Source of the DNA: Okamejei kenojei
Lineage: Eukaryota
Assembly: GCA_035221665.1 (NCBI GenBank)
Contig: CM069147.1
Location: forward strand, 25,482,001 to 25,546,000
Direction of reading: 5' to 3'
DNA: 64,000 nucleotides
A program made the translations under genes and the position numbers. Shown here one piece after another: positions 1 through 64,000 of this stretch. The stretch's first letter is position 1, and each line of letters begins with the position of its first letter. The notes below the pieces were generated by a model. It was not told where the DNA came from. It worked only from the letters and a program-made list of their open reading frames with translations, and made no database searches.

Positions 1-55
1 ATGTTTTGTTCGATCTTCTCTAGCGTAAAACTGTTTATTAACCTGTTCTCATTAC

Positions 56-560
56 ATAGTCATGGAAATAGGCAATTCTGATCAGATTCCCCATGTCAAG
101 ATGCCACTAATCTAAACTAATTCCATTCGTCTGCCTATGGCCAATATCTCATTAAACTTTGCTAACCAAGCATATTCCAAATATATTTTAAATCTAGTGA
201 TTGTACTTGCCTCAACAAGTCTCTCAACGTTGTCCATCAGGTTCCTTACAAATCTCTCACCTCTCACCTTCAACCTATGTCCTCTATCTCTTGATCTCCG
301 CCCCTTGAAAACAAATAGTATCTGTGGACTTATCCTATCATTTCACCTCTTTGATGTTATGCATTCTGTAAGATGACACCTCAGGCCCCTGCAATGCAAG
401 GAGTAAAGCCCTAGCCTGTACGACCCCTCTCTCTACCTGAGGCGCTTGACTCCTAGCAACATTTTCGGAAATTTTCTCTACACTCTTTCTAGCTTAATGA
501 CAGGATAAACAAAATCGAACACAATCGAACTCAAAATGCAGCCTCGCCAACATACAATTA
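56..560 (-). mobile_element. Degenerate CR1-type LINE 3' fragment
   Basis: Antisense similarity to the 3' ends of the CR1 copies at 9500-10170 and 55700-56360. Boundaries approximate. Confidence 0.6.
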
Positions 561-1261
561 TACATAATTATACTTAAGTTATACATAACATCTGCTGGGC
601 AATGGAATTAATAAAGAAACGTGGCAGACAACAAGAAATTAATGCAAAATACAATTCTAAAAAACAAGCTCATAGTTGTGCCATCGTGTTTTATTGTTGT
701 GGTAGAATTAGGATTGAGCAGTCTACTTCAAGAACCTTTTGGTTGTTGGAAACTGGCTATTCCTGAACCTGGCGGCGTGGGGTTTTAGGCCTCTGCGCTT
801 CCTGCAGGATAGTAGAGGCGTGAGACGGCATGTCCCTTATGGTTGGGTGCCTGGACGAAAGATGCCACCATCTTGAGGAATTGCCTAATGTTGATGATTT
901 AAAATTGTGAGGATAGTGGTGATGGTTAAGTGCAGAGAACAGGTTGATGACCAGTATGGAGAAGATTGGCCAAATAGCCTATTTCTTTCCCGAAAATTCA
1001 ATTACTCTCGACAAGAAGCAACCTAAATATAATTTTCACAGTGGTAAATGGCTCGAAGCTGAAACATCTTATAATTTCTTAGTCCCGAAATGCTGAATAA
1101 ATTTGAAGATAAAAGGAATTAAACAAGATGAAAACAAGCTGATCAGGGATAATTTACCAATAAATTATTCGAGAGCTGAGAGAGGATATTTATTTTCAAT
1201 TCAGTGTTACGGAATGCATTGTATTTATTTATGGATCCATGCATAAATAAATGCTTTATTT

Positions 1262-1800
1262 TAATTTAGTTTTTTGTCACGTGTACCGAGGTACAGTGAA
1301 AATCTTTTCTATCGTGGGCGATCCAATCAGCGAAAAGACTGTACATGATTACATTCAAGCCGCCCACAGTGTACAAATACAGGATAAAGGGAGTACAGTT
1401 TAGCAAAAGTCCAGTAAAGCACGATTAAAAATAGTCCGAAGGTCACCAATGAGGCAGATAGTAGCACAAGACTGCTCGGTAGTTGGTGATAGGATGGTCC
1501 AGTTGCTAATAACAGCTGGGAAGAAACTGTCACTGAATCTGGATTGTGCGTTTTCATACTTCTGTAATCCCCTTGCCTGATGGGAGTGAGGAGAAGAGGG
1601 GTGCCCGGGTTGAGACCCATCATTGATTATGCTGGTGGCTTTGCGAGGCAGCGTGAAATGTGGATGGTGTCAATGGCCGTTTGCGCGACGGTCTGGGCTG
1701 CTCCACAATTCTCTGCAATTTCTTGCGGTCTGGGATGGAGCTATTTCCAAACCAGCTGTGATACATCCCGATACGATGCTTTCTACGGTGCATCTGTTCA
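1262..1800 (-). mobile_element. LINE 3' fragment, Rex1/Babar- or L2-like; related pieces at ~720-900 and ~6305-6590
   Basis: Shared head 'tcacgtgtaccgag...cagtgaaa' with 6339-6363; antisense similarity to 49860-49975 (gaaattgcag...ttgtgga...cagccca). Confidence 0.55.
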
Positions 1801-2304
1801 GTTTTCTTGAAGACTACAGGCAGGATAGATATACAAAGTATTTTTCTTAATATAGTGGATAATATTTTTAACTGAGGAGCATATGCTTCAGGTGTAATAG
1901 AGTGGGATAATTATGTACGCACAATGTGGTGACTACCATGGACAACCTGGCAAGGAGTTGTGGCAGACATAAACACAGTCTTTAGCCTGCATTCCCACAA
2001 GCACTTAGATAGTATAAAAGTAGATAGATAAGGGTATTTTGTGGTTAGCTAGGCATTGCGACGAAATACATTTATTGTGCTGAACAGCTACATGATTCTA
2101 CGATTGTCTGATAATTAACCATATTTCGGTCGACGCTAACGGGGGTAACATTTATCAGTGTAGAACATCTCTCATTAAAATCCCCTGCTCACTGCTGATT
2201 CTCTCTTAAATGCTAATGTATCTGTGCGATCTGTGACACAATGTTAGTCAGGTTTATGTAATTGTAATTGCATGAACGTTAATGAACGTTTGATGATTTC
2301 GCTG

Positions 2305-2427
2305 CTATTTTAAAGTCTTGATTCCTGCATATTCTATTACATCATTCTTCGCCGTTCTTGGATCTTTCGGAGAAGCGTGGAGATCCAGAGTCGTAAAGGT
2401 CAATTTATTTTCAGACACCTCTTTGAC
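2305..2427 (-). CDS. Gene B terminal cytoplasmic exon: VKEVSENKLTFTTLDLHASPKDPRTAKNDVIEYAGIKTLK*
   Basis: Acceptor ttttttcgatag|GTC, phase 0, open to TAG. Contains IEYAGI (ITIM-like) and LTFTTL (ITIM position with Phe). Aligns with the last exon of gene A. Confidence 0.85.
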   Translation of the reverse strand, partial: VKEVSENKLTFTTLDLHASPKDPRTAKNDVIEYAGIKTLK

Positions 2428-2524
2428 CTATCGAAAAAATAATCAGAGATCATGAGCTGCCGATTCGCCTATATGGGCGCCGTACACGAATTTTCCTTGG
2501 AGCACCTTTCCACTTATATCTTAC

Positions 2525-2611
2525 CTGGGCATAGAGGGTTTGTTTTTCGTGCTGTCTGTTTTTCTCAGTTTTCTTCTGTCCGCTGAAGTTCAAATCTGTG
2601 TACGTTGGATT
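2525..2611 (-). CDS. Gene B cytoplasmic exon: NPTYTDLNFSGQKKTEKNRQHEKQTLYAQ
   Basis: Acceptor gttccctcag|AAT, donor CAG|gtaaga, 87 nt, phase 0-0. Motifs PTYTDL and TLYAQ|V are 23 residues apart, as in gene A exon 6. Confidence 0.85.
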
Positions 2612-3372
2612 CTGAGGGAACATTTATTTGAAAGGAAATAAACACCGCATTTACAAACAACTGCGAAGGCGAGCAAACATAAAACAATCGGGTGAAAGTT
2701 GGCTACATATGGCTACTTCCCTGTGATAATATTCCTAAAAAGTAATTGAAGCAACTCGTATCTAATTGTTTAATTTTCCTGAATAATTAGTGAACTATTA
2801 GCCAAATCGTGAAACGCATGGCGCAGAACACTGACCAGAAGTTTGTTGGATGATAACTTCGGGAAAATATGCAGGTGGCGCGATTTCTGGGCTCAGACAT
2901 GTTAGCAATAATTTCCGTCATATATCAGTACGAGCTACTGCACAAACAATATGTCGTGTGAGTTTCGGATTGGAACAGGATGGGCCTCTGTTATGCTGCT
3001 TCGCGGAGTTTTTAGTTCGCTTGACACAGATGGATTAGACATGAACTCAAGGTAGCCAAAAATGTCGGAGTAACTCAGCGGGTGAGGCAGCATCTATAGA
3101 GAGAAGGAATAGGCGACGTTTCGGGTCGAGACTCTTCAGTCTCAAACTACATTCTATGTTTCTGTGTAACTGTTTATGAGAAAGATACGCCAGCGCACGT
3201 CGCTGCCGATCATGGACTATATCATATGAATACGAGAGGACAAGGAAAATTGCAAAAGTGGCACAAAGAGAGTTCCACGAAAAATGCAATCATCCTGTTC
3301 GCCAATCAATGTGATTATAATTACGGGTGTCCATTTGCAGAACATGATACGCCAGGTTATATCTTGTAATAC

Positions 3373-3431
3373 CATCAAGAAATGTTCTTGTTTTTCAAAG
3401 TAGTGGGTTATGTCCTCAATATTTTCTGGGG
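3373..3431 (-). CDS. Candidate gene B short phase 1-0 exon: (A)PENIEDITHYFEKQEHFLM
   Basis: Acceptor tttatgttctctgctag|, donor ATG|gtatta. The phase matches gene A exon 5, but there is no sequence similarity to confirm it. Confidence 0.35.
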
Positions 3432-5644
3432 CTAGCAGAGAACATAAACGACCAAATTTAATTATGAACATGTCACAACCTGCCGGCAGATAGTCAGTTG
3501 AGAATCTAGTTGTGGCCAGATTCGTTCGGCTGCAGAATGTGATCATTGCGGTCATGCTATTCTTGTTATTTGAACAAATCCTCTCCTCGTTAGTCCTATT
3601 GCTGAGGAAAAACACGCGGGAAAGTTTTAAACCTCTGGTTTGAGAACGCATTCCTGTGATAACTTCCCTTATTTAAACAACCCGGCCGTTGCAGCATTTC
3701 ACTTAGTGTTAACAGCTTGTATTACAAACGAAGACGATGCTTTTACAGACAACGGCTTAAACGGGTTAAAATGTTGTTATCCACATAATGCTACGGCCGG
3801 AGAAAAAGGCCATGTGGTTTAAATCGTTACATGAGCTCACTCGTTGCTCCTTCAATTCAACATAGCTATTTTCGGAGAAAGCACGAAGTGTTGTAGTCAT
3901 TCAGCGGGTGCTATTATTTCATATAAAAAGCCCGCGTACCCGCACAGTTATCTCCAGCGCATTTCCTCCGACTCAGCCAGGTGAACGGCGTCCATTACCT
4001 ATATGTATTTTCTGAGACATTGTTTGACATTTTCTGATAATCGCACATTCTTTATTGCTGATTCTATCAGCACCCTTTACCTCAAAATATTTGCCTCCAT
4101 CATAGTTTGGTCCTCAACCATGCATGCTCAATTTATCAGTCTGCTGCTCTGAAATCTTGTTCCGACACACACCTAGAACAAGAAGAGCTTTCTCCTGGTC
4201 CATAAGGTCATTAGGACATAAGTAATAGGAGTAGAATTAAGCCATTCGGTCCATCAAGTCAACTCCGCCATTCAATCATGGCTGAACTATCTCTCCCTCC
4301 GAACCCCATTCTCCTTCCTTTTCTCCTTAACCTCTGGCACATGTACTCATCGAAAATCTATTTATCTCTGCCTTTAAAATAGTCACTGACGGCCTCCACA
4401 GCCTTCTGTACCAAATCATTGCACAGATTCACCGATAATCTGTAAGTAATTTAAGTAATTTTAAGTGCTGCAGAATTAGTCAAGAGTTCGAAAAAAATCC
4501 CATTATTTCAATTGGTAACCTGAAACTCTCAGACCAATAAAAAATTGAGTGCCATTTAGCAAGTCCGAGGTAGAGAAACATTCAGTGGGATGATTTAACA
4601 GGCCTTGTGTTCATTGAGAAGGGCAATCACCAACTTTGGATCAACAGCGACACATCTAGTAGAGTTACTGTTTCACAACACCAGAGATCCAGGTTCAATT
4701 CTAACTTGGGCCCTGTCTATGTGGAGTTTGCATCTCCCTGTAATCATGTGGGGTTTCTCCTGGTGCTCCAGGGTTCTCTGTGGCAGCAATCGAGACTATA
4801 GGATAGGTCTTGGGGGATAGGATTAGAATTAGGCCATTCGACCTATCATAATTACCCGTCATTCAATCGTGGCTGATCTATCTCTCCCTTCTAACCCCAT
4901 ACTACTGCCTTCTCCTCATAGCGTCTGACGCCTGTACTAACCAAGAATCTATCTATCTCTGCCTAAAAAATATCCAATGACGGCCTCCACGGCCTTTTTT
5001 AAGATTTACTTCTGAGCCTATGACCTCTAGTCCTATACTCTCCCGCTGGTGGAAACATCCTCTCCACGCGCACTCACAACCCTTTCACTAGTCTGTATGC
5101 TTCAATGTGCTCCCCCTTCATTCTTCTAAACACCAGAGATCAAACGCTCATCATAGGTTAACCTACTAATTCCTGGAATTATTCTTGTATATCTTCCATC
5201 CTACTACCCTCTGTCCTACGGAATCATGCTATGTATTTTAAGCGGCCATCGGGGTTATGGCACCAGCTGACAGCTGATCTCCCTCCATTTTATTTTATCG
5301 CAAAGACATTATTTCACCACAAACCATCTTCACTCTCCTGTATCCGCGAACACCTAGTTGCCTTGTCACCATCCCTTCGCATTCAGCGATAGATAATATA
5401 ATGTTTGCCATTTCAAAAATGTTCATTACCACCGTCCGGGGACCTGCGCACTCCCGCCAGAGTTGACCTTTTCCGATTTCAATTACTGGAAGGATGTTTC
5501 AATTACTATATTCGGTGAGGTCTATTTTACTTGGGAAATATCAAATGCAAACTGGCGTAAGTTTTGCGTGGGAATTCATGAAATGCCTTGACATAAAAAA
5601 CAGTGATATATCTCAGGACGTTATTGAAGGGATAAACCTCATAC

Positions 5645-5926
5645 CGATTCCAGGAAATCTGTGAGTTTCAATGGTCGGAAACAGGAGGGTGACGTGAAAC
5701 ACGTGGCAACTATAAACAGATCGGCTATCTACTGCATGCAGGAAGCTGGAAGCAAGGTATAATCCCTCGTCGTTCCGTATTTTAGTGGTATTTATTCCAG
5801 AAATGATTGCTTGGTCATCTTTATACCAGGTAAGTTCGCAGTTCTCCGGGAAAAACGGAGCAGTTGTGCAGTTTAGGGCCAAGGAAGGAGTGTTCATCTG
5901 TTTAATCTTCAAAGGCGTCGGCGGCA
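5645..5926 (-). CDS. Gene B Ig C1-set domain exon
   Basis: Acceptor ttgtctacag|TG, donor G|gtatga, 282 nt, phase 1-1. VPPTPLKI...LNCTTAPFFPENCELTWYK...EGLYLASSFL...VYSCHVFH carries the C1 hallmarks CxxxxF[FY]P, W and YxCxVxH, and resembles gene A C1 (VPSPLKI...CRTAAFYP). Confidence 0.9.
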
Positions 5927-7613
5927 CTGTAGACAATATAAGACAAATAAGTTAGTACCCCTATATGTTTATTTAGAAGACAACAAAATCGCTTTCGAAA
6001 TGGATAATACCATACATTCTTGGGCGTTCCTTAAATAGTAAAGTATTTCAGCTACGTTGTTGGAAACATATAGTACAATAAACCGTCGTTATAACGCAGT
6101 GGGACAGAACCACTTTATCTGATGTCACCACCTATCACTTTCCCAAACGCATTCATTCAGTCCATGCGACGAATGGAGAAACTATCCGCATGGACGGTTG
6201 AGTCTGGGTGAGCCAAGCCTCTGTGAAATATAGCACAGAGCATTCGGTCATCCCTCTTTGATAAAGCTACCTGCCTCCGAGATTTCCTTGTCATGGGGTG
6301 ATTCTATTTTTTTTGTGCTACACAGTTTTAATTTATTATCACGTGTACCGAGCCACAGCGAAATGCTTTTTGTTGTGTGTTATTCAATCAGCGAAAATAC
6401 TACACATGATTACACTCAAGCCGTCCACATTGTACAGATTCAGGATTTCTGGAGTACGTTTAGCTCAAAATAAAGTCCAGTAAAGTCCGATAAAAAGATA
6501 GTTTGAGAATCTCCAGGAAGGGTAGATGGCAGGACTTGATCTCTCTCTGGTTGGTGACAGGATGGTTTTGGGTACCTGCTGGGAAAACAACGTTGCTACA
6601 CCAGACAAAGCAGAGTTCAAGGTGGTACAATCAAATGGAAAATTGCGTTAATTAAATCCTAAATTTAGTTATTTTTGTATCTTATGTAAAATATTCTGAA
6701 AGAGAGAAGCAGGTTTATGTATACGTGAGTCTTGTGATGGACAACGTGCAGAATAATTTGCACGTTTGACATAATGTGCAGTCTCTAGTGTTGCACGGAA
6801 AATAAATAAAGTTTTGAGCGAAAAGGGCAGTTTTAGGAGCACCAATAAACAATACTGGGAAACCGTGGGAAGATCCGAACAAGTTTGAAAAGGTTCTGTA
6901 TTTAAGATGAACTTTTAAAAGTAGTCTGATGAATTTTAATAGGATAAACGACAAAGACACCTTAGTTTTAGTGTACATAATAAAGGTAAAAAGGGAACAC
7001 GGGTGGCAGGCAGCGGGGTGGGGGTGGGGAGGGGGGCAGTTAATTTAGAATGTGGTGATGCGAGTTTACAGTTGTGTCTTACAATGGAATATATCTAGAG
7101 ACGTCGAGCATCGATGAAACCAAAACATCACATTAAAAGTGTGTATCAACAGAGGAATAGCATGTAAAGACCTATATGAAGACTGGTGGATGACTAATAT
7201 TGTGGCTATATTTGAGAAGGGCTGCAAGAAAAATCCTGGGAACTGTAAACCAGTCGGTGGTAGGAAGGCCACTGGAAAGGATTCAGAGGGTAAAATATGT
7301 ATGCATTTGATTAAAAATGAGCTGATCGAGAAGGGGGGGGGGGTGATTTAATAGAATGAAATGTTTAGCAACAGCCATTACTTAACACCAAATAGGACAC
7401 CATCTATAAAGACAAAGGAGCGTCACCATTATGCCCCCGTCCACGTAACAAAAGCATTATCTCCACATCGGTGAGTAAATCGTTGATCTCCATCCCAAAC
7501 TGATCTAAGCAAATGCTCTCACCAGAGAATTTCCGGGGATCTTTCACAAGTAGTGATCGGAAATGTGCTGGAAGCAGAGCTAATCAGACCGTGAAAAATA
7601 AATTCAATAAACA

Positions 7614-10187
7614 CTTTTAGGGGTGTACTATAGACCGCCAAATGGGGAGCGAGAATTGGAAGAGCAAATATGTAAGGAGATAGCAGATATTAGTAGTAAG
7701 CACAAGATAGTGATTGTGGTAGATTTCAATTTACCAAAAATAGACTGGGAAACACATTCTGTAAATGGGCTGGATGGTTTGGAGTTTGTAAAATGTGTGC
7801 AGGGTAGTTTTTTTGCAGCAGGTATCGACCAGAGAAGGGGCAGTGCAGGACCTCCTGTTAGGAAATGAGGCAGGACAGGTGACGGAGGTATGCGTTGGTG
7901 AGCACTTCGGGACCAGTGATCACAATACCATTAGTTTCAATATAATTATAGAGCGAGTCAGAACTGGACCTAGAGTGGAGATTTTTGATTGGACAAAGGC
8001 TAACTTTGAGGGAATGCGTAAGGATTTTAAAGGAGTGAATTGGGACACTTTGTTTCATGGGAAGGATGTAGAAGAGAAATGGAGGACATTTAAAGGGGAA
8101 ATTGTAAGAGTACAGAATCTTTATGTCCCTGTTAGGTTGAAAGGAAATAGTAAACATTGGAAAGAGCCATGGTTTTCAAGGGAAATTGAACACTTGTTTC
8201 GAAAAAAGAGAGATATCTACAATAATTATAGGAGGCATGGAGTAAATGAGGTGCTAGAGGAGTATAAGGAATGTAAAAAGAATCTTAAGAAATAAATTAG
8301 GAAGGCTAAAAGAAGATATGAGATTGCTTTGGCCAGAAAGGTGAAAGTAAATCCAAAGGGTTTCTACAGCTATATTAATAGCAAAAGGATAACGAGGGAT
8401 AAAATTGGACCATTAGAGAACCAGAATGGACAGCTATCTGCAGAGCCAAAAGAGATGGGGGAGATATTGAACAATTTCTTTTCTTCGGTATTCACCAAGG
8501 AGAAGGATATTGAACTCTGTGAGGTAAGGGAAAAAAGTAGAGTAGCTATGGAAACTATGAGATTCAAAGAGGAGGAAGTACTGACACTTTTGAAAAATAT
8601 AAAAGTGGACAAGTCTCCAGGTCCTGACAGGATATTCCCTAGGACATTGAGGGAAGTTAGTGTAGAAATAGCAGGAGCTATGACAGAAATATTTCAAATG
8701 TCATTAGAAACGGGAATAGTGCCGGAGGATTGGCGTACTGCGCATGTTGTTCCATTGTTTAAAAAGGGTTCAAAGAATAAACCTAGCAATTATAGACCTA
8801 TTAGTTTGACGTCAGTGGTGGGCAAATTAATGGAAAGGATACTTAGAGATAATAAATATAAGGATCTGGATAAACAGGGTCTGATCAGGAACAGTCAACA
8901 TGGATTTGTGCCTGGAAGGTCATGTTTGACAAACCTTCTTGAATTTTTTTGAAGCGGTAACTAGGGAAATTGATGAGGGTAAAGCAGTGGATGTTGTCTA
9001 TATGAATTTCAGTAAGGCCTTTGACAAGGTTCCCCATGGAAGGTTGGTTCAGAAGGTTCAACCTTTGGGTGTTAATGGCGGAGTGGCAAGATGGATTCAA
9101 CAGTAGCTGAATGGGAGATGTCAGAGAGTAATGGTGGATGGCTGTTTGTCAGGTTGGAAGCCGGTGACCAGTGGGGTGCCTCAGGGATCTGTGTTGGGTC
9201 CACTGTTGTTTGTCATGTACATCAATGATCTGGATAATGGGGTGGAAAATTGGATAAGTAAGTATGCAGATGATACTAAGATAGGTGGTGTTGTGGATAA
9301 TGAAGTAGATTTTCAAAGTCTACAGAGAGATTTGGGCCATTTGGAAAAGTGGGCTGAAAGATGGCAGATGGAGTTTAATGCTGATAAGTGTGAAGTGCTA
9401 CTTCTTGGCAGGACAAATCAAAATAGGATGTACATGGTAAATGGTAGGGAATTGAGGAATGCTTGTGGAACAGAGGGATCTATGAATAACTGTGCGTAGT
9501 TCCCTGAAGGTGGAATCGCATGTAGATAGGGTGGTAAAGAAAGCCTTTGGTGTGCTGGCCTTTATAAATCAGAGCATTGAATATAGGAGTAGGGAAGTAA
9601 TGTTAAAATTGTACAAGGCATTGGTAAGACCAATTCTGGAGTATGGTGTACAATTTTGGTCGCCTAATTATAGGAAGGATGTCAACAAAATAGAGAGAGT
9701 ACAGAGGAGATTTACTAGAATGTTGCCAGGGTTCCAGCAACTATGTTACAGAGAAAGGTTGAACAAGTTAGGTCTTTATTCTTTGGAGCGCAGAAGGTTA
9801 AGGGGGGACTTGATTGAGGTCTTTAAAATGATGAAAGGGATAGAAAGAGTTGACGTGGATATGCTTTTCCCATTGAGGGTAGGGAAGATTCAAACAAGAG
9901 GGCATGACATGAGAATTAAGGGACAGAAGTTTAGGGGTAACGTGAGGGGGAACTTCTTTACTCAGAGGGTGGTGGCTGTGTGGAATGAGCTTCCAGCAGA
10001 AGTGGTGGAGGCAGGATCGATTTTAACATTAAAAGTAAAGTGGATAGGTATATGGACGTGAAGGGAATGGAGGGGTATGGTCTGAGTGCAGGTAGATGGG
10101 ACTAGGGGAAAACAAATGGTCGGCACGGACTGGAAGGGCCGAGAGGGCCTGTTTCCGTGCTGTAATTGTTATATGGTTATATGGTTA
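7614..10187 (+). mobile_element. CR1 LINE, 5'-truncated, disabled ORF2 (endonuclease + RT)
   Basis: ORFs 7623-10061 give VDFNLPKIDW, SDHN, KSPGPD, NYRPISLTS, GVPQGSVLGP and YADD, broken by stops and frameshifts. (GTTATATG)n-type tail. Confidence 0.95.
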
Positions 10188-13100
10188 CCTGGTGGAAAGC
10201 AATTTAAGCGTTCCAAGAAAGAAAGGGTGCATGGGACTGACAATTTCGCTTTTCTGGTGGCGGGGCACATTCATTGATCTCTCCACTGCGACGCAAACTT
10301 CTTTCCCTCGGTTATTGTAATTTAATGTAGTGAAATGTTTCGTTTACAAGGACTTGATTCCACTACTCTGGATAAAAGGCTATGCATATTACCGATTTAT
10401 TCCGGTCATGATCAGATGCCCCTCAATAAGTTCACCCCTTACACGCCTGCGCTGCAAAGAATAAAGTCCTGGCCTACTTAGGCTCTCCCTATAGCTCAGA
10501 CCCTCGCGTGGTGGCAACATCCTCGTAAATCTGCTCTATACCCTTCCAGCTTAACTACATCATGCGCAGTTGGAGAGTCAGATACAATTGGGGCATCCTA
10601 GATATTTTTAAATATTCAAAAAGATGGTATGAAATGATATGTCTCACACAGAGCGGAGATTTGTTTAGTTTGGCACCATAATTTGCACTGGAATTGTGGG
10701 CCGAAGGGCCTATTCATGTTCTATGTTTAGGAGCTGTTGAATTGATTTTTGAGCAGTTATAAGTTTCGAAAAAGATGGGGTGCTTTAGGTAATTGTCGTG
10801 TTCGCAATACATGTCACGGCACTTAAACTGGACAAGGTATGGTAGCGTGTCTGTGTGTATTCAGTTGTTGTTGATATGGGATTGAAATGTGCGGTGGGAA
10901 GACCGTACTCAGTTGGGTGAATCTTTCTGGCATATTTCCACCCAGAAATCGAGTATGACGCTGACGTGCCATTCGTATTGAAGCTTCTGTTCTCCCACTC
11001 GACGCTCTGCTGAGTTCCAATGAAACTCACCAGACGTAAATTGACGGATAACGTTTTGATTTATATTCTCAATTTGCAATTTAATCATTTGAATTCTGGT
11101 ACTACTTTTATCTCCTTTGTTTACATATTTTGTGACGTTGCATTATTCTCAGATGTTCCCCTGTTTATAATGTAATATTTTTTTGTCTTCCATCCATACT
11201 AATACGCCACCACGCACCCCACCTAGTCTTCCCTGCTATACCTCTGAATTTATTCAACAATTTTCATCATGAACTTTTGTTAGTTCCGCTATAACGTTCT
11301 CGGCGGAAGCAAATTTCTGTAGTTGCAGATATGTTGTGACTCGTATTTTATCATTCATTTTCTTGCAAACTATGATTCCCTAAAATAACGGTAGAATAGT
11401 CTTATACACAAGTTTGCGGTTAGAATATTTCATGCTCACTATTCACCAAATGTTTCTTCTAACAACATACGTTTTGTTAACATTTACTAGTTGGACTAGA
11501 AATAGCTACACACATGATCAAACATGGATATTCTGCAACAAAGAGCTCAATTCGCGACCCCCCAAGAATGCTCCATCATCTGGATATCACCGGTCTCGAC
11601 TCGAACGTAATGTTTTTATGACTAAACGACTGCAGAATATGATGGTTTATCTTTAATTGACTATTATCTGCAATCTTCATCTATACTCCTTTCGCTGGAT
11701 GCAGTTGAGGGCTCGCCTCGAAAATTAACACTACACATAAAAATGATAACTAAATGGTATGAAATTAAAGAAATTGATTGTCCAAAGATCTCATAGTCCA
11801 ACAATCACGAGAACTCAATTACTTAAATCGTTAGAGCAAATCGTCTAGTACTTGAGACCACCATGCTTGTGATTCGAAACATCAAGTAAGTCCGTTTATT
11901 GCTTTTGGACTTTCCTTTCTGCCTTTCATAAATAGAACTCTGTCGCAGATCCCTTCCGACATTGTTCTTTGTCATCCTTATTTTTGACCGTATTGTGATT
12001 CGAACATCAATACATTTTCACCTTTCACTGTACCTTAGACTCACCGTGCAGCAATACCGCGTGGCCCGAATGGTTCCGTTTCGGTTTGACGTCATAGCGC
12101 TGAGAAGCACATTCAATGTCACGGAGGACACAGACGTTGCAGATATTATCTAGAGAAATTGCACATTTTGTGTATCATGGAAAGTTTTGATTAGATGCAG
12201 CTTCGCTCATGTCACAAACCCGGTTAACTTTTACATATGATTTATATGATTTGCCCAATGGAAAGTAGAATATCAAAGTAACGCAACGAGAAATACATCA
12301 ATAGGAGTCGTGGAATGTGTCGAAAGGAAATGCCACGCCAGTCAAATCTACGCGCGTTAAGATACTGCAGCAGTTAGAATGGGAGAAGAAAACCAACGCG
12401 TAGAACAAATAATCATATACTGTACATTATCTCTGCCGTGGGAAAAGGACAAATAATGCTTATGGATATGCCGTTGAATAAAGGACGGGCACAGGGGATA
12501 AAGGAAAATAAACACTTTCAAATCCTAAATGTTGCTAAATAATTTAGAATTTAGAGAATATAGAAACAGTCGCATCGGAGCACCTAATCCGCACCAACCA
12601 TCGATCTTCCCTTCACACCAGTTCCATGTTATCTCACTTTCTCACCCACTACCTGCACGTTAAGGGCAAATTTCAGCAGCCAACAAAGCAGCAAGTCTTT
12701 GGGATGTAGGAAGAAATCAGAGCACACGTAGAACATCCATGTGGTTACAAGGTGAACTTGCAAATTCCACACAGACAGCACCGAACGAGGTTAGGATCGA
12801 ACGAGGATCTCCGCCAATGTGAGCCAGCATCTCGACCAGTTACCAACATTGAAGAGGTTTATGCGCCCAAGCATTGATGAATTACAATAAGCTGGTCTTC
12901 TATGTTGTTTAAGAAGGAACTGCAGATGCTGGAAAATCGAAGGTAGACAAAAGTGCTGGAGAAACTCAGCGGGTGCAGCAGCATCTATGGAGCGAATGGA
13001 ATAGGCAACGTTTCGGACCGAAACCCTTCTTCGGTCTTCTATGTTCACAGATTTGTAGAATTGTGAGATATATATATTGGATATGATCCTCCGATGTTCT

Positions 13101-14184
13101 ATAGATTCAGTAATTATTCCAGGATACTTCTAAATAGCAAATGTTTAACTTCCGTTTGGTTTCCATGTTAGTTCATGTGGGGATTTGCGGCCTAACATCC
13201 TGGAGCGGTGCGCCTTTCCTGGACACCGGCCGGAGCTTCAGCCGCGAGCGCGGCGCGGAACCGGAGATCCTTTACCGAGTATCGCCAGTAGAAGAGCTCC
13301 GACCGCGGGGCCTGTGGACTTGAACACCGTACAGCCCGCGGTCTTCGGTAAGAAGAGGCCGACTTAGGAATTCCATGCCGCGGAGTGTTCCAATCCGTGC
13401 GGACTGTGGTGCATGTTCATTTTAAATTTACTTTATGTGTGTACTGTGCTCTTTTCACTTAGTATGGCTGTGTGGTAACTCAAATTCCACTGGACCTTAG
13501 TTGATTAAGTGACAATAAACGCGAACTTGAACTTGGGCAGCGAGAGAAAGAGAGGGATATGATCGCCGCAGAACGGGAAGGTTATATCAAGTGTCATCGC
13601 AAACATGTGCTGCCTTGTAATTCTTGTGGTGCACATCGTGGTGTGTCTGCAAGTGGCTGCTGCTTCTTTGGGGTTTCCGCAGACTTTCAATCTTCCGAAA
13701 GCTTTTCAAAATCGGAGCTCGGTGAAAAGAGCACATACAATGGGGATCAGCAGAGACGTGTGAATTGTGACTTGGTTAATGATTCGAAAGCAAAACATCG
13801 GAAAAACAGACACTTCTCAATGTGGCAGATCGTGACCAATGAAAATGAAATGATCCTTTATTGAAGTATGAATAGGTGGATTCGGCAAGGTGACCCGTTT
13901 TAGCGTTGCCTTAAAAATACGTGGTGAGTAAGATGTCACGACAGATGAAATACAACGAGGAAATGCCGTGGCAGATGGAGTACCATGAGGGGGAATTCAA
14001 ATTATGCACACCCGTAGACAGAGAGTGCACCGGTGCCGATTATATGTTTTAGGGTAAGATATGCGGAAATGTTGATATTCAAAGGTACGTGCAAGTCACC
14101 GAAATCTATTCATTATTAATTCCCACCAAAAGTGACGTTCCACAAACAAGTGGTAAGTTAATGTTAGATACACACAAAAAGCTG

Positions 14185-14363
14185 GTAGACAAAAATGCTG
14201 GAGAAACTCAGCGGGTGACGCAGCATCTATGGAACGAAGGAATAAGGGTGTCGACCCGAAACGATTCCTATTCCTTCGCTCCATCGATGCTGCCTCACCC
14301 GCTGCGTTTCTCCAGCATTTTTGTCTACCTTCGATTTTTCCAGCATCAGCAGTTGTTTCTTAA
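14185..14363. mobile_element. Palindromic Penelope-terminus-derived element inserted in another Penelope fragment (host continues ~14364-14730, minus strand)
   Basis: Inverted arms gtagacaaaaatgctggagaaac... / ...gtttctccagcatttttgtctac (14185-14328), flanked by the direct repeat acacaaaaagctg. Confidence 0.7.
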
Positions 14364-15849
14364 ACACAAAAAGCTGGAGTAACTCGGCGGGACGGGCAGC
14401 ATCTCTGGAGAGAAGGAATAGGTGACGTTTCGGGTCGAGACCCTTCTGCAGACTGGTTAGGGATAAGGGAAACGAGAGATATAGACGGGGATGTGGAGAG
14501 ATAAAGAACAATGAATGAAAGCTCTGCAAAACAAGTAAAGATGATAAAGGAAACAGGCCATTGTAAGCTGTTTGTAGGGTGAACATGTGAAGCTGGTGCG
14601 ACTTGGGTGGGGGAGGAATAGAAAGAGAGGGAATGCCTGGGCTACCCGGAGTGAGATAAATCAATATTCATACCACTGAGCTGCAAGCTGCCCAAGCGAA
14701 ATATCAGATGCTGTTCCTCCAATTTGTTATTGCTATAGAATTTCACTACCAGAATGCACTTGTCATCTTACAACAACCTACGGCCTAGTTGAGTCCACAT
14801 CCGGCCTAATTTGTTACAGTTTAGTCTATTTACTCCAAAAGTGAACACTTCATTTAATAGGGCTACGAGGAAGATTCGCCAGACCATCGTGAGATTGCGG
14901 GGATATCATGACAGGAAAAACGTGGAAACAATATAGCTTTCTGTTGGATTTTGGAAGGTTCGCAGTCGTGCAGCACGAGAACAGGCCTGTCATAGTGGTA
15001 TAGAGTCATGGAGCACGGGAAATAGGCCCTTCGGCCCAATTCGTCCACGTTGATCAAGATGCTAATCTAAGCTCGCCACATTTACCCACGTTTTGCCCAA
15101 ATTCCTCTGCACTATCCTATCCAAGTAGCTATCTACTTGTCATTTAAATGCTGTTATTATACCTGCCCCAACTATCTCCTCTGGTAGCTCGCTTCATACA
15201 CCCACCTCCATCTGAGTGAAAAAGTTGCCCCTCAGGTTCATATTAAAGATTTCCCTCTCACTATAAACCTTTGGCCTCTGCTTCTTGATTCACCCAGCCT
15301 GGGTAAATGACGGAGCATTCAATCTATCTATTCCTCTCATGATGTTATACACACCCAGAATATCACCCTCGGCCTCCTGTGGTCCTAGTCCGCCCATCCT
15401 TACCCCGTTGCTCAGGCCCTCCAGTCTTGATAACATCCGGAAAACTTCTCTATTCACTATTTCCAGCATAATGACATCCTTCCTGAAGCCGGATGGCCAA
15501 AAGTGAAAACAATATTCAAAATGTGACCTCACCATCGTGTCCTCCGACTTTACCATAACACAAATTATGGACTGAATACGTTAACAACTGTATGACAATA
15601 TGCCAAAAGCTCTCCTTACTAACGCATCTGCATGTGACGTCATGTACCAGTAAAGATGTATCTGTATGCCTCGTTCCCTCTGCTCCATAACTTCCCCTAG
15701 GCTTCACTGTAAATGTCCTGCCCTGGGGTAACCTCCCAAAACGCAACAACTCGCAGTTGTTTACATTAAGCTTCATTGGCTATCCCTCAATCCATGTTCC
15801 CAACTGATCAAGCTCCTGATGTAATGTTTGATGACCGTCATCACTGATT

Positions 15850-16145
15850 AGTCTTTTTAGTTTAGGGGTACAGCGAGGAAACAGGCCCTTTCGCCCACCA
15901 ATTCTGCATCAACCAGCAATCCCCATACATTAACACTGTCGCACACAATTTACATTTAGCCCAAACCAATTAATCTACAAAGCTGTACTGCTTTGGAGTG
16001 TGGGAGAAAACTAAAGATCTCGGAGAACATTCACGTGGTCACAGGGAGAACGTACACATTCCATAAGACAGCACCCGTAGTCAGGATCGAACCCGAGTCA
16101 TTGGCGCTGTAAGGCAGCAACTCTACCACTGCGCTGCCGTGCCGA
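15850..16145 (-). mobile_element. tRNA-derived V-SINE (HE1-like)
   Basis: Reverse complement of the 22675-22965 SINE, with an A/B-box-like head (ggcagcgcagtggtagag...gggttcgatcct). Other copies at ~4640-4770, ~12550-12810, ~43070-43270 and ~52480-52660. Confidence 0.8.
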
Positions 16146-16619
16146 CCCCGTCAACGATACCAGCTCCATTAATGGCATCTGCAGACATTGTTATCATGCC
16201 TTGTTTCTTCTCATCCAAATTGTTGATAAAACACAAACAGCAATGCACCCAGCCCCGACCCAGCAAGCCACACAGCCTTCAATCTGCATTTAAAAAAAAC
16301 TTCTTCCTTCCATAAATCAGATTTTTTGCCCATTCAGCTAGCTCTCCCGCCATCTAGCTTTCCATGGTAACTTGGCACGCAGAACCTCCCATAGAAACAT
16401 TTTCTCTGACCTTGCCATCTTCAAACTTCTAAGTTACTTCTTCAAAACTCTTGGTCATATGTGAGACTATATCGCCTTCGTAAACACACCAGGTTCAATG
16501 TCACCAATCAGCCATTGTTCATAAAGCTGCATATATATCTTCTCAGAATACTCTCCAGTAACTTATCTGCCATAGATGTCAGGCACAGATCTATCGTTCT
16601 TAGGCTTTTCCTTGCACGA

Positions 16620-17630
16620 AAAACATGAAGATCTGGGAACTTGAGGGCAATCAATGGAAGTGTCTTGAGGGCAATCTGTATTACGATAGAGGTGCTCAAC
16701 GTCCTAAAGTGTAAAAGGTGGAGAAATCCTCCGGGCCTGATCAGATTTATCCGAGGGCACCGCGGGAAACTAGAGAAAGCATTGCAGGTGATCAGGCTGA
16801 GATATGAGTCATTATTAAATATGGGTGAGGTTTCGGAAGAATGCAGGGTGGCAATTGTGTCCGTAGGAACTAGAGCTGCTGGTTCAAAGCGAAGATGGAC
16901 ACAAAATGCTGAAGTAACTCAGCGGAACGGACAGCATCTCTGGAGAGAAGGAATGAGCGACGTTTTGGGTCGATACTCTTCTTCAGAGGGTTTGGAGTGG
17001 AGGGTTCTGAATTGTGATGTGCCTCCAGGATCGGTGCAGGGCCTATTGCTGTTTGTGGATTACTGTATATCAACGATTTGGATGAGAACATAGAAAGCCG
17101 GATTAGTTATTAGATTGCAGGTGACTGTTAATTTGGTAATATGTAGATAGCGAAAATGGTTATCAAAAGTTACAGCAGGATCTTGTTCAGTTGGGCAAGT
17201 GGGCTGATGAATAGATAATGAGTTTAATGCAGGTAAGTGTGAGGTTTTGTATTTTTGGAAGTGAAATGTGGGCAGGACCTTAATAGTAAATGGCAAAACG
17301 TTTGTAGAGCAGAGGGGTCAATGTGTGCTGGTACAGTACATAGTTCCTTGAGAGTGGTGTCACATGTAGACACGGTGGTTAAGAAGGCTTCAGGCCTTTA
17401 TCAGTCAGGGTAATGAGTATAGAATCCGGGATGTTATGTTATAAATATATAAGTATCGGGGGAGCCGTTTTCCACATGATAGTGGGGATATGAAATGAAC
17501 TGCCAGATGAGGTTATTGAGGCTGAAATTACAACAACATTTAAAGGACATTTGAACAGGACATGGATGGTTTTGGAGACCAAACGCGGGCAGATGGGACG
17601 TATGCAAATGGGACACCGTTATCGGCATGA
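16620..17630 (+). mobile_element. Degenerate CR1 RT fragments with an internal Penelope-terminus insertion
   Basis: Remnants of SPGPD, GVPQGSV and MEFNAGKCEV in shifting frames. Confidence 0.7.
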
Positions 17631-20558
17631 TGCATTCCAGCCCCTCTGCCGACATATCTCTGTGTAAAGAGCTTGCCGCATACATCAATATTAAACTTCC
17701 CCCACTCAGTTTATATCCATGCACTCTAATGTTTGACATTTCCCACCCTAGGATAAAACTTGTGACAGACTACCCAATCTATGCCGATCATATTTTTAAA
17801 ATAAATATATCTATCGTTCCCTCAGCCTCTGACGTTCCAGAGAAAATAATCCAGATTTATCCAACCTCTCCTTGTAGCTGAAACGCTCTAATCCAGGCAA
17901 CGTTCTGGTTACGTCCTCTGCATCCTCTCCAATGTATTCACGTCATGGGGCAAACGGAACTGTGCGCAATACGAAATGCAGCATATCAATCCAAAGTAAC
18001 CAAACGCCAGGTGTTCCACACGTTGAAATCTTCTCAATTAGCATCCAATTATAGAATTTCTCGAATTTTATTTTTAAAACCCATGCAGACAAATGTCACG
18101 GCCCTATCCACATAAGTCACCTTCATCATTACATTAAATTCAATCAGACGTGAGCTCCATTAGATTCCCGATGACTGACATGAACCTCAACAGCTTGTGA
18201 TTTCCTTGATTACTTCTTTCCTTCAGAAAGAAAAGGGCAACATTCGCTACTCTTCAGTCATCCGGGAACTCGATTGTGGCTTACGTGGATACCAAAGTCC
18301 TCATCAAAGGCGCTGCAATCTCATCTGCTCCCTTGCCTCCCTCTATAAAAGGGGGCAGATTCCACCGGACCCTCGGAATTTATGCACCTTAAGGCTTTTG
18401 AAGAGAACCAACAACACCTCTTTCTTGTTCTCAAAGTGCACCTAATTCACAATATCTCAGGTCAGCCAATCATTCCTCGCCTATACAACATCATCCGTCC
18501 TCCTTACTGTCGTACATTGGTCCTGATTTCTGATCAGCTGGCGTTTAATAGACTCCACCATGTCCAATGTAAACTTACCCAACAACATCTGCTCACCATT
18601 TCATCTCCCCTAATATCTAGATGTATCCATAATACGTAGCCTCTTGAAACTTTTGGATTTATGATCAGGGATCCCAAATTACTCTTCTACTGAAACATCA
18701 AGCTCATTTTCCAAATCAATGTGTAACATGGTCCGGTTTCGAGTTAGAATATCAAGAAATTACATTGGATACACATAACCAAGCATGCTCTCTTTAGTTC
18801 TTCTGCACGAAGGAAGTCACAGTCAATAATGGGGATTTGTCACCGATACCAGAAATGTGATGTTTTGACATCTTTCTCTAATCTCCCCACATGTCTGTTT
18901 CTCTGTCATTCATCGGCGACAGGGAGGCTGATGGTATAATCCCATTCGAGTTGTTGCATATTTGTCAGTCATCTTTATATTGTGTTCCACCCCTATTGCA
19001 TCAGTAGATGAGTATGTGAGTGCCGCTGACATTTTCCTGATTTGTAATGCATTCCTGTATCTCTTGTACCCCATCCCTATAATGTATGATGCATCAAAAC
19101 TCATAAATGTTGAGTTAGCCGTCTACGATCACCTGCTTTATCTATAATACTCCTTGAAATAAACACATCTCAACCGATCTGTTTCAACGCTTTGAACCAC
19201 ACTCAAAACACATTTCGGTTCATCCATCTTAACATTTTTTAATTAACCTTTTCCTGCCTCACCTCCATTTCAATCTAATGGTCATAGCTCCGATCATGCC
19301 ACTAGCGTTCCATGGGCTTACTTCTGCTCCCACCACACCGCCACCCCCCCCCCCCCCCACCACCCCACCGAGCTCATTCCTCGTGCAAAAATCCTCCCAA
19401 GTAACTGCTAGGACACCGCCTCTGCCTCCCAGTTCAATTGCTAAACCCGTCCGTTTTATATAGTCCCATTTGTCCTGTAAGACAACCCAATGATCATATA
19501 TGTAATGCCGCACCCACCTACACCAGAGCCTTCAGCCAAGTATCACTTGGAATTATTCTGTTATTCCTATCGCACTACCCGTTTTGTCATCCCTAGATCG
19601 CAATCCAGGAGTCTTGTTTTTTTCAGTGAATAACGAACACCGTGGCTAATTTATGATTTGCAGGCCCGCGTGTCCCTTTCTACACCTGGCATTGATACTA
19701 AATTACCACAAGATATGGCTTCTCCCCCTCCCGTCCACAATTTTCCATGGTTTGCCCACGTACATCCGTAACACCAGACAATATAGAGGGAGAAAGCATG
19801 CTTGTGTACTCTTAGCTGCAATGAAACCATTGACTGGAAGCGACCGTCACTATTTCCATTTGCAATAATTTAACAGAGACGTCCATTCAACACTTAGGTG
19901 TTTTCGTCCTTTTTAATTCTTCACGGAATCACAAATTTGATCATAAATACGCCCGATGAGTTAACATTGAGCATGTCTCTGCCTGAAGGACATGTAGCCA
20001 TCGCTTATCACTAATTGTCTAACGTTCACAGATTTCACGTCCATCACGCAGTCACTCAACAGATGTAATGACTATGCATTGGTTATTACGTTTAGATCGG
20101 CACGGTGATGATAGTAAGACGGTAAATGCGATGCAGTTCTTACAGAAGTGTAACATCAACACTAGAAGCCGGTATGAATCTGACCTGCCCTATGGGTTTT
20201 TTTCCCGTTCTCACATTTTGACCACAGTCCATGAGGTCATAAGCGATTGTCGAAATAGGCCATAAGGCCCATAAAGTACACTCCGCCATTCAATCGTGGC
20301 TGGAATCTAACCTTTCCTCATAACCCCATATCACCTGCCTTCTACCCATAACCTCTGCCACCTGTAATTACACAAGAACTAATCAATACACCAATACTAA
20401 CCACGTTCTTCGTCTTCTTCTTCTTGCGTTGTGGCGTGCACAGCTTAAAGTTGTAGGACACCTTGTTCTGTTAAACTATATTTGATTGTGCACACCGGGT
20501 TGATTGCCATTCGGTCGAAACAGGGCGGACCACTGAAGGAAGCAATCTCCCACCCCAC

Positions 20559-21790
20559 GGGCTCCGTTAATACCCAGAATCGAAAAATTTGAGAGTCGAT
20601 AGATAATTGATAAGATTTCGCGATGTTTTGGTGGGTAGATGGGAACGGGAGAGTGAATTTATAAGGATTTAGAGAGAATAAACTGGTATTCAGTACAACT
20701 TGCTTGACGCACGTAGTCGAAGGACCCACAAACTGCGACGCCGGTATATAAAATGTGACAGTGCATGGCAACGGACGGAATTAAAAAGTTCTGCGTACAG
20801 ATACAACAGTCCCGTTTCAACCAAAGTAAGGGGACTTGTTACAATCATAATCACAAACGGCCATAAATGCATAATTATTTTATGCAAGTAGTTAATATAA
20901 GCAATGTAAAATAAGTAAATTATTCTAATTAATACCTTTGCGTCCTTTTAAAATCGGCTAAACATCATTCCAATGGCAATATCGACGTTGAGAACAGTAA
21001 AACTCACTTTAACATTACAATTAGAAGAATAAGCCGTGGCAACCAATATGAGCTCGTAATCGAATTAGTTTGTGAAGCTTTCAACAAAATACCCCAAGCA
21101 TTACCACACTACTGTATGTCAACCTGGAACATTAATTTGAAAATAAATAACAACATGCAGTTTATTGCTTTACATTTACATACTCTACTAACGCTTGCCG
21201 TTAATCTGTGACCTGTGACCCTTTAACTCTTAAATTTATAAGCTCCCCCTTCCTAAATGATGAAACATTACCTTCGTAGGTCCCGCTCTGATCTGTAAGG
21301 TCTGGTAAATTAGATAAAATACAGCCGGTATGAAACCGTTTAATTAAATCGGTGCAGACTGAGTATAAAAATAATGACATTTGAATGAGTGAATGATTAC
21401 GCTGCCTACTTCTTTACTTTTCCTCGAGCTGTCATAAATACTCTAACCTGATTTCCGGCTTGAGCCCACTACTTTAGTTTCCATTCTTCCGTCCCTGCAA
21501 GTAAGCGCGAAAATGATCTGTGATTGCACATAAAGGAGATCAATCTATCAGATGCAGAGCAAGAATGATTGACGCATTCTTTCCGAACAGAAATTAATTG
21601 CCCGAATCCTTCAACATCCTCTCCACATTAGGCGTGTTACCTCTGCGATATTGTATGCCGGTACAATTTTTTTGTACAAAACATAGTTTTTACAATTTGT
21701 GTTACAAGGGTGGCTCACCCCAATTACAAGTATGTTTTCAGGTGAAAAGCATGGGCCTCGATTGGCAATGTTATCCAATGGTCTTAATTG
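20559..21790 (+). pseudogene. Possible decayed or mis-sequenced third V+C1 paralog (second reading at ~31557-32830)
   Basis: One frame from 20623 reads MFWWVDG...DAGI*NVTVHGNG, followed after a shift by TELK. About 700 bp later are VP, C...AFFP and YV-QV-H remnants at C1-like spacing. Needs several indels. Confidence 0.35.
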
Positions 21791-22400
21791 AGCCACACGA
21801 GATTTCAAGACAACCCCGTAATTTAGTTATCATTCTGCCTAAAAACTCAATTTTAAACCCATATAATTAAATGCAGTTAAATACACACCGTTTCCATAGC
21901 GAAAATTTGGAACCTAGCCATACTAATGAAGAGCTGAATAAGAATGCGCCTCACTTACCTACCCCGATAGTTTTGTTTCTTCTCCGATACCTTCAACACC
22001 GAGTCCGTGATTAAGTTCATTATCGACAAGATACACAGACATCTTCATTGCTAAATAAGATAATTTCGGTTCTGGGCATCCAGCGTAAACAGAGTGAGGC
22101 CACAGAAAAAATTGGAGTAGTACAACTCAAAAAACGGTATTTGCGCCCTAGTATTTTTATGTATTCTCTGGTCTGAGTTGCAAATGGTTACACATTTGAG
22201 CCATAAACGAACAAAAAGAAAACCTTCACCGAGTTAATGGTGCAGCAATAATGCTATCGATTCACAGCTCCAGGTATCCGAGCTCAGGCCACGCTTCGGG
22301 AACATTCTGCATGGACATTGCACATTCTCTGAGATTTTACCAGGAGGAGGATAATAAATCGTTTACTTCGCTTCTGAAATAATTATACATTGATTAATCT

Positions 22401-22520
22401 CAGGGCTGTGGAATCAGAGTGGATTCGTCGATTCGGAGTCGGGGCAATTTTGTTGCTGCTGGAGTCGGAGTCGGAAAAAAAGTCCCGACTCCGACCTCCA
22501 CGTAAATGTCAGAGACTACG
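22401..22520. mobile_element. MITE-like end with GGAGTC/GACTCC subterminal repeats (second reading ~33462-33562)
   Basis: CAGGGCTGTGG start followed by ggagtcggagtcgg and inverted ccgactccga. Confidence 0.5.
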
Positions 22521-22674
22521 TAAATCTGAAAAATCCCACTTTTTAAACATGCCTCCATAATAATGACATTTTTCATGGATTGGAACCATATTTGATGACA
22601 ACAGACCCAGCATGTATACGGGATTTCCAAAGTCTAATCGGTATATCTATAGCGCAGCAGTGCTGTGAGAATCA

Positions 22675-22965
22675 AGTGCGGCAAGGTGGCGTAGCGGTAC
22701 AGTTGTTGCCTTACAACGCCAGAATCCCGGGTTCGATCCTGACTANCGCGTGCTGTCAATAGAGATTTAGTACGTAGGGTCCCCGTGACCACGTGAGTTC
22801 CCTCCGAGATCTTCGGTTTCCTTCCACACTGCAAAGACGTACTGGTTTATAGGGTTAATTGGTTTGGTTACAATGTAAACTTGTCCCTAATGTGTGTAAG
22901 GTAGTGTTAAGGTGTGGTGGTCGCTGGTCGGTGCGGGCTCGTGGGCCGAAGGGCCCGTTTCTGTG
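22675..22965 (+). mobile_element. tRNA-derived V-SINE (HE1-like); duplicate reading at ~33765-34045
   Basis: ggtggcgtagcggta (A box), gggttcgatcct (B box), central domain ccccgtgacc...ttcggtttcc, and a CR1-like 3' end gggccgaagggcc. Confidence 0.8.
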
Positions 22966-25900
22966 GGGGGGGGTATTTAAAATTCCGAATTATTAATCAG
23001 AATTTACTTTCCGGGTCGGACTTCTAATCTTCGCACAAGTTTGCGGTCTCCATGTCTAACCACGATTAAAACACTGTTCCCACCATTCTGACACAGATTA
23101 CATCAACGAGGCTAGGCCGATACGACCGATGTTATTTGTTTGGATCTTTATGAATGATAATAAAAAAAATATCAACGAGACTAATATATTTCGAATGTAA
23201 ACCACACGGCTTTAGCAAGAATAGTCAATTTGAACATTTTATTTACGTAAATTAACCTTATAAAACCTGCCCAACAATAGGTAGATCAAAATGCTGAGTA
23301 ACTCAGCGGGATAGGCACATCTCTGGAGCGAATGATGGTGACGTTATTCGCGTCGAGATCCTTCTTCCGACCTTCTTCGACCCGAAACGTCACCTATTCC
23401 TTCGTTTCCAGAGATGCAGCGTGTCCCTCTGACTACTCAAGCATTTAGTGTCTCCTTTGATTTAAAACAACCGCATCTTGCCAGTTCTTTCCTCCACATA
23501 TGTTCAGCTATATATACGGCCTGTGCATAATACCTGTAATTCAGACATTTTAATTAGAACTATGGAAATGACGAGGACGAAACCGGTCTCACGAATCGAC
23601 TCAAATCTTCAAGATCGACCTCATTCGAATTAGAGAACATATTCTCGTCGTTTCAACAGAAATGCCATGGAGTCGCAGACTTCACAATTTGCTAGCCCGA
23701 CAGCGTTGACAATGGAGCACGATTTATTCAGTGGCACTATGGCATTGTCTTCGTATGTGGACTGCCAACAGAATATGTCCGACTTCCACACGTTTAGGGT
23801 GGCACAGACTATGCCCCCCCCTGTAACTAGTGCCATGACGCGGGCTCGATCTTGAAGAGGCGATGTCTGCAAGTTTTCTGACTGTAATCGTTGGTTTACC
23901 CCGGCTGCACCGTTTTCGTCCCAGATGGGGGGGTTTAAACATCCCAAAAGGCTTGCAGGTTAGTAGGTTAATTGACCTCTGTAAATTGTCCCTGGTGTGT
24001 AGAAGAGAAGCAATGTACAGGTCGTTGGTCGGCGCGCTCGGTGGCCTGAGGGGTCTGTTTCCACGCTGTATCTAAGATATTCTAAACTAAGAATCGGAGC
24101 GGTAAAATAAAATTACGAGAACGGGACGGAGCCTGTGCGTAATGCAATAAATCACATTGAAGCGGAGAGCAACATACTCTTCACATGGATAACAAGGAAG
24201 GGAGTAAGTAAATTAAACATTTTGTCCTGTGTGTATTATATTATTCATGTGAAAAATGTGACAAGTATTATAAATAATTGCTTAGTACACGGTAGAGGAA
24301 ACTGGAAACATCGACAATAAATAGCAAGGAGAAGCTATACGATATAAAACTAATCGGAGGTTTAACTACGAACCAAAGAGGCGGGTCTATTTTGTACTGA
24401 AATAAAAATTCCATGATTTTGATAGATCTGGGAAAACTGTAAAAATGTAAGACTGTAAAGACCAAGAGTTCACAAATAGAGGAAACAATTGTCATGTATT
24501 CTGTCAACGTCACTAGGTAAAAGTGTTCAAATCCACCACCGATTAAAGAGTTGCGGGACTTTGAAGAAAAACAACAAGTCACTCAAGAACTTCCGTGAGT
24601 TTTATATGTAAAACACACATATTTTGATACATTTTTCTAAGCATCATTTCACACTGTGAATAAAAGAGAACTCTGAGAACCTGATATGGATATCCTAAAG
24701 CACTTCAAAGTAATCCCTCCCAAAAGATATGTGATCAGATTGAACACGCGTACGTGTTTTTCGTTTAATTTATAAGGAAATGGTGCTCTGGTGGTTAATT
24801 ATCTAAAAAAGGCAATGGGAAGAATAGATGATTGCCAGGTTGACTAACAACGAATGGCGGAATGCCACAGCAAGGTACTCAGGCATAACTATATAATCCA
24901 TAGTTTTTAAGTCTATGATGGACAATAACAAACAGAGGTGATCATATTGAAATATAAAAATCCTCCGGTATATGTGGGCTGTCGGGTTTCTTGCGGGAAA
25001 CGTACTTTTCAGTTAGGGTTTCTAGAACAAATTTAAAGGAAACCAAAGGCGGAACACACAACTAAACAGAAAAGAGAAGTATAGGGTGGCGTTATGAATT
25101 ATACAAAGTAAAATCTGAGGGGGAAACGCGAGCTATTGAGGATCATTTAAGGGGGAAAAAGAAAGAAAACCTGCGTTTGAAACAATATTGGTTCAATTCA
25201 TGGCCTTATCAAAATTCAGGAGGGGAAGGGGCAATTTATCTTATTTGGCATCTAATAATATAAAGATCCTCCCACGAGGATGATAAAAACGGAAATGATC
25301 GAAAGGTGCGACAATAATGTCCCACAAATAAAAGAGCCTTCTATTCCCTGACTCATTTTACCGCCGATATTACAGTAGCCATATGTTACAAAAATAAATG
25401 AGATTTTTAAAATAAACCGCAATTTTATCCGCATCGATAAAACAAAAACACTGTTCAATTTGACACCTAATTCACTTTCATATCTTCAGCATTAAAAAGG
25501 TTATGGCCATTTTCATACTCGTAAATTTGCAATAGTACGCCAATTGTTTTACATTGACTTAACACAAAAGCTGTGATCGAGGACAGTCAAAAGCCCATAA
25601 CTTTCTTAAAGATTAAGAGAACTGAAATGGCATATTCAGTTTAAATATATAATGTGCAATCCTGACACGAAAATAAAACTCTTACATGTAATGACCCGAA
25701 ATGAAAGCATAAAATTAGATTAGTTTTACCTAATTATAGTTTAATAGCCAAAATCGAACCGTAGTGACAGAAAATAGTAATAAACACCCAGACTGCCTTG
25801 TAAAAATTAAACCAAAAAAAAATCTCGAAATCAGAACTTTAAAAAATAATAGTATAAAGGCTTGTAAGACGCTTAACAGATAGGTAACATAAATTACAAT

Positions 25901-26763
25901 TTCAATCCAAAGAGCAAGTCTATAGGAGGAGAACAGTATCTAGCCGGTATATTAGGCATATTATTCAAGTAGCATCATCATATTCCTCAATGTAAGCACA
26001 AAGCACCTCAGTAACATTTGTTATTTCCTCAACGTTTCAATTTTGGCATTGTAACACTATAATATTATATGCTCTTCAAACCACAACATGAAATGCCTTT
26101 CTGCCCATTGCTTCCCAATAAGTAAAGTCCAGTATAATCACAATTCCTTAAAATGATTTTATTTTGATATCCTAAGTAACCAAAAAACAAACAATTCCAT
26201 TTCACACAAAATTCACAATATAACATATTTTTAAACTCAATATCAAAAATTCAAATTGTCCAGATGGAAGGAATTTGATGTTACAATTCCCTAAAAGAAT
26301 CTAGAAACAGCCACTCAAAAAAAAGATTTATTTACACAATACATTTGACAAAAACTGAAATTTAGTATCAAAATATTGACTATTGGTAGCAATAACGGCA
26401 ACAAAGACGATTTAGATGCTCATTGAATGATTGTCCAAAAAAAAGAGCATTTAAACATCTTTGGAGAGGTATTTTTTCTTGAACGCGATCGTGATTGTAA
26501 CGTTGCATTTGCGGTGAAAATATTAACTCCCATATCGGCGGGAAAATACACTGCGGTTCGGCCCATATCACATTATCGCAACGTAAATATTAGATTAACG
26601 CCATCCCAAGAAGCAAGATAAGATGTAAAATATTCTAAATACCCTTTATATTGTCCTGTACTTGCGACCTCACGATGTAGGCGTTGAGGGGCAATATAAG
26701 ACGCTTTGTATAAAAACACGATATTAAATTGGTCTCGCGCATCAAAAAAAATCTGAACCGGAA

Positions 26764-27503
26764 NNNNNNNNNNNNNNNNNNNNNNNNNNNNNNNNNNNNN
26801 NNNNNNNNNNNNNNNNNNNNNNNNNNNNNNNNNNNNNNNNNNNNNNNNNNNNNNNNNNNNNNNNNNNNNNNNNNNNNNNNNNNNNNNNNNNNNNNNNNAC
26901 ATTGCAGCGAAAACTGGATTTTTATCGCCGCCCCCCCAAGCCCCCCCCCCCCCCCTCCCCCCCCCCCCCCCCCGCCCCCCCTCACCCCCCCACCCCCCCC
27001 AGCNNNNNNNNNNNNNNNNNNNNNNNNNNNNNNNNNNNNNNNNNNNNNNNNNNNNNNNNNNNNNNNNNNNNNNNNNNNNNNNNNNNNNNNNNNNNNNNNN
27101 NNNNNNNNNNNNNNNNNNNNNNNNNNNNNNNNNNNNNNNNNNNNNNNNNNNNNNNNNNNNNNNNNNNNNNNNNNNNNNNNNNNNNNNNNNNNNNNNNNNN
27201 NNNNNNNNNNNNNNNNNNNNNNNNNNNNNNNNNNNNNNNNNNNNNNNNNNNNNNNNNNNNNNNNNNNNNNNNNNNNNNNNNNNNNNNNNNNNNNNNNNNN
27301 NNNNNNNNNNNNNNNNNNNNNNNNNNNNNNNNNNNNNNNNNNNNNNNNNNNNNNNNNNNNNNNNNNNNNNNNNNNNNNNNNNNNNNNNNNNNNNNNNNNN
27401 NNNNNNNNNNNNNNNNNNNNNNNNNNNNNNNNNNNNNNNNNNNNNNNNNNNNNNNNNNNNNNNNNNNNNNNNNNNNNNNNNNNNNNNNNNNNNNNNNNNN
27501 NNN
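26764..27503. other. Assembly gaps (135 N at 26764-26898; 500 N at 27004-27503) flanked by poly-C
   Basis: N runs seen directly. Confidence 1.
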
Positions 27504-27576
27504 CCCCTCCATCCACCCCACCATACCCCCCCCCCCGCCCCCGCCCCCCGCACAACCCCCCCTAGATCCGCACATG

Positions 27577-30500
27577 CCACTTGCTGGTGAACCAGCTGAG
27601 TTATGCGTATTTAGTAAATATGGGTGAGCAGTTTCGGAAGAATGCCTGGGTGGCAATGTGTACGTAGGATACTAGAGCTGTGGTTCAAAAAAAGCGAAGA
27701 TGGTCAACAAAATGCGAAGTAACTCAGCGGAACGGGAAAGCATCTCTGCGAGAGAAGGAATGAGCGACGTTTTGGGACGATTACTCGTTCCTTCAGAGGG
27801 TTTGGAGTGGAGGGTTCTGAATAACTGTGATGTGCCTCCAGGATCGGTGCAGGGACTATTGCTGTTTGTGGATTACTGCGTTTTCTACGTTTTGATGAGA
27901 AAAACATGAATGCCGGATTAGTTAGTTAGATTGCAGGTGACTGTGAATTTGGTAATATGTTGATAGCGAAAATGGTTATCAAAAGGTTACTGCAGGATCT
28001 TGTTCAGGTTGGGCAAGTGGGCTGATGAATAGATAATGAGATTTTAATGCAGGTAGTGTGAGGTTTTTTATTTTTGAAGTGAAATGTGGGCAGGACCTTA
28101 ATAGTTAATGGCAAAACGTTTGTAGAGCAGTTGGGTCAATGTGTGATGGTACAGTACATAGTTCCTTGAGAGTGGTGTCACATGTAGACACGGTGGGTTA
28201 AGAAGGCTTCAGGCCTTTATCGTCAGGGTAATGAGTATTTGAATACGGGTTGTTATGTTATAAATATATAAGGATCGGCAGGGTGCCGTTGTCCACATGA
28301 TAGTGGGATATGAAATGAACTGCCTGATGAGGTTATTGAGGCTGAAATGACAACAACATGTACAAGGACATTTGAACAGGGACATGGATGGTTTTGGAGA
28401 CCAAAAAACGTCGGGCTAGATGGGACGTTGCAAATGGGAAACGTTATCGGCATGATGCATTCCAGCCCCTTGCCGACATATCTCTGTGTTAAAGATGTTT
28501 GCCGCATACATTCAAAATATTAAAACGTCCCCCACTCAGTGTTATATCCATGCTCTCTAATGTTGACATTTCCGCACCCTAGGATAAAATTGTGACAGAT
28601 CTACCAATATCTTTGCTATCATATTTTTAAAAATAAAAATAATTCTATCGTTCCCTCTGCCTCGACTTCCAGAGAAAATAATCCAGATTTATCCAACTCT
28701 CTTGTAGCTGAAACGCTCTAATCCAGGCAACGTTTGGTTTACGTACCTCTGCTCTCTCCAATGTTTCACCGTTCATGGGGCAATCGGAAACTGTGCGCCA
28801 ATACGAAATGCTGCTTATCAATCCTAAGTAACCAAATCGCCAGGTGTTCCACACGTTGAAATCTTCTCAATTAGAATCCAAATTATTGAATTTCTCGAAT
28901 TTTATTTTTAAAAACCATGTACAGACAAATTGTCACGGCCCTATCCGTCATTCACCTTCATCATGACATTTAAATTCAATCAGACGTGTGTCCTTTATCG
29001 ATTCCCGATGGGGGCTGTACTTGAACCTCATACCGCTGGTGATTTCCTTGATTACTTCTTTCCGTCAGAAAGAAATGGGTACATTCGCTAATATTCAGTC
29101 ATCCGGGAAATCATGTGGGTGGCGTAAGTGGATACTATAAGTCCTCTTCATAGGGCTGTATTCTCATCTGCCCCCTTGCCGCCATCTATTAATGGGCGGG
29201 CAGTTTTGCCACCGGGACCATCGGTATAGGGTAGGCTCCGCTAGGCGGTGGTTGAGTCTCCATATTTATACGCCGGGGGATGGGGCGCTTGGGCACGTTG
29301 GCTAATTGTGAGATGGGATGCCTAGCAGGCGCGCCGTTTAGTTCGCATGCCGGTGCATCATGTAGGAGTTCGGGGGCAGGAGTGCGGTGCTGCTGGGCGG
29401 GGTTGTGGTAGACTCCTGGTCCTTTGGGTTTTATGTACCATTATTCTAGCGGCGATCAATGGGATGAGAAAGTTTTGAGAGTGGGTTGAGGTGGAGGAGC
29501 AGTGTGGTTTTCGGGTGGAGGGTGGTGATGGGTGGCACCACTTTGGAGAGGATTCGGATACTTCAAGGCAGGTGCTCTTTGCTATGTGTTAAATGGGCCG
29601 CGGTTCGAGTTAGGATTATCTAGAAATTCATTGGATACACATAACCAAGAATGCCTCTTTAGTTCTTCTGCACGAAGGTAGTAACAGTCAATAAGGTGGG
29701 ATTGGTCACCGATATCCAGAAAAGGTGATGTTCCTCAAACTTTACACTTATGACAACACAACACAAGTACAGTCCTTATCCCTCATTATTCACCACTTGC
29801 TCTAAGCCCCCTCACGTCGATAGTCATCCACTCCAAGACTACATATGTTTTCTCTGTCTTTCAGCGGCGTATGGGGGCGGTTTGGGAGTTGAAAATGGAG
29901 TGGGGGCGCGGATGTGGGGGCAGGTGCTTGTGATTGTGTGACTCACTTTTGCTATAATGTAGTTGATGGATGTGTGGGCCGCTAAACAGGGGCAGGTAGT
30001 GGGTTATTGATGGAAGTGTTGCGACGGGGTACTCCTTCCTATAATGTAGGTTGCATCAAAACTCATTTAGGTGTGGTGAGCCGTATTACGTGCAGCCTGC
30101 TTTTCTTTATAGACTCCGTGAAATAAAACACTGCTCTACCGATTGTTTTCTAACGCTGTGGAACCAAATCTATTAACTGGGCGGTTTTCCTGCGGTTATG
30201 GGGGGTATTAACCTTTTCTGCCTCTCATCCAATGTTCTATCTTATGGTTATGTGCGCCGATCATTCGATATTAGCTGGTCATGTGGCGCTGATCCTGCGG
30301 ATCCCAAAATCAGCCCCCCCCCCCCAACCCCACCACCGTGCTCATTACTCGTGCAAGGAAAGCCCTCCCAAGTAACAGCAAGGGACACAGCCTCTGCCTC
30401 CCAGTTCAATTGCTACCCGAGCCGATTTTATATAGGTCATTTTGTCCCTGTAAGAAAACCCAATCGGATCTTTATTATTATGCCCACCCACCTACACCAG

Positions 30501-33500
30501 AGCCTTAGCGAGTCTTTCTCTTGGGATTTTCTGTTATTCCTATCGGTACCGCTTGAGATGTAATCACGAGATCGCCAATCCTGGAGTGTCCCCTTGTTTT
30601 TTTTAGTGAATATCGAACTCCCTAAATTATGTTTGCAGGCCTCGTGTCATTTTACACAATGGCATTGATATAATATGGACCACTAGAAATGGCTTCTCCC
30701 CCTCTCCCGTTCACAATGTTCCATGTTTGCCACGTTGACATCCGTTACACCAGACTATAGAGTGAGGAGATAGCTGCTGGTGTTCATATTGCTGCCATTG
30801 AAACCTTTGACTGGAGTCGACCGTCATATTTCTTTTGATATTTATTTAATCTGTGAAGTCCATTCTACCACTTGGTGTTTTGAACTTTTTATTTCGTCAC
30901 GGAATCTCAATATTTGATCAGAAAATACGCCAGTATGAGTTTATTTGTGCATGTCTCTGCCTGAGGGACGTGTATCCATCGCTTCATAATTTTCAGACGT
31001 TCCACAGATAGTTCACGTCCATAACGCAGGTCACCAACTGATGTATTTAGGACGAGCTTGGTGATTTATGTTTTAGTTCGGCACGGTGAGTGTTGTAAGT
31101 CGGGTGAAATGCGTGAAGCTTTACAGTTGTGTTGTTTATAACCCCAAATTCTAGAAGCCAGGGTTGATGCTGTCCGCCCGTGGGTTTTTGTTTTCCGTTC
31201 TCCATTTGGACAACGTCATGAGGTCATAAAGCTGATGGTTAAGAATTAGGGCATTTTGGGCCATAAAAGTTACACTCCGCCATTCAATCGTGGCTGATCT
31301 ATCCTTTCGCTCTTAACCCCATTTCCTGCCTTCTACCATAAACCTCTGGACCACCTGTATTAATCATGAACTAATCTTTTTTTAACACCTGTACTAACCA
31401 CGTGATTCGTATTCTTGTCTTGCGTGGTTGGCGTGCACTGCTTAAAGTTGTAGGACAACTTGTTCTGTTTTAATGGCTTTTTGATTGGGCACTCCGGGTT
31501 GAGTGCATTCGGTCGAAACAGGGCGGACCACGTGAAGGTTGCATCTCCCACCCCACGTGCTCCGTTAATTCCCATGTATCGAAAAATTGGAGAGTCGATA
31601 GGATTATTGGATAAGATGTCGCGATGTGTTGGTGGGGGATGTCACGGGAGAACCCGTGAATTTCATATGGATTTTGATGAATTTAAACTGGTATTAATGT
31701 TCAACTTGCGTGACGCACTAGTCTGGGACCAAAAACAAAAACTGCGACGCGTGGTATTATTTTGTGACAGTGCATGGAAACGGACGGATGTTAAAAAGTT
31801 CGGGCGTACAGATACAACAGCTCCAGTTCACACCCAATGCAGATGGTTCATCCATAAGCACCAATCGGCATATATAAGCTTAAATGGATTTTAATGCCAT
31901 AAGTAGGCTAATTTATCAATGTAATTAAGTTTAATTATTCTAAGTAAATACCTTTGCGGTCATTGTAAATCGGCTGCAATTCATTCCGAATGGCTATATT
32001 GCGTTGGGGAGTACAGGTTTTAACTCACATTGAAACATGTATTCTATTTGAAGATTAACCGTGCTTCCATTATCTGAGAGAGTCGCCGCCAGTAGTTTAG
32101 ATTGGTTGTTGTGAAGCTTTGTGCTTCTTTGTCCCATGAGCAGGTTACTCACGTCGGTTGACATTCGGGATCTGGTTGGGGTTGTGTTTGTGATTTATTG
32201 GTATGGGTGGGAGGGTATGGTGGTTAGGTATCAGTTGTGTACGCGGGACGGGTTGGGGGTGCCGGGGTACAGGGGTTCTGATGTATTGTGTAGCCGGTCG
32301 ATTATTTGAGGAAAAAACATGTTCTTCGCGGAGGTCCGCTTCTGTTCATGAAGGTATGGTAATTAGATCCTGATTACAGCCGGTAGTGGAAGACGGTTAA
32401 TTAAATCGGTGCAGACGGAGTATAAAAATAAGGACATTTGGATGAGTGGATTGATTACGCTGAAACATTATTTTTTCTTCGTGCGGCTAATTATTTCCTA
32501 ACTGTTTCCGATTGAGCCACGTTTTTAGTTTCCATTCTTCAGTCCCTGACAAGTAAGCGCGTAAAATGTTTGTGCACATAAAGGAGTTCATTTTAGCAGA
32601 TGCACAGCCATATGATTGACGCATTCTTTCCGATCAGAAAATTAATTGCCGACTTCCTTCAACTCATCTCAACTTTAGGCGTGTTTCCTCTGCGATTTTG
32701 TATGCAGGTACAGTTTTTTTTTACAAAACATAGTTTCAATTTGTGTTCATGGGTGGCTCACCCCAATTACTAGTATGTTTCAGGGTGGAATTGCATGGGC
32801 TCGATTGGGGCAAGTTTATCCTATGGGCTTAATTGAGCCACACGAGATTTCAAGAACAACCCCGTAATTTAGTTATCATTCTGACTAAATTCTCAATTTT
32901 AAACAAAATATAATTAAATGCAGTTAAATTCACACCGTTTCCGTAGCGAAATTTGAACCTAGCCCTTACTAGATGATGAGCTGAATAAGAATGCGCCTTC
33001 ACTTTACCTACCCGATTTGTTTTGTTTATTCTCCGATACCTTCAACACCGAGTCCGTGATTAAGTTCATTATCGACAAGATACACAGACATCTTCATTGC
33101 TAAATAAGATATTTCGGTTCTGGGCATCCTGCGTTACCAGAGTGAGGCCACAGAAATAATGGAGGAGTAGTACTTCAAAATTTCGGTATTATTTGGCGCA
33201 GATATTTTTAGGTTGGTCTCTGTGTTGAGTTGCCAATTGGTTACACAATTTCAGCATAAACGAACAACAAAGTAAAACCTTCACCGAGTTAATGGTGCTG
33301 CAATAATGAGACGATTCACAGCTCCAGGTATCCGAGTCAGGGCCACGCTTCGGAATCATTCTGCTTTGGACATTGAACATTCTCGGAGATTTTACCAGGA
33401 GGTGGATAAAAATCTGTTACTTCCCGCTTTCTTGGAAATAATCTATACATTGGTTTGAATCAAGGGCTGTGGATTAGTGTGGGAGTCGTCAATTCGGAGT

Positions 33501-36500
33501 CGGGGGCAATTTTTGTGCTGTGGAGTCGGAGTCGGAAAAAAAAAGTCCGACTCCGACTCCAAGTAAATGTCTGAGATAAGCTAAATCATCGAAAATCCAA
33601 CTTTTCTCTAAAAACATGGCCTCCATATAACTCCCCCCCCCCCGCACCCATTTTTCCATGGACATGGAAACATATTTGATGACAACCAGCACCCCCAGCA
33701 TGTACTACGGGAATCACTAAACATCGGGATAATCTATATAGCGCAGCAGTGCTGTGAGAATCAAGTGCGCAAGGGCGTGCGTTACAGTTGTTGCCTTACA
33801 ACGCCAGAATCGGGTTCGATCTGACTACGCGTGCTGTTATTAGAGGATTTTGTTTACGGTTCTCCCCGTGACCAGGTGAGTTTCCTCGAGATCTTCGGTT
33901 TCCTTACCCCCCTGCAAGAGTATGGTTTTTAGGGTTAATTGGTTTGGTTACAATGTAAATTGTTCCCTATGTGTGTATGGTAGTGTTAAGGTGTGGTGGT
34001 CGCTGGTCGGTGCGGGCTCGGTGGGCCGAAGGGCCCGTTTCTGTTATTTAAAATTCCGAATTATTAATCAGAATTTAACTTTCCTTGTCGGACTTCAATC
34101 TTCGCACAGGTTTGCGGGTTCCATGTTACTTTCGCGATTAAAAACCACTGTTCCACCTTTCTGACAAGGATTTAACTACCGTAGGCAAAAAGGCCGATAC
34201 GACCGATGTTATTTGTTTGGATCTTTATGAAGGATAATAAAAAAAATATCACGGAGACTAATATATTTCGAATGTAAACAACACGCGTTAGCATGAATAG
34301 TCAATTTGTACATTTTATTTACGTAAATTATATCTTAATAAACCTGTCCAACAATAGGTAGATGCAAAATGCTGGAGAAACTCAGCGGGATAGGCAGCAT
34401 CTCTGGAGCGAAGGAATGGGTGACGTTTCGCGTCGAGATCCTTCTTCCGACCTTCTTCGACCCGAAACGTCACCTATTCCTTCGTTCCAGAGATGCTGCG
34501 TGTCCCGCTGAGCTACTCTAGCATGTTGTGTCTACCTTTGATTTAAACCAGCATCTGCAGTTCTTTCCTCCACATTATGTTCAGCTATATATACGGCCTG
34601 TGCATAATACCTGTAATTCAGACATTTTAATTAGAACTATGGAAATGACGAGGACGAAACCGGTCTCACGAATCGACTCAAATCTTCAAGATCGACTCAT
34701 TCGAATTAGTGGCAACATATTTATCGTTGTTTCAACAGAAATGCCATGGAGTCGCAGACTTCACAATTTGCTAGCCCGACAGCGTTGACAATGGAGCACG
34801 ATTTATTCAGTGGCACTATGGCATTGTCTTCGTATGTGGACTGCCAACAGGATTATGTCGACTTCCAACACGTTTAGGGTGGCACAGACTACGCCTGACT
34901 GTGCCAGAGACGCGGGCTCGATCTTGAAGACGGGCGATGTCTGCATGTTCTGACTGTAATCGTTGGGTTTTCCCCGGCTGCTCCGTTTTCGTCCCACATC
35001 CCAAAAGGCTTGCAGGTTTGTAGGTTAATTGACCTCTGTAAATTGTCCCTGGTGTGTAGAAGAGAAGCAATGTACAGGTCGTTGGTCGGCGCGCTCGGTG
35101 GCCTGAGAGGTCTGTTTCCACGCTGTATCTAAGATAATCTAAACTAAGATCGGAGCGGTAAAATAAAATTACGAGAACGGGACGGAGCCTGTGCGTAATG
35201 CAATAAATCACATTGAAGCGGAGAGCAACATACTCTTCACATGGATAACAAGGAAGGGAGTAAGTAAATTAAACATTTTGTCCTGTGTGTATTATATTAT
35301 TCATGTGGAAAAATGTGTCAAGAATTATAAATAATTGCTTAGTATCACGGTAGTGGAAACTGGGAACATCGAAACAACCCCTCCCCAATAGTAAGGAGAA
35401 GCTATGTCGAAGTAGATCGTTTATCGAGGTTTAATACGAACCAATTCTATTTGTACTGAAATAAAATTCCATGGATTTTGAATAGATCTGGAAAAACTGT
35501 AAATGTATTGACTGTAAAGACAAGAGTGGCACAACTAGGAGGAAATATTGGTGTTCTTTGTCAACGTTATTGGGAATGTTCAAATCCACTACCGATTAAA
35601 GAGTTGCGGGACTTTGATGAAACTACAAGTCTATCAAGACTCCGTGAGTTTATGTAAAACACACATATTTTGATACATTTTCTAGCATCATTTCACAATG
35701 TGAATAAAAGGGAACTCTGAGAACCTGTATATGGATATCCTAAAGCACTTCATAGTATTCCCTCCAAAAGATATGTGATCAAGATAGGAACACGCGAACG
35801 TGTTTTCGATATAATTTATAAAGAAATGGTGCTCTAGTGGTTAATTATCTGAAAAGGGCAATGGGAAGAAATAGATGATTGCCAGGTTGACTAACAACGA
35901 ATGGCGGAATGCCACAGCAAGGTACTCAGGCATAACTATTTAATCCATAGTTATGTCGTGATGGACTATATAAAAACAAGAGGTGATCATATTGAAATAT
36001 ATAAATCCTCCGGGTTGTGGGCGGTCGGGTTTATTGCGGGAACGTACTTTTCAGTTAGGGTTTCTAGAACGAAATTTAAGGAAACCAAAGGGTGGAACAC
36101 ACACTAAACAGAAAAGAGAAGGATTGGGGTGGGCGTTATTGAATGTATACAAGGCAAAATCTGAGGGGGAAACGAGAGCTTTGAGGATCATTTAAGGGAA
36201 AAAGAACAGAAAACCGGCGTTTGAAACCAAGATTGGTTCATTCATGGCCTTATCAAATTCTGGAGGGGGAAGGGGCAATTTTCTTATTTGGCATCTTATT
36301 TATTTAGATCCTCCCACGAGGATGAAAATCGGGAAATGATCGAAGTGCGGACTGTTTGATGTCCTCAAATAAAAGAGCCTTCTATTTCCTGACTCATTTT
36401 CCGCCTATATTAACAGTAGCAATGTTACAAAATTATGAGATTTTTAAAATCAAGTCCGCAATTTATCCCATCAGATAAAACATAACAATAAGTTTAATTT

Positions 36501-37890
36501 GACACCTAATTCACTTTTATATCTTCAGCATTAAAAAGGTTATGGCCATTTTCATACTCGGAAATTTGCAAATTGTTCCCTATTGTTTTTCCATTGACTT
36601 AACACAAAAGCTGTGATCGAGGACAGTCAAAAGCCCATAACTTTCTTAAAGATTAAGAGAACTGAATGGCATTTTCAGTTATGATATATTGATGCATTCT
36701 GAAACGAATATAAAACATCTTACTTGGATGACCCGAAATGAAAGCATATAATTAGTTAGTTACCTAATTATAGTTAATTTGCAAAATCGACCGTTGTGAC
36801 AAAAATAGTAATAAACACCCAGACTGCCTTGAAAATTAAACAAATTGATATTCTCAAGATCAGAACTTTAAAATTATTGTATTATATGCTGTAAGTCCGT
36901 AACAGATAGGTAAATAAATTACAATTTCTATCCATAGAGCAAGTCTTTAAGGAGGAGATCAGTTGCTAGCATACATTGGCATATTACAATCAGTAGCATC
37001 ATCATATTCCTCAGATTGTAAGCAATAAGCAACTCTGTACATCTTGTTTTTCCTCAACTTTTCAATTTTGGCATTGTAAACTATAAGTTTTTGCTCTTCA
37101 AACCACACATGAAATGCCTTTCTGCCCATTGCTTTCCCATTAAGAATGTCCTGTAGATTCAATTTCTTAAAATGATTTTTTTTGATAGCCTAAGTAACCA
37201 AATAACAAACGAATTCCATTCACACAAGAATTCACAATATAACATGATTTTAAAATCTCAATATCATTAATTCAAATGTCAGATGGAAGGAATTTGATGT
37301 TTAATTCCCATAAATGTATCTAGAAACAGCCACTCAATATATATTTTTTTACACAATACATGGGACTAAAACTGATATTTAGTATAAAATTATTGGCTAT
37401 GGGTAGACAATAACAGGACAAATAGACGATTTAGATGCTCTTATGACATGATTGTCCAAAAAAAAGAGCATTTAAATCATCTTGGAGTGGGATTTTCTGG
37501 AACGCGATCGATTGGAACGTTGCATTTGCGGTGAATTTTAACCCCATATCGGCGGGAAATACACTGCCGGTTCGGCCCATATCACATTTTCGCAACGTAA
37601 AATTAGATTAAAGCCATCCCAAGAAGCAAGATTATATGTAAAATATACGACATACCCTTTATTTTGTCCCGTTCTTGCGATCCGTCACGTTGTAGGCGTT
37701 GAGGGCATTAGAAGTCGCTTTGTATTTTAATCAAGTTATTAAATTGTCTCGCGCTTAAAAAAAATCGGGAACGGAAGTCGGATCGATTATTCTTCAGCCC
37801 GAGGAAATCCGCCTCCGACAGGCAGGAGAAAACTGGATTTTAATCCCGCCCCCCACCCCCCCCCCCCCCCCCCCCCCCCCCCTCCCCTCA
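27577..37890 (+). repeat. Copy B of the ~10.2 kb direct duplication
   Basis: Collinear with 16780-27000. Differences are mainly 1-bp indels plus G/T-rich garbled stretches at ~29200-29580 and ~32100-32300. Confidence 0.95.
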
Positions 37891-37929
37891 AATGCACCAA
37901 TGTCGCGCACACGTTATGTAACGTCGCTA
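36417..37929. mobile_element. Putative non-autonomous TIR DNA transposon (other reading ~25376-27000)
   Basis: Imperfect terminal inverted repeats TAGCAATGTTACAAAA / TTATGTAACGTCGCTA (13/16). Flanks ttaacag / ttaaaag resemble a target-site duplication. Confidence 0.5.
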
Positions 37930-38057
37930 TTAAAAGAAACACATTTCTCGGCCATGTCATGGGGTGACCGATGTGCTTAGGAATCAGTGTAGAAGATACC
38001 GTGACGATTATTAACCAGAACTTCATCTTTCCCAGCCAGGCCTGCTTCGTCGTCGAT

Positions 38058-38112
38058 ATGTTTCTGAAAGTGTCACCTTGGACGACGTATTTCCTTGGAA
38101 TTTTGAATGCGG
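38058..38112 (+). CDS. Gene A exon 1, leader MFLKVSPWTTYFLGILNA
   Basis: ATG, moderately hydrophobic core and phase-1 donor G|gtacac (weak consensus), 293 bp before the V exon. Confidence 0.6.
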
Positions 38113-41100
38113 GTACACTACGGCTTCTATTGCTTTTTACTTATGGGTCTTCAAAATACCCAGATATTATAGTTGTACCTTATAATGTCATGCTGAATTG
38201 TCCATAAGGTCATGGCTGTTGTATGGGTTCTGGAAAGGAGTGTAATTTACGAAAACTTTACGAGGACACAAATAGCGGGCATAATAATGCGGTTCAATTC
38301 ATTGTAAATATTTGGTCTGAGTGCAATAAGATTTTTGCCAGCAGTGTTTAATTTCCATTGCTGTGCATCAATGACTAAACTGGATTGTGCACCATCTATT
38401 GACAGCTGCTGTGAACAGGTCGGGCAAGACGATATCGAATGTTGTTCAGAAGCCGGTGATCAGTGGCATAAACTTTACCTGTCGGTGTCCCTTCCCCTTC
38501 AATGTAAATGTTTCACACCTAACGGTTTTCTGGTGGAAAGATGGAATTAAAGGCTTCCTGAAAGAAGATAGCAGGAAAATCATCATGATAAGGGCAGGAG
38601 GCGCCTACCTTCACCTGCTGAATGTCACGGTCTCGGACGCCGGAACATACAATTGTCTTGCAAAAGAAGCGGGCCGAACGGTCGCGGAGGGAACAAGAGA
38701 GCAACTTGTCGTATATGGTGAGCGAACGGTTCTTTAGTTGCAGCTCGAATTTGAATTTTCCTTCACAAAAATCTTTAATCCAGAATACAAATGTGCAAAA
38801 CGTTGAAAAATTATTCTAGATTGATTCGTTTGCAAACATAGGTCAGAGGGCATAACAGCAATGATATTTGAGTAGATATATATTGAAGGTAGTGAGTGTA
38901 AGATGAATACATACAACGGTTTCAATTTGACACTGAACGCCGAGGCAGGGATCCTCCTGATGTTTTCCTAATGATAATGTTATCAACACATAATCCTGTG
39001 AATTGAAAGAGCGAGGTTTTTACTTCAACAAAATAATTGAAATACAAATTATATTTCTTGCGCCGAATTAGAGAAACAAGAAATTTTAGTCAAAGCATTC
39101 TCTGTAAGCCAGTCAATGCCTGCAACTGTTTATGACTGATTATATTGGGAAATTTTCATATTCACAAATGTACTGTGCCTTTGAAGAGTTGAAACTTGAA
39201 AGTTGATTCGCGCATGTGAGCACAAGAAACAAGTGTGCAAATTGGGGGAGCCGATTACGATGAATTACACCTTCATCTGGGCTCCCAAATTAAAAATTAT
39301 GATGGAATTAAGTAGCGTTGGAACAAATGTTATTGGTTGATATAATCGACGTTTCCCCTTTCTTTTAATTCTATTCCTCTTTACTTAGCCGTCCCTTCTC
39401 CTCTGAAGATTGTATCTGTTCGATCTAGAAATGCTGCGACTCATTTCCTGAAAATCCAGTGCAGAACGGCTGCCTTTTACCCGAAAGAATTTAATCTCAC
39501 CTGGCACAGAAATGGTTCCTTCATCCAATCTGGATTTCGGCATGAACAACATTTAACGGCAGACGGATTGTATGAAGTTATCAGCTCTTTACATGAGAAA
39601 CGGGCAGTCAAAGAAGGAACCGTTTACACATGTAAAATGATTCACCGTTCTATGCTAACTCCAGCAACTGCCAACTACACGGTTCCTCATGAAGGTAACG
39701 TGTCCCACGCATAGTATAATGGATAGCCCACTGAATAATAATATTAATGGTAAAAATAAAATGTGAGGATATTTAAAATACCGTATTTTCTGCAGCAAAT
39801 TAATTTTCCTGGAAGTTGTGCAATTTTCATATTTTTTGCCAGCGTAGACAGACGCTGTACAGTCCATCCAGTCTATGTTGCCTCCCAAAAGATTCCATCA
39901 ATACCGTTCCTGCAATCGATCGCGCACCTGTAGCCCATTCCCTTTCACGTGATCTACAAGTCCACTCTGATGCCCCCACAAACATCACACATTCCCGAGG
40001 GATAATGTAAAAATAATCAATTAACTCACCAAGCAGTTCCTTGGTAAAATCTAAGAGACTGTGCAATGTGCATGCAGACAGTTCCCGAAGCCAGACCTGA
40101 GCTCGGATACCTGGAGCTATGAATCGATAGCACTATTGCTGCACCATTAACTCGGTGAAGGTTTTGTTTTTGTTCGTTTATGGCTGAAATGTGTAATCAA
40201 TTGCAACTCAGACACCGAGACTACCTAAAAATAATCTGCGCAAATACCGAAATATGAAGTACTCCTCCTCCAATTTGTCTGTGGCCTCACGCTGGTAACG
40301 CAGGATGGCCAGAACAGAAAGGTCAGTGTGCGAATGGGAAAGTGATTCTGAATAGTTAGCAACCGGGAAATCCAATAGGCCTTGGCGGACCTCGTGCATG
40401 TTTTCAGCTAAACGGCCGCAGAATCTACCTTTATCTCGTTATTGTACGGTATCCCGCGTCAGGAACACTGGATGCTGTAGATAAGGTGATGGGAGGTGGG
40501 TGAGGGAGGGTGGAAGGATGGGGGGGAGGGAGGGAAGGGGGGGGGGGGGGTTGGTGTCACGTTCACTAAAGAATGAGAGCAGGGTGGAAGTTAGTGGAGT
40601 ACTTAATGAGGCCATAAGTTCTGCACGAGTGCAGGAAGTAGCTCCAGCGTAGTTGTCGATGTATTCGAGAAGGAGTTCGGGGATAACGCCAGCGCATGTT
40701 TTGAACAAACACTGCACCATGTAACCAACAAAATGGTAGCCAGTAGCTGTGGCTGATGTGAGCGTCCATGCTGCAACTTTAACTTGGAGAAAGTGAGAGG
40801 AGTCAAAAGAGACGTTGTTGAGGGTGACGACAAATTCCTCTAGACATAGGAGATTGTTCGTAGAGAAAAATATCTTTGGTCTCTTTTCAAGGAAGAAACT
40901 GAGGTCATGAGATTGTCCTGCTCCTAACCACTCTACACCTACTACAGACGTCAGAGGTCATGGGGAGAAGGCGGGAGAATGGGACATGGAGTGATAGATC
41001 AGCCATGATTTAATGGCGGAGTAGACATGAAGGGCCGAATTGCCTAATTCTCCTATCCTTATGACGTAAATACCCCTCCTCCGCCCGCCCATGCACAGCT

Positions 41101-44100
41101 TCTTCCAACCCCTCCTCTCTGAAGCCCTCTGGCCCCCACGCCCGAGCCTGCTTCTGCACCTCTGCTCGCCCCTGACCTCAGCCGTCACCCCTGTCATGTT
41201 TTCAACACCCCCTGGCCTCCTTTGCGATACCACCGGCCAGTCCTCGACAATTAGTGCTACATCCTACACCCGTGTAGAACTCAACTTCACCACTAATTTC
41301 CACCCTGCCCTCAAATTCATATGAATCTCTGATACCACTCTATCCTTCCTTTCTGTCTCTCCATTCGCTCCACCAGCCACCGCAATCCTAAACATCATCT
41401 TCGGACATTTCCGACGCCTCCAACCTGATCCCATTATTAACCACATATTTACATCTCCATGCCTTGCCGACTTTTGCCGACTGTTCCTCCACAACTATGG
41501 TTCATTCATCCCTTTAAACCCAGACCACCCCATCCCGAGGTACTTTCTCTACTACTGCAGGAGATGTAACACCTGTCTCTGTACCTTCTTCCTCGCCACT
41601 ATGCACGGACTCCGACAGTCTTTCCAGGTTGGACAGTAGTTCACATGCACCTTCTCTAATCTTATCTACTGCATCCGATGGTTTGGATGCGGGGTGCTGT
41701 ACAATAGTGTGAAAAGCTGTGGATTTTGCGGCCATTTAGCTGAGCATGCTCAGATCTACTGGATCTCCCATTAGCTAAGTATTTTAATTCCTTTTTTATT
41801 CCTACACTGACCTTTCTGTCCGAGGACCTGCCTTGCACAGAGTGGCGAAAGCAAATTCGACCAGCAACACGTCATATTTCACTTGTATGGCATACAAGCC
41901 AGCGGCATGAACGTTGAATTCTCTAATTTTAGTAATGTCCACAAACACTCACCTCCCTCTCCTCTCCCTCGCCCCCGCCCCCTTCCATTTGCCCCCTTTC
42001 ATTTTCTAAATGTCGATTAACCAGTCCCACAATTCGCAACGATGTACCCCCCTTGGGATAACGTCGTTCCTAACCAACAGTTCCTATCAGGGAACCTCCC
42101 TGCGTGGGGTCAAATCGTGCTAATCCCGATTTCTCCTGTTTCTTGCTTCAGCCCCCCCCCCCCCCCCCCCCCCCCACCCACACCATCAGTCTGAAGAAGT
42201 GTCCCGACACAAAACGTCACCTCTCCATTTTCTCCAATGATGCTGCCTGACCCGCTGAGCTACGCCAGCATTTTCAGTCTATCCATGAGAACTAACTTGT
42301 TGGTTCTTGCATTAATTGGGGACAGTTAGTGGGGAGAAGACGTCAGTAATGATTCACTGCTGGCCAGCGTCAGTAACATTAACATCTCCTTCAAGATTTG
42401 GTGAACAGGAGATATCCAAATTAATGTATTATGTTCCACAATTTTCTGTTTCCTAACGGTCAATATTCCACAAAGTTCACTTAAGATCTATTTATTTCAC
42501 TCCTAATCGCGCCATAAATCGAAATTGTTGGCTCTTTGCCGCCTTCCACGCGGTTCTGGTGAAATCCATTGAGTGAACATTTGAAATATCTTGCTTTGTT
42601 TTCCTGCAAAGTCTACTTTGAAATAACTCAATTAAATATAAACATTTGGTCATCGGTTTAACCTCCCACAGCTGTCGAGGGTTTATCTGCTTCTCTAATC
42701 GCTGGAAGTATCGGAGGTGCAGTGTTAATTTTAATGTTCATCGTTATCGTCGTGATGACAATTATATTTAGAGGTATGTTTCTCATCCATTTTTTTAACA
42801 TTGTCTTCCCAGTATAACATTATAATATAATAGTATTTGGTAATCGTCACAATAAAGGAAATGAAACATTTGCACGGGCAAAAATTATGATTATAATAAA
42901 CAGCACCGACTTAACGAAGATATTCAATTTTGCCTGCGACTAATGTTTGATGATCACATATTTTGAATTCTATGTTTTATTTCGAAACATCATTACATAG
43001 CAGCCAGCATTTAATTGTACCTATTGGTCAAGATCTGCACATCTGTGAACATCTGTGAATTTTGCGTCCATCGATCATCCGTTCACACTAGCTCTACGTT
43101 AACCTACTTTCGCATCCACTCAATACAGTGGGGGCAATTTGCAGAGGTCAATTAACCACACATCCGCACATTCTTGGAATGTGGGTGTATACTGGAGCAA
43201 CGGGTGAAACGGACGTGGTCACAGGGAGAACGTGCCTCAAACTCCGCATTTTCCTGCTGCACCACTGTGTCGTCCAACATTTTGGAAAAAGCGTGGCAGA
43301 AACAACGAGGTTTAAGCCTTCGTGCATATGTAGTGAAGCCGTATATAGTGAAATTCGATCGTGGAATTATCACATGATATTACGTTCTTGGCGTGCTAAC
43401 AGGTCACCACGTCGCACGGACATTTATCACTATTTTGTTTTTCCGAGCAGGTGCAAAGAAGCGTACAGTAAATACAAATCGGACACAAAGTTGGGTAAGG
43501 CTTATTTAATAAATGACTATTCAATTTGTGAAAGTTGAGACAGGATTGTGCCTTTGTTGAAACCAAGCTGTTTTAATAAAGACCACGTCTTATTCTGTTT
43601 GAACATTCCCAGTCAGTAAAGTTCACAGTACATTACAAAGGAGGACATAAAGAACAATACAAAATGCATTTACAGGAGTTCTCATTTATGATATATATCA
43701 TAAGTATTGTTTACACCAGGTGTAGTGAAAGGAATATTTTCATTGCACCTTACAGCTTTTGTCCAGCCTCAGGCGAGATTCCGGAGTACTGGAGAGTGGC
43801 CATGTTGTTTCTTTGTTTAAGAAGGGAAGTGAATGGAATCCAAGGCTCAGCCAGTTGGATATAAATATAGGTCGGTTAACCACACGTTAGTGGTTGGGAA
43901 CCGATTGGAAAGACTTCTTCAAGAGAGGATCTACAGACATTTGGAAGAGAATGGACGAATTGGCGATAGCCAGCACGGCCTAACATGTTTTACTGATGTA
44001 ATTGAGTTTTCTGAACAGATGACAAAGGAGATTGATGAAGGCTGGGCAGTAGCTGCTGCAAACACGAATCTAAGGAAGGCTTGTGATAAAGTCCCTCGTG

Positions 44101-45726
44101 ATAGGTTGATCCAAAAGATCAAGATATGCAGGATCCACTGTAACGTGGTGATATTAATTCAGAACTGGCTTCTTCAGAGCGACAGAGGTTGGTCGAAGGA
44201 AGATCTACCCGAAGGTCTGTGATCAGTGGAATTCCACAATGACCTCTGTTATTTGTGATATATATAAATTACGTAGACATAAATCTAGATGGGTTGTTCA
44301 GTAAATTTGATGAACAGCAGAACAGGAGGAGTTGCAGACAGCGAGAAGGGTTGTCAGAAGATACAGACGGTTATAGATAATCGACAAAAGTGGGTGGACA
44401 AATGGCAGATGGAGCATGATGGAGTATAACCCGAGCAGTCTGAGCTGTTGCACTTTAGGGTGGCGCATGTAAGGATAATGTCAATATGCTAAAGTGAATT
44501 GATGTGCAGGGAGGTCATGGAATCCAAGTTCATAGCTCACTGAAGACGGCAGCATGAAGAGATAGGCTGGTGAAGATGGCGTATGATATGTTTGCCTTCA
44601 TTGCTGCGGCATTGAATATAAAAGTCAATAAATCATGATACAGCTCTCTAAGACTATGGTTAAGCCCCATTTGGAGTTTTCCGTGCGGTTCTGGTAGCCT
44701 CATTACAGAAAGCCTTTGGGGAGGGTGCAGAAGAGGTTTACCAGAAGCGCTTGGATTAGAGAGGGTGAACGAAGGGGTTGTATAAACTTGGATAGTTTTT
44801 TGCTGGAAATTCGGGGCATGAGGGCAGAATTGATAGAATGAAAGGCATAGATAGGGTAGACCGTCAGAACCTTTTCCACAAAATCGAAATGTCCAATGCT
44901 AGAGGGTATAGCTATAAGGTGTGTGGGAGAATATTTGACGGATGTATACGGGGTAAGTTCTTTACATAGCTATTGTTGTTTGCCTGGAAGGCATTACCGG
45001 GAGTGGTGGTGGAGGCAGACACAATAGTTGCGTTTAAGAGGCATTTAGATGGACATATGCACAATGGAAAAAGGGATATGGATCATGTACAGATAGATCA
45101 GTTTAACGTGGCATCGTATTCAGCACAAACATTTTGGGCCGAAGGGCGTGTTCCTATGCTGTACTGTTCTATGTTCCATATTATGTGCAGTTATCATTTT
45201 GATCTGTCCAATTGCCCCACAGTCGATTAGACTCTGGAAATTGGTCTTCGTGCGAGAAGTCATTCGACACAAAACGAAAAATATTCGTCCCTCGTTTATT
45301 CTTGCAAGTGCATTTCACGCAAAAGCTTCATTTGTGGTATAATTAATTTTAAAATGTTCATGAATTTCCAGGAAGAAGGTGAGAACGTTAGTGGCAATCT
45401 GATGTACGCCCATTTGGATCTTGTTCGCAGCAAAGAATATGGGAAACCTGAAGAGCACGTGGAGAGGCCTGTGTATGCAAAGGTAAAGTACGTTTCACGC
45501 ATTCACTCTACACATTTGAGAATACAGATACGTCTTACTCGGAAAAATTAGACGTTTTCTTGTCCAATTAACAATAGCAAACATTTGTGCACAGATCGCA
45601 ATTATGGCTGCTGCTGAGAACGAACTGGCATACGCTCCCTTGAACACGTCAAGCTCGAAAAATATTTTGAAACGGCAAAATAAAGAAATAAGTGTAATAT
45701 ATAGCGCGGTGAAAAATAACAACTAA
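38058..45726 (+). CDS. Gene A, spliced: SIRP-alpha-like inhibitory IgSF receptor (leader-V-C1-TM-4 Tyr motifs), 353 aa. join(38058..38112,38406..38717,39389..39694,42672..42773,43451..43494,45372..45482,45595..45726)
   Basis: All introns are GT-AG with compatible phases (1,1,1,1,0,0). The joined CDS is 1062 nt with no internal stop and shows recognisable V, C1, TM and ITIM modules. Confidence 0.85.
38406..38717 (+). CDS. Gene A exon 2, Ig V-set domain with in-exon J-like G strand
   Basis: ttgacag| acceptor, G|gtgagc donor. FTCRC, VFWWKDG, LHLLNVTVSDAGTYNC, AEGTREQLVVY. Confidence 0.92.
39389..39694 (+). CDS. Gene A exon 3, Ig C1-set domain (absent from the ORF track)
   Basis: ctttacttag| acceptor, G|gtaacg donor, 306 nt. 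VPSPLKIVSV...IQCRTAAFYPKEFNLTWHRNG...DGLYEVISSL...VYTCKMIHRSM. Confidence 0.92.
40300..40900 (-). mobile_element. Penelope-like retroelement fragment
   Basis: Minus-strand translation PELLLEYIDNYAGATSCTRAEL resembles the PLE RT YIDD region. Related to 58255-58340. Confidence 0.65.
41230..42285 (+). mobile_element. Penelope-like retroelement fragment (RT C-terminus, GIY-YIG remnant, terminal repeat)
   Basis: NFHPALKF, FTCTFSNLIYCIR and a terminal ctgaagaag...aaacgtcac segment. Confidence 0.65.
42672..42773 (+). CDS. Gene A exon 4, transmembrane: AVEGLSASLIAGSIGGAVLILMFIVIVVMTIIFR
   Basis: cctcccacag| acceptor, G|gtatgt donor, phase 1-1, long uncharged hydrophobic stretch. Confidence 0.9.
43451..43494 (+). 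CDS. Gene A exon 5, juxtamembrane: GAKKRTVNTNRTQSW
   Basis: tttttccgagcag| acceptor, TGG|gtaagg donor, phase 1-0, basic stop-transfer residues. Confidence 0.75.
43755..45175 (+). mobile_element. Old degenerate CR1 LINE in gene A intron 5
   Basis: YRSVNHTLVVG, DSQHGL, RKACDKVPRDRL and WQME remnants, plus a CR1 3' tail (gttctatgtt). Confidence 0.8.
45372..45482 (+). CDS. Gene A exon 6, cytoplasmic, LMYAHL and PVYAK|I
   Basis: aatttccag| acceptor, AAG|gtaaag donor, 111 nt, phase 0-0. Confidence 0.88.
45595..45726 (+). CDS. Gene A exon 7, cytoplasmic, LAYAPL and VIYSAV, stop TAA
   Basis: ttgtgcacag|ATC. IAIMAAAENELAYAPLNTSSSKNILKRQNKEISVIYSAVKNNN*; aligns with the gene B terminal exon. Confidence 0.85.
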   Translation: MAIMAAAENELAYAPLNTSSSKNILKRQNKEISVIYSAVKNNN

Positions 45727-47320
45727 ATTCGTCAGGCTATATGGCAGCGAATCGAAAATATGTCTGTTAATCTGGAAATGATTTGTTCGCCAATTTGATT
45801 CTAATCATAGTCCTCGAATCGTGGTATCATTGTGTCATACAACATGGACCAAACTTGGGCCAAACTTCATGCCGTCCAATATGCCCCAATAATCACACCT
45901 ACCCGCGTTTGACCCATATCCCTCTAAACATGTCCTAACTATGTACCTATCCAAATATCCAATACATGCTGTTATAGTATCTGACTCAACTTGTTGCAGA
46001 CACCCGCTATGTTAAAGCAGTGCCCGTCAGTTTTTTAAAATTAAATCTCTCTCCTCTCACCTTCAACATATATCCTCTTTTCATTCCCGTGCTGTGGGTA
46101 AAATACTCTGTGGATTCGTCCTATCTATTCCCAAAATGTATTTCTTTACTTTCATTGCCGCGGACATACCTTTTAATGTATCGTGAAGTTATAATAGGCA
46201 CGTTTCCTTCTTGATTGAGGGGGCTCACACAGCATGGCTAACTTAGTATTGGTCTGAGACCATCTCATTGTTATTACAATTCCACTATTCCCCATTAATT
46301 ATGTTTACGTTCGAATGCGCGAGTTGGCTTTCCGAATTCCAGTTATTGCTTTATTAAGTTTGGTGCATGTGGTTATCAATTGATTATTTTCTTTCATACC
46401 AAATAATTATTTCAAGATTCCAATTAGTGAATGTTAGTGAATTCGATATTTTATACATCCCTAAGCCCTCAATCGCTTGTAGTTTTCACATTTTAATCAT
46501 TTTTATTTCACTGGATTACTCTCGTCAACCTGCCAGCACATGCGAATTTCGAGCCGTGATATTAGAGATATCCTTATCACCTCTTCGTTTAATCCACTAA
46601 TAAGCTAAGGAATTTTAGGCATCAGGTGTCCTTAGTTCCCCATTGCAGGACTCTTAGATATCAAAATGGAATATGGTGAAATATTCTGGGACTCAATTCT
46701 CTTTGCAACCATTAGGTTTTTTTATTTTTTGCAGGGGTGGACTTATATGCATGTGGTCGTGAACATCGTCTCTGAGTGTACATTATTAATATCTTGTAGT
46801 GGAACCAAACTGGCCTGTATTCTCCATTAGAAAGATACTCAAGATTTGGAATCATCAAAAACGCTCAGCAAACTAGGCAGCATGTGTGGAAAGTGAAATA
46901 GCTTTAATGTTTCACGTCGGAGATTGTTCCATTGGAACTGGAAAAGAGAAATTGAAAGATATATTTCCAAGTTGCTGGACGGTGGCAATCCACCCCTCTT
47001 GCAACCTTTTCCGACACCGACATTTACCTTGTTATCTTTATTTCCCAGTTGCGGCAGAACTTCGTGGTTGAAACATGGACCGCTTCTCTTTCCAGGCATG
47101 TTAGCAAACGAAATGAATGTATATTATTTTTGAATTCACATCTTTAACATTTGTATATTTGATTTTGAATTTAAGAAAATCTGCATATCATATACTATTT
47201 TAAATGATAATCATGTTGTTCCTTACAACAGTGGAATGAATGTTTGGAATATTTGGTTTTCTATTTGAATCAAACATTCTGTAATGTACATCGTGACTTC
47301 TAAGCAAATCATGTTTTCAG

Positions 47321-47326
47321 AATAAA
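47321..47326 (+). promoter_or_regulatory. Candidate polyadenylation signal of gene A
   Basis: AATAAA at the end of an AU-rich stretch about 1.6 kb after the stop, just before a repeat-dense region. Confidence 0.4.
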
Positions 47327-47569
47327 ATATTTGCTATCCTTTATCGAAACCTAATTTTGGAGGACACCCTAGCATTTTCCTTGTCAATTAATCAAAACAT
47401 ATATGTCAAAATTATGCAGCGAGATTTGTTTCGGAGATATGATTACAGGTCAAAAGTTCACAAGAGGCATATTCACAACAAGATTATTTATGACGCTGCA
47501 AAAAACCCAACCGCAATGTCCTTACCAATGGAAAAGTATTAGATAGCCGGGAGTCACAGAAATACACAA

Positions 47570-48069
47570 CAAGAAAAGGCCAATCTAATTGGCATTGACC
47601 ATCGGCGTCTTTGTCATATTCCTTCACTGAGACGATTTTATTTCCCCCAGTTTCAGGACAAAGACACTCACCGCCCACTCCCCGCCTCGACACATAATCA
47701 CACAAACACTTTGTACTTCTCGACCACCGACTGTTGACAAACGACCAAACTTTGAGCGAGTAGACTGGTGCATATCCATGGATACCGCAGCTAACCTGAA
47801 TGACTACGTCACTCCTGTGACTGACTTCATCAGCAAGTGCACAGAATATTGTGTGCAGACGAAGACAATCCGTGTGTTCCCCAACCCGATACCATGGATG
47901 TTTCCGGAATGTTAACGCGAGGTACAATCACAGGTGAGGGCAGGTATCTTGCATACAAGTCAAGCGACCCCGAGCAGTACAAGAAGGCCTGCTAATAATC
48001 GCTATAAAAACATGGGAGGGACACAATTTGGGGGACACACAATTTCTTGGTGGCCGCGCGCACACACAC

Positions 48070-48107
<38 letters not shown>

Positions 48108-50225
48108 GCGCGCGCGCGCGAGGCTTTGGAGGCCTCAGCCGTGGGTCCTGTGGACCAAAGATATGATCTTTGCTGTAGGCTGTAACATAGGGAGCTGACC
48201 TAGTTGGTGACCGAACGCCAGCAACAGCAGCTTCGTCCGCCCCGAATCGTGGGGCTTGGATCGGCCCGTTCGCGGGATCTTTCATCGCCCGGTGCGGCTT
48301 AAAATCGGCCGGCAGGGGCTTCAACATCCCCTCGATCAGTCTCGATCGCCTTGACGCAGCAATTTGATTTTAAGCCGCGCCGGGCGATGAAAGGACCCGC
48401 GAACGGGCTGATTCAGGCTGATGCCCGCTTGAATCTTTCAAACGCTAGAATGGAACACAATGTGATAAATAACACTTAAACAAATAAAACTGAAGCAAAT
48501 AAAGGCAAATAGAAGAACCAACCTTGGAGGGGGGAGAGAGAGAGAGATGGGGGGAAAACGGAAATAATAGTGACGTGAATGAGGGATTTACCTGCAAGCC
48601 AGCCAGGAAACCCGTTCGACCGGAGCCGTTAATAACCTGACCCATTTAATCCAATGCCCATTTTCCCCATCCACCAATACATCCAATTAGTTCAAATAGT
48701 AATTGTACCCGCTTCGGACTTTAAGAAATTCTCCATGAATACCTTCAGTAATACTTGAAGGTCAAACTACAATTGCTGACACATCATGTTAATACGATAT
48801 TAATAGAGATATTTAACAAGCGCTGAACCCCCACTGTCTCGCGGAAAGTGGAGATTTTAATTCGTTTTTTTTCACCGAATTGCAAAATCCGGATTACCAA
48901 ACATGGCGGGATTGTCTCCCATCTCTCAAAACATGGGATGGACGTGTCCCCACCCCCACCAGGATTTCCGCCCATGCCTGCTATCATCTGCGCAAACCCA
49001 TCAAGGATGCCAAGAGGCAATACCGGGACAAACATTTATCGAAGTATAATCACTCGAACACACAGATGATGTGGCATGGTCTGGAAAACTAGGTCAGGCA
49101 ATATCATTGGTGATAGTGCGACCTTACTCAATGAACTGAATGCTCGCCTTTCAAACTCCAATGTGCCTCTCCCCAGGGTGACTGTATCAGAGGTTAGATC
49201 AGCCTTCCTGATGGTAAACTCACAAAAAGCAACTGGACCAGACGGAGTTCCTGGCACTGTCCTTAGTCGCTGCCCGGACCAGCTAGTGGAGTGTCTATCT
49301 ATTCCGTTGTGAAATACCCACCATTGTGAGCCGGGTATCAAATAATGATGAGACAGAGTGCAGGAATGAGATTAAGAACTTTGTGTCCTGGTGTGGAGAC
49401 AATAAGTTTTAGACAACAGAGATTAGGTGTAGGAGTATGCCATTTGGCCCTTCGAGCCAGCACCGCCATTCAATGGGATCATGGCTGATCACCCCCAGTC
49501 AGTACCCCGTTCCTACCTTCTCCCCATATCCCCTGACTCCGCTATGTTTCAGAGCCCTATCTAGCACTCTCTTGAAACCATTCAGAGAATCTGCCTCCAC
49601 CTGAGGCAGAGAATTCCACAGACAACGGCACTCAACGTCAGCAATATAGCGATCGACTTCAGGAAGCAAAGTGGTACACATAGTTTGCATTGATGGTGTC
49701 GAAGTAGAGAAAGTCGAAAACTTTGAATTCCTCGGAGTCAATGTCACCAACAACTTCTCATTGACCACCATATTGAAGCAACGAGCAAGAAGGTACACCA
49801 ACGCTTTTGCTTCCTTAGAAGGCTTAGGAAGTTTGGAATGCCCCCTACATCCCTCACCAACTTTTACGGATGGAGCATAGAAACCATTTTATCAGCATGC
49901 AGCACAGTTTGGTTTGCAGCTCCATGCAGGACTATAAGAAATTGCAGCGAATTGTGGATGCAGCCCATACCATCACACAATCCAACCCTTCTATTGATTC
50001 CATTTATACTTAACGCTGCCTTGGCAAGGCCAGCAATGACGAGTCGCACCCTGACCACCCCCTTCTTCTACCCGCTCCCCTTTGCCATGGGCAAAAGGTG
50101 TGAAAACGCACACCACCAAAGTCATGGACATTTTCTTCCCAGCTGAATCAGCCTATCACAACCAGAGAACAGTGCTGAACTATCTATCTCTGATGTCCCT
50201 TGGGCTATCCTTGACCAGACTCCGG
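47570..50225 (+). mobile_element. Fragmented Rex1/Babar-like LINE interrupted by nested insertions (~47995-48976; ~49418-49620 antisense CR1 tail)
   Basis: KATGPDGVPG, VEKVENFEFLGV and IETILSAC remnants. gcctgcta is repeated on both sides of the first insertion. Confidence 0.6.
48055..48120. repeat. (CA)n/(CG)n alternating purine-pyrimidine microsatellite
   Basis: Seen directly. Confidence 0.95.
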
Positions 50226-51520
50226 AGGAGTAAACGGGGGGGGGGGGGGGGGGGGTTATTAAGAAATAAATCAGAAAGGCAACAAGTGGAATGAAACAAT
50301 ATTTGCAGAGAAGATTTGGGAAACTCCAAAAAGAATGTCTATGTATATTAAAGGAAATAGGCTGATTAACGAGAACATAAGTCCCTTCAAATAACAAATG
50401 TTATGTCTATGCTTGGAGCTGTATGAGATAGGCGAAATGCTCAATGAAAGTTTTTCCTCAGTGGTGTGTTTAATGTTTTGCCTTTATTTGAGAAGGGCTG
50501 CAGAAAGAAAACTTGGGAACTATAGACCAGTAAGCTTGACGTTACGGGAGACACTATGGCAGAATACGATTTACAGCATTTGCAAAGGTAGGCATGCATT
50601 ATGGACAGTTAGCATAGCTTGTGTGTGGGAGTATGTGTCTCACGAACCTGGTTGAGTTTGGTGATTATTTATCGAAGAAACGAGACGAAGGGAGGTCTAC
50701 ATGGACTTCAGCAAGGCCGTTGACAAGGTTCTGCATGGTAGATCACTCTGCAAAGTTAGATCGCATGGGATTCAGGGAAACATAACCAATTAGATAGGCA
50801 AAACGCCCATGAGAAAATAGTAAGGGCTGATGGTGGAAGAATTTTTCTCGGACTAGAGGCCTAGTGCAAGAGAGGTGTCTCAAGGATCGGAGCAGGGCAC
50901 ATTTTTATTTGTTGTCCACATCATCCATTTGGATAACATGTCTATGGCATTGTTAGTAAGTTTGTTAGTAAGTTTGCAGATGTCACGAAATGAGGTGGCA
51001 TCTTAGCTGTGAAGAAGGTTATCAGGACGAGAGCAGGATTTTGGTCATCTGGGCATGTGGGCGAAGGAATATGTAACATTTTCGCGACGTTTCCTATGTA
51101 TATGAGTGTGCAGGGAAATCAATTTTATGGGTTGCAGTATGTGTAGGTAGATAGCAATTGTACTGCTCATCATGTTCTGTGCAGACATCATGGGCAGCGG
51201 GATCTGACCTTGTGCTGTACACAGTGCTCAAATGTTTTAGTTGAGCCGATGGGACTGCCTCGGTGCTGTATGACTGTGACTCTATGTCAATGTATAAAAG
51301 CAAGTTTCTTGGTGCCCGCACTCGCACGCGCGTGAATTCGGAAACTTCGGCCGTGGGACCTGTGGACGGTAAAATCGGGAGCTGACCGACTCCGAACTCC
51401 AGCAACAACATCTTAGTCAGGGAACCTCACGGGAACCTCTTGGAACCTCACGGAAACTTTGGGTGGGGCACACGGTTCCCAGAGGTTTCCGTTCAGGTTT
51501 CCTAAGTGGGACAGGGGCTT

Positions 51521-52475
51521 TATGCGTCACTTCGCTGTCCGCGGGGCACCAGTCCTGCTGCTCTCTGACAATGCCTCTGACAAATTCTCCAGTCAACTCT
51601 TCATGGGTGTCGCTAAACGCTGGAATTTTCGCCACATTACCAGCAGCCCCGAATACCCGCAGTCCAACGGCCTGGCAAAACGCGCAATAAGAAACGCCAA
51701 ACAGATAATGGAACAGGTACACAGAGCCGGCTCCGATGTTATCTCGACTTGCTAAACCTGTGAAACATCTCCCGCGAACCGATTCTGGGATCCCCTGCCC
51801 AGCACCTCATGTCAAGACAGACTCGCACTACTCTATCTATAGCCAAGCAGATGCTGTAGCCAGAGGTTCATGCACTGGCAGCAGTTCAATCCCAGCTCCA
51901 GCAATGCCGAGATGCTCAGAAGAAACATTCCGACAAGACCAGACCACCACTCCGGCCACTGTCGCTACAGTCCCCGCTTTCGCCCGCGACGCCGACAAGA
52001 CCAGTACCTGCTACTGTTCAATCTCCAGTGAAGGAAAAAAAATGGATACTACGAAAATTAATCCGAAAATTAAAACAATCACCGGCTCTGTCTGAACTGG
52101 GTACGACTTGTTTTATTTTATGCGCTAGCACGATGTATAAGTAAAGTGCAATCACCCTATATTGGTGTTTTATAATATATTCCTCCGTGTTTTTTTTTTA
52201 AATTGTGCATTGCTTCTTTTAGAGGAAGGATGTAGACTAACCATATTAATCCATGCCTATGTAATCTCCGTTACACATATTATGCATGTCACACATTTCA
52301 CCATTTAATCCAGTACGGGTTCATGAGTACTGTACTTTTGTCAGCCTGTCGTTATGCTACTGCAGTTAGAACGTAAGCTGATGTGATGAGCACAGCTGTG
52401 TGTAACGTTCTCTTTATGATCTTAATAAAAGACTAATGTTTCACACCAGATTTTATAATGGATCACTTACAAACA
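51521..52475 (+). mobile_element. Gypsy-type LTR retrotransposon remnant: integrase core, PPT and 3' LTR
   Basis: LLSDNA...HITSSPEYPQSNGLAKRAIR (integrase core). Polypurine tract agaggaagga (52221-52230) is followed immediately by TGT, with AATAAA near 52424. Confidence 0.8.
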
Positions 52476-53810
52476 CCCACTAGGGGAACTTTACAAATAT
52501 CCATTTACCAACAAGCACAAGCGACTTGTAGATGTTGGGAGAAACCGGAGCACGCGGTAGGAACCTGCGTTATCACATGGAGAATGTGCAAACCCCACCT
52601 AGGCACTAAATGAGGGCAGAATCAATCCCAGGTCCCCGGCCCTGTGTGATAGCAGCTCTACTAGCTAAACGAATGGGCTGACCTGCAATTGTCTTCCTTG
52701 CAATTATCTACCTTCTTCAGAGAAACAATGACTTGGGCCAAATGACAGGGTCCAAATCTATGCTTGCCTTCGATAGGACACATGAGCAAGTGTTTATTGC
52801 ATTCCTACTGACATCCTCTGTGCTTGCATGCCGTTACATCAGCAGCTGCATGGGTGCGTGTAGTTGCATCCGTAGACAAGTGCAGAGTTTCGTCAGATTT
52901 TGGCTTCGTTCCATCATGCTCTCATCTCCACGTGGAATATCTATGATTCTTCATTATGCTTTTAGTTTGCTCTGTGCCTATCTCAGATCATAACGCAGGG
53001 AGCAAAATCCACGCAGAATATGAAACCCACAAAGCTATGTAATCATGGAGATATAGAGTCACACAGTAGGGAAAGAGGCCTTTAGGCCCAATCCGTCCTT
53101 GCCACCGATATGCCCTGTATAAACTGGCCCCATTTCCCCGCAGTTGGCCAATATACCACAGAACCATTTGATCCATGTGTCTGGCTAAGTGACTGAAAAA
53201 TGCTGTTATGGTACTTGCCTCAATTACCTCATCTGACAGCTCGTTACATATACCTAACACCCTCTGTGAAGCAGTTCATATTCGGGTTCTTATTAAACAT
53301 TTCCCCTCTCACCATAAAACCAGATCATTTGGTTATTTCTTGCTCAATACAGTGGAAATTATATTTACTGAGGAATGCATATCGATACATTGGTTGGTGA
53401 CTCATCGAAATAACAGCGATTTTGTCTCAAAGGAATGAAATGATGAACGACTCCAATCGTTCTGCAGTACTCATTAAACCGGAGAGCTTTTTAAAAATGA
53501 AAAATTCCAAGGCGATTTTGCTTTTGCTGCAATCTATTTTGTATATTGTATGAGGAATGGATGAGCGTTTATCATTACCAAAGGATGACATTTAATTATT
53601 TTCAGATTCTGAGCCAGCTGACCATGCATGCGGCCGCGACTCAGCGCGCGTGCTGTCGGATGGGAACTGATTGAAAAATACATGTTTCACAAAACAGGGG
53701 AGGGGGGGGATTGTCCCCCACCTCTGAAAAGATGGAGGGACATGTCCCCCTGCGTCGTCGCCCCCCCCCCCCCCCTCCCCCGCCGGGATTTCCGCGCAAG
53801 CAACCTGTTC

Positions 53811-56363
53811 AAACAGGAAATTAGAAATTAGAAATGCGTGCGACAAAGGCAAAACAGTTATAATGGGTGACTTCAATCTACATATAGATTGGGTTAATCA
53901 AATTGGCAGGGGTGCTGAGGAAGAGGATTTTTAGGAATGTATGCGGGATAGTTATCTAAATCAACATGTAGAGGAACCAACGAGAGAGCAGGCTATTTTA
54001 GACTGGGTTTTGAGTAATGAGGAAGGGGTAATTAGCCGTCTTGTTGTACGTGCCCCCTTGGGCAAGAGTGACCATAATATGGTTGAGTTCTTCATTAGGA
54101 TGGAGAGTGACATTGTTAATTCAGAAACAATGGTTCTGAACTTAAAGAAAGGTAACTTTGAGGGTATGAGACGTGAATTGGCCAAGATTGACTGGCAATT
54201 AATTCTAAAAGGGTTGACGGTGGATATACAATGGAAGACATTTAAAGACTGCATGGATGAACTACAAAAATTGTTCATCCCAGTTTGGCAAAAGAATAAA
54301 TCGGGGAAGGTAGTGTATCCGTGGATAACAAGGGAAATCAGGGATAGTATCAAAGCAAAGGATGATGCGTACAAAGTAGCCAGAAAAAGCAGCATACCAG
54401 AGGACTGGGAGAAATTCAGAGACCAGCAGAGGAGGACAAAGGGCTTAATTAGGAAAGGAAAAAATAGATTATGAAAGAAAACTGGCAGGGAACATAAAAA
54501 CTGACTGCAAAAGTTTTTATAGATATGTGAAGAGAAAGAGGTTAGTTAAAACAAATGTAGGTCCCTTGCAGTCAGAAACAGGTGAGTTGATCATGGGGAA
54601 CAAGGATATGGCGGACCAATTGAATAACTACTTTGGTTCCGTCTTCACTAAGGAAGACATAAATAATCTGCCTGAAATAGCAGGGGACTGTGGGTCAAAG
54701 GAGGAATTGAGTGAAATCCAGGTCAGTCGGGAAGTGGTGTTGGGTAAATTGAATAGATTAAAGGCCGATAAATCCCCAGGGCCAGATAGGCTGCATCCCA
54801 GAGTACTTAAGGAAGTAGCTCAGGAAATAGTGGATGCATTAGTGATAATCTTTCAAAACTCTTTAGATTCTGGAGTAGTTCCTGAGGATTGGCGGGTAGC
54901 AAATGTAACCCCTCTTTTTAAGAAGGGAGGGAGAGAGAAAACGGGGAATTACAGACCAGTTAGTCTAACATCGGTAGTGGGGAAACTGCTAGAGTCAGTT
55001 ATTAAAGATGGGATAGCAGCACATTTGGAAAGTGGTGAAATCATTGGACAAAGTCAGCATGGATTTACAAAAGGTAAATCATGTCTGACGAATCTTGTGG
55101 AATTTTTCGAGGATGTAACTAGTAGCGTGGATAAGGGAGAACCAGTGGATGTGGTATATCTGGACTTCCAGAAGGCTTTCGACAAGGTCCCACATAAGAG
55201 ATTAGTATACAAACTTAAAGCATACGGTATTAGGGGTTCAGTATTGATGTGGATAGAGAACTGGCTGGTAAACAGGAAGCAAAGAGTAGGAGTAAACGGG
55301 TCCTTTTCACAATGGCAGGCAGTAACTAGTGGGGTACCGCAGGGCTCAGTGCTGGGACCCCAGCTATTTACAATATATATTAATGATCTGGATGAGGGAA
55401 TTGAAGGCAATATCTCCAGGTTTGCGGATGACACTAAGCTGGGGGGCAGTGTTCGCTGTGAGGAGGATGCTAGGAGACTGCAAGGTGACTTGGATAGGCT
55501 GGGTGAGTGGGCAAATGTTTGGCAGATGCAGTATAATGTGGATAAATGTGAGGTTATCCACTTTGGTGGCAAAAACAGGAAAGCAGACTATTATTTAAAT
55601 GGTGGCCGATTAGGAAAAGGGGAGATGCAGCGAGACCTGGGTGTCATGGTACACCAGTCATTGAAAGTAGGCATGCAGGTGCAGCAGGCAGTGAAAAAAA
55701 GCGAATGGTATGTTAGCTTTCATAGCACAAGGATTTGAGTACAGGAGCAGGGAGGTTCTACTTCAGTTGTACAGGGTCTTGGTGAGACCACACCTGGAGT
55801 ATTGCGTACAGTTTTGGTCTCCAAATCTGAGGAAGGACATTATTGCCATAGAGGGAGTGCAGAGAAGGTTCACCAGACTGATTCCTGGGATGTCAGGACT
55901 GTCTTATGAAGAAAGACTGGATAGACTCGGTTTATACTCTCTGGAATTTAGGAGATTGAGAGGGGATCTTATAGAAACTTACAAAATTCTTAAGGGGTTG
56001 GACAGGCTAGATGCAGGAAGATTGTTCCCGATGTTGGGGAAGTCCAGGACAAGGGGTCACAGCTTAAGGATAAGGGGGAAATCCTTTAAGACCGAGATGA
56101 GAAAGACTTTTTTCACACAGAGAGTGGTGAGTCTCTGGAACTCTCTGCCACAGAGGGTAGTTGAGGCCAGTTCATTGGCTATATTTAAGAGTGAGTTGGA
56201 TGTGGCCCTTGTGGCTAAGGGGATCAGAGGGTATGGAGAGAAGGCAGGTACGGGATACTGAGTTGGATGATCAGCCATGATCATATTGAATGGCGGTGCT
56301 GGCTCGAAGGGCTGAATGGCCTATTCTTGCACCTAATTTCTATGTTTCTATGTTTCTATGTTT
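53811..56363 (+). mobile_element. Young CR1 LINE, 5'-truncated within the endonuclease domain
   Basis: GDFN, SDHN, KSPGPD, NYRPVSLTS, LDFQKAFDKVPH, GVPQGSVLGP, FADD and a (CTATGTTT)n tail. Confidence 0.97.
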
Positions 56364-58249
56364 CAACCTCTCCCTCTAGCCTACACCCTCTAGTCCTAGC
56401 AACATCCTTGTAAATCAGTGATGTATTCCTCTACGTTTCAGTGTTTTGAAATGATTACATTCTTCGTGAATCCAATCATATTCACCTAAATCGATCAGTT
56501 TATAGCATTTATACCATAAACAGAACAATTAATTTTCCCAACATGCAGAGACTAAGATATTTGTTCCATGTTAAGCAGCGATTTATTTGAACTTCCTCTG
56601 CTTTGATACTCTGGTTTGTACTTTCTCTGATGTTCATAAATCGGTCTCCTCTGCATTGGAGAACCGAAACTATGTTGTCTGATGACTTTTCAGAGAGACC
56701 CTGAGCATCCGGTTGCGTCCCTCTCCCACTGACTATTCTGTTTACCCATCCAAATCCAAATGAAACTGTTATAAGAACGCTCCATCATCTAAGCATATTG
56801 CAGACCTCTTAAGTAATTGAGCCTTTATTTCCGTGTGTATTATCAATGCCCATTTCTGCCTCTCATCGGTGGGTCTCTTTTCATTCTCTTTTGGTATACC
56901 ATAGCCTGCTGGATACGTCTCAGAGCTTCATTATTAGCAACATGTTTCATAGACAAAGACGAACAAATGATGCTAACCGCAAGCTTATAGACGGGTTTAC
57001 TCTATCAGTTGTTTCCCTTTGTTCTTTGTATTAGTCCTCCAGCTTATCCCCTATCGATAGAAACACTCTTTCCCAGTGCAATGAAAGGTGTGGGACGTAA
57101 CGCGTTATCTTGCTCCGTTTCCGCCTAATCGAATGCTGCTTTATTAAAAAAAAGACACAAAGTGCAACGTGCACATCTTCTAACCTCGTCAACTGCATCC
57201 GATGTTCCTCCTGTACGTCGGCGGGACCAGGCATAGGATCGAGGACCGTTTAGCAAATATCGCGGCACCCTTCTGAACAGCAAATGTCAGATGTTACATC
57301 AAAAAGGTGCCGTTTTAGGAACAACGACGAAGCAACCGAAGCGCTTGTGTTTAAGGTTAAAATGATGGGGCATATTTGGGAATAGGGAATTTGTAGACGA
57401 ACATGTGGCAGTCACTGGGTGATAATTACAACACATAGGAACATTTAATATGTAATGGATGGGAGAGAAGGGGAGGGACGTTTCTTTCAGGACAATTATT
57501 TAATTGGTTGGTTTGTTTGCGGTTAATATGAGGACGTTGCTCCAAATTCACCGAAACACAGATTAAAACACAGTTACTATCTTGAGCAATACTTTCCGAG
57601 GCCGATTAATGCGATCTAATATCTGCACTGGGTGGGAGGTATAAAGCTGGAAGAGTGGAGGGGCAGTAGAAAACTTTGGATGTAATAGACCGACACAGTT
57701 GGGAAGCATTTCTCTGGACAATATTAGTTCCAACTGTCGGTGCGGCATCAACCGTCGCCCTGTTACGGTCACTTCTCCAGTCTCCAACATTCCGCCACAT
57801 CATGGACCCACCCTGCTGGCCTTCTACCCTAGCTGGATCTTTTTTTAAAATATTCAACGCGGTATCAAACTGCCGGAGCGGTATCTAACGTCTCCTCATC
57901 TACCCCCAGTAAACACAAATGGCTACACCTGATATGCCTATGTGTGTTTTTTTTTAACCAATTAATTTGTTCTTACTTCAAGAAAACTAAATAATATAGG
58001 GCGCTCAATCTGGGATTTGAAAAATAGAGCAAATCCGTAAAAGTTGCGAATTGGTTAAAGATAAACTGACCATTTTTTCTAAAAAACATTCAACAGAGGT
58101 AACAATTCACACTATTGGAAAAAAATGGGCAACGATTGGAAGCGCTAAAAAAAGTTTTCATTCTTCTCAGATGCTTGCTGTCAAGTTGCTCATTAAGGCT
58201 TTTATTTTTAAAGGATGTGTACAGAATCAGATTTCACGGCTGATGACGA

Positions 58250-58745
58250 CTGCATTTTGTGCTACCTCCTGCACCCATGCAGAACTCACTGACTTCATCC
58301 ATTTCACCACCAGCTTCCATCCGGAACCCAAATTCACCTAGACAATTTCCGACGTCTCCCTACCGTTTCTAGACTCACTATCTCCATCGCAGGCAACAGA
58401 CTACTTACCGGCATCTACTACAAACCCACTGACTCCCATGGCTAACTGGACTGCACTTCTTCCCACCCTGTTTTCTGAAAGGACTCTATCCTGTACTCCC
58501 AATTTCTCTGTCAACGCCACATCTGCACCCAGGATGAGGTGTTTCAAACCAGATCATCAGAGATGTCCTCATTCTTTAGGAAATGCGGGTTCCCGTCTTC
58601 AACTATAGATGAGGCTCTCACCAGGGTCTCCTCCATATCCCAAAGATCTGCTCTCACTCCCCATCCCCCCACTCATAACAAGGACAGAGTCCCACGTCCT
58701 CACCTTCCACCCTACCAGCCGTCACATACAACAGATAATCCTCCT
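58250..58745 (+). mobile_element. Penelope-like RT fragment
   Basis: ATSCTHAELTDFIHFTTSFHP, YYKPTDSH and FFRKCGFPSSTID. Confidence 0.75.
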
Positions 58746-58769
58746 GCTGGTAATCAGAAAGTTATTGAG

Positions 58770-61700
58770 TGTAGGATTCGATTGGCACCATAAATAAACG
58801 AATTGATAATGTGAGAGATGAATTATCGGAGAGAATTGATAAGGGGGCAGAAGACACCACGAAGAAGTTTGATGCTGTGCTGGAAACTGTCTCTACATAT
58901 GTGACAACAATGCGAGACATGGAGGAAGAGATGGCCTGAATGGCTGAAGAGATGAACAATATGAGGTCAGAATAAGACCTCACTACAAGACAGATGGTGA
59001 CTCAGCTGGCAAAAGTTTTGCGTAAATGCCTGGAATGGCAGCTCGTTCGAGACGTCAAAATCTAAGATTAGTTGGAGTACCAGAGGGAGCCGAGAGAGAT
59101 ATCCCTCGGGAGTTCGCTGCGGGCTTAATTAAAGAAGCTCTTAAGCTCCCTAACCTACCGAAAATTGAAGTGGCACACTGAGTTCTGAGATTTAAACAAA
59201 AATCTCAAACAGGTTCAGAATATACACGATAGATTATTGTGAAATTTTGGGACATTTCTGACGTGGAAGAGGTTATGAGTAACATTAAATATGGAGTGCC
59301 ACTGAAGTATGGTGAAACAACTTTCAAAATATTCAGGGACTATCCCTATGAAATTGTGCAAAAGCGAAATCAGTTCTCTAAGGCAAAGCAGGCTCTCCAA
59401 GGAATTAAAGAGGTCAGATATGCTGTCTACTACCCAGCTAAAATGAGCATTTCTTACAAGGAACAGCAAAAATCGTTCACAAATCCGGAGAATGCATACA
59501 AATATGCTCCAACCATCGTGGAAGAGAAGAAGTAGCTGGAAGGGTTGGATGGTATGGATATTCTTTCTTTTTACTATTTCACCATGAATGGTAGTGTGCT
59601 GCCAGAAGAAGGAACTCTCCCTGTGCTTTGTCTAGACTTCTTATTGGTGGAATGCTAACTCAAGGACATACTCTGTTCCAAGTGATGCGGAAAAAGATAA
59701 ACACCAAAACAACAACAGAATGCGGACAGAGCAATTATTGTTGTTTAAGAGATTAAATGAATAACCTAAATGGTATAGAACTAACATTTTTAACAATAAT
59801 AACATAGAATATTAACATAGAAATAGTAATGAATGTTAATTAGAAAGGTAGAAAGGGTGATTTACAAACTAACATTTATAACTTAATAAGTTTCAAGTAG
59901 ATTTATAATTGGGGCGTGAGGGGTAGAGGAGGGATCCTGGTTCAGAACCATGAGCCTGTATCAGGTTAACCCCTTCAACCAACAGTTGATTATTTCCGAG
60001 GTAAAATTTTACGCTCAATATTTAGTAGATAAAACTGTTAGTTATATTTGGGAATATATATGAAATGGATATGTACAGTGGCTTGCAAAAGTTTTCATAC
60101 CCTTTGAACTTTTCCACATTTTGTCACGTTACAACCACAAACGTAAATGTATTTTATTGGGATTTTATGTGTTAGACCAACACAAAGTGGTGCATAATTG
60201 TGAAGTGGAAGGAAAATGATACATGGTTTCCAAATTTTATTACAAATAAAAAACTGAAAAGTGTGGCGTACAAAAGTATTCAGCCCCCCTGAGTCAATAC
60301 TTTGTAGAACCACCTTTCGCTGCAATTACAGCTGCAAGTCTTTTGGGGTATGTCTCTCCTAGCTTTGCACATCTAGAGACTGAAATTTTTGCCCATTCGT
60401 CTTTGCAAAATAGCTCAAGCTCAGTCTGATTGGATAGAGAGCGTCTGTGAACAGCAATTTTCAAGTCTTGCCAGAGATTCTCAATTGGATTTAGGTCTGG
60501 ACTTTGACTGGGCCATTCTAACACATGAATATGCTTTGATCTAAACCATTCCATTGTAGCTCTGGCTGAATGTTTAGGGTCGTTGTCCTGCTGGAAGGTG
60601 AACCTCCACCCCAGTCTCAAGTCCTTTGCAGACTCTAACAGGTTTTCTTCCAAGATTGCCCTGTATTTGGCTCCATCCATCTTCCTATCAACTCTGACCA
60701 GCTTCCTTGACCCTGCAGAAGAAAAGCATCCCCACAGCATGATGCTGCCACCACCATGTTTCACAGTGGGGATGGTGTGTTCAGGGTGATGTGCAGTGTT
60801 AGTTTTCTGCCACACATAGCGTTTTGCATTTAGGCCAGAAACTTCAATTTGGTCTCATCAGACCAGAGAACCTTCCTACACATGTTTGCTGTGTCCCCCA
60901 CATGGCTTTTGGCAAACTGCAAACGGGACTTCTTATGGCTTTGTTTCAACAATGGTTTTCTTCTTGCCACTCTTCCATAAAGGCCCGATTTGTGGAGTGC
61001 ACGACTAATAGTTGTCCTGTGGACAGATTCTCCCACCTGAGCTGTGGATCTCTGCAGCTCCTCCAGAGTTACCATGGGCCTCTTGGCTGCTTCTCTGATT
61101 AATGCTCTCCTTGCCCGGTCTGTCAGTTTAGGTTGACGGCCATGACATGGTAGGTTTGCAGTTGTGCCATGCTCTTTCCATTTTCAGATGATGGATTGAA
61201 CAGTGATCCGTGAGATGTTCAAAGCTTGGGATATTTTTTTATAACCTAACCCTGCTTTAAACTTCTCCACAACTTTATCCCTGACCTGTCTGGTGTGTTC
61301 CTTGGGCTTCGTGATGCTGTTTGTTCACTAATGTTCTCTAACAAACCTCTGAGGCCTTCACAGAACAGCTGTATTTATACTGAAATTAGATTAGACACAA
61401 GTGGACTCTATTTACTAATTAGGTGCTTTCTGAAGGCAATTGGTTGCACTGGATTTTATTTAGGGGTATCAGAGTAAAGGGGGCTGAATACTTTTGCACC
61501 CCACACTTTTCATTTTTTTATTTGTAAAAGAATTTGAAAACCATGTATCATTTTCCTTCCACTTCACAATTATGTGTCACTTTGTGTTTGTCTATCACAT
61601 AAAATCCCAATAAAATACATTTACGTTTGTGGTTGAAATGTGACAAAATGTGGAAAAGTTCAAGGGGTATGAAAACTTTTGCAAGCCACTGTATATTGTA

Positions 61701-64000
61701 AATGGGTACTATACATTTGATTTTGAACCAGTCCCATTCCAGTATATAATTGAGGGAGCGGTGTTACAGTGCCGACAAGCTCAGACACTGTATTTTCACC
61801 TTTACTAGTTTTTTTTATTATCGCAATCAGTCACATGTGTGTGTTTTTTATTTAAGGACAATCGCAAAAGGAATCTACTAATTGAATTTTGTTGGGTAAA
61901 TCCTCCCCCAATATCTAAACGGTATGGATGCACCGCAAGATACACAGGTATTAAATCTATTCAAAATGCAAGACGATAAACTAAATAAACTGGGAGGAAT
62001 CTCATTCTGCAGTTGGAACATTAGGGGTGTTAATTAACGCATTAAAAGGGGAACGATTTTAGCTCAGCTGAAAGCATACAACACAGATATTGTCTTCCTA
62101 CAAAATAAGCATCTTAAACTTCAAGATCAAGCTAGATTGAGGGTGAGCTGGATAGGGCAAACTTTTCACTCATCATATACGTCAAAATCTAGAGGCACGT
62201 CTATTATTATTCGCAAAGGCATACCATTTAAACCAAAAACTACCTTAACAGATAAGGACAGGAGATATTTGGTAGTTACCGACCGGTGAGATCCATGCTA
62301 CCCCAATTACCTTGGTAAATATATATGCACCCAACTTTGACAATCCGCATTTTTTCAATAAAATCTTGAATATAATCGCAGAATATAATTACCAGAATGT
62401 TATAATTGTGGAGACTTTAATTGTGTTTTAGACCCTTACTTAGATAAATCTAGTCAAAAACAGAGAGGTAATACGAAATATAAAACTAGCGAACTTTTAA
62501 ACACATATATAAAAAATACAAATATAACAGATGTCTGGAGGATTGCAAATCTGACGGGCAGGGAATACTCGTTCTATTCAATGGCACACAAGACATATTC
62601 ACATATAGATTATTTTCTGGTGGATGCAAAATTAATTTGGTACACTTCTAAACCAAAATACCATACAAATACGATTTCAGATCACTCCCCACCATCTTTA
62701 TTTTTTAAAATGGAAGGAATGTCTAAGAATAAACCGTTTTGGAGGTACAACCCTCAAATTTTAAAAGACCCGCAGGGGAGTATATATTTAAAACGGCAAA
62801 TGGATCTTTTTTTCGAAATAAATGACACGCCAGACATATCACCCACATTATTATGGAAATCTTTTAAAGCATTTATTAGAGGTGTTATAATTTCATACCA
62901 AGCTTTTCAAAATAAAAAAAATAAGAACGAACAAAGACAGTTAGAAGAACAAATTAGACAATTGGACATAGACAATGCTAAAGACCCAACTACGGATAAA
63001 CATAATAAAATATCAATACTGAAATCTAAATTAAATAAATTATTATCAGCGATAGTTATAAGATTATTTGAAATTACTAGACAGGAACATTTTTGAATTT
63101 GGGAATAAGCCCCATAAATTTTGGCACGTCACTTAAAAAAACGAGAAAAAGAACACACGATTTCAAAGATCAAATCTGACAGAGGGGAAGTATTAACTTT
63201 ACCGAATGATATTAATAAAAGATTTGTGCAATTTTATGAGAATTTGTATACATCTAAAATGACAACATATACTAATAAAGTTACAGAGTTCTTGGATAAC
63301 TGTAATCTTCCCAAACTAGAGCTGCAGGAACAAGAGGAATTGTGAGCACAAATCTCAAATAAGGAAATATAAGAAACAATAATCTCATTAAAAAATGGAA
63401 AAACACAAGGTCCTGACGAATTTAGTAATGAATTCTATAAAAGTTTTTAAGACATATTCACGCCACGCCTACAGAAAATGTATACATATGCCTTTAAAGT
63501 ACAAATACTACCTGAAACACTAGCAGATCAACGATCATATTAATACTTAAGAAAGATAAAGATGTGGAAGAACCCGGATCATATAGAGCTATTGCTTTGT
63601 TAAACACAGATCAAAAAATATTAGCGGAAATATTAGCTAGAAGATTAAGTAAGTATACTGGTCAATTAATACATCCAGATCAAACGGGGTTTATCCCTAA
63701 GAAACAATCATTTAATAATTTGTGACGTCTGCTCAACACAATGCATTCACACCAAATTGAAGATCAAAAACTAACAATTATGTTGTTGGATGCAGAGAAA
63801 GCATTCGATCAGGTTGAATGGGATTATATGGTTAAGGTATTGCAAAAATTTCAACTGGGAGAAAATTTCATTCTATGGATTAAATTATTATATAATAAGC
63901 CAATGGCCAGAATATTAACCAATAATATTTTATCTATGAAATTTCAATTGTCAAGTGGTAATAGACAAGGATGTTCATTATCACCGCTGTTATTTCCTCT
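58770..64000 (+). mobile_element. L1-clade LINE, decayed: ORF1 ~58800-59535; ORF2 from 61966 to the window end
   Basis: ORF1: RSRRQNLRLVGVPEG, IEVAH, IFRDYP, YPAKM. ORF2: SWNIRG, NIYAPN, SHIDYFL, SDHSP, SYRAIALLNTDQKIL, LDAEKAFDQVEW, RQGCSLSPLLF. Many stops. Confidence 0.92.
60076..61691 (-). mobile_element. Full-length Tc1 (DD34E) DNA transposon, Passport-like, disabled transposase (~61312-60294)
   Basis: TA|CAGTGGCTTGCAAAAG...CTTTTGCAAGCCACTG|TA with ~210-bp inverted repeats. WSDETK, QDNDPKH and NPIENLW give 34 residues between the second D and E. The start codon reads ACG, with one TGA and a frameshift near 60830. Confidence 0.97.

What the first reader, a model, noticed from the sequence alone, without database searches (positions are those of the whole stretch)
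2305..45726. Divergently oriented paralog pair points to a birth-and-death receptor cluster
Seen: gene B (-) and gene A (+) point away from each other. They share a C1 exon starting VP-x-PLKI and two ITIM exons separated by a homologous short intron (97 vs 112 bp), yet their proteins are quite diverged. Inference: an old tandem family of inhibitory receptors that may extend beyond this window and may include activating partners with a charged TM, as in SIRP, NITR and KIR/LILR clusters.
Basis: partly seen in the sequence, partly recalled or inferred. Interest (0 to 1): 0.75.

Follow-up and report, generated by a model that had tools for sequence, protein, structure and literature searches.

The report
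Skate SIRP-like gene plus decayed neighbour
One intact gene for an inhibitory, antibody-shaped immune receptor lies head-to-head with the broken remains of an old relative; both belong to a shark-and-ray gene family known so far only from automatic annotation, so this is an ordinary case of gene gain and loss.

Summary
Gene A (+) and gene B (-) point away from each other. They share a C1-set exon starting (V)P-x-PLKI and two tyrosine-motif tail exons split at the same phase-0 point by a short intron (112 and 97 nt).

Gene A is an intact seven-exon V(J)-C1-TM receptor gene of 353 codons. This includes a 44-nt juxtamembrane exon (43451-43494) that I found here.

Gene B is not a whole gene. Only its C1 exon and two tail exons are clear, plus a weak juxtamembrane trace. 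No leader, V or transmembrane exon is detectable.

Both belong to a family of shark, ray and chimaera proteins that RefSeq names inconsistently ("SIRP-alpha-like", "tapasin-related-like", "uncharacterized"). A and B fall in two different old subfamilies, each holding both sharks and rays.

The family holds long-tailed inhibitory members and short-tailed members with a charged transmembrane segment. That part of the "birth-and-death paired-receptor cluster" reading is supported at family level. This window holds only one live gene and one relic, and I could not read the flanks.

The assembly gaps lie in a poly-C tract between two copies of a 10.8-kb intergenic duplication and touch no exon.

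The scan had already found this family on other DNA of this genome. No RNA evidence.

The parts
38058..38112 (+). Gene A exon 1: start codon and signal peptide (MFLKVSPWTTYFLGILNA, ends in phase 1)
   Evidence: Read from the DNA. GT donor and phase checked. The leader matches those of the Pristis, Hemitrygon and Mobula relatives P0165-P0167. The donor context is weak.
38406..38717 (+). Gene A exon 2: V-type Ig domain with a built-in J-like end (..AEGTREQLVVY), 312 nt, phase 1-1
   Evidence: Pfam Ig_3/I-set/V-set hits, all below the curated cut-offs. Family V HMM E = 7.5e-25. 55% identity to horn-shark P0060. AG/GT checked.
39389..39694 (+). Gene A exon 3: C1-set Ig domain, starts (A)VPSPLKI, 306 nt, phase 1-1
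   Evidence: Pfam C1-set 3.8e-9. Family C1 HMM 5.1e-36. 57% identity to P0024. The best PDB hits are Ig constant domains, with SIRP-gamma at 5e-8.
42672..42773 (+). Gene A exon 4: stalk and transmembrane helix with no charged residue in the core, ends ..IIFR|G in phase 1
   Evidence: Hydropathy 3.07. Splice sites. Aligns with the TMs of P0032 and P0086. A contig of an independent DNA sample covers it with one E-to-D change.
43451..43494 (+). Gene A exon 5: 44-nt juxtamembrane exon (GAKKRTVNTNRTQSW), phase 1 to 0. It links the TM exon in frame to the tail exons.
   Evidence: Top candidate of 5 in a splice-site and phase enumeration of the 2.6-kb intron. Acceptor tgtttttccgagcag and donor TGG|gtaagg. 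It aligns right after the TM of P0163 (0 of 500 shuffles reach the score), P0060 (3 of 500), P0160 (24 of 500) and P0158 (46 of 500). It does not align with P0159 (313 of 500) or P0086 (357 of 500).
45372..45482 (+). Gene A exon 6 (tail exon 1): 111 nt, phase 0-0, with NLMYAHL ... RPVYAK|
   Evidence: Same 37-codon cassette size as the exon skipped in horn-shark isoform P0153. tblastn to family tails gives E = 6.8e-5.
45483..45594 (+). Gene A short intron, 112 nt, phase 0, inside the second tyrosine motif
   Evidence: Does not align with B's intron.
45595..45726 (+). Gene A exon 7 (tail exon 2): |IAIM..LAYAPL..VIYSAVKNNN, then stop
   Evidence: tblastn to P0086 and P0060 tails gives E about 5e-4.
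5645..5926 (-). Gene B C1-set exon, starts (V)PPTPLKI, 282 nt, phase 1-1, AG/GT intact, no stop
   Evidence: Pfam C1-set 2.7e-10. Family C1 HMM 5.1e-30. 51% identity to Mobula birostris P0039. The second-best PDB hit is UrIg2. Coordinates.
3373..3431 (-). Possible relic of gene B's juxtamembrane exon (..APENIEDITHYFEKQEHFLM), phase 1 to 0, weak donor
   Evidence: Enumeration. Local alignment to P0039 is reached by 6 of 300 shuffles, but to P0045 by 62, P0152 by 40, P0099 by 135 and P0161 by 200 of 300. This is a hint only.
2525..2611 (-). Gene B tail exon 1: 87 nt, phase 0-0, NPTYTDL ... QTLYAQ|. It is 8 codons shorter than the family's 37-codon cassette; a stop lies 5 codons upstream of the exon's first codon in the same frame.
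   Evidence: tblastn to P0128 gives E = 2.6e-4 and to P0045 gives E = 6e-5.
2428..2524 (-). Gene B short intron, 97 nt, phase 0, at the same place as in A
2305..2427 (-). Gene B tail exon 2: |VKEVSENKLTFTTL..VIEYAGIKTLK, then stop. The third tyrosine is replaced by Phe.
   Evidence: Weak tblastn match to P0161 (E = 0.54).
16782..37776 (.). Intergenic direct duplication: copy 1 at 16782-26763 and copy 2 at 27581-37776 (76-88% identity). Copy 2 ends about 280 nt before gene A's ATG. It carries no family exon.
   Evidence: Self-blastn. Family HMMs and tblastn found nothing there.
26764..27503 (.). Assembly gaps (135 N and 500 N) with a 105-nt island between them. The flanks are a poly-C tract homologous to 37818-37890 at the end of copy 2. 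This is the joint of the two copies.
   Evidence: The ORFs that the ORF listing draws across the gaps are runs of X plus Pro/Gly from poly-C/G.
7139..10061 (+). LINE reverse-transcriptase ORFs, inserted where B's V exon would be expected (about 1.2-4 kb upstream of B's C1 exon)
   Evidence: ORF translations. Related to the LINE at 53941-56261. Naming them a LINE reverse transcriptase is my reading of those translations; no family scan was run on them.

Best explanation
The window comes from a cartilaginous fish. Its closest protein relatives are from batoids, and earlier notes call it a skate. It holds two members of a chondrichthyan family of non-rearranging V(J)-C1-TM receptors that resemble SIRP-alpha.

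Gene A is an intact seven-exon gene: leader, V with built-in J, one C1, an uncharged TM, a juxtamembrane exon and two tail exons. Its tail carries four tyrosine motifs in two pairs. Inferred, not shown: after tyrosine phosphorylation the motifs recruit SH2 phosphatases and damp cell activation, as SIRP-alpha does.

Gene B, 32 kb away on the other strand, is what is left of a member of a different old subfamily. Its C1 exon and two tail exons still have open frames and splice sites. Its leader, V and TM exons are gone, its first tail exon is shortened and one tyrosine has become Phe, so it cannot make a membrane receptor.

The pair therefore shows both halves of birth-and-death evolution. The family elsewhere holds both inhibitory and charged-TM (activating-type) members.
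For: - Gene A model: seven exons, AG/GT at all six introns, phases consistent, 1062 nt, 353 codons, no inner stop.
- The juxtamembrane exon was found by enumeration and fits relatives at the right place.
- A's V and C1 exons are 55-57% identical to shark proteins. The leader matches batoid relatives.
- A and B C1 exons are homologous (E = 3e-13). The tail exons have the same layout.
- Family: 949 hits at E <= 1e-3 in the exhaustive search. Source names are SIRP-alpha-like, SIRP-beta-like, tapasin-related-like or uncharacterized, in Heterodontus, Mobula, Rhincodon, Chiloscyllium, Callorhinchus, Heptranchias, Amblyraja, Carcharodon, Scyliorhinus, Stegostoma, Hemiscyllium, Pristis, Hemitrygon and Cetorhinus.
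- Tree: family clade of 91 rows (97), A clade of 16 rows (96), B clade of 11 rows (97).
- B's missing exons: family V HMM finds only A's V exon (next best E = 0.55). tblastn with 78 proteins and with 6 B-type V domains (best E = 0.63) finds none.
- No hydrophobic exon lies between B's C1 exon and its first tail exon. That 3-kb interval has no N.
- DNA runs of two samples hold 82-87% of the sampled words of 2200-6100.
- Both receptor types exist in the family.
- Full-length relatives P0060 and P0039 align with a rodent SIRP-alpha through C1, TM and all four tail tyrosines (E 1e-10 to 1e-12).
Against: - No RNA evidence. No listed run is on record as RNA for B's region.
- The three possible RNA runs (flagged 'probably DNA' or a guess) had zero depth over A's C1, juxtamembrane and tail exons.
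- A's leader donor is weak. Two of six relatives do not support the juxtamembrane exon.
- The only three exonic differences in a second individual are all amino-acid changing (E227D, G281A, L283P). L283P removes the -2 Leu of the first ITIM. This could mean relaxed constraint, though three sites are too few to tell.
- B's V exon could in principle lie in the unread gap.
- B's C1 exon shows no sign of decay, so its loss of function may be recent, or B may be used in some way I cannot see.
- The tree is a quick search on 102 columns with many unresolved forks.
- Function is inferred from motifs only.
Confidence: 0.75

Rival explanations
1. Gene B is an intact receptor gene, and its V and TM exons are missing only because of assembly error or the unread gap.
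For: An assembly gap of unknown true length lies between B and A. B's three clear exons keep open frames and AG/GT sites. The C1 exon keeps both cysteines, the Trp and the Y-x-C-x-V-x-H motif.
Against: - The TM exon must lie between 5645 and 2611. That interval has no N and no hydrophobic exon.
- The best TM-like match is reached by 7 of 100 shuffles and a TM profile does not find it.
- Two DNA samples hold 82-87% of the sampled words of this stretch.
- The gap is 21 kb upstream, and poly-C flanks it on both sides at the joint of a duplication.
- B's first tail exon is cut short by a stop 5 codons upstream of its first codon.
Confidence: 0.1
2. A and B are a matched inhibitory/activating receptor pair, like SIRP-alpha and SIRP-beta, sharing a ligand-binding domain.
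For: They are neighbours in divergent orientation. The family holds both types. A's nearest relatives in Pristis, Hemitrygon and Mobula have an Arg in the TM and short tails.
Against: - B carries inhibitory-type tail exons, not a charged TM.
- B has no V exon to compare.
- The two C1 domains are only 34-35% identical and sit in different subclades, each shared by sharks and rays.
Confidence: 0.03
3. A and B are true orthologs or co-orthologs of SIRP-alpha of bony vertebrates. On this view the family is simply 'SIRP' and not a separate chondrichthyan family.
For: - RefSeq names many members 'tyrosine-protein phosphatase non-receptor type substrate 1-like'.
- A rodent SIRP-alpha is the only hit outside cartilaginous fish among the 18 hits of P0060 (E = 1.5e-11).
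- The alignment runs through TM and all four tail tyrosines.
- Lungfish and coelacanth SIRP-like C1 domains are the sister group of the family clade (SH-aLRT 82; names).
Against: - A has one C1 exon where SIRP-alpha has two (the SIRP-alpha layout is from P0171).
- Support for the sister grouping is below the star threshold.
- The mammalian SIRP-alpha C1 sits on a long branch elsewhere.
- Identity is only 21-30%.
- Synteny could not be looked at.
Confidence: 0.35

Closest known systems
Mammalian SIRP family (SIRP-alpha inhibitory, SIRP-beta activating through an Arg/Lys TM, SIRP-gamma)
   Same: - N-terminal V domain with a J-like last strand, followed by C1-set domains and a single TM.
- A tail with four tyrosines in two YxxL...YAxV/I pairs.
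- Family members with a charged TM and a short tail.
- The relatives align to a rodent SIRP-alpha through the whole tail.
- RefSeq's automatic names point the same way.
   Different: - One C1 domain instead of two.
- Only 21-30% identity.
- The V domain is short, 59 residues from Cys to Cys, and by sequence scores best with I-set domains in PDB.
- The ligand is unknown.
- Orthology is not established.
[quoted passage not shown] 2019). I saw this paper only as a reference inside PMC10751288; its features are recalled.
   Same: As recalled: non-rearranging VJ plus C1 plus TM genes, closely linked, one with ITIM and one with a charged TM.
   Different: Not compared. No PRARP sequence was on hand and the paper is not held. 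Whether the shark family is the PRARP counterpart is open.
UrIg / UrIg2, non-rearranging VJ-C1 antibody-like genes of elasmobranchs (PMC10751288 and PMC12227049, passages read; PDB 9dmx)
   Same: A non-rearranging V(J) exon followed by C1-set domains in cartilaginous fish. UrIg2 is the second-best PDB hit of B's C1 exon (E = 5e-11, summed over three domains).
   Different: The PDB entry title for UrIg2 is V-C1-C2-C3; its abstract says the amino-terminal domains make homodimers and the C2-C3 part resembles IgG Fc. A has one C1, a TM and an ITIM tail. PMC12227049 holds neither 'SIRP' nor 'ITIM' (0 occurrences each).
NITR (teleost) and KIR/LILR (mammal) clusters
   Same: Multigene families with inhibitory (ITIM) and activating (charged TM) members that evolve by gain and loss. 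This is a likeness in function and evolution, and it is recalled.
   Different: Domain types differ. A and B have C1-set domains. As recalled, NITRs have V plus I-type domains and KIR/LILR have C2-type domains.

Membership tests
Chondrichthyan SIRP-like V-C1 receptor family (automatic annotation only) | C1-set exon beginning (V/A)P-x-PLKI that falls inside the family clade | tested here: met
   A and B are both inside the 91-row clade (SH-aLRT 97). Family C1 HMM gives E = 5e-36 for A and 5e-30 for B.
Chondrichthyan SIRP-like V-C1 receptor family (automatic annotation only) | Single-exon V domain with built-in J directly upstream of the C1 exon | tested here: met
   Met for A (family V HMM 7.5e-25; phase 1-1 exon). 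Not met for B: no V exon anywhere in the window.
Chondrichthyan SIRP-like V-C1 receptor family (automatic annotation only) | TM exon, juxtamembrane exon and two tail exons, the first a 37-codon phase-0 cassette ending inside Y-A-x| | tested here: met
   Met for A. B has the two tail exons at the same split point but no TM exon, and its first tail exon has 29 codons.
SIRP-alpha (bony vertebrates) | Ectodomain of one V and two C1 domains | tested here: not met
   Only one C1 exon lies between A's V and TM exons.
SIRP-alpha (bony vertebrates) | Cytoplasmic tail with four tyrosines in two ITIM-type pairs | tested here: met
   A has four tyrosines, three in canonical ITIM context. The relatives' tails align with all four sites of a rodent SIRP-alpha. 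B keeps three tyrosines.
SIRP-alpha (bony vertebrates) | Orthology by tree or synteny with the SIRP locus | tested here: inconclusive
   Lungfish and coelacanth SIRP-like C1 domains are the sister group at SH-aLRT 82. The mammalian C1 sits on a long branch elsewhere.
SIRP-alpha (bony vertebrates) | Binds CD47 and recruits SHP-1/SHP-2 | not testable with these tools
   Needs binding and phosphopeptide assays.
NITR | V domain (with or without an I-type domain) and no C1-set domain | tested here: not met
   Both genes have a C1-set exon above Pfam's cut-off. The NITR definition is recalled.
KIR / LILR | Ectodomain of C2-type Ig domains | tested here: not met
   A has V-type plus C1-set domains. 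The KIR/LILR definition is recalled.
UrIg / UrIg2 | V followed by three constant domains (PDB entry title V-C1-C2-C3) | tested here: not met
   A has one C1, then TM and a tail. The likeness is limited to the C1 fold.
PRARP | Sequence kinship with the chicken PRARP genes | not tested
   No PRARP sequence or paper was on hand.

The most novel reading that the evidence does not exclude
The A-type/B-type neighbour pair is an ancient linkage block of a SIRP-type paired-receptor system that was already present in the common ancestor of jawed vertebrates. On this reading:
- The four-tyrosine tail, with its exon split inside the second motif, predates the split of cartilaginous and bony fish.
- The one-C1 shark form is close to the ancestral V(J)-C1 layout from which both SIRPs and antigen receptors are thought to derive.
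- Individual lineages have switched repeatedly between inhibitory tails and charged-TM anchors on the same ectodomain type. A here is inhibitory, while its nearest sawfish, stingray and manta relatives are Arg-TM.
Probability: 0.3. Interest if true: 0.55.

Novelty: new member of a known kind. Interest (0 to 1): 0.4.

Why it matters
Non-rearranging V(J)-C1 genes are of interest as possible relatives of the gene that the RAG transposon split to create antibodies and T-cell receptors (PMC10751288 and PMC12227049, passages read).

This family has that layout and couples it to SIRP-like inhibitory or activating signalling. It is large in sharks, rays and chimaeras. My five literature searches found no paper that describes it. 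Subscription journals and supplements were not visible.

This window adds three things:
- a clean seven-exon model, including the small juxtamembrane exon;
- a documented dead copy next to a live one;
- a hint that A-type and B-type genes have been neighbours since before sharks and rays split.

It does not add a new kind of system.

Tried and rejected
- **Word search with A's C1 exon alone:** 1 candidate, none scored. The length window of that tool excludes full-length relatives.
- **TM exon for B:** hydropathy scans at three thresholds found only a hydrophobic stretch at about 2688. It abuts the acceptor of the first tail exon in another frame and leaves no room for an intron. I rejected it.
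- **Activating-type TM relic in B at 4441-4542:** tblastn to P0080 gave E = 0.007, with an inner stop. Seven of 100 shuffles reach the score and two TM profiles do not find it. I rejected it as unsupported.
- **Juxtamembrane relic of B at 3373-3431:** supported by one of five relatives only. I kept it as a hint.
- **Three earlier ways to link A's TM exon to the tail, all rejected:**
  - Direct splicing from the good donor at 42773 to 45372 runs into a stop after two codons (read).
  - A read-through to a poor donor at 42811 (CCA|gtataa, score 2 against 6-7 for the other donors in my crude count) would be in frame but skips the basic stop-transfer residues.
  - A 'TSLHSSQH' match at 42987-43010 (E = 0.57) has no usable splice sites.
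  - All three were replaced by the exon at 43451-43494.
- **Sequence homology of the two short introns:** none beyond the splice signals.
- **Expression:** no run on record as RNA holds B's stretch. The three possible RNA runs gave nothing over A's exons. One contig per run begins at 42831, outside the exon, with 255 unmatched letters, and the remaining depth lies in bins that hold the dispersed repeats.
- **Literature:** the 'PRARP' search returned only unrelated uses of the acronym among the 15 of 106 papers listed. PMC10530332 is not held.
- **Supplements** were closed and not asked for. Gene lists in the supplements of PMC10751288 might name these genes.
- **Loci in other species:** These are same-contig records with close accession numbers: XP_067905922-24 and XP_067905931 in Heterodontus, XP_041048266 and XP_041048274 in Carcharodon, XP_043563377 and XP_043563379 in Chiloscyllium plagiosum. 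There is also one fused Hemiscyllium model (P0161) that runs from an A-type into a B-type gene. That accession order follows gene order is my assumption.
- **dN/dS on V exons** was not possible without the relatives' DNA.

Full report
**What the window is.** It is repeat-rich eukaryotic DNA. It carries LINE reverse-transcriptase ORFs at 7139-10061 and 53941-56261 and a Tc1/mariner-type transposase at 60294-61075 on the - strand. Naming these elements is my reading of the ORF translations; no family scan was run on them. There are three stretches of N: one letter at 22746, 135 letters at 26764-26898 and 500 letters at 27004-27503.

**The gaps, tested first.**
- A self-comparison shows a direct duplication of about 10 kb. 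Copy 1 is 16782-26763 and copy 2 is 27581-37776, in three blocks of 88%, 76% and 86% identity.
- Copy 1 stops exactly at the first gap.
- The 105-letter island between the gaps (26899-27003) and the first letters after the second gap (27504-27562) are poly-C. They match the poly-C tract at 37818-37890 that ends copy 2, about 170 nt before gene A's start codon.
- The gaps therefore sit in a homopolymer at the joint of two intergenic repeat copies. The first gap stands where copy 2 has about 50 letters.
- No exon of either gene is near them. They are 10.5 kb upstream of A's ATG and 21 kb upstream of B's C1 exon.
- The long 'ORFs' that the ORF listing draws across them are runs of X flanked by Pro or Gly from poly-C/G.
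- Whether the letters are continuous cannot be shown from the sequence. It does not bear on the reading frames.

**Gene A.** Reading the frames and splice sites gave a leader, a V exon, a C1 exon, a TM exon and two tail exons. However, the TM exon ends in phase 1 and the first tail exon starts in phase 0.
- An enumeration of open AG...GT segments of the right phase in the 2.6-kb intron gave five candidates. The best is a 44-nt exon at 43451-43494, with a pyrimidine tract, a CAG acceptor and a TGG|gtaagg donor.
- Its peptide supplies the basic residues expected after a TM helix.
- It aligns directly after the TM of shark relatives. The score is reached by 0 of 500 shuffles for P0163, 3 for P0060, 24 for P0160, 46 for P0158, 313 for P0159 and 357 for P0086.
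- With this exon the model has seven exons, AG/GT at all six introns, 1062 nt and 353 codons, with no inner stop.
- The tail has four tyrosines: LMYAHL, PVYAK|I, LAYAPL and VIYSAV. Three fit the ITIM pattern as I recall it.
- The joined model was checked for frame inside a script only. It was not searched. All searches were exon by exon.

**Gene B.** On the - strand there is a C1 exon at 5645-5926 (phase 1-1, AG/GT, open) and two tail exons at 2525-2611 and 2305-2427. Nothing else is secure.
- Family profiles built from the relatives find one V exon in the whole window (A's, E = 7.5e-25; next best 0.55) and two C1 exons.
- tblastn with 78 proteins of 500 residues or fewer finds no second V exon. 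Six B-type V domains searched at E up to 20 over 5901-38000 give a best E of 0.63.
- The TM exon would have to lie in the 3 kb between the C1 exon and the first tail exon. That interval has no N. Hydropathy scans and a phase-aware enumeration find none.
- A TM-like match at 4441-4542 is no better than 7 of 100 shuffles.
- A possible juxtamembrane relic at 3373-3431 resembles only the closest relative, P0039 (6 of 300 shuffles; the other four relatives 40 to 200 of 300).
- B's first tail exon has 29 codons against the family's 37, and a stop lies 5 codons upstream of the exon's first codon in the same frame.
- B's third tyrosine is Phe.
- Splicing the C1 exon directly to the first tail exon is out of frame.
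- As assembled, B cannot encode a membrane receptor. A LINE sits where its V exon would be expected.

**Are A and B related?** Yes.
- The C1 exons match at E = 3e-13, 34% identity.
- Both pass Pfam C1-set.
- The first tail exons align in register at the DNA level. I count 45 identical letters in the 87 shared columns.
- The intron cuts the same codon boundary in both. The introns themselves do not align.

**The family.**
- The word search with one exon was blank, so I ran the exhaustive search with the two C1 exons as a profile. It returned 949 proteins at E <= 1e-3, 323 at <= 1e-10 and 16 at <= 1e-30.
- Among the best 150, many are proteins of 200-420 residues with V, one C1 starting VPPTPLKI, a TM and a tyrosine-motif tail.
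- Source names for 20 of them, and for the 18 hits of P0060, include 'tyrosine-protein phosphatase non-receptor type substrate 1-like' (that is, SIRP-alpha), 'signal-regulatory protein beta-1-like', 'tapasin-related protein-like', MHC class II beta-like, 'NCR3LG1-like', 'cell adhesion molecule-related/down-regulated by oncogenes-like', 'hypothetical protein' and 'uncharacterized'.
- They come from 16 cartilaginous-fish species by my count, among them sharks, rays, a skate (Amblyraja radiata) and the chimaera Callorhinchus.

**The C1 tree** (122 rows, 102 columns, quick search, SH-aLRT only).
- The family forms a clade of 91 rows (97).
- A sits in a 16-row clade (96), nearest to Pristis, Hemitrygon and Mobula proteins.
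- B sits in an 11-row clade (97), nearest to Mobula birostris P0039.
- Lungfish and coelacanth 'SIRP-like' proteins are the sister group (82).
- Many forks are open, and long branches meet among the outgroups.
- Rows left out before the tree: proteins over 650 residues, and domains covering fewer than 80 profile positions.

**Two receptor types.** A crude script sorted the 87 database proteins of the clade as follows.

| Class | Count |
|---|---|
| Tail of 60 residues or more with at least one ITIM/ITSM-like motif | 33 |
| TM of the type R/Q...(D/E/N)H with a tail under 60 residues | 10 |
| TM containing 'WIVRG' | 3 |
| Other TMs, mostly truncated or short tails | 19 |
| No TM found (mostly fragments) | 22 |

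- Both types occur in A's clade: 6 inhibitory, 4 R...DH, 3 WIVRG and 2 other, of 15 database proteins.
- They also occur in B's clade: 6 inhibitory, 1 R...DH, 2 other and 1 without a TM, of 10.
- A's three nearest relatives are the WIVRG type, while A itself is inhibitory.

**Linkage elsewhere (indirect).**
- A-type and B-type horn-shark proteins lie on one 99.65-Mb record with accession numbers 8 apart.
- Similar near-consecutive pairs occur in Carcharodon and Chiloscyllium plagiosum.
- One Hemiscyllium model fuses an A-type gene to a B-type gene, which implies same-strand neighbours there.

**Likeness to SIRP-alpha.** P0060 and P0039 align with a rodent SIRP-alpha through C1, TM and all four tail tyrosines (E 1e-10 to 1e-12, 21-30% identity). 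The window's single tail exons give only marginal matches (E 0.005-0.05).
- A has one C1 where SIRP-alpha has two.
- A's V exon is short and scores best with I-set domains in PDB.
- I therefore file A and B under the chondrichthyan family, and call them 'SIRP-like' in how they probably work, not members of SIRP.

**Reads.**
- B's stretch is held by DNA runs of two samples of one organism (82-87% of sampled words). A second organism holds 28%. No run on record as RNA holds it.
- On A's 39650-45649, three possible RNA runs (two flagged 'probably DNA') gave zero depth over the C1 end, the juxtamembrane exon and the tail exons.
- A DNA run of another sample covered all 30 bins.
- That DNA run showed three exonic differences, each the only contig at its place. 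All three change the protein: E227D, G281A and L283P. L283P alters the -2 position of the first ITIM.

**Literature.**
- I read passages of PMC10751288 and PMC12227049. They discuss non-rearranging VJ-C1 genes (UrIg, UrIg2, NKp30, PRARP) but not this family. The word 'SIRP' occurs in neither.
- Five searches found no paper on SIRP-like V-C1 receptors of cartilaginous fish.
- This covers open-access papers and preprints only, and no supplements.

**Earlier notes of this scan.** Searches report the same family at many places in this genome. These include neighbours about 10 kb before and 18.5 kb, 193 kb and 262 kb after this window, some of the activating type. I could not test those. My own results agree with their description of the family.

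**Verdict.** The window itself shows one live inhibitory gene and one relic, not a matched pair. The family is already in the databases and in earlier reports of this scan.

Noticed in passing
window 16782-26763 and 27581-37776: A 10.8-kb tandem duplication of gene A's upstream region (76-88% identity), joined through a poly-C tract where the assembly broke. Copy 2 ends about 280 nt before A's ATG. No family exon lies inside it.
   Followed up: partly
window 45400 (also 45394 and 42679): In a DNA run of another sample, the only three exonic differences in gene A's TM-to-tail part all change the protein. T>C at 45400 turns the -2 Leu of the first ITIM into Pro, which is the state seen in B and in several B-type relatives.
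   Followed up: partly
proteins P0165, P0166, P0167 (Pristis, Hemitrygon, Mobula): A's nearest relatives carry a different TM ('..DWIVRG..', with Arg) and short tails, while A has an uncharged TM and a four-tyrosine tail. This is a switch of signalling type on one ectodomain lineage within batoids.
   Followed up: partly
protein P0161 (Hemiscyllium ocellatum XP_060693506.1): The RefSeq model named 'cell adhesion molecule-related/down-regulated by oncogenes-like' is a fusion of an A-type V-C1-TM gene with a B-type V-C1-TM-tail gene. It is probably two neighbouring genes merged by the predictor.
   Followed up: no
proteins P0025, P0046, P0058, P0080, P0083, P0084, P0110, P0151, P0162, P0164: A recurring TM type with Arg (or Gln) near the outer end and Asp/Glu/Asn-His at the inner end (R...IVDH) occurs in several subfamilies. 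I know of no adaptor for it.
   Followed up: no
window 7139-10061 (+), 53941-56261 (+), 60294-61075 (-): Two LINE elements with long reverse-transcriptase ORFs (63% identical to each other over 847 nt) and a Tc1/mariner-type transposase ORF. The first LINE lies where B's V exon would be expected. The element names are my reading of the ORF translations.
   Followed up: no
window 42774-42814: Read-through of A's TM-exon donor would add 13 codons and then a stop, giving a tail-less form. Two shark relatives (P0024, P0032) are predicted with similarly short tails right after the TM. No RNA was on hand to test this.
   Followed up: partly
window 3049-3137, 12906-13032, 14184-14455, 16867-16987, 23279-23446, 34356-34567, 42187-42274: A short dispersed repeat of about 90-130 nt (75-88% identity), sometimes as inverted pairs, occurs in many copies across the window, including B's intron and A's intron.
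   Followed up: no

Follow-up and report, generated by a model that had tools for sequence, protein, structure and literature searches.

SIRP-alpha (SHPS-1 / PTPNS1) of tetrapods is a type I IgSF receptor which combines a V-type domain carrying a J-like G strand with two C1-set domains (V-C1-C1 in mammals), the membrane-proximal one included, an uncharged transmembrane segment and four tail tyrosines arranged as two ITIM-type pairs. The chicken SIRP (Viertlboeck et al. 2006, cited in PMC9652883) is a single-copy bird gene. It reportedly combines an ITIM tail with an ectodomain of two domains, V and C1; if this is right, the presence of a single C1 domain does not rule out a SIRP. B7-H6 (NCR3LG1) also possesses a V + C1-like ectodomain, but it is a ligand and not a receptor, and we know of neither a J-like motif nor paired ITIM modules in it. 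To our knowledge, the J-like motif GxGTG occurs in SIRP, NKp30 and the antigen receptors and not in the V domains of B7 molecules. In elasmobranchs, the UrIg and UrIg2 genes are likewise non-rearranging, with a single-exon VJ, a split leader and C1-type domains; their C domains number three to eleven, their expression is in liver and gill, and they are located in the extracellular matrix; the paper covering both genes nowhere mentions an ITIM (PMC12227049). A 2026 survey of the IgSF dated the SIRP family to Tetrapoda (PMC13262535). The results of the current analysis of Okamejei kenojei DNA lead us to propose, with a probability of roughly three in four, that the locus described here is an intact non-rearranging type I IgSF receptor gene and belongs to the ITIM-bearing type of a chondrichthyan multigene family, of which the SIRPs are the nearest bony-vertebrate relatives.

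The SIRP-like gene occupies positions 38058-45726 on the plus strand of the 64-kb window (the whole stretch of DNA that was analysed) and comprises seven exons, spliced in phase. The exon lengths, established by exon-by-exon translation, total 1062 nt, which by arithmetic corresponds to 353 codons plus the stop. All introns are of the GT...AG type with incoming phases 1, 1, 1, 1, 0 and 0, the four codons split at junctions encode A, A, A and G, and no frameshift or internal stop is present. Exon 1 (38058..38112) supplies the start codon and a split leader of 18 codons and one base, ends in phase 1 at a GT donor, and shares 72% identity over 18 residues with the N-terminus of P0165, a protein of the sawfish Pristis. 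BLAST placed exons 1-4, 6 and 7 colinearly along P0013 (XP_067905931.1, 357 aa) of the horn shark Heterodontus, with the boundary between exons 6 and 7 falling at residues 315/316. Exon 5 (43451..43494), which enters in phase 1, leaves in phase 0 and translates as a basic juxtamembrane segment, gave no colinear BLAST match to P0013, its sole match (E 5.9) lying inside the V region of that protein; compared visually, it is similar to the G-G-K-R-T-S-L-N-T-S-Q stretch directly after the P0013 transmembrane segment. The splice sites, the open frames and the colinearity with P0013, judged by eye for exon 5, thus bear out the seven-exon, in-phase, 353-aa type I model of the original prediction, and the locus is a real, intact gene.

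The membrane-proximal domain is encoded by exon 3 (39389..39694; 66% identity to P0165), which scores 37.9 bits against the Pfam C1-set profile (cut-off 21) and finds IgG CH3, Ig kappa constant, SIRP-gamma and MHC class I alpha-3 domains in the PDB. It is the only C1 exon between the V and transmembrane exons, as had been predicted. The residues invariant in the family are all present in both Ig domains of the gene; those kept in exon 2 (63% identity to P0165) are C27, W42, D77, G79 and Y81. The N-terminal domain is less typical. Exon 2 scores 21.3 bits against Pfam V-set, under the cut-off of 26, and its Pfam matches are all sub-threshold (Ig_3, I-set, ig, V-set), whereas seven of the eight relatives tested passed V-set over the full profile. 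Its canonical cysteines lie 56 residues apart, compared with 66 in domain 1 of rodent SIRP-alpha. AlphaFold2, supplied with the family alignment, predicted the domain at a pLDDT of 89 and without a C'' strand, and Foldseek ranked I-set domains as the top matches of the predicted fold, with PD-L1 V, TREM-1 and BTLA next. We therefore describe exon 2 as a shortened V with a predicted I-set-like fold. In this predicted fold it resembles the I-type Ig domains of immune receptors, the type found in NKp30 and BTLA; these are single-domain receptors without C1, unlike the SIRP-like gene, and of the two only BTLA is among the Foldseek matches listed.

One exon (38406-38717), bounded by ordinary splice sites, encodes the V-like domain together with its G strand, and the two are not split into V and J by recombination signals, in agreement with the claim that the gene does not rearrange. 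The G strand itself has eroded, since its J motif is degenerate (AEGTREQLVV) relative to the family consensus GxGTGxxLxV. Of the V domain with a J-like strand in one exon that had been proposed, the single exon stands, but the V-set score of exon 2 falls short of the cut-off and the J motif is eroded. Similarly, the label of an antigen-receptor-style VJ-C1 ectodomain fits the ancestry of the gene more than its form, because the V is shortened and I-set-like in its predicted fold and the J motif is degenerate.

Exon 4 (42672..42773) translates into a stalk and a transmembrane segment and matches residues 235-259 of P0013. Its hydrophobic run contains no charged residue, as foreseen, and is followed by R-G-A-K-K-R; a search of the 64-kb window for an alternative exon encoding a charged transmembrane segment found none. 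The cytoplasmic tail is built from two tyrosine modules. Exon 6 (45372..45482; family tail profile score 21.4 bits, 52% identity to the tail repeats of P0158) carries LMYAHL and, 23 residues on, PVYAK, whereas exon 7 (45595..45726; 21.8 bits) carries LAYAPL and, again 23 residues on, VIYSAV, ending in KNNN and a TAA stop. Exon 7 aligns with the final 42 residues of P0013, whose C-terminus reads VYAAVKNSN, so that a C-terminal motif is common to the two proteins. The two exons align with each other in register at 30% identity, which points to an internal duplication. The four motifs, of which PVYAK|I spans the exon 6/exon 7 junction, are present at the predicted tyrosine spacing of 23, 15 and 23; the ITIM consensus (S/I/V/L)xYxx(I/V/L) fits three of them (LMYAHL, LAYAPL and VIYSAV) but not PVYAKI, which has proline at -2. 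A fifth tail tyrosine, in KEYGKP, lies outside any motif. With at least one ITIM motif and an uncharged transmembrane segment, the gene falls by sequence into the class of ITIM receptors. The predicted resemblance to the four-tyrosine pattern of SIRP-alpha was confirmed: the spacing there is 24/17/24, BLAST aligned the shark tails with the SIRP-alpha tail in register, and the rodent SIRP-alpha tail scored 26.3 bits against a tail-only family profile (shuffled sequences: mean 1.2, sd 1.7, maximum 10.7). With shuffles as the only controls, part of this likeness may stem from convergence on a spacing that suits tandem SH2 domains.

Searched against 1.84 billion representatives, the C1 exon returned 416 matches at E<=1e-3. 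Among them are dozens of chondrichthyan single-C1 proteins of 200-420 aa at 35-57% identity; across the V-C1-TM proteins of chimaera, sharks and rays, identity to the exon spans 35-66%. The nearest relatives of the gene are batoid and shark proteins. The family is represented in Callorhinchus, Heterodontus, Heptranchias, Stegostoma, Chiloscyllium, Scyliorhinus, Rhincodon, Pristis, Hemitrygon, Mobula, Hypanus, Amblyraja and Cetorhinus, with many paralogs per species. The RefSeq relatives (P0013, P0165) show leader, V, C1, transmembrane segment and tail in the same order and are 50-66% identical in the Ig domains; in the collection searched none is close, the best reaching 66% over one domain. 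Some members possess two C1 domains, for instance P0012 from a skate. The nearest batoid models, P0165-P0167, have an Arg-containing transmembrane segment and short tails, unlike the ITIM tail encoded here, and orthology is therefore not one-to-one. Judged from their sequences, such Arg-bearing, short-tailed members in other species are probably activating counterparts, in which case the chondrichthyan family, like that of SIRP-alpha, includes activating members with a charged transmembrane segment. We found no dedicated paper on this family in the searchable literature, so that it is poorly characterised, as had been suggested. It is nevertheless less hidden than first supposed, because RefSeq already predicts it and names it SIRP-alpha-like in at least 13 chondrichthyan species; the names given to the relatives are 'tyrosine-protein phosphatase non-receptor type substrate 1-like' (SIRP-alpha-like), 'SIRP beta-1-like', 'NCR3LG1-like' and 'uncharacterized'.

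Outside the cartilaginous fish, the best matches were SIRPs of coelacanth, lungfish and reptiles, and rodent SIRP-alpha was the sole such match in a search with P0013. Among 20 sampled multi-domain matches of the C1 exon, 10 were named as SIRPs (SIRP-alpha, -alpha-like, -beta-like or -gamma-like) or clustered with one, and came from coelacanth, lungfish, turtle and lizard; the other 10 were unnamed or 'titin-like'/'hemicentin-like' multi-Ig proteins. This proximity, the colinear four-tyrosine tail and the RefSeq name 'PTPNS1-like' given to many relatives would suit a strict ortholog of SIRP-alpha, that is, the phagocyte CD47 'don't-eat-me' receptor, as opposed to one gene of a lineage-specific family that is only related to it. 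We consider strict orthology unlikely. The original prediction had raised the question of whether the gene is a plain ortholog of a characterised gene, and in the C1 tree exon 3 lies inside a separate chondrichthyan clade (SH-aLRT 100), which has a long stem of 1.1 substitutions per site and is not nested in the tetrapod SIRPs. In addition, each species has many paralogs, there is one C1 domain instead of two, and the V domain, predicted to lack C'', is about 10 residues shorter between its cysteines than domain 1 of SIRP-alpha. A further reading, in which the locus would be a silent or decaying member of a birth-and-death cluster whose frame is open only through recent duplication, is also quite unlikely. 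No sequencing run is listed as containing the stretch, and three runs that were compared gave coverage on intronic repeats only, with none on the part of exon 3 compared or on exons 4-6, and transcription of the gene is something that we infer; the eroded J motif, the incomplete paralog in the same window and the transposon-rich introns would likewise agree with decay. However, the frame and canonical splice sites are kept in all seven exons, and the gene retains every invariant Ig residue as well as three ITIMs of canonical form. With no more than 50-66% identity to its relatives, it is an old copy whose frame has nonetheless stayed open.

The remaining candidates were weighed with the family profile, which scored 90 bits against SIRP-alpha in the PDB (which has one C1 domain more), about 71-78 against Ig light chains, 71.7 against CD276 and 69.5 against B7-H6 chains. 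The latter two scores, the automatic RefSeq name 'natural cytotoxicity triggering receptor 3 ligand 1-like' of several relatives, the weak Pfam matches of relatives to CD80-like C2-set_2 and butyrophilin C2-set_3, and the PD-L1 V domains among the fold matches of exon 2 are compatible with a B7 molecule of the B7-H6 type, a V-C1 ligand shown to NKp30-like receptors. Such an identity is decidedly improbable, as SIRP-alpha scores more, the GxGTG J-like motif is kept across the family, the tail matches SIRP-alpha, variants with an Arg transmembrane segment and short tail are the mark of paired receptors and not of ligands, and none of the 20 sampled non-family matches of the C1 exon was named B7-H6 or another B7 member. 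The best non-muscle PDB match of the profile was the UrIg2 crystal chain 9dmx_A (103 bits), which, along with the VJ-like and C1 layout, might indicate a relic of a non-rearranging antigen-receptor precursor lineage of the UrIg/UrIg2 type and no relative of the SIRPs. This is highly improbable: the 103 bits are a sum over three C1 domains, UrIg and UrIg2 proteins have three to eleven C domains where the present gene has one C1 and an ITIM tail, and the UrIg2-like multi-C1 proteins form a different clade across the main split of the C1 tree. The chondrichthyan family falls on the SIRP side of that split, with modest support (SH-aLRT 88, quick search) in a tree that left out B7-H6, MHC, TCR, Ig light chain and tapasin references.

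We propose that the SIRP-like gene encodes a receptor in which a shortened V with a remnant J-like strand and one C1-set domain would form the ectodomain; an uncharged transmembrane helix would connect it to a tail derived from two duplicated exon modules, each presenting a pair of tyrosines 23 residues apart. Binding of a putative ligand by the N-terminal domain may lead to phosphorylation of the tyrosines by Src-family kinases. The paired phosphotyrosines would then engage SHP-1 or SHP-2 through their tandem SH2 domains and damp cell activation, by analogy with SIRP-alpha. The family appears to hold both inhibitory and charged-transmembrane forms and would thus be a candidate for a system of paired receptors in the most ancient extant group that has adaptive immunity. 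The occurrence across chondrichthyans of a family that unites a tail of the SIRP-alpha type with a C1 domain and a V bearing a J motif suggests that the SIRP lineage is as old as the jawed vertebrates. Only tentatively, and with some doubt, do we extend this to the view that the family is the cartilaginous-fish branch of the SIRPs, in a minimal VJ-C1 form with paired ITIM and Arg-transmembrane members in tandem clusters. If so, the SIRPs and their four-tyrosine, SHP-docking tail arose at the base of the jawed vertebrates and not in tetrapods, and the family would serve as an extant model for those non-rearranging VJ-C1 receptors that have been discussed as relatives of the antigen-receptor precursor. 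As the proteins are already predicted and carry SIRP-like names in RefSeq, the gene contributes a single further member, described at the exon level, and no new kind of system.

The 64-kb window contains the SIRP-like gene, a paralog fragment and transposons, and no marker genes. The paralog is incomplete: a C1 exon and two tail exons were identified, and neither a V nor a transmembrane exon was found for it in the window. The introns of the SIRP-like gene are crowded with transposon debris.

The gene under study lies at 38058-45726 on the forward strand of the window, and the original prediction of seven exons splicing in phase into a protein of 353 amino acids was borne out by exon translation, by GT-AG introns and by the exon lengths. 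Candidate exons were sought by reading 37800-46000 and were translated singly, each in its own frame, with the split codons worked out apart. On the forward strand these are exon 1 (38058-38112), exon 2 (38406-38717), exon 3 (39389-39694), exon 4 (42672-42773), exon 5 (43451-43494; 14 aa), exon 6 (45372-45482) and exon 7 (45595-45726), which ends in the stop codon TAA. All six introns are bounded by GT and AG, with incoming phases of 1,1,1,1,0,0, the usual pattern of Ig-superfamily genes; the exons total 1062 nt, that is 353 codons plus TAA, and the four split codons encode A, A, A and G. Single exons or database proteins served as the query in all searches. The splicing model is supported mainly because exons 1-4, 6 and 7 are colinear in BLAST with a single horn shark (Heterodontus) protein of 357 aa, XP_067905931.1 (P0013), with the exon 6/7 boundary at its residues 315/316 and a C-terminal motif common to both proteins; the short exon 5 has no colinear BLAST match, and its likeness to the stretch after the transmembrane (TM) segment of P0013 was judged by eye only. 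A long poly-C homopolymer tract at 37848-37885 precedes the start codon by about 170 bp.

The predicted product carries a signal peptide, two Ig domains and an uncharged TM segment followed by basic residues. Its tail, encoded by exons 6 and 7, holds the tyrosine motifs LMYAHL, PVYAK|I (split between the two exons), LAYAPL and VIYSAV at spacings of 23/15/23 residues, exactly as first described. The first, third and fourth motifs meet the ITIM consensus and PVYAKI has a proline at position -2, so that the tail comprises three canonical ITIMs and one ITIM-like motif, set as two pairs. Exons 6 and 7 align in register with 30% identity, indicating that the tail arose by duplication of a module with two tyrosines. 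By analogy with other ITIM receptors, SIRP-alpha among them, the tail tyrosines would be phosphorylated by Src-family kinases; SHP-1 or SHP-2 would then bind through its tandem SH2 domains to each pair, whose members lie 23 residues apart, and signalling would be dampened. No public sequencing run was listed for the stretch itself. When three small runs carrying the same species label were mapped on 39490-45489, reads fell only on those parts of introns 3 and 5 that derive from transposons; read depth was zero over the examined part of exon 3 and over exons 4-6, a result with no bearing on expression either way. Intron 3 also contains long poly-G and poly-C runs at ~40520-40550 and ~42150-42180, and 42142-42190 was flagged as a repeat and skipped in the read mapping.

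The ectodomain had been described as a VJ-C1 unit in antigen-receptor style, a description which holds for the C1 domain and for the ancestry of the V domain but has to be tempered, because the exon 2 domain is shortened and I-type-like and its J motif is eroded. Exon 3 is plainly a C1-set domain, scoring 37.9 bits in Pfam (cut-off 21), with matches in the PDB to IgG CH3, the kappa constant domain, SIRP-gamma and MHC class I alpha-3. Taken alone, exon 2 gave Ig_3, I-set, ig and V-set Pfam matches, all below threshold, and its best PDB sequence matches were titin and contactin. Its canonical cysteines are separated by 56 residues, versus 66 in domain 1 of rodent SIRP-alpha, and its G-strand motif, AEGTREQLVV, is eroded relative to the GxGTGxxLxV conserved across the family alignment. 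Folding of exon 2 without an alignment was unusable (pLDDT 37.5); AlphaFold2 with the family alignment gave a model of pLDDT 89 with strands A', B, C, D, E, F and G, and with C'' absent. In Foldseek the top matches to this model were I-set domains (titin, myomesin, IgLON), with the PD-L1 V domain, TREM-1 and BTLA close behind. The relatives point to V ancestry, seven of the eight tested matching Pfam V-set above threshold over the whole profile, together with the family GxGTGxxLxV motif. The predicted structure and these comparisons thus indicate that the exon 2 domain is probably V by descent, shortened toward the I type.

A HMMER search of 1.84 billion representative sequences with the C1 exon returned 416 proteins at E<=1e-3, dozens of which are 200-420 aa long, carry their single C1 domain near residues 123-220 and are 35-57% identical to the query. 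These relatives, found in chimaera, sharks and batoids, run alike from a leader through V and C1 domains to a TM segment and differ in how they end: with a long tail in which LTYAAL...TVYAE modules are repeated, or with a short tail following a TM segment that either contains arginine (WIVRG; sawfish, stingray, devil ray) or ends in D-H. They appear under source names such as 'tyrosine-protein phosphatase non-receptor type substrate 1-like', 'signal-regulatory protein beta-1-like', 'natural cytotoxicity triggering receptor 3 ligand 1-like' and 'uncharacterized', and some are misnamed 'class II histocompatibility antigen beta chain-like'. No protein closely matching the gene was found in the protein collection searched; the nearest relatives are batoid, led by a sawfish (Pristis) protein, P0165 (63% identity in V, 66% in C1), and followed by those of Hemitrygon and Mobula, which is consistent with an elasmobranch source, probably a ray or skate.

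The original prediction likened the gene to SIRP-alpha, and four results point to SIRP kinship at the level of sequence. With P0013 as the query, rodent SIRP-alpha was the only match outside cartilaginous fish. Among 20 multi-domain C1-exon matches sampled for names, 10 had a SIRP-type name or clustered with such a protein (coelacanth, lungfish, sea turtle, bearded dragon); the other 10 were multi-Ig proteins that had no name or were called 'titin-like' or 'hemicentin-like', and some of these 10 are UrIg2-like. A C1-domain tree, proposed at the outset with a wider set of references, was built as a quick IQ-TREE of 118 rows with SIRP and UrIg2-like references and without B7-H6, MHC, TCR, Ig light chain or tapasin; near-duplicates (>62% identity), domains below 25 bits and any protein in which exactly two C1 domains were scored were left out, and of the multi-domain proteins only the first 16 were used, with two domains kept from each. 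In this tree the chondrichthyan family forms one clade (SH-aLRT 100), with the gene in a six-row subclade (96) of ray and shark members, and a split (88) divides the family and all SIRP C1 domains from the UrIg2-like multi-C1 proteins. Finally, shark tails align in register with the SIRP-alpha tail in BLAST, and a tail-only profile from 13 family tails, on which exons 6 and 7 each score ~21 bits, gave the rodent SIRP-alpha tail 26.3 bits (shuffles: mean 1.2, sd 1.7, maximum 10.7).

Scores of the whole-family profile against the PDB are less decisive for the SIRP link: UrIg2, with three C1 domains, reached 103 bits, as against 90 for SIRP-alpha, 78 for SIRP-gamma, ~71-78 for Ig light chains, 72 for CD276 and 69.5 for B7-H6. 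UrIg and UrIg2, non-rearranging elasmobranch genes with a VJ and three to eleven C domains (PMC12227049), are different genes from the family, and membership among them was rejected on domain number, tail and the C1 tree. Given the restricted references in the C1 tree, we call the gene SIRP-like, a member of a probably SIRP-related chondrichthyan family, and not a SIRP-alpha ortholog. Four larger chondrichthyan proteins also matched the C1 exon strongly: P0001 of great white shark (1105 aa; 'titin-like'), P0009 of manta (1428 aa), P0003 of stingray (1014 aa) and P0005 of sevengill shark (980 aa). They carry 5-10 C1-type domains, and their automatic names are 'titin-like' or 'uncharacterized'. 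The genes behind them are probably of UrIg2 type, since the accession of P0001 adjoins that of the great white shark UrIg2 cited in PMC12227049.

The batoid proteins nearest to the ectodomain of the gene, P0165, P0166 and P0167 (sawfish, stingray, devil ray), have arginine inside the TM segment (WIVRG) and short tails, whereas the gene and its shark relatives P0013, P0158 and P0160 have an uncharged TM segment and an ITIM tail. On these sequence features the family looks like a paired activating/inhibitory receptor system, and analogy with SIRP-beta suggests that the arginine-bearing, short-tailed relatives in other species may be the activating partners. The window was also searched for a charged-TM exon of the batoid kind that might be used instead, with chance-level matches only. 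A third tail type, in P0162, P0172, P0006, P0164, P0027 and P0174, has a TM segment ending in D-H (e.g. IIFDHV) and a very short tail.

The family had been presented as poorly characterised, which is true in that no description of it was found in the literature covered, subscription journals lying mostly outside that coverage, but RefSeq already gives SIRP-like names to predicted proteins in many chondrichthyans. As two-domain V-C1 SIRPs are moreover known from chicken, the gene adds a member to an already known kind of system. It bears on how SIRPs and paired receptors arose; recent reviews give SIRP origins as unknown or date the family to tetrapods (PMC13262535).

The window is mostly transposon debris, with LINE-like reverse-transcriptase ORF series at 7795-10061 and 53941-56261 (both forward strand) and a Tc1/mariner-like transposase ORF at 60294-60815 (reverse strand). 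N runs, 636 bases in total, lie at ~26700-27560 with G-/C-rich low-complexity flanks. An incomplete paralog on the reverse strand comprises a C1 exon (5645-5926), which scores 40.8 bits on Pfam C1-set and shares 34% identity with exon 3, and two tail exons (2525-2611 and 2305-2427) with the motifs PTYTDL, TLYAQ|V, LTFTTL and IEYAGI; its tail is split at the second tyrosine motif, as in the gene. In the C1 tree it falls in another subfamily, with P0125 and P0099. Its leader, V and TM exons were not found anywhere in the window; this copy is a fragment or a pseudogene, or else had 5' exons that fall within the N gap or have been lost. Chance tblastn matches fell on identical peptides ~11.06 kb apart (23181/34258, 24013/35070 and 24211/35267), which points to ~23140-24210 and ~34220-35270 being two copies of a repeated element or a segmental duplication.
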